NCBI GenBank assembly: GCA_048213135.1
Contig: PS015043.1
Coordinates: 153,382-188,066, forward strand
DNA from: Reclinomonas americana ATCC 50394
Taxonomy: Eukaryota
Direction of reading: 5' to 3'
Length of the DNA: 34,685 nt
Shown here: one piece after another, positions 1 through 34,685 of the stretch
Layout of the letters: the number at the start of each line of letters is the position of its first letter
Numbering within the stretch: the stretch's first letter is position 1
Program-made: the position numbers and the translations under genes
The notes under the pieces: model-generated
What the model saw: the letters and a program-made list of their open reading frames with translations, nothing else
What the model was told of the DNA's origin: nothing
Databases searched by the model: none

Positions 1-112
1 AACGTAACTATACGACGAACGAAGGTAGTCTCGTACGTACGACACACTACTTCTCGTCATTACTTACGTTAGTAGTATTACTCTATGTAGTCTACTCCTC
101 TCTCTCTCTCTC

Positions 113-152
<40 letters not shown>

Positions 153-351
153 TTGCTGATTCGCTGTCAATCTCCTACTGCTTGTCACTCTCTCTCTCTC
201 TCTTCATTCCTTCCCTCTCAAACCCACCTCTCACCATTGTGCTCTCGTTTCCAATCTGACACCAAGCGTCCTCCCCTATTCACTATGCCCCCTATCTCTC
301 TCCCTCTCCCTCTCCCCTCTCCTCTCTCCCTCTTCCTCCGCGCACACGCAC

Positions 352-979
352 CAGGATATGCGTCGGCCATGAACACCGTGATGAAGGGAGTCACCAAGTC
401 GTTGATGCCCTGCACGTAGCCACTGGCGGGATGCCGAATCGACCAAATGTACAATATCCTCTCCAGCAACTGAGTGGCAACAGATATCAGCAAGGGCGGA
501 CGATGACAGAAAGGGAGAGGCTGAAGGATAGCGAGGGAGAGAGTGACAGAAAGAGAGAGACACACATAGAGGGAGAAAGGGAGGGAGAGAGGGTGAGATA
601 CACACAGACAGAAACAGACAGACGGACGGACGGACGAATTGACAGACGTGTGCATGAGAGGTAGAGAGCACGAGAGAGAGACACACCCAAAGTGAAGAGA
701 CAGATATAGAGAAACGGACGACAGACAGACAGACAAAGTATGTGTCCGTGTGTGCGAGAGAGAGAGAGCACAAGAGAAAGAGCGAGAGAGAGACAGAAAG
801 TGAGAGAGAGACACACAGACAGAAATATGGAGAAAAAGAGAGAAATGCACACAGACATGCAGACAGACAGAAAGAGAGAGGAGCAGAGAGAGAGAGAGAG
901 AGAAACAGAAAGCAAGATACATAGACAGAACAGAGAGCCGGACGGACAGGGAGACAGAATGTGCGCGCGTATGCGCGAG

Positions 980-1027
<48 letters not shown>

Positions 1028-1798
1028 GCGACGAGACGAGAAGTNNNNNNNNNNNNNNNNNNNNNNNNNNNNNNNNNNNNNNNNNNNNNNNNNNNNNNNN
1101 NNNNNNNNNNNNNNNNNNNNNNNNNNNNNNNNNNNNNNNNNNNNNNNNNNNNNNNNNNNNNNNNNNNNNNNNNNNNNNNNNNNNNNNNNNNNNNNNNNNN
1201 NNNNNNNNNNNNNNNNNNNNNNNNNNNNNNNNNNNNNNNNNNNNNNNNNNNNNNNNNNNNNNNNNNNNNNNNNNNNNNNNNNNNNNNNNNNNNNNNNNNN
1301 NNNNNNNNNNNNNNNNNNNNNNNNNNNNNNNNNNNNNNNNNNNNNNNNNNNNNNNNNNNNNNNNNNNNNNNNNNNNNNNNNNNNNNNNNNNNNNNNNNNN
1401 NNNNNNNNNNNNNNNNNNNNNNNNNNNNNNNNNNNNNNNNNNNNNNNNNNNNNNNNNNNNNNNNNNNNNNNNNNNNNNNNNNNNNNNNNNNNNNNNNNNN
1501 NNNNNNGAGAGAGAGAGAGAGAGCGCACGAGACAGAAAGTGTGAGAGACACAAAGACTGAAACAGAGAAACGGGCGGACAGACAGACAGACAAGTGTGCG
1601 TGCGTGTATAAGAGAGAAGGAGATAAGAGAGATAGAGAGACAGCGGTGAGATACACACGGACAGAAACAGGGAGAAAGAGAGACAGCCATGCAGACAGAG
1701 TGAATGAGAGAGGAGCAGATAAAGAGAGAGAGAGAGAAACAGAGAGCCGGACAGACAGACATACAGAGTGCGTGTGTGCGTGTGTGCGCTGGCGCGAG

Positions 1799-1839
<41 letters not shown>

Positions 1840-4506
1840 GACAGAAGTGAGAGACACACATTCAGAAACGGAGAGACGGACGGACGGACAGACAGAGTGT
1901 GCGTGCGTGTAGAGAACAAATCGCGTGTGGGCGATACCTCTTGTACTTCCTTCACTTGGAAGAGCGGTACGTCGGGATTGGTGCGGGGAATGTCAATGTG
2001 AATCTGCGAAGAGTAGAGTGAGCGACAAGCATTCAGACTCAATCGCACATCTCTCCGCTCTGCATATTGTGCGTCGCGAGGACAATTGCTACATCTGACC
2101 ACACACACTGAGATCTCTGCTCCTCTTCACTCTGCTGTGTCCCACGCTCACTTCCCTATCTCTCCACAGAGATGACTATCTGGTCTTCGGACCAGCGCCA
2201 CGACAAATCACTCTTCTCTTTTCGTCATTCTCCTCTCAACCCCCACTCTCCCCGCGCACAGACCCACCCACACCGCCAAGCACGCCGGCTCCTCATACTA
2301 CACCGATCCACTCTTCTTCCGCTCGGGCGAGATCCGAGCAGCCATGGATCTGCACGCCTTACGGAAACGCGCGCGCTCTCTCTCTTGGCTTCCTGCTATC
2401 TTCGCAACACAAGCTTGCAGAAGGCAGCAAACACCGCGAAACCAATCCCGCACGAAGTGCGCACCACGCACAACGGCCTGACCCTTCTTTCCCCTTCTCT
2501 TCCTCTCCCCCGCTCACCTGCTTGTAAATAGCCTCCTCGTAATCATTGCGGGTGGCCGAGAAATACGTGGGCACCATCGTCAGGTACTCTTGTCGCTTCC
2601 GGTGCAGCGTGGACGCGCGGCTTTCCTCGGGACACGGCAGGTAATTCTGCACGGCATCCACATGTGCATTAGCAACTGCCAAAGATGATGGAGAAAAAAA
2701 CACGCAACAGCCAGCAGCTTCCATGAGAGCGCCCTGACGCGCACCGGAATACCCGTCCAGCTGGCCGTCCTCAATTTCTCTGCACCACCCGATAGGTTGA
2801 GGAGTGGGAAGCAGAAGAGATAGAGAGTGAGAAATGATGCGCACCGAGATCGACATTGGGGGCCGCGAGAATTCTGTCAAAGCGCTCTCCCTTGGTCTCC
2901 AGTGGGTCGTGTGGTGGTCGGTGTCGGGAGAGGCGGACGGGACCGCGCGGGGCGGAGGAGGAGGAGCTCTCCCCAGAGGATGAAATGGTGAGGGTGGCGG
3001 AGGAGGAGGCGGGGTCTGAAGGGGGGAAGAAGGGGGAAGGGGAAGGGGGGAGAAGGGGGAAGGGGAAGGGGGAGGGGGTAAGGGGGATGAAAGGGGACGG
3101 GGGATGAAAAGGAGAAGGGGAAAGGGGCAAGGGTTAGAGGAAGAAAGCGCGGGATAAAGCACAACAGATTGCGCAAAGAAACGGAGCACGAAGAAGAATA
3201 GTCAAGGAGAAAGATGGGGGAGGGACAACGAGGAACGATGTGAATGATGATAATGCTGAGGCGGAAGGGAAGAGGAATTGCAATTATAGAGCGAGAGATA
3301 CACGGNNNNNNNNNNNNNNNNNNNNNNNNNNNNNNNNNNNNNNNNNNNNNNNNNNNNNNNNNNNNNNNNNNNAGGGATGAGAAGGGGAAGAGCAGGGGGA
3401 AGAGCAAAGGGGAATGAGCAAGGCGGAAGAGCAACGGGGGAGAGCAAGGGGAAGAGCAAGGGGGAAGAGAAGGGAGAAAAGAGGGGAGAGACNNNNNNNN
3501 NNNNNNNNNNNNNNNNNNNNNNNNNNNNNNNNNNNNNNNNNNNNNNNNNNNNNNNNNNNNNNNNNNNNNNNNNNNNNNNNNNNNNNNNNNNNNNNNNNNN
3601 NNNNNNNNNNNNNNNNNNNNNNNNNNNNNNNNNNNNNNNNNNNNNNNNNNNNNNNNNNNNNNNNNNNNNNNNNNNNNNNNTAGGAAGAAAGGGAAGTGAG
3701 GGCAGAGGGGGTGGAATAGAGGGAACAGAAGGGGAGATAAGGGGAGAGAGAAGTGGAAGAAAACGGGAAAGAGAGAGAGGTGAGAGACAAGGTGAGAGAC
3801 AAGGGGAGACAAGGGGAAGACAAGGGGAAGACAAGGGGAAGACAAGGGGAAGACAAGGGGAAGACAAACTGGGAAGGCAAATGGGGAAGGCAAAGGAGGA
3901 CGAAGGGGGAAGACGATGGGGGGGGGGGAGGCAGGGGGGAGGAGCAAGGGGAAGAGAAGGGGGGAGAGCAAGGCGGAAGGGGAGGAGCAAGGGGTAAAGG
4001 AGAGAGAAAGTGAGGTGATGGGAAGGCCGAAGCTGCGGAGACACTGAACAAGAGAACAACAAGACGACAGCAATTACGTGACGACCACAGTCAAAGACTG
4101 ATCACGGGAATGCAACAACAAGAAAAAACGTCAACGATGGCACACATCACGAAAAAACATACGAGAAGGAGAGCGAGACAGCGAAACAATTCTCAATCAG
4201 CTTTCCTTCCCCTCGTCCCTGCCCTTCATCTCACCAGTCGCCGCTGCACTCGCTGCAGGCACTGCCACGGCCGCCGGTGCCACTGCATCCGCCGCCTCGG
4301 CAGTCGCATGACTGCTCGGTCCAATCGCTGCGGTTGGCTCGTCAGCACGACGATCACGAAGCACGACAAAGAGAGCGGAGACTCACCACTTGCGCTGAGG
4401 ACGCTGAGAGAAGCAAGCACACAAAAACGAGTCAGCTCACAATTCACGCGTGAATGAGCAACGCGTCACCAATAGTGATCACTCTTTCTGCTTCTTTCTC
4501 TCTCCC

Positions 4507-4579
<73 letters not shown>

Positions 4580-4935
4580 TNNNNNNNNNNNNNNNNNNNN
4601 NNNNNNNNNNNNNNNNNNNNNNNNNNNNNNNNNNNNNNNNNNNNNNNNNNNNNNNNNNNNNNNNNNNNNNNNNNNNNNNNNNNNNNNNNNNNNNNNNNNN
4701 NNNNNNNNNNNNNNNNNNNNNNNNNNNNNNNNNNNNNNNNNNNNNNNNNNNNNNNNNNNNNNNNNNNNNNNNNNNNNNNNNNNNNNNNNNNNNNNNNNNN
4801 NNNNNNNNNNNNNNNNNNNNNNNNNNNNNNNNNNNNNNNNNNNNNNNNNNNNNNNNNNNNNNNNNNNNNNNNNNNNNNNNNNNNNNNNNNNNNNNNNNNN
4901 NNNNNNNNNNNNNNNNNNNNNNNCGTCGTCGTCTC

Positions 4936-5005
<70 letters not shown>

Positions 5006-5412
5006 GCACGTGTGTGTGAGAGCGCACTTCTCACTCACACGCGGTGGACATCTCCCTCTTCTCCCTCCCACTCTCACCGCTCTCCCCTCCCCTCATCCCT
5101 CCCCGCCTCTCCACACACACACTCACACACTCACCTCTCCACCTCCCTCTTCTGCTGCACTGCTGCAGCAGCAGCAGGCGCCGCCGCACTCCTCGCATGC
5201 AAGTGCTGCCCGGCCGCCACCGCCGCACCCGCCGCAGCTGATGCACCAGAGCTGCCACTATGCCGGTGGTGATGCAGCTGCTGTTGCTGCTGTTGTGATG
5301 CAGTGGAGGCAGAGGGGGGCACACGCGCGGGAGATGCCGCGCCACTGGACGACGCACCGCCGGGCATCGAGCGCGCTTGGAACTTGGCGGCGAGACTGTC
5401 TCGCGCGGCCAT
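352..5412 (-). CDS. TBC1D22: TBC-domain Rab GTPase-activating protein, TBC1D22/Gyp1 type; 3' end lies outside the window. Exons: 5412-5135, 4403-4387, 4327-4235, 3015-2845, 2779-2709, 2646-2518, 2003-1938, 469-352
   Basis: Splicing in frame at GT..AG gives ...PNVDLEKLRTASWTGIPVRVRALSWKLLANYLP...KQIHIDIPRTNP...LLERILYIWSIRHPASGYVQGINDLVTPF. This contains the TBC arginine-finger (IxxDxxR) and glutamine-finger (YxQ) motifs in a TBC1D22/Gyp1-like context. All intron phases are compatible. The low-complexity N-terminal exons are less certain, and exons could hide in gaps. Confidence 0.9.
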
Positions 5413-5818
5413 TGTTGTGTTGACTGTGTGTGAGGGAGGCAGGGAGATCAACGAAAGCGCGTGACAAGTGTCTCGTGGTTGGTCGGTTGGAATGATCGAT
5501 CAATCGATGTCTGGCTTGTGCAAGTTGGCGATCAGCAGGGAACAGACGCGTACGAGTGGCGCCGACGAGAGAAAGTCGAATACTCGACGCTGGCTTGATT
5601 GAAAACCTGCAGCCGAATTCGAATTCGAAATGATCGCGATCGCTAGAGCTCCGGATCCGGAATGCAGGCGCTGGACTGAGAGGCGAGTAGAGAAGAAGAA
5701 TGTTCCTCACAGCCTTGGAAGCTGTTCAGAAACGGAGGAACACTTGCCGCACAGGCGTTCGATTTCGTTCGATATCGGTTTTGCGTATGAAAAACGAAGC
5801 CGTAACTGCTGATCGGCA

Positions 5819-5894
5819 TTGATGTTTTGGATACGGTTGACTTGGTCATCAAGACAGCTGTTGCTTGTTTGTTGGTGAATGAATTGTTGTTGTT
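5819..5894. repeat. Left arm of a ~77-bp inverted repeat (partner at 7975-8051)
   Basis: Its reverse complement aligns to 7975-8051 with about 7 substitutions and 1 indel by eye; shared core TGTCTTGATGACCAAGTC(C)AACCGTATCCAAAACATCAA. Confidence 0.85.
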
Positions 5895-6479
5895 GGAAAC
5901 CGGCATCGTCGAGACGCGCTAAGGGCGGTACGAGCGCTGCAAGAAGTTGTGCAGCAGGAAGCTCTTTTGCTTGCAGAAACGCAACTGTTCGATATCGTCC
6001 GTCACTCGCGATCAGCTCAAGTTGGGGGTCGACTTGCAAACCGGCTTCACATGCACTGAGGTGCGCTGAAGAGAGTGCTTTCGGGCTACAAGATGCTGTG
6101 CAGCTACTGGCGCTGTCGCGTGCAGAAACGCAGGTCGCTTCGACTTTGTTACGAATTCGAACACTTGCAATTGACCAGTTTTGTGCTCCTTCCGACTTTG
6201 GACGCCAACACCCTCGCTGCGTTTGTGCATTCGTGTGGAGCCCAGCTTGTCTCGCGATCGTGCTCTGGTCTCTCTTGCATGCGCTGCGCAGGACAGATCA
6301 AGACTTCGATATCGATATATATCGCGATCAATGCGCTGCGCGCAGTGCGATCAGCTTCCACACTTCTTGTTTCTGGGCTGTCTCCGTTTCCGGTGCTCGC
6401 TCACGGTGCTGCTCCTGCAACAACCAGCCACGCTGTTACTTTTGTTGAGCGAGCGCGTCCTGTCAAATCCCCTACACCC

Positions 6480-7649
6480 ATGTTCCTGCGCCAACCAAAC
6501 ATCCACTCCACCGACTCCTCCTCCGCCCCACTCACGTGCGTCGCCGTGTCGCCCGACGGACAGCATGTGGCGAGCGGAGGCCGCGACCACACCGTGCGAG
6601 TGTGGTCACTGGCGAGTGGGCGCGAGGTGCAGCGACTGGTCGGGCACCAGTCGCCAGTGACGTGTGTGGCCTTCATGGCCTGCAATGGAGGTGTGGTCAG
6701 CGCGAGTGCCGACGCCACGGTGCGCGTGTGGTCGCAGGGACAACAGGTGCAGCTGCTGGAGGGGCACTGTGAGTGGGTGGCGTCGGTGGCGACTCTGTGT
6801 GAGGAAGAGAATGGGCGCCTGGTGGTGAGCGGCGGTTCGGATCGGACGGTGCGGGTGTGGTCGGCGGAGAGTGGCACGCAGGTGCATCGGTTGACGGGGC
6901 ACGCGGGCGTGGTGTGGTCGGTGGCGCTGACGCCGGTGCACATTGTCAGCGGGAGCGAGGACAAGACGGTGCGAGTGTGGTCGGTGGAGAGTGGGTGTGA
7001 GGTGTGGTGCTTGGAGGGTGCGCATGATCGCGCGGTCAGGTCGGTCGTGTTCACGCCCGACGCGCTTCACATTGTGAGCGGCGGATTCGACATGATGGTG
7101 CGCGTGTGGTCCATGGCGACGGGCGAGGAGGTGCGGCGGTTGGCGGGGCACGAAGATGGGGTGTATGCGATCGCCATCACGGCTGACGGGGGGCGTGTGG
7201 TGAGCGCGAGTTGGGACGGCGCGGTGTGCGTGTGGTCGATGGAGAGTGGCGAGCGAGTGCAGCAGGTGGAGGGTCACCGCGACGGTGAATTCTCCGTGGC
7301 CTGCACTCGCGACGGGCAGCACATTGTCAGTGTCGGAAACGACGAGAATGTGCGCGTGTGGTCCACGCCGGGTGGTCTCGCGCGGTGGGAGCTCGACGAT
7401 GCGCGGTTGGCGGTGCGGGGTGTGAGGGAGGTGATGCAGAAAAAGGGGGAGGAGGAGGGGGAGGGGGAGGAGGGGGAGGAGGGGGAGGGGGAAGAGGGAG
7501 AGGAGGGGGAGAAGGAGAAGGAAGTGGAGAAGAAGAATAAGGAGGTGGAGGACGAGGAGGCGACGGAGGAGCGCTGCTTGGTGGAGATTGTGCTGCGCTG
7601 TTTCATCGTCGAAGAGGCCAAGGTTGTGCTGCGGAGGTGCTTCGGATGA
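6480..7649 (+). CDS. Intronless 7-repeat WD40 beta-propeller protein with acidic insert and conserved C-terminal tail (WD40-A)
   Basis: Seven GH...VSGxxDxTVRVW repeats in ORF 6075..7649. The ATG at 6480 sits just before repeat 1. Tail: ELDDARLAVRGVREV...ERCLVEIVLRCFIVEEAKVVL. Confidence 0.88.
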   Translation: MFLRQPNIHSTDSSSAPLTCVAVSPDGQHVASGGRDHTVRVWSLASGREVQRLVGHQSPVTCVAFMACNGGVVSASADATVRVWSQGQQVQLLEGHCEWVASVATLCEEENGRLVVSGGSDRTVRVWSAESGTQVHRLTGHAGVVWSVALTPVHIVSGSEDKTVRVWSVESGCEVWCLEGAHDRAVRSVVFTPDALHIVSGGFDMMVRVWSMATGEEVRRLAGHEDGVYAIAITADGGRVVSASWDGAVCVWSMESGERVQQVEGHRDGEFSVACTRDGQHIVSVGNDENVRVWSTPGGLARWELDDARLAVRGVREVMQKKGEEEGEGEEGEEGEGEEGEEGEKEKEVEKKNKEVEDEEATEERCLVEIVLRCFIVEEAKVVLRRCFG

Positions 7650-7974
7650 GAGAGTGGGAGAGAGGCGAGTCGGGCGTTGACGTTAAGCGCCGTAGGCGGT
7701 GATGTTGATGAGTTTATCGGCGACGGTGTGTACATGGCCAACTGGCAAATGAATGTGACTGGAATTGTTGGGGGCAGCGGTCAACTTGTGAGCGGCGACA
7801 GTATCGTGTGCGCTGTCGGATCGCAGATAGAAGGGAGGTTCGTAGGTGTAGTCTTCGCTTGTAAGCCACTGCACCACGTCATTAATGCAGATGCACCGCA
7901 ATGTCAATGGCCTTAACTCAATAATGCCGTATGCGATCACAGAAATGGCCATGGTTGAGAGTCTGTGCAACGCA

Positions 7975-8051
7975 AACAACAACAGCTTGTTCACCAACAA
8001 GAAAGCAACAGATGTCTTGATGACCAAGTCCAACCGTATCCAAAACATCAA
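7975..8051. repeat. Right arm of the ~77-bp inverted repeat (partner at 5819-5894)
   Basis: Direct sequence comparison with the reverse complement of 5819-5894. Confidence 0.85.
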
Positions 8052-8366
8052 CACAAACACCAGCTGTCTTGAGGCAGCAGCAGGTTCCTTGTGTGTGTGT
8101 TCGCTCTCGCGGCTCCGAAACAAGTCGAGAACTGCGATTTTCACCGCATAAGCGTGGTTGACCAGTGGATTTGACGCGCTTGCATAGACGCGACTCACTG
8201 CGATCGCCGTCGTACACGGCATCCCTGCTGTCGTCGTGATCATGAAGACTGCTGTTGCGTTGACTTTTCGAACACGTCGGACTGGCGTCAAGTTGAACGA
8301 CTTTGTTGCCATTGCAAAGATCGACTTGCATGCATCGTCATCCACANNNNNNNNNNNNNNNNNNNN

Positions 8367-8665
8367 CTGAAGAGACGCACTCGGCGACCGTCCACCAGTG
8401 GCCACACGCGCACGCCCGCATCGCTGCATCCGCATGCCACGTATCGCCCGTCCGCGGACACTGCCACGCTTCGCATGGAGACTCCGCACGATCGACCGCC
8501 GAGCCAGCGCACCTCCTCGTTATGTAGCAGGGAGTACATGCGCAGGTGGCCGTAGTCGTCGGCGCTGATGACGTGCTGGCCGTCGGGGGTGACGGCGACC
8601 GACCACACAAAGGTGCGGTGCTTCGGGTGCATTTGTTTGCAGGTGTGGGGGGAGGAGGAGAACAT
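8367..8665 (-). CDS. WD40 repeat protein fragment (WD40-B), two repeats visible, cut by an N gap; may be a pseudogene
   Basis: MFSS...PKHRTFVWSVAVTPDGQHVISADDYGHLRMYSL...RSVAVSADGRYVACGCSDAGVRVW. No WD40 sequence resumes after the gap at 8347-8366. Confidence 0.65.
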
Positions 8666-8816
8666 CCAGAAGGGGAAGGGAAGAGGGAGGAGGGGGGGGG
8701 GGGGGGGGGAAGGAAGGGAGTGCGTGCGTGTGTTCGGAAAAAATGAAATGAGCTGCTGGACAACAGGCGACGGAAAAAAGTTGTCACGTGGCGCCAATCA
8801 AACAAGCCAAGCCAGG

Positions 8817-9779
8817 ATGAGTGCCANNNNNNNNNNNNNNNNNNNNNNNNNNNNNNNNNNNNNNNNNNNNNNNNNNNNNNNNNNNNNNNNNNNNNNNNNN
8901 NNNNNNNNNNNNNNNNNNNNNNNNNNNNNNNNNNNNNNNNNNNNNNNNNNNNNNNNNNNNNNNNNNNNNNNNNNNNNTGGACACACGCATGCGGTGAATG
9001 CCGTCGCCTTCACGCCCGACAGTCGCCACGTGGTGAGTGGCAGTCACGATGAAACAGTGGTGGTGTGGTCGGTGGAGAGCGGAGCAGTCGTGCGGCGACT
9101 GGAGGGACACACGAGTGGTGTGCTGGCGGTGGCGGTGGCCCCCGACGGCCGCCACATTGTCAGCGGGAGTGGAGACAATGAGCGCGCGGTGCGAGTGTGG
9201 TCGGTGGAGAGTGGCGCACTGGAGCGGCAGCTGCCAAAGCACCTCACTCGTGTCACCTCGGTGGCCGTCACTCGCGACAGTGAGTTTGTGTTGAGTGGCG
9301 CCGACGATGGCGAGTTGCGCATGTATTCGCTGGCGCGGGGCGACATTGTGCGGCGATTCGAGGGGCACACCGGGCGAGTCATGTCGCTGGCGATGGCAGT
9401 GGACGGTGCGCACATGGTGAGTGGCAGTGGCGACAAGACCATTCGCGTGTGGTCGCTGGCGACGGGAGAGGAGACGCGACGGGTGGTGGAGCACCAGTCG
9501 GAGGTGTATTCCGTGGCCGTCACGGTGGACGGGGAGCGCGTTGTGAGTGGCAGCTGGGACAAGACGGTGCGGGTGTGGTACGTGCCGTGTGCGCGCACGC
9601 AGCATGAGCTCGATTGTGCGCGCTCGGCCTTGCGGGCGGTGAGGGAGATGCAGGCGGAGAAGGAGGAGGACAAAGTGGAGCGGCGGTGTCTGGTGGAGAT
9701 TGTGCTGCGGTGCTTTATTGTGGAGGAGGCGGAGGTGGTGCTGCATCGGAGGCGCAGTGATCCGACGTTTCATTTTTGA
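8817..9779 (+). CDS. WD40 repeat protein (WD40-C) with the conserved C-terminal tail; 5' part obscured by a gap, start uncertain
   Basis: Five WD40 repeats are visible after the gap (from 8978). Tail: ELDCARSALRAVREMQA...ERRCLVEIVLRCFIVEEAEVVLHR. The ATG at 8817 is tentative. Confidence 0.85.
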   Translation: MSAXXXXXXXXXXXXXXXXXXXXXXXXXXXXXXXXXXXXXXXXXXXXXXXXXXXGHTHAVNAVAFTPDSRHVVSGSHDETVVVWSVESGAVVRRLEGHTSGVLAVAVAPDGRHIVSGSGDNERAVRVWSVESGALERQLPKHLTRVTSVAVTRDSEFVLSGADDGELRMYSLARGDIVRRFEGHTGRVMSLAMAVDGAHMVSGSGDKTIRVWSLATGEETRRVVEHQSEVYSVAVTVDGERVVSGSWDKTVRVWYVPCARTQHELDCARSALRAVREMQAEKEEDKVERRCLVEIVLRCFIVEEAEVVLHRRRSDPTFHF

Positions 9780-10386
9780 GCTCAAGGGGAAGGGATTCCG
9801 AGGAGAGGGTATCTTGGACACCAAGGGTGCTTTTACCTGCCGCCAGCGAGTCGGCGTTGAATGTTGCCTGTCATTTTGGTCAAGTGCCTGTCTTCCTGGC
9901 CCGAGAGTGAGAGATCATGTGCGAGAGAGGTCGCAGTGAGTGTTGCTGGTCAAGTGCCTGCGTTTCAGGTGGAGTCAGCATGTTGCTTTTCTTTTTTGCC
10001 AAGTGTCTGTCTTCTTCGCACCAGAGTGTGAGATGCGCTGTCGCAACGCGTCCATCCTCCCTTTTGTGCATGTGAGCAGGCAGAGAATGAGCTGTGTATG
10101 TTGCCTGTTTTTTCCCGTCAAGTGCCTGACACGAGAGAGTGAGTGAGTGCGCGTTCGCAGTGCATGTTGCCTGTCTTTTGCCGTGCTCTTCTTCATGTCA
10201 CAGCCAGGGAGCACAGTGCGTGTTTATTGTCTTTTTGTCACGTGCAATGGCACCAGTGAGTGAGCGAGACATCGTACTGTGCTTCTGCACCGTCGAAGAA
10301 GCACTGGTGCGCAATGGGCCGTCTCAGTTTCTGGTGATGGATATCGCATGCAGCTGCGTCAACGTTGCTGCGTTTGATAATTAAAC

Positions 10387-10422
<36 letters not shown>
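10387..10422. repeat. (GTT)n microsatellite
   Basis: Perfect ttg/gtt run visible in the sequence. Confidence 0.9.
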
Positions 10423-10806
10423 TATCGCATGCAACACGCTGCGAGAGCCCTGCACCACTTCGGAGGGCCGACTGCAAGCATTTCAATGGCCATGCTGCTA
10501 TTTTACGGCCAAGCGCCTGCCTACTTGGTGCAACCAGTGAGTGTGGGAGCAGTCGCAGTGCGCGCCTTCGTCTCTCCACCAAGCGCCTGCCTTTTCTGCA
10601 CTGCTGACGAGCATTTCTTCGACGTCAACGTCAAAGACAAGTGCTTCATGTTCATTTCCCGCATGCCTTCATGCATGCAACACGGTATGCAAGTAGCCCT
10701 CAACCACTCCTTCTTGTGACGACACGCAGAGTGGCACCTTCCCTTCACCAACGCTCGAGAGGACATCAATATCCCGCCTTCTCCTTCTCCTCCTCCCCTC
10801 TCTGCA

Positions 10807-11889
10807 ATGACCTCCCCACTCCTCTCCCTCTGCGCCACCCCCCTCGGCGACTTCTCCCCCCAACACTGCGTCGCCTTCACCCCCGATAACCAGCACTTTG
10901 TGAGCGGCGGCGAAGACCACGCCGTGCGCGTGTGGTCCGTGGCCACTGGCGCACAAGTGCAAGAGTTTGGCGAGCACACCGACGAGGTACTATGCGTCGC
11001 CGTCACTCCCGACGGCAGCCACGTGGTAAGCGGAGGCAGTGACATGACTGTGCGAGTGTGGTCGCTGGCGACGGGCGAGGAGGTGCGCAGACTGGAGGGC
11101 CACACCATGTATGTCAGCTCAGTGGCTGTCGACGACCTGCACATTGTCAGTGGCAGCTGGGACAAGACTGTGCGCGTGTGGTCACTGGCGACAGGCGAGG
11201 AGATGCGACTCTTCAACCGGCACACTGGGTGGGTGCTGTGTGTGGCCATCACCGTCGACGGGCGGTATGTGGTGAGTGGCGGCACGGATCGAGTGGTGCG
11301 CGTGTGGCAAATGGACAATGGACGCGAGGTGTGCCACCTGGACGGGCACGTCGACGGTGTGCAGTGCGTTGCGGTCACGCGCGATGGTCGGCATGTGGTC
11401 AGTGGTGGCTCGCGGGATGGCATGGTGCGAGTGTGGTCGCTGGTGACGGGCAAAGAGGTGCAGCGGTTGGATGGACGTGTGCATGCGGTGAACTCGGTGG
11501 CGATCACGGTGGATAGTCAGCGAGTGGTGTGCGCCAGCAATGATTGCACTGTGCGCGTGTGGTCGCTGGCGAGTGGCGAAGAAGTGGCACCGAGGGTGAA
11601 AGTCGATGCGTGGAGCGTGGAGGCGGTCGCTGTCAGTGCGGATGGGCAGTTTGTGGCGAGTGCCGGCGGTGGCGAAATGGCGCTGTGTCTGTGGGCGACG
11701 CCGTGTGGGCTCGCGTCTCGTGAGCTTGCGCGGGCGCGGTTTGCTCTGCGCGCGGTGCAGGAGATGCAGGCGGCGGAGGGCGAAGTGGAGCGGCGGTGTC
11801 TGGTGGAGATCGTGCTGCGCTGCTTCATGGTGGAGGAGGCGGAGGTGGTGATGCATCGCTGCGCGACAGATCCGGCGTTGCGACTGTGA
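10807..11889 (+). CDS. Intronless 7-repeat WD40 protein with the conserved C-terminal tail (WD40-D)
   Basis: 360-aa ORF with seven WD40 repeats. Tail: ELARARFALRAVQEMQA...ERRCLVEIVLRCFMVEEAEVVMHR. Confidence 0.9.
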   Translation: MTSPLLSLCATPLGDFSPQHCVAFTPDNQHFVSGGEDHAVRVWSVATGAQVQEFGEHTDEVLCVAVTPDGSHVVSGGSDMTVRVWSLATGEEVRRLEGHTMYVSSVAVDDLHIVSGSWDKTVRVWSLATGEEMRLFNRHTGWVLCVAITVDGRYVVSGGTDRVVRVWQMDNGREVCHLDGHVDGVQCVAVTRDGRHVVSGGSRDGMVRVWSLVTGKEVQRLDGRVHAVNSVAITVDSQRVVCASNDCTVRVWSLASGEEVAPRVKVDAWSVEAVAVSADGQFVASAGGGEMALCLWATPCGLASRELARARFALRAVQEMQAAEGEVERRCLVEIVLRCFMVEEAEVVMHRCATDPALRL

Positions 11890-12126
11890 TTTCCGGCAAC
11901 CCGGCCGACTCCATTTATAGGCCTTTTCGCCGCCGGCATGTCTTCTGAGATGCCGGCGGCGATACTGTTTCGAACGCGACACATGCGCAGAGCCATGAAT
12001 GCAAGTGGCAACGCCTCATCACGACGCGTGGGCACGCAAGCGGAGGCGGACACGAATGTTCGGTGGGTTTCAGAACAAAACCTGTCACAACACATCTTTT
12101 CTGAGTCGCGTGTGAGAGCTCGCACA

Positions 12127-12198
12127 ATGCTCTTCCAACGCGCCGCCGCTCTGTTTGCGCGGCACCCACTGCGCTGTATTGTTGCGTCTGTGTGTGTG

Positions 12199-12239
<41 letters not shown>

Positions 12240-13862
12240 ATCACACATCCTTTGCTCACTTCTCTCCTCTCCACACAAAGGGCACACTGGCGGGCGCCGC
12301 TGGTGTCGCCTACACTGTGCCTCAGGTGCACACAGCTCGCGGACCAGACCCGCCGCTCGCCTTGGCTGTCGGCAAAATCCAGCTGACAGAGGACGGCGAC
12401 GAGTCGAGTGCGGCCGACTTGCGTTCTCACGCGCTCTCCAACTGGTGGATGGCAAAGGACCTGGACGATCGGTACACATTCGTTATTCAGGCCATCAAGG
12501 ACGGCATGCTGGCGATGAAGGAGTATCGTGGCGGCCTGGCCGACTTGTCGTACGCCGTCTTCCGTCATGATCATCCCAATACCGAGGCTGGCAAGGAGGC
12601 CAAGAAGCAGACGAGCTCCGCCACTCCCGAGGGTCGTGTGGCCATTGTGCAGCAGGCGCTGGCTGTGAAGGCCTCGCGTGCCGGTATGGAGAATGTGCGC
12701 CAGTTGTTCCAGGGCCTGCAAGTGAGCCGCGCCGATGACACCATTGTTGTTCTCGTTGCGTCGGGGAGGGGGAATAGGGGGAAAGGGGGACAAGGAGAAG
12801 GAGGGGGAAAAAGAGAAGGAGGGGGACGAGGAGAAGGAGGGGGACAAGGAGAAGGAGGGGGACAAGGAGAAGGCAGAGGAGATGAGAGGGAAGAAGGGCG
12901 ATGGAGGGGATGAGAGCAAAAGACGGAGAAAGAGAGCGATCGACGATGACAGCGACTGGGAGGGAGAGAAGTCGGAGAAGAAGGAGAGAAGACAGAAAAA
13001 AGAGAAGGAAGACGGGGCGATGCGAGAGTGAGAGCAAAAGACAGAGAAGAGCGAGAATGATGGTGAGAGCGTGTGAGAGAGAAAGTCAGAGGATAAAAGG
13101 GGAGAAGACAGCAAGAAGAGAAGCAAGGCGGGCGATGCAGGCGAGTGAGAGCAAACGACAGAGAAAGAGAGCGATCGACGGAGATTGAGAGTGGGAGGGA
13201 GAGAAATCGGAGAAGATGGAGAAGACAGCGAAAAGAGAAGCAAGACGGGTGATGTAGGGGAGTGAGAGCAAGCGACAGAGAAAGAGACAGCGAGGGAGAG
13301 GGAGAGTGGGGGCGCAAGAGACACACATACATGAAGGAGGGAGAGACATAGTGAGAGCAAGGCAGGAGACAGATAGACAGTCAGTGTTGGAGAGAGTCTC
13401 ACCGACAGGCTATCTCAGCTGAGGAGAGGCAGGCACTCAAACTGCACGCAGATGGTTCTTTGTCTCTTTCCTGTCCGTCAGTTGAGCCACTTCTACTCTT
13501 GTCCTCTCCCTCGCGGTCTCTGTCGTCTCTCTCTTTCATTGTCTTTTCCCTCTGTCTCCAGTTCTCACCCATGCTCCTTTCTTTGTATTTTCCCTGTCCG
13601 ACAGTTGAGCTTCTCCCCTTTCCTCGCCGTCTCCGACGGTGTTCTCTCTTTCTCTGTCGTCTGTTTTCCCACTCCCACTCCTTCTCTTTGTCTCTTTCCT
13701 GCCTTCTTTCCCCCTTGTACTTGCCAGCTCTGTCGGTCTTTCTCTCTCTCTTGTTCTCTCTCCCACTCTCACTCCTGCCACAACTTTTCCTTGTCCCTTC
13801 TCCCCATTTTCCCATTTTCTCTTCTTCTTTCCCACTTCCTTGTCGGTCATTCTCTTTTGGTC

Positions 13863-13898
<36 letters not shown>

Positions 13899-16257
13899 GT
13901 TCCCTCACATGCTCCTTCTCCTTGTCTTATACTTGGTCGGCAGTTGAACTTCTCCGCTTTCTCTCTCTCTGTCCCTCGCACTCTCTGTCGGTCCTATTCC
14001 CTGTCCTTCCCCCCCTCCTCCTTCTTTCCCCCTTCTGCTCACTTCCCTTCTTTCGTGCAGGTGGACCACAAGCACCGCGAGATCAACATTTGCATCGCTG
14101 GTACGCGTGCCAGCTTTGCCACCGCCAGCGACTTTTGGACCGACTTCAAAATGGTCACCGGACTCGGTGGCCCCAATGAGCGTTTCGACGAAGCAAAGGA
14201 GGTGATGCAGTGGGTGTTTGACGAGCTCGCTCCCGCATGCGCCAGGAGCCGCGCTGATTCGTTTGGCGGTGAGGCGGCGGGTGAGAAGCCGGAGCGGCAT
14301 GAGTACCGCGTGTGCCTGCATGGCCACAGTCTTGGATCGACGATTGTGAGTGTGAGGTGGAGGGGGAAGCAAGGGGGAAGGGATGGAGGGAAGGGATCTG
14401 ACGGATAGGAGGGGAGGGAAGGGAAGGGTAGAGAAGGGAAAAAGAGAGGGAGGAGAAGGTAGAGAAAGCAAAGGGAAGCGACAGAAGGGAGAAAAGGGAA
14501 GGGAAGGAAAGACAACGAGAGGGAGAATGAAGAAGGGATGTGACAGAAGAGAGAGAAGCGGAGTGAAGGCTGGTGCAAGACAAGGAGACGGTGAGACGAG
14601 AAGGAGAGTGTGAATTAGGGAAGAGATGGGAAGGAGGGAAGGAAGGGAAGGAAAGTGAGAAAATGAAAGCGCGAGAGGAGGAGACGGAATGAAGACCGGG
14701 AAGGCAAGGAAAAGCAGGGAAAGGAAGGAAGTGACGGAAGGAAAGGAGACAAACGAGAAAAGTGAGAATGCCAGGGAAAGAAGTGAGAAGGAAAGAGATA
14801 GGGATGATATTGAGACAGAGACAGGGAACGGAAGCAAAGGGAAGGCAAGAAGAGAGAACAGCGCGGAAGGCCTGAAAGAAGAGAGCCAGAGATGGGAAGG
14901 AGAGAAGGAAAGGAAAGAAAAAGAGAAAATGAGAGCGCGAGAGGAGAAGACGGAATGAAGACAGGGAAGGCAAGGAGGGAAGGGCATGGGAAGGAGGGAA
15001 AGGAGGCAGCGAGAAAAGTGAGCGTGCCAGGGAAAGGAGAGAGAAGGAAGTGAAGGGTGGGAAGATGGAATCGAAGGGAAGGCAAGAAAAGAGAACGACG
15101 CTGAAGGCCTGAGAGAAGAGAGCCAGAGAGGGGGGAAGGAAGAAAGGCGGGGGAATAGACGGAGTGACAACGCGTCAAGACACTCGGGCTTGAATGAGCG
15201 AAACACCGAACCGTGTGAGAAGGAGAAGAGTTTTTTTCGCTTCTCTCTCTGTGTGTGCGCATCATCTTCCGCTTGATGTTCCGCACTCTGTGTCCTTGAA
15301 TGCTGCGAGTATAGGTACACGAGACTTGTTGGCGATCACTGGTAGATGCTCATTGTTGTGTGTGGATCAGTGAAGTTGCTAGAATAGTGAGNNNNNNNNN
15401 NNNNNNNNNNNNNNNNNNNNNNNNNNNNNNNNNNNNNNNNNNNNNNNNNNNNNNNNNNNNNNNNNNNNNNNNNNNNNNNNNNNNNNNNNNNNNNNNNNNN
15501 NNNNNNNNNNNNNNNGTGAGAATGTGTACAGGAGAGATGGGCGACGAGACTGTGTCCGTTCTTTTCCTTCCTATTCATGCAGGGGAGTGAGAATGTACAT
15601 GTGTACAGGAGAGATGGGCGACGAAACTGTGTCCGTTCTTTTCCTTCCTATTCACTTCTCTCTTTCCCCCTCCCCTCTCCCCCATTGCACAGGCCCTCTG
15701 GCTCAACACCAGCGACCTCGCGCAAGACAATCGAGTCAACGTGTACGCGTTTGCCACCATTCCGCCGCCCCTCTCGTGGGCGCTTGGAGACAAGTGGAAC
15801 ACGGCGGCGCAGACGCAGAACAGTGGCGACTCGGTGAGCACAGATCTCATACATATTTCGCGTTAACTGCCTTGCTGACACATTGTGACTACGTGCAGGT
15901 CGCCACCACTCCTATTCTGGCGCGCGTTCAGCAGCCGACCATCACTGGCGTGCGCCACAGCGGCGGTTGCGTGCACACGTACTCCAACGAGGAGGATCCC
16001 TTGACGCAGGGAGCCTCCTCCACCCGTTCATTCTTGTACGGCATGTTTGGTGGCATCAAGCAGAACTTTGTCGCGNNNNNNNNNNNNNNNNNNNNNNNNN
16101 NNNNNNNNNNNNNNNNNNNNNNNNNNNNNNNNNNNNNNNNNNNNNNNNNNNNNNNNNNNNNNNNNNNNNNNTTCCCCGGCGCCGTGTCCCATCGAGTGAC
16201 CGCGCTCGGGCACAGTGCGCGTCACTTTGACGACACGTTCTTCTGCGGTTCGTAAGA

Positions 16258-16288
<31 letters not shown>

Positions 16289-18315
16289 AGGGAGAGAGTG
16301 ATACTGAGTGTGTGAGGGAGACACGAAGTGGGGTCGAGAGGAGTCACGCTTTTTGCCGACTTTGTGTCGTTGTCTATTGACATTCACTTTTAACAGCTCT
16401 TGGGCCTGGTGACGAGGAATGGTTGGAGGCGATCAAGAAGCCGCTTCTCGAGATGCTCAAGGACGCCACGAGCACTCGCTCGGTCAATGGTTTCATGGAT
16501 CCCTACAGAAAGGCGCTGAAGAAGGTCAACGACTACAACCTCGACATTCAGCAGACGAGCAAGGTGCAAAGTGCGCTGGTGCAGAGCATGGGAAGCGCTT
16601 GGACTGGTACGTGTGCACTTGGCAATGCGCAACACGACGACGTGTTCACTCATCGCACGACAGCCCTCGTTCGTGACGCCCGGGAGTACGAGAAGGACGC
16701 GGCCGCTGCTCTCGAGGTGTTCACGTTGTTGGACAACGCCACAGTCGACTCNNNNNNNNNNNNNNNNNNNNNNNNNNNNNNNNNNNNNNNNNNNNNNNNN
16801 NNNNNNNNNNNNNNNNNNNNNNNNNNNNNNNNNNNNNNNNNNNNNNNNNNNNNNNNNNNNNNNNNNNNNNNNNNNNNNNNNNNNNNNNNNNTGTGCTCTT
16901 CAATTTGCGCGGTGATGGTTCGGATACAATAGCGGGTTCATTACTTTGATTGCTGCGACTGAGACTCTTCCCTGCAGACCCGGCTCTCTGGGCGAATTAC
17001 CTGGAGAAGCTCGAGACGGACATTTTTGGAGCTCACCGAATTCGTGAGTTCCGCATCATGTTCTTCTGTCTGTCTTGTCGGTTGCTGACTGTGAGTGCGC
17101 AGCCGAGGATCAGCAGAACATGCAGCGCTGGCACGTGGCTGCCTACATTGCGACGAACATTGCTGCCGAGCACGATATGCCCCGCCTGGTATGCACAGCT
17201 CATTCCCTCGTTTTGCATTCCATCTCCCACTCTGCTCACTCTTCTCCTCACACAAGGTGCCCGTGGAGGTGGCCAAGCGTGCGGCGACAATTCTCCGAGC
17301 CTGCGTTGAGAGTTACAAGCGGCTCCACCCGCGTGGTTCTGATGTCGACACTCTGCCGATGCAGATGCAACTGGCCGCGGCACTGCGCGCCTCGGGCATG
17401 CACGACGAGGCCGCAGCGTTGCTGGCGGGCCTGATTGACAAGGGCACACTTCTCCTTCAGACGCTGTCAGGCAGCATCACTCTGCAGCGCAACGTCGAGT
17501 TGGAGCTGGTGCAGTTGCAGCGCCGGTTGGCACTGGTGCTCTACGACTCTGGCAAGTACGACGACGCGGTGGCGGTACAGGAGAAGGCCGTCAGGTCGAT
17601 CAGCAGGCTCCTCGGCGACAGCCACCCGAACACCATCGTGGCGCGCAGTCACTTGTGGATGGCCAAGGTCAAGGCCGCTCGCCACCAGTCGGTGACGCCC
17701 GACTACCGGGAGGCACTGGACGCACAGTTTGAGGCGCTGTCGGTGGCGGAGAGCATGTTTGGCCGTCATCATCCCATGACGCTAATGGCGTGCGGCTTCC
17801 TCGCGCGGACCATTTGCAAGCAGGGCAACTATGACAAGGCGGAGCGCATGCAGCGCAGCATGCTGGCGGCCAATCGCCGACTGTACGGCTACTCGGACCA
17901 CCGCGCCGCCGAGGCACAATCGGCGCTCGCGCTGACGCTGCGTGCGAGAGCGGTGCGCGGTCGCGTGTCGGACGCCGAGCGAGCGAAGCTGCTGCAAAAG
18001 GCGGAGGGCATGCTGCGTCAGGTCTGTTCGCAGCTGGCAAGCACAGTCGGCGCCGCCAGCCAGGCTACCATTCGTGCGCAGTGCCGGTTGGCGTCGACGC
18101 TGTTCTACGAGGGCAAGTACGAGGAGGCGCGGAGAACGCAGCAGGTGGCGTGCAATGCTTCACGGCAGCTCGGAGAGCAGCATCCGCTGGCGAGGTCGAG
18201 CCAGGAGAAGATGGAGCGGATTGTGAGGAGGATGGCGAGAGAGGTGGGAGGTGGTGGTGGTGGTGGTGCAGCTCCGGAGTTGGCGGGGGCGGGGGTGGTG
18301 GTGGGTGGGAGGTGA
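12127..18315 (+). CDS. Class-3-lipase-like alpha/beta hydrolase fused to KLC-type TPR repeats. Exons: 12127-12180, 12281-12754, 14061-14345, 15693-15833, 15899-16247 (spans gap), 16397-16917 (spans gap; possible 57-nt intron 16607-16663), 16978-17043, 17103-17188, 17257-18315
   Basis: Spliced product reads DTIVVL|VDHKHREINICIAGTR, LHGHSLGSTI|ALWL (nucleophile elbow at 14322-14336), YSNEEDPLT (candidate catalytic Asp) and GHSARHF (candidate His). The last exon has LGDSHPNT, FGRHHPMT...QGNYDKAE and LGEQHPLA, typical of kinesin-light-chain-like TPRs. The fusion depends on the phase-1 intron 16248-16396 (G|GTTCGT...TAACAG). Confidence 0.75.
15516..15655. repeat. Intronic tandem duplication, two copies of ~60-70 bp
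   Basis: TGTGTACAGGAGAGATGGGCGACGA(G/A)ACTGTGTCCGTTCTTTTCCTTCCTATTCA occurs twice. It lies next to a gap, so it could be an assembly artefact. Confidence 0.7.
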
Positions 18316-18443
18316 TGGGAAAGAGTGAAAGGCCCGACGACGTCTTCATATCCTGTCGACAGGAATTGGAAATCCGGCAAAAGCCGGCAGACAGCAAGCT
18401 CGACTCGCATTGCATTTCTCTCATCTCTCTCGGAGAGCACACA

Positions 18444-21011
18444 ATGGTTCTTATTCGCCGTGTGTATGTCATCCGACGGCAGCTGAGCTTCCTGCCACAA
18501 GGCACAGAGCGCGGTGTGCTATCGCACTCGGCTCTGCTGCTCGAGCTGGAAAATGCTAAATTCATGATTCTCGAGGTGATGCACACTGCGGCATGTTCTC
18601 TTGCCGATGCGCATTGTCGCTCACTGTTGCTGTCTAGTTCTCTGTGGCGACACGCAAAGGCGCTGAACGCAGCGACGGTCAAGTGTGTCTCTACGGCGTG
18701 CAAGTGTATGACGACGAGGAAGATGTGGGCGACCTGGTGGGATGGGTCGAACGGCTGCGGCGGTACTACAACAGACTGCGTCGCAAGGATGTGGTGACGA
18801 TTGTTACTCGACCAAAGCAACGCGATGGCAAGCGCTTTGCTTGGGTGCGTCAGAAGAACGGGCAGCAGCCGGTTGGACGCTGGACGCCCGAGAGAGCGGC
18901 CGAGACCATGGAGAACCTGATGCAGGACGGCTACTCGGTGCTTGCGGAGGAGTATTGCCATTCGGCGCAGGAGCGCACGCGGGAGGCCATGGGCATTAGT
19001 GTGGAGTGCGGGCGGTCCAGCTGCGCACGCAAGGGTGTTGGTGCGTCGAGTGCGGCGGTGCATGCTGCGATGCGAGCCGACGGCGAGGCCGGAGAAGGCA
19101 GTCAGCCACGTGGTGGTGGCAGCGGTTCTTCTGGATCCGGAGGAGCCGTGAGGCGTCCACAACAACAGGGTGAGCCGTCGCCGCCACGTGCTGTGGCTGG
19201 TGGCGGCAGCGGTTCTTCTGGATCCGGAGGAGCCGCAAGGCGTCCACAACAACAGGGTGAGCCGTCGCCGCCACGTGCTGTGGCTGGTGGCGGCAGCGGT
19301 TCTTCTGGAGGAGCAGCGAGGCGTGCACAGCAGGGTGAGCCGTCGCCGCCGCGCGCACAACAAGGTCAGGCTGCTGGTGGTGGCAGCGGTTCCTCCGGAG
19401 AAGCGGCGAGGCGTCCACAGCAGGGTGAGCCGTCGCCGCAAGGTCAGGGAGCGGCTGCTGGTGCTGCAAGAGGCGGTGCTGCTCGTGGCCAGCCGGGACG
19501 CAGGAGACAGGAGGACGAAGACGAGCCGGAGGAAGAGGAAGAGGACCCGCAAGAAGATGAGGTAGAAGATGGAGAAGAAGAGGGAGGCGTTCGGCATCGA
19601 CCACCGCCGGATGATGACGATGAGGAGGACGACGGCGGCTCGCACAACTCGCACCACGTCAGCGATCGCAGGGGAGGTTATGTACGGCGTGCGCCGCCCA
19701 ACAGCCGTGGCGGAGTGTACTACGGTCCACCACCCAGTGCGGCAAGCGAGGCCGCGGGTGGTGACCTGCCGGTGGAGCACTTTAACCCCAACGTAATCGG
19801 TGCGACCATGCGTTTGGTTCTGCAATATGTGTTTTCGCGAGTATTCGGACGTTTCTCACGAAATATGCACTCATAACGCAGACGCCAGTGGCATGACGGC
19901 AGGTTTTGTCGAAGGTGTCTCGCGATTTGCGGAGGCCTTTAGCAATCTGCGATTCAAGGAGACGCCGGTCGCATTCTTCCAGCTGGCAGTAATTATGCCA
20001 CGAACCACGCATTTTGAGATGAAGAGACACGACCCCCTCTTCTGCGGCAATCAAAATGTCAGCTATGAGGAGAAGGCTCGGTTCAACCACCTTCTCATTG
20101 GCACGCCCGCCGAGTTGCAGCATGCTCATATGATTGGGGTGCGTCCGTATCCCCACTTTTTCCAGGCTGCCTACTGCCTGTTCCATCTTCTCACGTGGTG
20201 AAACGCTCTTGCAGGAGTTCAAGGCCAAGAACGAGATCCACCAGAAGAGTTCCGTGTTTGCCGTCAGACTGGGCGTCGGTGTGGGCCCTATCAGCGTAGG
20301 CGTCGGTATGGGGCTTGCGCGTGGTAGCAGTCACCAGCACATTGAGATGGACGCGCAGCTGGAGGGCGAGCTGTTGGATGCGCGCGGCTATGCGTTCACT
20401 TGTGAATGCTGCGGACACAACCAGTTTACTCTGCAAGGGGTCATTCGTAGCCTCAAGGCAGATTCGAAGGTACGTCAGCTGCGCATGGATGAGGGCGCCG
20501 ACGTGCGAGTGGAGTCGCTGCCGGGCTCCACGGGAGTGACTGTTCACCGGAGGGAGACCGGTGCGTTGACAAAGCCCTGACACTGACCGTTTTTTTGTGT
20601 GTCACTCACACACACTTTAACTCAGATATCAGCTTGCATGCGCGACAAGAGGAGGAGGAGCGCGAGGAGCGCGCAACTTTCCGAGGGGCTGCCAGTCAGG
20701 CTCCTCCTCGAGCCGCCGCGGCTCCTCGCGACCGCGATGCCGACGACGCTCTGGCACAGGTGCAAGCGATGGTGCGGGCGCAGAGCGTGGACGAGTTTTT
20801 GCGAGAGAGCGTGCAACCCCGCTACAACTGGCCTGCTGACGACCTCGAAATGGCGGTGGCGGTACTCAGCAGCCTCGACATTCACAATGTCGGGCAGTTG
20901 GTCGATCAGTGGAATGGCGCCGACATGAGGGCGGCACGCGGACAAGACGGTCTGCTGCCTCGGCCGCAGGATATTTTGATGGCGGTGGTTGATGCTGGAT
21001 TGCGACCTTAG
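18444..21011 (+). CDS. Multidomain protein: permuted papain-like (PPPDE/LRAT-type) peptidase domain, Gly/Ser/Gln repeat linker, acidic tract, unknown domain X, small helical C-terminal domain. Exons: 18444-18575, 18638-19799, 19882-20138, 20215-20560, 20626-21011
   Basis: All four introns are GT..AG with consistent phases. SHSALLLELENAKFMILE|F (His at 18525) and GYSVLAEEYCHSAQERTR (Cys at 18956) match the His-first, Y-x(5-6)-C layout of permuted NlpC/P60 enzymes. The 3' half is independently supported by the paralogue at 21173-22287. Confidence 0.75.
19105..19445 (+). repeat. Coding minisatellite, about 4 copies of a 78-90-bp in-frame unit (GGGSGSSG(SG)GAARRPQQ(Q)GEPSPPRA)
   Basis: GGCAGCGGTTCTTCTGGA...CAGGGTGAGCCGTCGCCGC repeats four times without a frameshift. 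Confidence 0.9.
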
Positions 21012-21172
21012 TTAGAGGAGGGGGAAAGAAGTGAATTATCCCAGTCGCAATGCACGTGCATTGGAAGTCTTCTATTTCGCTGTCCTTGAAACTCACTGTT
21101 CCTGTACATGTCGACGAGGAGCTCGTCACTTGCAAGGAATGTACGGTACTTTCCATTGGCTCTTCTTCTCCT

Positions 21173-22287
21173 TCAAGGTGATCGCAAACTAGCATCAAAC
21201 ACCGCCATCAAAATATCCTGCGGCCGAGGCAGCAGACCGTCTTGTCCGCGTGCCGCCCTCATGTCGGCGCCATTCCACTGATCAACCAGCTCCCCGACAT
21301 TGTGAATGTCGAGACTGCCGAGCACCGCCACTGCCATCCCACAGTCGTCATCCGACCAGTTGAAACGACGCTGCACGCTCTCTCGCAGAAACTCGTCCAC
21401 GCTCTGCGCCCGCACCATCGCCTGCACTTGCGCCAGAGCGTCGTCCGCATCGCGGTCTGGAGGGGGAGCTTGCTGCGCTGGATCGCGGACATCTGCGGGC
21501 TGTTCGCGCTCCTCCTCCTCTTCCTCAACCCTCCGAAGCACGGCCACTCCCCTTGAGCCCGGCAGCGTCTCCACTCTCACCTCGGCGCGCTCTTCCTCGC
21601 GCAGCCGACGCACATGCGAATCTGCTCGGAGGCTACGAATGACGCCGTCCAAGGTGAACGAGGTGTGCATACACGATTCACAGGTGAAACTGTAGCCGCG
21701 TGCCTCCAGCAGCTCGCCCTCCAGCTCTGCGTCCATCTCAATGACCTGGCGAGCTCGTCCGTGGGCGCGCCCTACACCCAGGCCCACGCTAATGGGTCCC
21801 ACATTGACGCCCAGTCTGACGGCGAATACAGTGCTCTTGTGGTGGATCTCGTTCCTGGCAGTGAATTCCTGCAAGAGAGAGCAACACTTGAGAGCGTGCA
21901 ACGAGCCGCAGTGAGAAGAGCGAAGAACGCACTCCAATCAATTGCGCCCGTTGCAACTCCATAGGGTTGCCATGCAACAGGTGATTGTATCGCGCCTTCT
22001 CCTCAAAACTGGCCTCCGGATGATTGCCGCAGTAGTTCGGGTCGTGTCGCATCATCTCTTCGTGCGTGTTCCGCGGCAAAATGACCGCCTGCCTGAAGAA
22101 TGCAGCCGGCGTCTCCGCGAACTGCACTTCGCGAAAGGTCTCGGTGAAGCGAGCGATGCCTTGGGCATATGCTGGCGTCATTCCACCTTCGGCTGCAAAA
22201 TGAGTGTGAGTGGAACGACTTCTTCCTGCTCGCTGTGCATCGCAGCGCAGGAATAAAGGCACACACACCGGGGACAAGGTGTGCCAT
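21173..22287 (-). CDS. Inverted paralogue of 18444-21011 with only domain X and the C-terminal helical domain (no peptidase). Exons: 22287-22269, 22192-21933, 21868-21173
   Basis: Clear alignment to the + gene: ETPAAFFRQAVILPR vs ETPVAFFQLAVIMPR, and FAVRLGVNVGPISVGLG vs FAVRLGVGVGPISVGVG. Two intron positions are shared and the frame is intact. The first exon and start are tentative. Confidence 0.8.
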
Positions 22288-22550
22288 CTGCAACTCGCGA
22301 GTGGGTGTTGGTCTGCAGTGAGAAGCGCTCGCTTGTGACCCCCGATCTCTCGCTTTCTGTCTCCGTCCTGTCCGGTCACTTCGTTGCCGGAAATGATTTT
22401 GATTGCAGAATTCGTTGAAAGCGTCGTTTCACTGAGATTCTTGTAAGGTTTCCTGGTTCTGGTTCTCGCATACATGCAGCACTCCTGAGAAGTTATGTGC
22501 GACGAAGTGTATAAAGAGGCTCTTCGCCAGTAGCAGCTACTGCACGCTGG

Positions 22551-22728
22551 TCCTGTCGGCTAAGATGCTTGCCGGAATTGAAACCTGGCGACGACAGCTG
22601 GAATTCCTGCCGCATGGCACACAGCGCGGTGTGCTGTCCCACTCGGCTCTGCTACTAGAGCTGGAAAATGATGCTCGAGGATGGCGCGAGAGGTGGGAGC
22701 CGGTGGTGGTGGTGCGGCTCCGGAGTTG
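22551..22728 (+). pseudogene. Scrambled relic: a copy of peptidase exon 1 joined to a copy of the 3' end of the TPR gene
   Basis: ~22589-22671 encodes RRQLEFLPHGTQRGVLSHSALLLELEN, matching ~18473-18555. 22677-22728 (GAGGATGGCGCGAGAGGTGGGAG...GCTCCGGAGTTG) matches 18228-18282. No catalytic-Cys exon follows. Confidence 0.75.
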
Positions 22729-22805
22729 CCCAGCACGACCATGGTGTCTTCCTTGCACTGATGTGAAAGAATGACAGTAGTACACACGAATGTTTTGATC
22801 CTATT

Positions 22806-25800
22806 TTACTCCACTGCAGCCGACACAACGGGCGCCGGTGTTGCCTCGGCCAACAGCTGAGCGGCCAACTCACGCGCATCGTCGGGCACCTTGCCACGCA
22901 CACCACCGTCCACCACTCCGCCGGCAGCCGCGAACGCAGCAATGATGCGCCACTGGAAGGTGTCGCGCTGCGGAGAGGAGAAGGGGGACGCAGGGAAGAG
23001 AGTATAAGAGGCGGCACTGTCTCGAAGAGAGAGAGAGAGGGAAAGGGAAAGGGAAAGAGGGATAGAAAGAGAACCGACTAATTTGAACAAAATCTATTGC
23101 GCTGCGGGGAGGAAGGGGAAGAGGCAGAAGGAGAATATTAGAGCAGGGCACTGGCTCAAAAAGTGAGAGATTGAGCAGCGTGGCAGTGCAGAGAAGTGAA
23201 AAGGGAGATGTGAAGCAAGAGAATGCAAGACTGGGCACCGTCTCGAAGAGAGAATAAGAAACAGATTCCAGAGAACGCATTCGAGACGAAGGCTTCGCGC
23301 TGCGGAGAAGTTAAGAGACGGACAAGAACCAAGAAAAGGAAGACTAGGCATTCGATCGAAGTGTGCGTGAGAGCACTATATGCAAAGAAGGGAAGAGGGA
23401 GACTGGAAACAGAAGTGGGCACTCGATTGAAGAGAGAAAAAGCACAGATTAGTGCTGCAGAGAAGTGAAGAGGGAGACAGCAAGCAAGAGAATGCAAGGC
23501 TGGGTACTGGCTCTGTAAGAGAACAGGATAGGGATTCGAAAATACGCATTCGAAAGGAAGGCATCGCGCTGCGGAGAATAAGAGACGAACAGGAACCAAG
23601 AAAAGGAAGACTGGACATTCGATCGAATTGTGCGTAAGAGCACGATACAGAGCTGCAAAGAAGGGGAGACCGAGACAAGAAACAAAAGAATGCAGGGGTG
23701 CAAGGCCACAGAACAGTGCTGCAGAGAAGTGAAGAGGGAGACAGCAAGCAAGAGAATGAAAGGCTGGGCACCGTCTCGAAGAGAGAATAAGAAACAGATT
23801 CCAGAGAACGCATTCGAAAGGAAGGCATCGCGCTGCGGAGAAGTGAAGATGGAAGACATGAGAACATGAAAGACTGGAACTACCTCGAAGGGAGAGAAGG
23901 AACACATATGCATTCAAGAGCAATAGTCAATCGTACAGTGTATAGAGAACCATGACCAAACAAGAGAATGCAACACTGAGCAGAGGAACACTATAACCCA
24001 ACACTTTCTCTTTCCCTCTCTACCCCCACACGCAACTCCCCCCACCGGCCGCCTCTCCAACTGCCGCAAAAAATTACGCAGCAGCGACTCCTGATCCACC
24101 TCCTCCAAATCCGCAAACGCCCGACTGTTGCCCGGCTCCAACTGAATCAACACCGTAATAATATCGGCCGCCGCCGCCAGCACCTCATCGGGCACCTCTC
24201 CGCCCACAGTGGCCACCGCCGCCGCTGCTGGCGCTCCTGATCCCGATCCACTTGCACCTCCCGCATCGGCATCCTCCTCACTCTCTTCCGTGACTCCACC
24301 ATCACCCTCCTCCTCTTCCTGATCTTCACCCTCCTCCCCCTCATCATCCTCGTCACCGTCATCATCGTCATCTTCATCGTCGTCGTCGACGGCGCGTGCC
24401 TCCAGCGACAGCAAGTCCGGCAGATCGCACCCCGTGCAAATCGCAAATGCAGTGTACTCGGGAGACACGGCATTCTGAGTTGCTCGTTCAAGTGAGGGAA
24501 GGGCGTCAACACACTAGAATGGCAAGGCAGGAACACACCTTGTAGCCCTCGAGAAGAAGCCACCGCTTCACTTGCTCGGCCAGTCGTTCCTCTTGCGCGA
24601 GGAGTGTCACCTGTCGCCCCGAAAGTGAGTGATGATTGCGAGTGCTGTGCATCTTTGTGGGGGGCACACGTAACGATGAAAATGCGACCCCACGTCGAGG
24701 TGGCGATGCCGAGCTGCACGAGCGGGGCTTCGAAGAATTGCAGCGTCTGCAGGGTGATAAAGGGTTGTGAGCAATAGAGGAGAAGGCCAGGGATTGTGAA
24801 AAGCACAGGAGAAAGAGAGTGGAAGGGAAAAGGAGAGTGAAAGGGGAAAGGAGAGTGGTGGCATTCAGTAGCGGGGATATCGGCAAGGCCAATGGTTGTG
24901 GAAGAACTGGAATCTTTGTGAGAATGAGAGTGGAAGACAAAGGCGTCATGAGAACTGTTGTTGAAAGGCCGAAGAATCGCGGAATGACGACGAGAGCGAG
25001 ACTGGAATTGACCACAGAAAGAAACACAGCGAGGCGAAGAAGGGGAACATTGGACAGGTGCAGGGAGGAGAAGAGCAGACTTGCATGGACCAGCATTCTG
25101 CACAGTGCGGCAGTCGCGAGAAGTGGTAAGTGCACTGACTTCGACATACCTGGAAAAACACACGCGCAGAGTACCACGTGAACTCCTCGCAGCAGCCTAC
25201 AGTCATCGTCGCCTGCGCATCGAAATCAGTGTCTCGCAACGCCTTCTCCTCTTCTACTTCCTTCCGCTGAACTAACCTCATAATCCTTCTCCGTCATCTG
25301 CTGCGCGCTGAGCGACCACAGCAACAACCCGGCCTTCACAACCACACGATCCGGACTCTGACGCACAAGTGCCTGCCACCCAGCGCGCACTCAGCAGACG
25401 CATCACACACAGGAAGCGCCACAAAAATGCTCGCACCTTGGCAAACTTGTAGCACATTTCACCGTCGAGTCCCTTTCTGCGCTTTTGCAGTCCCTTGGAC
25501 AGCTGCATCAGCAGAGTGAGCACAGCAGAGACTGAAGCAGGTCTCATCATTAGCACCAGCACGCAACTCGCTCCATCAACGGAAACGCGCTGGCGATAAA
25601 GGGCGTCTTGTCGTGCGTGTAGGTGGTGGTGAGAAACTCGTAAAACTCAATTACTGCCGTCGCCAGCTCGGCAGCGTTCGTGCCGGCGGCCAGCACGCGC
25701 GCAAGCAGGTCGTGGAAAGTGTCCACATGCGACGCATCCTCGGCGTCCGGGTTGGTGTAGAAAAAGTGTCCGTCCATGCTGCCTGCGTGGTGGTGGTGGT

Positions 25801-25906
25801 TAGGAAGACTTTGCAAAGGGGGGGATTGGAGAGGGAGGACACCTGGAGTGTAGCGCACAGTGGCTGTGCCCCAGAACTCGTCGTCGTCGGCCAGGTCAAT
25901 GGACAT
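22806..25906 (-). CDS. Uncharacterised alpha-helical (HEAT-like) protein resembling a bacterial hypothetical family. Exons: 25906-25568, 25502-25437, 25372-25277, 25212-25150, 24746-24675, 24610-24539, 24474-24037, 22967-22806
   Basis: Eight exons, all phase 0, splice into one open frame: ...VVKAGLLLWS...VGCCEEFTWYSARVFFQTLQFFEAPLVQLGIATSTWGRIFIVTLL...VKRWLLLEGYKNAVSPEYTAFAIC...DEVLAAAADIITVLI. The family resemblance is from memory, not from a search. Confidence 0.75.
23095..23850. repeat. Intronic degenerate tandem repeat (~250-290-bp units) inside intron 22968-24036
   Basis: CTGGGCACCGTCTCGAAGAGAGAATAAGAAACAGATTCCAGAGAACGCATTCGA occurs at ~23231 and ~23764. CGCGCTGCGGAGA recurs at ~23296, ~23566 and ~23829. 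Confidence 0.85.
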
Positions 25907-27591
25907 GGCGCGGAAGGGGCTTTCGGCGACCACTGGATGGGGGAGGAAGAGATGAGCAAGGGAGCAAAGCCGCAGATCGCGACAAGTACCCATTCAATCA
26001 CATCACAGTTATGCACACTCCGGCACACATTACAAACGATGATGCAAAGATGAGAGACGAGGAGAAGGCGTTGAGTGGTGACAACGTGAGGGTGCTGAGC
26101 GGTGACAAGGAAAAGGTGCTGAGTGGAGACAAAGAAATCATGCAGAGTGGGCATCACGATTATGACTGACGCAGTATGAGCTCCAGAGAGTACAACTCAA
26201 TGCAAATAGGGAATCGACGGAGGACAGATTAGCAGTCACAGTTTCAGAGTGCAGCACTGACTGAGGGAGCGGGCTGTTGCATGATGCAATGCAGACAAGC
26301 ACCCAACAGTTCAGCAACAAACAGACATCATCGACAGGTCATGGCAATGCAGAACGAGCGACGGTACGATGTAGAAGCGAGAGTGCCGAGTAAGAACACG
26401 CACTGAACCTGCGGAGAGCCAAGCGACAATCGAATCCTCTCGGCGAGTGCTTCTGCTCGTCGCTTGCAAACTCACTCAACCCTCATTACTGTGACGCCAT
26501 CTGTGCTTCTCTTTTTGCTCTTCTGTGGCCTTGTTTCCGCCTCTTCACACTCTGCTTCTGTTCTCAGAATCTTTGCCTGTTCTCTCGGTCCCTCTTAAAC
26601 ACTCTCCATTTCTATGCTTCTCTCTCTCTCTCCCATCTGTTGCTATTCTGTATTCTCTATTCTGATTCCACGTTACTTTGCATCTGCATTTCCTCACTCC
26701 TTGTGCTTCCTCCTCTGAAGTTCCTCCGTTTCCGCCTCCTTGTCTCTCAGTTTCTGCTTTGAACACGCTTGTTTGTCTGCCTCTCTCGGTCCCTGTCAAT
26801 CACTCTCTCCATTCTCGTGCAGTACTCGCTCTCTCAGGTGCTCTGGCTCTTCTCCTTTTTGCTGCCTTGTAACTCGGCATCTGCAATTCCTCTCTCTTTG
26901 TGTCGCTCTAGCTCGTCTCGTTTCTGCTGCCTCCGAANNNNNNNNNNNNNNNNNNNNNNNNNNNNNNNNNNNNNNNNNNNNNNNNNNNNNNNNNNNNNNN
27001 NNNNNNNNNNNNNNNNNNNNNNNNNNNNNNNNNNNNNNNNNNNNNNNNNNNNNNNNNNNNNNNNNNNNNNNNNNNNNNNNNNNNNNNNNNNNNNNNNNNN
27101 NNNNNNNNNNNNNNNNNNNNNNNNNNNNNNNNNNNNNNNNNNNNNNNNNNNNNNNNNNNNNNNNNNNNNNNNNNNNNNNNNNNNNNNNNNNNNNNNNNNN
27201 NNNNNNNNNNNNNNNNNNNNNNNNNNNNNNNNNNNNNNNNNNNNNNNNNNNNNNNNNNNNNNNNNNNNNNNNNNNNNNNNNNNNNNNNNNNNNNNNNNNN
27301 NNNNNNNNNNNNNNNNNNNNNNNNNNNNNNNNNNNNNNNNNNNNNNNNNNNNNNNNNNNNNNNNNNNNNNNNNNNNNNNNNNNNNNNNNNNNNNNNNNNN
27401 NNNNNNNNNNNNNNNNNNNNNNNNNNNNNNNNNNNNNNNNNNNNNNNNNNNNNNNNNNNNNNNNNNNNNNNNNNNNNNNNNNNNNNNNNNNNNNNNNNNN
27501 NNNNNNNNNNNNNNNNNNNNNNNNNNNNNNNNNNNNNNNNNNNNNNNNNNNNNNNNNNNNNNNNNNNNNNNNNNNTCCTTCGTTCGTTGTC

Positions 27592-27638
<47 letters not shown>

Positions 27639-27747
27639 CTCTCTCTGTCTCTCTCCCTCCCCCTCTCACTCTCTCATTCTCATTTCCTTTCCCCTTTGAT
27701 CTCTCTCTCTCCCTCCCCCTTCCCCCTCTTTCCCCCCTCCCCGCAAC

Positions 27748-27874
27748 TCTCATCTCCGCGCTCCAACAACTGCTGCTGCCGGAGCATCGCATCATTCATC
27801 TTGCGCGTCAACCCCGAGAACAGCGAGCGCCGTTGTCCCACACGAGGCACCACTGACAAGTTCAAGTGATCCAT
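27748..27874 (-). CDS. Possible first coding exon of an unresolved gene (MDHLNLSVVPRVGQRRSLFSGLTRKMNDAMLRQQQLLERGDE)
   Basis: ATG-initiated, complex-sequence island ending at A|GTTGCGG. It is followed by purine-rich intron-like sequence and a ~640-nt gap. Downstream exons were not resolved. Confidence 0.35.
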
Positions 27875-28262
27875 GGATGAACTGGCGCGCACACGAAAGA
27901 GAGAAATTGAGTGAGTGCTCGTGCTCGTGCAGATGCACATGCACAGCGCGAACTTCACACTCTCACACGCTCACTTTTTTTGCTCTTTCTCGACGGATGC
28001 TGGGTACAGGTGGTCGGTTGGTTGATTACGTGCACTCTCCTCTCGCAAAGATGACTGCGGAAAGCTGTGATTGATGCGCAGGACACCAAGGACAAGTGAT
28101 GGTTGATTCCTCGTCCAGCCTTCGTGCAGCTTCATAGCCCCAACTGTTCTTGATTGTATTCTACTCTGACTGCTTCAGCACTGGCCTTCAAGGCAAAACT
28201 GTCACCATTTAGTGTCGACGTTGATATCGGATTCACGATGTGGCTGCAACAAGCCAGCTGTG

Positions 28263-28725
28263 CAGCCACTCCTCTCCGACAGTTATTTTTCACCTTCAGG
28301 AGGCAAACCACACCATATGAGTGCTGGCCTCATATCAAGGAGTTCGTGCCACAACAACAATTGCAACCAATTGCAACCAGCAAGAAGAGTGACCGCTCTT
28401 CCGAACGCGAGGAGGCAAAGCAAATCAATTGCAACGCGCGCTGGCCACACAACAGAAACAGCCACTCTTCTCCATCGGTCATCTCCTCTGTCAGGAGGCA
28501 AAGACAACTCAAAGATCTAGAGTGCAGGCATCATATCAACGAGTCCGTGACACACACAGACAACAGAAACAGCCACTCTTCTCCATCGGTCATCTCCTCC
28601 GTCAGAAGGCAACGCCAACTCAAAGAGTGCTGGCCTCCTACCACGGACGTGTGACACACAAAACAACAGAACAGCCACTCCTCTCCAACAGTCAGGAGGC
28701 AAAGCCAATGAAACTCAAGGAGCTC
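28263..28725. repeat. Degenerate tandem repeat of ~105-111-bp period, two strong and two partial copies
   Basis: CAACAGAAACAGCCACTCTTCTCCATCGGTCATCTCCTC(T/C)GTCAG(G/A)AGGCAA..CAACTCAAAGA at 28450 and 28561; partial copies at ~28263 and ~28664. Confidence 0.85.
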
Positions 28726-28772
28726 GTCCTCTGTTCTCCATCCTTTCCCTAATCTTCCCTTTCCCTTCGACT

Positions 28773-29823
28773 TCACTCCCTCACCCCCCTGAACAGATAG
28801 TTCCGGGGAATCCCATCCTCCGGCGAGTTATCGCGCGGATAATCCTCCACAAACTTCTTCGACGCCGCCGGAATCAACCCAAAATCGGCCTCCGCGTCGC
28901 CAAACTGACTCACCGTCACGCGAAAGCCGAGCTCGGCAAACCACGGCTCCGGTTTGTTCACGCCGCACACCGGAAGCGCACCGTGCCGGCCCCACACCTC
29001 CCGCAACTTGGCCACCGCCGGCGACGTCATGTGCAACTCGTTCAGCACATCGCCGCACACCACACTGCCCGGGGCACACAGGTGCGCCACGCGACGCATA
29101 AACGTCTCACAGTCGGCCAGCGGCAGGTACATGAGCAGGCCCTCGAGCAGCCACACACTCGGCTGCGTGGCGTCGTAGCCGGCGGCCACCAGCGCGCGCT
29201 CCCACTCGTCGCCCGCGGCCAAGTCGGCGGCCACCGAGTGAATGGCGGCACACAGTGGCGCCGCCGCCTCCTGCTGCACGCTGTCGAGCACGCGTCGTCG
29301 CATCTCCATCACCTCCGGCACATCGATCTCGTACACGTGCACGTGGGCCAGCACCTCGGCGGCGGGAGGCGGGGCCAGTGGGCGCCAGAAACGCGCGTCA
29401 CCACCAATGCCGGGAATGACGACTTGGCGGGGCGCAGCGGAGGAGGAGGAGGAGGAGAGCGCCTCGGACACTGCGCGGTCCATGAACAGCACGCGTGCGT
29501 TGGCGTAGTCGGAGAGCGCGGTGACGGTGGTGTGCAGTGAGGAGGCGAGGTCGTCGAGGAAGTCGCTGAGGGGAAGGGGGGGGGGAAAGGGTGGGTGGAA
29601 AGGGGAGAAGGGCGGGGAGGAGAGACGGACAACTCACCGTCCTTCTTTGCCTGCAAACGCCTCTGCAAAGGGATCGACAAACTGGCGCACGGAGTCGTCC
29701 TTGGCGGTCTCCAGAGCGCGGCAGGCTGCACATGGAGGCACAGAGAGCATGAGTAGGCAAGAAACGGGGGAAGTGGGAGAGAAAAGAGAGAGGAGAGAGG
29801 GGGAGAGAGAGACAGAGAGAGAA

Positions 29824-29856
<33 letters not shown>

Positions 29857-31026
29857 AGAGAGCGGGAAACCAGAGAAGAGCGGGAAACGAGAGTTGCAAG
29901 GATGGGAGGGAGGGAAGAAAGAGAGGCGAAAGACAAGAGAGAAAGGTTGGGAGCTTGTCTGTCTTTCTCAGATATCACAATCAAACTTCATAAGCAGTTG
30001 TCTCTGTTTTNNNNNNNNNNNNNNNNNNNNNNNNNNNNNNNNNNNNNNNNNNNNNNNNNNNNNNNNNNNNNNNNNNNNNNNNNNNNNNNNNNNNNNNNNN
30101 NNNNNNNNNNNNNNNNNNNNNNNNNNNNNNNNNNNNNNNNNNNNNNNNNNNNNNNNNNNNNNNNNNNNNNNNNNNNNNNNNNNNNNNNNNNNNNNNNNNN
30201 NNNNNNNNNNNNNNNNNNNNNNNNNNNNNNNNNNNNNNNNNNNNNNNNNNNNNNNNNNNNNNNNNNNNNNNNNNNNNNNNNNNNNNNNNNNNNNNNNNNN
30301 NNNNNNNNNNNNNNNNNNNNNNNNNNNNNNNNNNNNNNNNNNNNNNNNNNNNNNNNNNNNNNNNNNNNNNNNNNNNNNNNNNNNNNNNNNNNNNNNNNNN
30401 NNNNNNNNNNNNNNNNNNNNNNNNNNNNNNNNNNNNNNNNNNNNNNNNNNNNNNNNNNNNNNNNNNNNNNNNNNNCTCTCTCCCCAGTCTCCTTGCACAC
30501 TCTGTCTCTCGCACTCTCACTCACACACTCACTCCCACATACTCTTTCACACACTCTTTGCCTTCCTCTTTACAAAATCTCAAAAATCAGACAGTCATCT
30601 TGCACCCTGTCCCTCTCACTCAACGTTCTCTTTCTCACACACACACTCTCCCTTTGCACACACTGCCTCCCTCACACACTCTTTCACACACTCTTTCACA
30701 CACTCTTTCACACACTCTTTATCTTTCTCTCTACAAAAATCTCACACTCAAATCTCACACTCAATCTCTCCTCTTTGCCCCGTTCTTCCTCTCACTCACT
30801 CACTCTATCTGTTTGCCTCCTCTCTCTCTTTCTCTCTCTCTCTCACACACACTCTTTCACACACTCTTTTTATCTCTCTCTTTACAAAAATCTCACACTC
30901 AATCTCTCCCCTTTGCCCCTTTCCCTCTCTCTCACACACACTCACTCTCTCCTCTTTGCCTCCTCTCTCACCAGCCATATACTGCGCCGTTCGCGCCAAC
31001 ATCACTTGTTGCTCCCTCTCGCACAT
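28773..31026 (-). CDS. SAM-dependent methyltransferase of the leucine carboxyl methyltransferase (LCM) superfamily, like the mycobacterial putative methyltransferases. Exons: 31026-30972, 29725-29638, 29565-28773 (alternative start 31067 via a 47-nt intron)
   Basis: Spliced product: LARTAQYMA|ACRALET...FVDPFAEAFAG...ARVLFMD...RQVVIPGIGGDARFWR...VYEIDVPEV...VAADL...W...L...GYDATQPSVWLLEGLLMYL. This is the characteristic motif series of the family, and intron phases are consistent. Confidence 0.9.
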
Positions 31027-31570
31027 TGCCACAAAAACCACACAGGCTTACCGTTCCGCAAATCCATCCAGCAACCCAAAGGGTTACCATCGGAAGTTTG
31101 TGTGTGTGTGACTCTCCTCTCACTCTCACTCTCTCACTCACTCACTCTCTCTCTCTCTCTCACATACACACACACACACTCATTTTTTCACACAATCTTT
31201 TATCTTTCTCTTTGCAAAATCTCACACACAATCTGTCCTTTTTGCCCCTTTCCCTCTCTCCCTTTGCTCCATATACTGCGCCGTTCGCGCCAACATCACT
31301 TGTTGCTCCCTCTCGCACATTGCCACAAAAACCCCACAGGCTTACCATTCCGCAAATCCAACCAGCAACCCAAGGGTTACCATCGGAAGTTTGTGTGTGT
31401 GTGACTCACTCTCACTCTCACTCTCACTCACTCTCTCTCTCACACACACACACATACACACACTCTGTCCTCTTTGCCCCTTTCGCACATTGCCACAAAA
31501 CCCCACAGGCTTACCATTTCACAAATCCAAACAGCAACCCAAGGGTTACCATCGGAAGTTTGTGTTTGTG
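30976..31570. repeat. Three tandem copies of the methyltransferase 5' region (30976-31113, 31270-31405, partial 31483-31570)
   Basis: CATATACTGCGCCGTTCGCGCCAACATCACTTGTTGCTCCCTCTCGCACATTGCCACAAAA...GGGTTACCATCGGAAGTTTGTG is repeated, separated by CT/CA-rich spacers. Confidence 0.9.
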
Positions 31571-31600
31571 TGTGTGAGAGAGTGTGTGTGAGAGAGAGCG

Positions 31601-32097
31601 ATGAATAAGCAGGCGTTTGAGCAGCTGCTCGATGCGATGCAGGATGCCACAGTTGCGTCTCAAACTGGGGGGGGGAGGGAAAGTGAGAGGCAATGTCCAT
31701 GTCACACTTGCGTGCAAAGAGAGAGTGTGTGTGAGTGTGTGTGAGAGAGAGGTATAGTGAGCGTGACAGGTGCATATTGTGTGTCTGTGTGTGATTTCGC
31801 GCGCGGACTTGTCTTTTTGTCACTTTCTTGCAATGCAAACCCTCTCTGTCACTCTTTCTCTCTTTCTCTCTCACTCTCTTGCACACCGACGAGAGAGAGA
31901 GAGGCTGTCGTGCTCGGAGGGTGCCTTAGTGCGTGTGAAAGGGGCACAACACTTGTATGCAAAGGGATGCGCACATTCGGAGAAAAAGAGAGACAGAGAG
32001 AGGAGAAGGAGAGTGACTGTGTGTCTGTCTGTGTGAGGGAGAGGGGCCCAATATAAACAGTTGTCTGCAGAGAAACACACACAATCGGAGAATGAGG

Positions 32098-32129
<32 letters not shown>

Positions 32130-32192
32130 AAGAGGACTTGCACAGAAGCGGAGTCTGTGCGTGTGAGAGACAGCGAGTCTCGATACCTCCAC

Positions 32193-32231
<39 letters not shown>

Positions 32232-34447
32232 CTTGTTTGCTGACTTTTACTCCGCCTTTTGTTGCAGACTTTGGTGATTGATGGCACTCTGTCGCCTGTC
32301 CAGCTGCAGCAGGTGCTGCTGTTGATGCCGTCGTGGCCGTGGGTGGCACGAGTGCATGTGGAGGGTGAGTCGGAGATACGGGCGGGGCGGATGCAGATTG
32401 ACATTGAGGAGGTCGATGCTTATGGCCTCCGCTTTGTTCTCTCTCGCCCTCGTTCTCGATTTCCCATCAGCGAGTCGTACCCTTCTTCGTTTCCAAACTC
32501 TACGTCGCTTTGTCCATCACCTTTGTCGACAGATCTCTCGAGACAGTAGAGCGTGCATGCGTGAGTCATTCTCCTTCTGCTTCCTGCATTCTATCTCATG
32601 CCTTCTTTCTCCTTCCTTCTGTGTCCCTATCCCTCTCTCACTCCCATCCACCGCACAGGCACCAACATGACACCCGAGATGGCTAACGCACTCGCCGAGT
32701 TCTTCTCCACGAACAACTCCGTGCTGCAGTTCACGATTAGCGGTGAGTCTCACTCCTCCATATCTTCCGTGACCACAACTCATTCTCTGGTGCAGACATC
32801 CCACTGTCGACGCAGATCATGAGCATTCTCAGCAAGGGCTTGGTGAATAACCAGAGCCTGGAACTCATTGCTTTCCGTGGTACGTTAATTGCTGACACGA
32901 TGATTCTTTCGTGCAGATTTCTTTCTGTTCCTCCGTTTCTTCTTCTCTTGGGTGGGACTGCTGTTCATCCCCTCGCTAATAATGTCCATCTTCTCTCGTA
33001 TTTCTCTTGTTGCATTTCCTGGTCCCTCTCCACTCTCTGCGTCACCCTTTATGTTCCACATTCCCTTCCGGTTCCATTTCATCCTCATATTCTGCTTCCC
33101 GCACTCTTTCCCTTCTCCCTTGGCCTTCTCCCTTGGTCATCGCCTGTCTTCCCCCGTGTGCTTTCCCCCTTGAGCCTCCCCTCGTGCTTCGCCTCGTGCT
33201 TCTCCTTGTGCTCCCCCCCCCTTGCGCTACCCCTTTGTGCTTCCCCCTTGTGCTTCCCCCTGTTGCTTCTCCCTTTGCTCCCCTCTCCCCTCCTCCTTCC
33301 CCTTTTCTTCTCTTCCCCCTTTCCCCCCTCCTTCCCCTTTCCCTCATCCTTCCCCCTTTCCCTCATCGCCCTTCCCCCCCTCAAGGCTGCTCGATCGTCG
33401 GCGGCGGCCTGGAAGCCCTCCGACCATTCGTCGAACGCAGCCGCCGACTGCGCATGCTCGACCTCTCGCGCAACAAAATCACTGGCGCCCCTGTCGGCTC
33501 GCTGGCCAGCGCCCTCGCCGAGGCCAAGCTGTCCCTCCGCGCCCTCTTCCTCAGCGCCAACCCGCTCACCGACGACAACATTCGCCTGCTCGCCATGGGC
33601 ATTCTGCAATCGCAGCGATTGCGCGAGTTTCGCGTGACGAGTTGCGTCTGTCCCATCATCTTTCACTGTCATCGGCATTCTCACCTTTTTTTCCCTCGCA
33701 CACAGATTGCGTGTCGGCGGCGGCCGCCCGCCACATTGCCACGCTGGTGGAGGAGAATCCCGTCTCTCTCCGCGTGCTGGACATCAGTGCCGGCGCCATC
33801 AGCGACGACGGCATGATTGCCATTGCGGCGGCGCTGTTGAAGAACTCGCACCTGAGCGAGCTGCACGCGGCGGGCAATCCCATCACGGACGCCACGCTGG
33901 AGGCGTTTCGCGATGCACTGCATCCGACTCGCGGCAACCAGACACTGCAATTGTTGGAGATTGCGACCGATGCACAAAAGTCGTCGTTTAACCGGCACCT
34001 GTTGGCCGAGGTAGAGTCGTTGTTGTTAGTGCAAGTGCGGCATCCGAGTGGTGGTACGTGCCCCACCCTTGATTCACAATTGTTCTCTCTATTCCCTCAC
34101 ACCTGATTTCCTGGTACAAGCAGATGCACTAGCGGTCCCTCGCGCACGGCAATTCGTGCGCGACGGCGACAAGGAGGACTACAGCAACCTGTCCGCCTTC
34201 CCCGGTGTGTTTGATCGCGACGCTGATGATGACGACGATGCGCTGCTGGTGGAGGACACGGGCGACATTATGGACATGTTGGACGAGGAGGATTTGGAGG
34301 ATGTGGCGGAGGACATTGAGTTTGCGTATGAGGACGAGCTGGCGGCGGAGTTTGCCGAGGGGGACTATGCGGACGATGGTGGAGATGCGCTGATGGGAGG
34401 AGTGGAGGAGGGGGTGGAGGCGCCGGTGAGGGTGACGTCAACTGCTG
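31601..34447 (+). CDS. RNI-like leucine-rich repeat protein with acidic C-terminal region; 3' end lies outside the window. Exons: 31601-31651, 32268-32364, 32659-32742, 32796-32879, 33386-33640, 33706-34053, 34124-34447
   Basis: ~28-residue repeats LRMLDLSRNKITG, LRALFLSANPLTDD, LRVLDISAGAISDDGMIAIAAALLKN and LSELHAAGNPITD. Intron phases are all compatible. Confidence 0.85.
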
Positions 34448-34601
34448 GTGAGTGGATGGGGCGAGGGGGAAGGGAAAGGGGGGAGGCGAGGGTGAAGGGA
34501 TATATTTGTGCCTTCTTGCTTTGTTTGGCGCTCGTCATCGCACTCGTTTCGACAAATTCAAGCTGGGTATTGTGCGAATACTTGTTGTTCTTCCTCTATT
34601 G

Positions 34602-34685
<84 letters not shown>
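34602..34685. repeat. (CT)n(GT)n compound microsatellite in an intron; representative of many (GA)n/(CT)n/(GT)n tracts (e.g. 95-150, 983-1025, 4510-4576, 4940-5000, 12190-12238)
   Basis: Directly visible dinucleotide runs, often flanking N gaps. Confidence 0.95.

Follow-up and report, generated by a model that had tools for sequence, protein, structure and literature searches.

About a quarter of the modelled introns in the window, the whole 34,685-nt stretch of Reclinomonas americana ATCC 50394 DNA analysed here, seem to start with GTTGCGT. The class is probably real, to judge from the sequence, and a variant of a known rare mechanism. Roughly even odds (about 0.5) are given to the reading that the introns concerned are genuine, of the U2-type GT-AG kind, and carry a second, discrete form of 5' splice site, N^GUU(G/A)CGU (the caret marks the cut), which is recognised in a displaced register. 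We infer both the in-vivo use of all eight sites and the displaced-register pairing by which they would be recognised.

Donor census and the base preceding the cut

The census, a small one, comprised 31 modelled donors in the window, 23 of them ordinary and eight of the GTTRCGT class (Table 1); eight of the 23 ordinary donors are output of a gene-chaining script taken without hand check, and 28784 among these is doubtful. A first-pass annotation of the same DNA had listed eight such sites among about 39 introns. All eight strings were found in place and on the strand assigned to them, as was the GTTGCGG at 27747 proposed there as a possible ninth donor; the denominator is smaller in the present count.

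Table 1. Modelled introns with a GTTRCGT donor in the window, and one further candidate donor.
Feature	Positions	Strand	Donor	Branch-like motif	Acceptor	Phase
62-nt intron, TBC1D22/Gyp1-like gene	2647..2708	(-)	GCT^GTTGCGTG	CTAAT	GTGCAG^AAT	0
100-nt intron with (GT)n run, GHSLG-motif gene	12181..12280	(+)	ATT^GTTGCGTC		ACAAAG^GGC	0
1306-nt purine-rich intron, GHSLG-motif gene	12755..14060	(+)	CTC^GTTGCGTC		TCGTGCAG^GTG	0
1069-nt intron with three 130-nt tandem copies	22968..24036	(-)	GGA^GTTGCGTG		CTCCGCAG^CGC	0
64-nt intron between two 72-nt exons	24611..24674	(-)	ATC^GTTACGTG	CTCAC	GCGACAG^GTG	0
65-nt intron	25503..25567	(-)	CGA^GTTGCGTG	CTCAC	GATGCAG^CTG	0
616-nt intron, first of RI-like LRR gene	31652..32267	(+)	ACA^GTTGCGTC		TGTTGCAG^ACT	0
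65-nt intron, same LRR gene as 31652	33641..33705	(+)	CGA^GTTGCGTC		GCACACAG^AT	1 (split codon A^AT = Asn)
GTTGCGG candidate; downstream purine repeat, then masked N (26938-27575)	27741..27747	(-)	GTTGCGG

Seven of the eight class donors are the identical string GTTGCGT, and the remaining one, at 24674(-), reads GTTACGT. On both strands of the window taken together GTTRCGT occurs 12 times, compared with 5.24 ± 2.24 in 100 shuffles (12 being reached by one shuffle), and eight of these coincide exactly with in-phase exon ends on the sense strand, spread over four genes. GTTGCGT itself was counted ten times, seven of them at exon ends. Among the 12 occurrences of GTTGCG[A/C/G] in the window, the only possible donor is that at 27747, several of the others falling within coding-scored regions. 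GTTGAGT is present four times in the window and was never seen as a donor, three of the four copies being without assignment.

The base preceding the cut separates the two groups of donors: at -1, 20 of the 23 ordinary ones carry G, and none of the eight class donors does (Fisher p=2.1e-5). The association reported earlier (G in 28 of 31 other donors, 0 of 8 in the class) is thereby repeated in the present census. At +5, all eight class donors have C, as against G in 21 of the 23 ordinary ones. The ordinary donors are most often of GTGAG-type (9/23) or GTRCG-type (8/23), and include GTATCG, GTGTCC, GTTAGT, GTTCGT and GTATGC; two of them combine T at +3 with G at -1. Such variety would suit one loose signal, in which donors are poorly conserved beyond GT, T is tolerated at +3 and the repeated GTTGCGT is an accident of having sampled one window. 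However, seven identical 7-mers and one single-base variant among 31 donors are incompatible with a loose matrix, and the class is off consensus at +3 to +6 all together, with the difference at +5 noted above; an explanation of this kind appears very improbable. The first-pass description of the class as the common local donors with one extra T holds in that intron G+1 stands in place of the exonic -1 G, but it does not extend to the rest of the signal: the CGT form is found in 8/8 class sites and GTTGAGT in 0/8, whereas C occupies the matching position in 9 of the 23 ordinary donors (p=0.0035).

Gene models and support for individual sites

All eight class introns start with GT, and each could be given an AG acceptor in phase, CAG in most cases. 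They are 62 to 1306 nt long, have a CTAAT or CTCAC motif 17-25 nt ahead of YAG, and are ordinary-looking. A donor-blind gene-chaining script, in which every GT receives an equal score, picked GTTGCGT for four of its 14 donors (P 5e-8 in a binomial comparison with all GT); allowing for the bias of the model towards GTT, four of its seven GTT picks were GTTGCGT (P 1.8e-6). The model is noisy, and for example took TAC^GTTAAT, 2 nt from G^GTACGT. It had been claimed that frame and homology force the donors. This is upheld by homology at 2708(-) and by frame at 33641(+), but the donors at 12181(+), 31652(+) and 24036(-) are not forced.

Site 2708(-) is the only one of the eight at which protein continuity after intron removal was matched to homologues. 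The exon ending WKLLA aligned to residues 41-63 of 2qfz_A and 42-64 of 6d0s_A, and the following exon (NYLP...) to residues 66-106 and 67-108, respectively. Because the flanking exons align as ..63,[64]^[65],66.. to 2qfz_A, and likewise to 6d0s_A, the junction is contiguous and gap-free with respect to human TBC1D22A/B; the neighbouring ordinary junction, serving as a control, shows the same continuity (108^109). The WKLLA^NYLP anchor of the first-pass annotation is confirmed to the residue in these two solved human homologues, and on this homology the predicted GTTGCGT cut can be taken as proven at that site. A donor 5 nt further downstream (..GC^GT..) was rejected, as it breaks the frame.

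In the gene holding 31652(+) and 33641(+), the scores of LRR_6 and LRR_1 exceed the respective cut-offs, and when two of its LRR exons were searched against the PDB, the repeats proved to be of the ribonuclease-inhibitor type. The GT at 33641(+) is the sole one in phase 1, which both the LRR frame and the CACAG acceptor demand, and it was used even by a canonical-only gene model; the predicted GTTGCGT donor is here forced by frame. Exon 33386-33640 measures 255 nt, that is 28+29+28 codons, and therefore the intron at 33641 lies in repeat codon 8, like the three preceding introns. The donor at 31652(+) follows a 17-codon ATG exon (31601-31651), is in phase with its acceptor and was picked by the donor-blind model.

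Both genes bear on the possibility that these are GC-AG introns, with the real cut 3 nt downstream (..GTT^GCGT..), the frame kept and one codon added. GC does stand at +4/+5, three letters after GT and in the same frame, in seven of the eight sites, and a move of 3 nt is unseen by frame arguments. When the LRR repeats are aligned by eye, the GC cut makes repeat 6 29 residues long and brings its hydrophobic and Ser/Thr landmarks to 11, 12, 19, 20 and 23, where the remaining repeats have them, whereas the GT reading costs this repeat one residue in the LxxLxLxxNxL core; the same cut, however, moves the intron one codon off the position common to the three preceding repeat introns. At 24674(-) the bases at +4/+5 are AC, which excludes a GC donor there, and the TBC gene contradicts the GC reading by its spacing, since LL and YLP are exactly two residues apart in both TBC1D22A and TBC1D22B, as they are with the GT cut, and three apart with the GC cut. 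GC donors are usually preceded by exonic AG, and here the conserved upstream bases would be GTT, an invariant exonic end in unrelated genes and different phases, with T at -1 where ordinary donors mostly have G. It is highly unlikely that the class consists of GC-AG introns.

The gene at 12127-16750 carries a GHSLG motif. A lipase homology said to force TIVVL^VDHKH was not reproduced: with class 3 lipases as the family in question, Pfam gave no hit (E up to 10), and neither PDB nor two protein searches yielded a lipase match. No homologues of two exons of this gene were returned by a protein search, and an exhaustive comparison of the GHSLG exon with 1.84 billion protein representatives gave no relative except one spurious repeat protein. 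The donor at 12181(+) follows an 18-codon ATG exon (12127-12180) and is in phase with its acceptor. Near 12755(+) the only in-phase GTs are those at 12746, 12749 and 12755, of which 12755 alone carries the motif; 12746 was chosen by the donor-blind model and 12755 by a motif-rewarding model.

On the minus strand, the donor at 24036 was picked by the donor-blind model; the frame remains open for 45 further codons, and an in-phase alternative, CCG^GTGGGG, is located 10 nt upstream, at 24046. The donor at 24674 is the only in-phase GT, and that at 25567 is the sole phase-0 GT, the frame closing 5 codons past it; an alternative acceptor for the latter, GCGTCAG^AGT, ends at 25358. Two metagenome scans, one using an LRR exon and the other a duplicated-gene exon, turned up no relative. 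For a methyltransferase exon, the protein-search matches were of the bacterial TIGR00027-family only, at <=36% identity, and a protein atlas assigns it to the LCM family.

Five of the eight sites, located in genes without detectable homologues, are supported by reading frame and coding potential alone. The gene models could have misplaced the exon ends at all but one or two of the sites, and most of the strings might not be donors, in-phase GT-AG pairs being easy to find because GC-rich DNA keeps frames open. Reading frames indeed remain open beyond six of the eight class sites checked, no homologue constrains a junction in three of the four genes, the short ATG exons preceding 12181(+) and 31652(+) are possibly wrong, and the noise of the donor-blind model is visible. 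Nevertheless, a 7-mer expected about 5 times sits at eight in-phase exon ends, four sites were recovered by the donor-blind model without knowledge of the motif, two sites (2708 and 33641) are anchored independently, and misplaced models would not yield the association with the -1 base. An artefact of this extent is considered unlikely.

Predicted pairing with U1 and the proposed mechanism

Against the standard U1 5' end, from which that of the host may differ, the eight class sites form on average 3.75 pairs in the canonical register, 7.4 when shifted by +1 and 7.0 with U+3 bulged. For the 23 ordinary donors, the canonical register gives a mean of 7.1 pairs with the standard end. Predicted duplex energies with the standard end average -1.1 kcal/mol for the class and -6.9 kcal/mol for ordinary donors, again with the reservation that the U1 of the host may differ. 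The pair counts fit a U1 register shifted by one letter and one with a bulged U alike, and the invariant C of the class is a mismatch to standard U1 in both. The register displaced by one nucleotide, as it had been proposed at first, is favoured by the avoidance of G at -1 and by the gain in pairs on shifting, while the weak predicted duplexes and the restriction to the CGT form count against it.

In a displaced-register mechanism, N^GUU(G/A)CGU would be the donor signal usual here, G^GU(G/A)CGU, set one nucleotide deeper in the intron. Most likely, the UGCGU core would first guide the spliceosome to the site, with U1, and U6 afterwards, pairing one nucleotide out of register or with one U bulged. 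The intron G+1 would then take the place usual for the last exonic G, and the cut before GU would be set at the catalytic stage. Were the signal simply shifted, GTTGAGT donors would be expected as well; none was seen among the four GTTGAGT strings of the window, three of them being without assignment.

The sites could instead be served by a dedicated recogniser, either a variant U1 or another factor matching GUUGCGU, or a sole U1 optimised for GUGCGU whose bulge is tolerated only by the GC-rich CGU form, in which case the class would be a second splice-site grammar instead of the ordinary one used weakly and off register. This is suggested by the exclusive CGT form with its seven identical 7-mers, by the lack of any GTTGAGT donor seen, by the very weak duplexes predicted with the standard U1 end, and by the importance of T at +7, which is apparent from the counts of GTTGCGT and GTTGCG[A/C/G] at exon ends. 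On the other hand, GTGAG-type donors match GTRCG-type donors in frequency, which does not speak for a U1 tuned to GUGCGU, and eight sites are a small sample; such a recogniser is judged unlikely. A bolder form of the idea is more doubtful still: that the major spliceosome employs two discrete 5' splice-site grammars, with some 20 to 25% of all introns starting N^GUUGCGU and read by a U1 with a divergent 5' end (a second variant U1 matching GUUGCGU, or else one U1 only, adapted to GUGCGU and tolerating a bulged U), cleavage routinely falling one nucleotide off the recognition register. Rfam searches of the window, at gathering thresholds and at E up to 1, found no snRNA genes, only microsatellite hairpins matching miRNA models.

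Comparison with known classes of introns

U12-type introns likewise provide a discrete second donor class with a long invariant motif, the U12-type donor box being RTATCCTT. This assignment was rejected, as none of the eight sites has an RTATCCTT box and the branch-like motifs lie 17-25 nt from AG as in ordinary introns here. Introner-like elements, too, would place the same donor string in unrelated genes. Five class and seven ordinary introns, with splice signals removed, were compared by local alignment with 200 shuffles per pair; the bodies of the short class introns were no more alike than expected from shuffled controls (z below 3), no within-class pair exceeding z 2.8, and a common origin of the introner-like kind was rejected. 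The TBC and LRR introns share an 11-mer, yet this pair remained below z 2.5.

The displaced-register reading has its closest counterpart in the human shifted-register sites (Roca and Krainer 2009, as cited in PMC4856993 and PMC9311317), which likewise start with GUU, carry a consensus-like tail one position late and are cut at GU, and which pair poorly with U1 in the canonical register and well when moved by one, as the pair counts with the standard U1 end would suggest for the sites described here. The human sites are rare and have an AAGU tail, whereas here 8 of 31 modelled donors belong to the class and the tail is GCGU with an invariant mismatching C; furthermore, non-G at -1 is absolute in the present sample of eight. 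In the bulge +2/+3 register (Roca et al. 2012; Tan et al. 2016, PMC4856993), looping out one U would let GU-U-GCGU pair like GUGCGU, although this model leaves the avoidance of -1 G without explanation. Shifted and +2/+3 bulged registers are both experimentally established in human cells; 68 of 201,541 human 5' splice sites are predicted in the bulge +2/+3 register, 54 after curation, and all noncanonical registers together account for 2.1% (PMC4856993).

In the open-access literature searched, GUUGCGU, GTTGCGT, GUUACGU and GUGCGU did not occur as a splice motif; among the matches listed, the strings inside longer words were primers or unrelated, and work on noncanonical registers was mechanistic work in human and yeast only. 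No earlier description of such a donor class was found within that literature.

Significance

If confirmed by RNA, the class would mean that an off-register splice signal is employed unusually often; in human cells such signals are a rarity, with about 2% of sites in all noncanonical registers and some tens of the GUU kind (PMC4856993). In this lineage, a gene finder trained with one donor matrix only would put such exon ends in the wrong place or overlook them, and this failure may partly explain the lack of annotated proteins for these genes in protein searches. With one off-register 7-mer at a fifth or more of introns, the relation between recognition and cleavage register would, if the reading is true, be a stable and selected property of the genome. 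It would then offer a natural system for studying how the cut site is fixed and in what way snRNA ends evolve together with the splice-site consensus.

Gene content of the window

The window (34,685 nt) holds 2,694 masked nucleotides (N) spread over 11 runs and is made up of GC-rich coding stretches, with microsatellites and purine runs filling the introns and spacers. No relatives of its sequence were found in the metagenome collection or among annotated proteins, and the analysis is based on the window sequence and distant protein homology. The genes recognised are listed in the table. The gene previously labelled a lipase contains a GHSLG motif, but searches of Pfam, the PDB and 1.84 billion protein representatives detected no relative of it. 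The closest relatives of the methyltransferase are actinobacterial (at most 36% identity), none of the named matches among 50, most of them unnamed, being eukaryotic; the gene may have been acquired from bacteria. In the inverted paralogue pair a GTGCGT donor follows the matching exon in both copies, the base at -1 being G in one and A in the other. The palindromic (GA)n/(CT)n microsatellite at 32079-32238 matches many plant miRNA models below threshold, on either strand, an artefact of its low complexity.

Genes and gene fragments recognised in the window (positions are window positions)
Feature	Position	Strand	Remarks
TBC1D22/Gyp1-like RabGAP gene	left end of window	(-)	Pfam RabGAP-TBC match; PDB matches TBC1D22A, TBC1D22B and Gyp1
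Three tandem WD40 paralogues	6534-7634, 8982-9767, 10891-11865	(+)	about seven closely alike repeats each; common C-terminal tail ..ERRCLVEIVLRCF..
WD40 fragment	8378-8632	(-)	between the first two WD40 paralogues
GHSLG-motif gene	12127-16750	(+)	after the WD40 paralogues
TPR gene		(+)	next after the GHSLG-motif gene
Inverted paralogue pair	20097-20987 and 22092-21194	(+) and (-)	no known family; 89% identity over 76 residues
Gene C		(-)	no family match
LCM/TIGR00027-family methyltransferase gene	28785-29726	(-)	protein matches; intron-containing
LRR gene, ribonuclease-inhibitor type	right of the methyltransferase gene	(+)	last gene

Occurrence of the GTTRCGT motif

The eight 5' splice sites singled out by the first-pass annotation, GTTGCGT at 2708(-), 12181(+), 12755(+), 24036(-), 25567(-), 31652(+) and 33641(+) and GTTACGT at 24674(-), are all present at these positions. 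On both strands of the window together, GTTRCGT occurs 12 times, against 5.24 +/- 2.24 in shuffles. The occurrence at 15966(+) has a G before it, sits in a frame that is open and looks coding, and is probably exonic; that at 8254(+) is located opposite or beside the WD40 fragment, and that at 8(-) at the window edge. The GTTGCGT at 5985(-) is found about 570 nt upstream of a same-strand ATG (5412), with a TTGCAG 49 nt further on, and 5937-5985(-) could be a candidate intron of this class in the 5' UTR. Variants with A, C or G in place of the final T of GTTGCGT number 12 in the window, several of them inside regions scored as coding, and none of these 12 is donor-like, apart from the GTTGCGG at 27747(-), which had been proposed as a possible ninth site and is followed by masked sequence.

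Evidence for individual donors

In the TBC gene, residues 4-26 of the exon that ends ...GIPVRVRALSWKLLA at 2708(-) align to residues 41-63 of 2qfz_A and 42-64 of 6d0s_A, and residues 2-42/43 of the following exon (NYLPCPEE...) to residues 66-106 and 67-108, respectively, so that the residues on either side of the junction correspond to direct neighbours in both human proteins. The next TBC junction, used as a control and carrying the ordinary donor CAG/GTGAGC (the slash marks the cut), is likewise contiguous (108/109 in 6d0s_A). The 62-nt intron at 2708(-) contains a CTAAT motif and ends in a CAG acceptor, and no alternative GT or GC at this junction yields the same TBC protein.

At 33641(+), the acceptor CACAG/AT together with the LRR frames on either side demands a phase-1 donor, and the sole phase-1 GT is A/GTTGCGT, which was also taken by a model penalising T at +3. 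The preceding LRR exon (33386-33640) has 255 nt, corresponding to 28+29+28 codons, and this layout places the intron in repeat codon 8, where the gene's three earlier introns also lie. It is here that a rival reading finds its support, namely that the true cut lies 3 nt downstream at a GC donor (..GTT/GCGT..), in the same frame and with one codon added: in alignments made by eye, LRR repeat 6 would then have 29 residues and its landmarks would line up with those of the other repeats, whereas under the GT cut one residue must be missing from the core of that repeat. The GC cut would, however, displace the LRR intron from the position common to its neighbours, and at 24674 the dinucleotide in question is AC. 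Moreover, LL and YLP are separated by exactly two residues in the TBC homologues, the number given by the GT cut, and the GC cut would need an invariant exonic GTT across unrelated genes and differing phases, which is implausible. Cleavage at GC is considered very unlikely.

At 24674(-) and 25567(-), no phase-0 GT other than that of the motif occurs up to the point where the frame breaks down or coding potential is lost, and the introns (64-65 nt) have a CTCAC motif and a CAG acceptor. At 12755(+), three GTs in phase fall within 10 nt of sequence, and of these the one at 12755 alone bears a recurrent motif. The sites at 12181(+) and 31652(+), assigned on the basis of frame, end short first exons with an ATG start (18 and 17 codons, respectively) in phase with the acceptor; the site at 24036(-) is not forced by the reading frame.

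An exon-chaining program blind to the motif, with codon usage trained on the clearest coding stretches of the window and all GT scored equally, was applied to four gene regions. Four of the 14 donors that it chose were GTTGCGT (31652, 33641, 25567 and 24036), a heptamer found, counting both strands, at 10 of the 3,742 GT and 10 of the 657 GTT. Since GTT is a poor codon in this sequence, the program is biased in its favour; conditioned on this bias, the finding of GTTGCGT in four of its seven GTT picks has P = 1.8e-6. Its noise elsewhere is taken as a caution for the donor census and not for this result. The outcome of the motif-blind test, together with the two anchored junctions, makes wholesale error in the gene models unlikely, and the probability that most of the eight sites are real donors is put at about 0.8.

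An introner-like common origin of the introns was rejected, since after removal of the splice signals they are no more similar to each other than shuffles. An 11-mer, CCATCATCTTT, is common to the two best-supported GTTGCGT introns, at 2690(-) and 33654(+), 12-20 nt past the donor; it has no other occurrence in the window, and the overall similarity of the introns at 2708 and 33641 is not significant. The proposed 1069-nt intron after 24036 contains three tandem copies of a 130-nt unit (23187-23849; 78-92% identical, spaced by about 265 nt).

Donor census

The census comprised 23 ordinary donors, that is, modelled 5' splice sites outside the motif class, 15 of them hand-read in the four motif-carrying genes and 8 script-derived in other genes; of the latter, the donor at 29637 has rough support from a bacterial homologue bridging the intron, and that at 28784 is doubtful. 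The motif class makes up 8 of the 31 modelled donors. The rule proposed earlier for position -1 was borne out, G being present in 20 of 23 ordinary donors and in none of the eight motif sites (p=2.1e-5), or in 14 of 15 versus none of eight within the motif-carrying genes alone (p=1.8e-5); A occupies this position in four of the eight. Ordinary donors have G (16), A (5) or T (2) at +3, A (9), C (9) or T (5) at +4, G (21) or C (2) at +5, and T in 15 cases at +6. The motif class presents this sequence displaced one position later, as T, then G/A, C, G and T. The first-pass description of these sites as common donors with one extra T holds for the one-nucleotide displacement, but shifting the local donors as a whole would not reproduce the class: 9 of the 23 ordinary donors are of the GTGAG type and 8 of the GTRCG type, yet the CGT form is the only one among the eight shifted sites (p=0.0035). 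Among the four GTTGAGT of the window no donor was recognisable, one being exonic and three being without assignment. Two ordinary-register donors combine T at +3 with G at -1, GAG/GTTAGT at 25276(-) and GCG/GTTCGT at 16248(+), and position +3 seems to be unusually tolerant of T in this organism.

U1 pairing and comparison with known registers

Pairing was computed against the standard U1 5' end (sequence from PMC9311317), from which that of the organism may differ. Mean pair numbers for the eight sites are 3.75 in the canonical register, 7.4 after every pair is moved by one position and 7.0 if U+3 is bulged; ordinary donors average 7.1 in the canonical register. The nearest-neighbour duplex energy with standard U1 averages -1.1 kcal/mol for the eight sites versus -6.9 kcal/mol for ordinary donors, and the invariant C of the motif is unpaired in both the shifted and the bulged register. 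The weak duplex energies and the unpaired C count against a simple pairing account. The explanation that these are U2-type GT-AG introns with N/GUU(G/A)CGU donors, in which the local G/GU(G/A)CGU signal has moved 1 nt into the intron and U1 pairs in a shifted or U-bulged register, is evenly balanced between acceptance and rejection.

The same pattern of pairing marks the shifted and +2/+3 bulged U1 registers of human (PMC4856993), where sites of the +2/+3 bulge kind are predicted to number 68 among 201,541 and noncanonical registers as a whole are rare (2.1% of sites). The motif class resembles these human sites in its behaviour and differs from them in its frequency, its exact 7-mer and its strict exclusion of G at -1; membership of either register class cannot be claimed from sequence, being a matter for U1 suppressor tests. 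Listings of the open-access literature showed no description of such a donor class, which does not prove that there is none.

No snRNA gene is present in the window. The U1 end of the organism may differ from the standard one, for example by being complementary to GUGCGU, which would account for bulge tolerance in the GC-rich form only. Alternatively, a variant snRNA or another factor may recognise the motif class.

Follow-up and report, generated by a model that had tools for sequence, protein, structure and literature searches.

An inverted gene duplicate in Reclinomonas americana whose tail-to-tail copies share two domains, one of them with a candidate permuted-enzyme front part

Two genes of Reclinomonas americana ATCC 50394, here called A and B, lie tail to tail and encode the same two domains, X and C, and A alone carries a long additional front part. 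The question that this locus raises is whether the two genes form a functional system built around an enzyme, or are a duplicated gene of which one copy has been extended. We analysed it within a window of 34,685 nucleotides of contig PS015043.1, the window being the whole stretch of DNA studied and all positions being window positions. In themselves, A and B are ordinary orphan paralogues, one of which has had a domain added to it. The reading we favour, tentatively and at a little less than an even chance, is that of a lineage-restricted, intron-bearing eukaryotic family that occurs here as an inverted duplicate arranged tail to tail, in which both copies share the X-C part and A has a candidate permuted-enzyme front part.

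An inverted-repeat comparison of the window links the A arm and the B arm through five colinear blocks (Table 1), which describe a 1.1-kb inverted duplication (19868-21005 / 21182-22206, 72-89% nucleotide identity) with A on the plus and B on the minus strand. The stop codon of A occupies 21009-21011 and that of B 21173-21175, so that 161 bp separate them. When pieces of A were searched against the window with tblastn, B was recovered with the first half of domain X (X1, 59% amino acid identity over 86 aa, E 2e-33), the second half (X2, 72% over 105 aa, E 7e-41) and the C domain (85% over 100 aa, E 5e-52), a similarity far above chance level. Common to both proteins are a domain X of about 195 aa, an acidic linker and a helical C domain of about 95 aa. 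These blocks and matches bear out the first-pass annotation, made from the sequence alone, which had described paralogues with a 161-bp gap and both domains in common. It had also placed a front part with His and Cys in A only, and this is what we find: exon 2 of A, with N-terminal domain and linker, matches nothing but itself within the window, and B has a mini-exon of six codons at the homologous acceptor.

Table 1. Features of the A/B locus, in window positions
Feature	Position	Strand	Description
Inverted-repeat block	19868-20053/22021-22206		72% identity
Inverted-repeat block	20060-20144/21927-22011		72% identity
Inverted-repeat block	20206-20554/21529-21877		77% identity
Inverted-repeat block	20647-20712/21457-21522		73% identity
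Inverted-repeat block	20724-21005/21182-21463		89% identity
TPR_10/TPR_12 repeat ORF, upstream neighbour	17095..18315	+	Pfam TPR_12 E 1e-21
A exon 1	18444..18575	+	44 codons; His28, Glu44; donor GAG|GTGATG; codon-usage score +0.30
A exon 2, first 125 codons	18638..19012	+	rest of N-terminal alpha/beta domain; Tyr144, Tyr150, Cys151 (EEYC)
A exon 2, low-complexity part	19013..19799	+	donor TCG|GTGCGA, phase 1; coding status uncertain
A exon 3 (X1)	19882..20138	+	conserved ATG at 19893
A exon 4 (X2)	20215..20560	+	glycine-zipper hydrophobic segment; CxxCxH cluster
A exon 5	20626..21011	+	acidic linker, helical C domain of ~95 aa, stop codon
Spacer between stops, palindrome centre	21012..21172	.	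161 bp; no coding signal in any frame
B exon 3	21173..21868	-	X2, acidic linker, C domain, stop; 231 codons, single exon
B exon 2 (X1)	21933..22192	-	conserved ATG at 22181; acceptor homologous to that of A intron 2
B exon 1, mini-exon	22269..22287	-	ATG + 5 codons + 1 nt, phase 1; donor CCG|GTGTGT; 76-nt intron
Remnant	22565..22735	+	exon-1-like piece and piece resembling the TPR gene's 3' end; no coding signal

Our models have five exons and 760 aa for A, three exons and 324 aa for B, and after splicing each frame runs open to a single terminal stop, as had been claimed. In nine of the ten scored exon segments of the two genes the predicted frame is the sole positive one among six; the exception is A exon 1, where an antisense frame is positive too, at a lower score. 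The first 125 codons of A exon 2 score +0.48 for codon usage and are positive in the predicted frame alone. The splice architecture is largely shared, and all splice signals of both genes are intact. A phase-1 acceptor located 11 nt before the conserved ATG is common to A and B, and each of the exons that feed it (A exon 2 and the B mini-exon) ends in phase 1. Within X, the two copies carry an intron at an identical position, with donor GTGCGT and acceptor CTCTTGCAG in each, while its body has diverged with indels. Intron 1 of A (62 nt, GT...AG) splits the front part, and a 65-nt intron ahead of A exon 5 (20561-20625) is absent from B. For this last intron, 28 GT-AG pairs preserve the frame; the GTGCG-type donor at 20561 is used by two of them, and 20561/20626 is the only pair in which it is combined with a pyrimidine-rich tract before the acceptor.

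Purifying selection maintains both A and B. Between A and B, dN/dS is 0.32 in X1, 0.32 in X2 and 0.18 in the C domain (0.30 overall, over 292 codons). In simulations of neutral decay, run at half of the observed dS (0.28 substitutions per site, 3000 runs per gene), the frame stayed open in 1/3000 runs for B (0.03%) and 4/3000 for A (0.13%). Together with the intact splice signals, these values uphold the proposal that both copies are maintained. Synonymous divergence is uneven along the arms: dS drops from 0.87 through 0.62 to 0.31 as the palindrome centre is approached, and near the loop A and B share an identical run of 84 nt, equalled in 0/10000 permutations. Gene conversion homogenises the 3' ends beside the palindrome centre, over a stretch limited to about 300 nt. 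Some palindromic gene pairs, those of sex chromosomes among them, are kept alike by gene conversion between their arms, and the A/B locus resembles them in its tail-to-tail layout, its short spacer, the identity that climbs to the centre and an identical tract longer than chance. It differs from them in that its arms diverged long ago (dS up to 0.87), conversion is confined to those 300 nt or so, and one arm has acquired a 5' part unlike that of the other.

In A, the front part comprises 431 codons, with a domain of about 165 aa that contains His28 and Cys151 coming first and a repeat and acidic linker following. This domain may belong to a putative thiol enzyme. In the spliced model its residues come in the order His28, Glu44, Tyr144/Tyr150 and Cys151, which is the order of the permuted NlpC/P60 enzymes; this order is a loose pattern, of low specificity because a single sequence is available. 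In the layout described by Xu et al. (2011; PMC3142127), the permuted BcPPNE has His49, Glu64, Tyr127 and Cys154. In A as in that protein, the putative catalytic residues begin with a His in an N-terminal strand, followed some 16 positions along by an acidic residue, then by a Tyr and, close to where the domain ends, by a Cys; a low-confidence model of A would put this Cys near a helix start. The size of the domain is similar to that of the permuted enzymes, and the His-to-Cys spacing is 123 residues in A against 105 in BcPPNE. Unlike permuted NlpC/P60 enzymes, the A domain has neither a family profile match nor a confident fold, and its downstream layout (long repeat and acidic linker, X, C) is found in no library that we searched.

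Since an intron splits the domain, its halves were scanned singly. Neither exon 1 (44 aa) nor residues 1-125 of exon 2 gave a Pfam hmmscan match at E<=10 to the permuted families LRAT (PF04970), Peptidase_C92 (PF05708) or Peptidase_C97 (PF05903), and the longer ORFs gave none to these three at E<=1. Across Pfam, NCBIfam, PHROGs and PADLOC, the only match of the two pieces was a sub-threshold one to PADLOC Csx21 (E 0.007). In an AF2 model of residues 1-125 of exon 2, the Cys is residue 107, in a helix spanning 105-118, at a low mean pLDDT of 45.1. The Atlas neighbours of the domain all fall below 0.9: PPPDE (0.85), IcsB_M (0.84), TseH (0.83) and DUF3750 (0.83), clusters that we take to be all papain-like. 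Four of its top ten family-bearing neighbours share a clan with the best, a pattern that the Atlas tool rates as probably wrong. The identity that the first-pass annotation gave to this domain, papain-like or permuted NlpC/P60, failed to find confirmation in family profiles, in the partial AlphaFold model (pLDDT 45) or in the sub-threshold Atlas leads; what suggests a papain-like reading is the order of the residues together with weak language-model leads.

Domains X and C proved hard to name as well. The hydrophobic segment of X2 is a glycine zipper (Kyte-Doolittle 1.64 over 19 aa) conserved between A and B; containing Arg and Pro, and with a hydropathy of 1.6, it is borderline. Its glycine-zipper stretch draws matches to subunit c of the F-type ATP synthase in NCBIfam (NF005608, E 0.006 and 0.017) and in the PDB (2wie, E 0.009). 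As in the first transmembrane helix of subunit c, a GxGxGxG-type hydrophobic stretch is followed by a polar turn, but X has no second hydrophobic helix and scores 16-17 bits against a cut-off of 128; the resemblance is compositional only. The X pieces had no match in Pfam, be it to a gasdermin N domain, to another pore-former or to any other family, and against PADLOC a lone sub-threshold match to DruB (E 0.075). For the C domain, compared with small helical domains of the SAM-like and helix-hairpin-helix kinds, there was no above-threshold match in Pfam, and the Atlas leads were EcoEI_R_C (0.85) and SAM_TNK (0.79). AF2 predicts four helices for it at pLDDT 60-78 (the means of our two AF2 models are 45.9 and 45.1), and Foldseek returned no match at E<=0.001, only a few rows for the RNA polymerase alpha-CTD at a probability of at most 0.21.

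Wider searches agreed. Pfam at E<=10 gave nothing for five of the six pieces, and the four family libraries gave sub-threshold hits and no significant match. No homologue came from word-indexed searches with B ORF residues and with the N-terminal domain, at near and longer lengths. An exhaustive HMMER search of 1.84 billion representatives yielded two matches of B exon 3, rejected as repeat proteins that align only over the acidic linker. The PDB sequence search found a designed repeat protein and the weak c-subunit matches, viral and metagenome contigs contained no relatives of the locus, and Rfam recognised no RNA family between 17000 and 24000. Literature searches on permuted papains with a glycine zipper, and on LRAT/NlpC architectures in stramenopiles, brought up nothing relevant to the architecture of A. 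No profile, sequence or fold evidence names any of the three domains (N, X or C).

How far, then, can the favoured reading be trusted over its competitors? The pair might be two orphan paralogues without functional coupling, the N-terminal domain of A being non-catalytic and its His and Cys coincidental. We find this doubtful, though deserving of real weight: no family library recognises the domain and the Atlas leads are sub-threshold, while the order and spacing of the residues fit permuted NlpC/P60 enzymes and the His strand of A is identical over 15 residues in a remnant copy nearby. That remnant (Table 1) joins an exon-1-like piece, recovered as a partial copy at 22577-22669 on the plus strand (22589-22670 is 87% identical to 18474-18555), to a piece resembling the tail of the upstream TPR gene (22677-22728, 87% to 18228-18282), and is probably the deletion scar of a further copy. 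The same remnant lends something to another explanation, which we consider unlikely: that gene A is mis-modelled, with the N-terminal domain, alone or together with the linker, and X-C being separate genes (X-C starting from the ATG at 19893), or with 19041-19881 being one intron of a protein of about 480 aa, or with a fusion to the TPR gene. The adjacency of the two pieces in the remnant, an ATG conserved directly after the acceptor in both A and B, and a possible in-frame join of the TPR ORF to A exon 1 (GAG|GTGATGG...ACAG, 83-nt intron) would all fit. So would the linker, where codon usage (-0.51) and synonymous-codon choice (-0.36) are both negative in the expected frame and a perfect consensus phase-1 donor, TTG|GTGCGTC at 19041, could excise it as an 841-nt intron. 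However, the other introns here measure 62-82 nt, A exon 2 ends in the phase of the B mini-exon at the homologous intron, and the 128 bp between the end of the TPR ORF and the ATG of A (18316-18443) carry no coding signal. In the linker itself, G/S/P/Q-rich repeats of 29-30 aa (19111-19439) are accompanied by an acidic run and by a tail rich in G, Y and P. Tandem-repeat periods of 87, 90 and 21 nt bear out the repeats proposed at the outset, and the units differ by indels of 3, 6, 12 or 24 nt, every one in frame. That all of these are multiples of three speaks for a translated linker.

Functional coupling can be imagined in stronger forms, all of them improbable. One of them, a previously undescribed eukaryotic two-protein module in which a permuted-papain thiol enzyme tethered by a disordered linker to a glycine-zipper, membrane-active X (A) would co-assemble, through the C domain that gene conversion has homogenised, with an enzyme-free B as substrate, regulator or decoy, on the pattern of protease-activated pore-former pairs, strikes us as very unlikely. 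For the C domains of A and B, complex prediction returned a score of 0.01 and no answer either way. Protease-gasdermin gene pairs exist in bacteria and fungi, and it is slightly less probable still that the locus is a comparable defence or cell-death module, in which the Cys peptidase of A would activate a membrane-active X, in cis or in B. A putative Cys peptidase does adjoin a protein with a conserved glycine-zipper hydrophobic segment that might be membrane-active, the locus is dynamic and includes the remnant of a further copy, and TPR and WD40 genes lie near it. In contrast to those pairs, the putative enzyme and X belong to one polypeptide, and the neighbour B is an X-C paralogue rather than a distinct substrate. 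There is neither gasdermin homology nor any detected pore-former or PADLOC family, and dN/dS values of 0.18-0.32 give no sign of an arms race or rapid evolution. Of the ATPase domains that mark NLR-like STAND proteins, NACHT and NB-ARC, none turned up among the 80 window ORFs that reach 90 aa, nor among the 44 plus-strand ORFs of 40 aa or longer that precede the TPR gene at 11.7-17.4 kb; small exons could escape these scans. Least probable of all is that the chief role of the palindrome is played by RNA, read-through across the spacer giving a long imperfect hairpin as a source of small RNAs to which B is incidental: the 1.1-kb arms are tail to tail, with 89% identity and a perfect 84-nt run beside the loop, but the outer arms are just 72% identical, and such a role leaves the protein-level constraint unexplained (dN/dS 0.30, conserved splice sites and open frames).

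Returning to the favoured reading, that of a lineage-restricted duplicate with a candidate enzyme on one copy, the shared unit is X, with its glycine zipper and Cys/His cluster, the acidic linker and a C domain predicted to have four helices. The phase-1 acceptor before this unit receives the mini-exon in B and the whole front part in A, namely an alpha/beta domain whose residues follow the LRAT/YiiX/PPPDE-type permuted order and, after it, a repeat and acidic linker of about 270 aa. Protein A could then be a thiol hydrolase or acyltransferase tethered to X-C by a flexible linker, X-C may provide localisation or partner binding, and B might be an enzyme-free form of the X-C module, competing or co-assembling with A.

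Should the front part of A prove to be a permuted NlpC/P60 enzyme, it would represent a new architecture for this superfamily, joined to two domains without detectable relatives, and the locus would show cleanly how, between young paralogues, a domain is added at a conserved intron. As it stands, the locus mainly illustrates an inverted duplicate maintained by selection, with local conversion near the palindrome centre and an intron that one paralogue has and the other lacks.

The opposed genes A and B are tail-to-tail paralogues that differ by an N-terminal extension on one side only. In a repeat search of the window, five colinear inverted-repeat blocks pair 19868-21005 with 21182-22206, the arms being 72-77% complementary in the outer blocks, rising to 89% across the innermost 282 nt. 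When pieces of gene A were used as tblastn queries against the window, B was recovered by both halves of the shared domain X (X1, 59% over 86 aa, E 2e-33; X2, 72% over 105 aa, E 7e-41) and by the C domain (85% over 100 aa, E 5e-52), and exon 2 of gene A matched nothing besides itself. Both searches thus confirm the arrangement described in the first-pass annotation, a convergent pair with shared domains and a front part in the plus-strand gene alone. The stop codons (A, 21009-21011; B, 21173-21175) lie 161 bp apart, so that the 3' UTRs must overlap or be very short; read-through RNA across 21012-21172 would form a long imperfect hairpin.

The host DNA is eukaryotic, with a GC content of about 60% and genes interrupted by short GT-AG introns, which in our models measure 62, 82, 76 and 65 nt in A and 76 and 64 nt in B. 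Four of these six introns begin with GTGCG, one with GTGAT and one with GTGTG, and none uses the shifted GTTGCG donor class. For the last intron of A, 28 GT-AG pairs leave the frame open; the GTGCG-type donor at 20561 occurs in two of them, of which 20561/20626 alone has a pyrimidine-rich tract before the acceptor. Should B start at the conserved ATG at 22181, its product would be 314 aa long. Codon usage was scored by log-odds, with the window's WD40, TPR and LCM ORFs as the training set. Of the six frames, the predicted one alone is positive in 9 of 10 scored exon segments of A and B; in exon 1 of A one antisense frame also has a positive score, though a lower one, and the repeat linker fails. 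Neither the spacer, nor the sequence upstream of B, nor the remnant to the right of the pair gives a coding signal by this score.

Features of the two gene models, the remnant and neighbouring ORFs
Feature	Coordinates	Strand	Remarks
Gene A exons	18444-18575, 18638-19799, 19882-20138, 20215-20560, 20626-21011	+	5 exons, 760 aa
Gene B exons	22287-22269, 22192-21933, 21868-21173	-	3 exons, 324 aa
Chimeric remnant	22565-22735	+	exon-1-like piece, then TPR-3'-end-like piece 6 nt on
TPR_10/TPR_12 ORF	directly upstream of A	+	Pfam
Large WD40 beta-propeller ORFs (3)	6075-7649, 8568-9779, 10807-11889	+	Pfam WD40 E 1e-46 to 1e-55
Leucine carboxyl methyltransferase (LCM) domain ORF	28776-29633	-	Pfam E 9e-27
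LRR_6 ORF			in window

The weak point of the gene A model is the low-complexity part of exon 2 (19013-19799), whose expected frame scores negatively for both codon usage (-0.51) and synonymous codon choice (-0.36). These scores would suit a model in which 19041-19881 is spliced out as a single 841-nt intron, removing the whole low-complexity stretch, and a perfect phase-1 donor (TTG/GTGCGTC) does stand at 19041. However, the linker repeats have periods of 87, 90 and 21 nt and the indels among their units are all of 3, 6, 12 or 24 nt, which speaks for translation. A fusion of A to the upstream TPR ORF through an 83-nt intron is formally possible, but the 128-nt gap ahead of A's ATG carries no coding signal. 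We consider the 760-aa model the most likely. Within it, each linker repeat contains a donor-like AGG/GTGAGCC site (19170, 19257, 19335 and 19425, plus strand), all in phase 1, the phase required by the acceptor at 19881, so alternative 5' splice sites could vary linker length by one-repeat steps.

Nucleotide alignment locates the boundary between the common unit and the extension. The intron inside X occupies the same position in A and B, with conserved donor and acceptor and bodies that have diverged with indels. Homology extends through an acceptor 11 nt before the conserved ATG and then ends; this common acceptor takes a 19-nt mini-exon in B and exons 1-2 (1294 nt) in A, and the mini-exon and A exon 2 both end in phase 1. 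Intron 4 of A (20561-20625) is missing from the corresponding site in B (21529-21557), as are about 21 nt of the coding sequence that flanks it.

Nei-Gojobori dN/dS between A and B is 0.30 over all 292 codons (dS 0.56), and 0.32 in X1, 0.32 in X2 and 0.18 in the C domain; purifying selection acts on both genes. In simulations where one copy drifts without selection to 0.28 substitutions per site, half of the overall dS (3000 runs each), the frame stayed open in 1/3000 runs for B and 4/3000 for the X-C part of A; survival being so rare, both copies are maintained at the protein level, as had been proposed from the intact frames. The dS values fall toward the palindrome centre (X1 0.87, X2 0.62, C 0.31), and, when the 186 mismatches were shuffled over the 875 aligned nt, an identical run of 84 nt was equalled in 0/10000 permutations. 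Identity at synonymous sites is more than protein constraint can explain by itself, and the two patterns point to gene conversion near the centre.

The locus has undergone more than one rearrangement. Exon 1 of A has one further partial copy in the window (tblastn; 22577-22669, plus strand, 77% over 31 aa), which belongs to the chimeric remnant: 22589-22670 is 87% identical to 18474-18555 in exon 1, and 22677-22728 is 87% identical to 18228-18282 at the 3' end of the TPR gene. This order is the reverse of that in the intact locus (18228-18555), which suggests the trace of a deletion within a former tandem TPR-A array.

The N, X and C domains are not assignable to a known family after profile, sequence and fold searches. 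Pfam, PHROGs, PADLOC and NCBIfam gave no above-threshold match for the domains of A or B, word-indexed homologue searches gave none, and scans of viral and metagenome contigs found no relative. The 231-aa exon of B, run by HMMER exhaustively against 1.84 billion cluster representatives, returned two proteins, both rejected because they align solely via target repeats. Folding was done on single exons rather than spliced products, and fold searches with these low-confidence models were uninformative. In X, both copies keep a glycine-zipper hydrophobic segment (19 aa; Kyte-Doolittle mean 1.64 in A, 1.57 in B); its weak matches to ATP synthase subunit c (NCBIfam, E 0.006 and 0.017; PDB 2wie, 0.009) are far under the family cut-off and compositional, and we discarded them. 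X also has, in A and B, a conserved Cys in 'CGN' and a conserved CxxCxH cluster, residues that might bind a metal. The C domain is predicted to be helical by a low-confidence model (B exon 3, pLDDT 45.9; four C-domain helices at 60-78); its only leads come from the ESM Atlas (EcoEI_R_C, 0.85; SAM_TNK, 0.79) and from Foldseek, which returned RNA polymerase alpha-CTD at low probability.

The N domain had been annotated as papain-like. Its putative catalytic residues run His28, Glu44, Tyr144/150 and Cys151, in agreement with the layout of permuted NlpC/P60 enzymes such as BcPPNE, which has His49, Glu64, Tyr127 and Cys154, a sheet subdomain at the N terminus and a helical one at the C terminus (PMC3142127, Xu et al., 2011). 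Although the residue order stands, the family libraries are silent, and the model of the exon-2 part, in which Cys151 lies two residues inside a helix, reaches a pLDDT of only 45.1. The closest named ESM Atlas clusters are PPPDE (0.85), IcsB_M (0.84), TseH (0.83) and DUF3750 (0.83), and the three best unnamed ones come from giant viruses (0.88-0.91); all these scores are at or under the level counted as a lead only, and a clan-consistency check judged the family "probably wrong". A papain-like fold is tentative, its chances somewhat below even.

Among the neighbours, the three WD40 ORFs share one strand and could be paralogues in tandem or, alternatively, exons of a single giant gene; a genome-contig pattern scan with the third (10807-11889) matched only two loci, both in Asgard archaeal MAGs and 35-38% identical. 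Neither the 80 window ORFs of 90 aa or longer nor the 44 plus-strand ORFs of 40 aa or longer that precede the TPR ORF yielded a NACHT or NB-ARC domain. Purine-rich, low-GC tracts separate the genes. The 1-kb stretches 1001-2000, 27001-28000 and 30001-31000, between genes of about 60% GC, have a GC of only 0.23-0.28 and very strong strand skews, with GC skew up to -0.80 and AT skew up to 0.54. Just right of the pair, a purine-rich low-complexity region contains a tandem array (23187-23849) of three copies, 78-92% identical, that repeats about every 267 nt.

The literature searched contains no account of the N-linker-X-C architecture. That the pair works as two components, co-assembles or serves in defence is possible, with the adjacency of A and B as the sole support. 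In the most economical reading, an orphan X-C gene would have been duplicated head-out, and one copy would have gained, at the conserved phase-1 intron, its front part, possibly a permuted papain-like thiol enzyme carried on a flexible tether.
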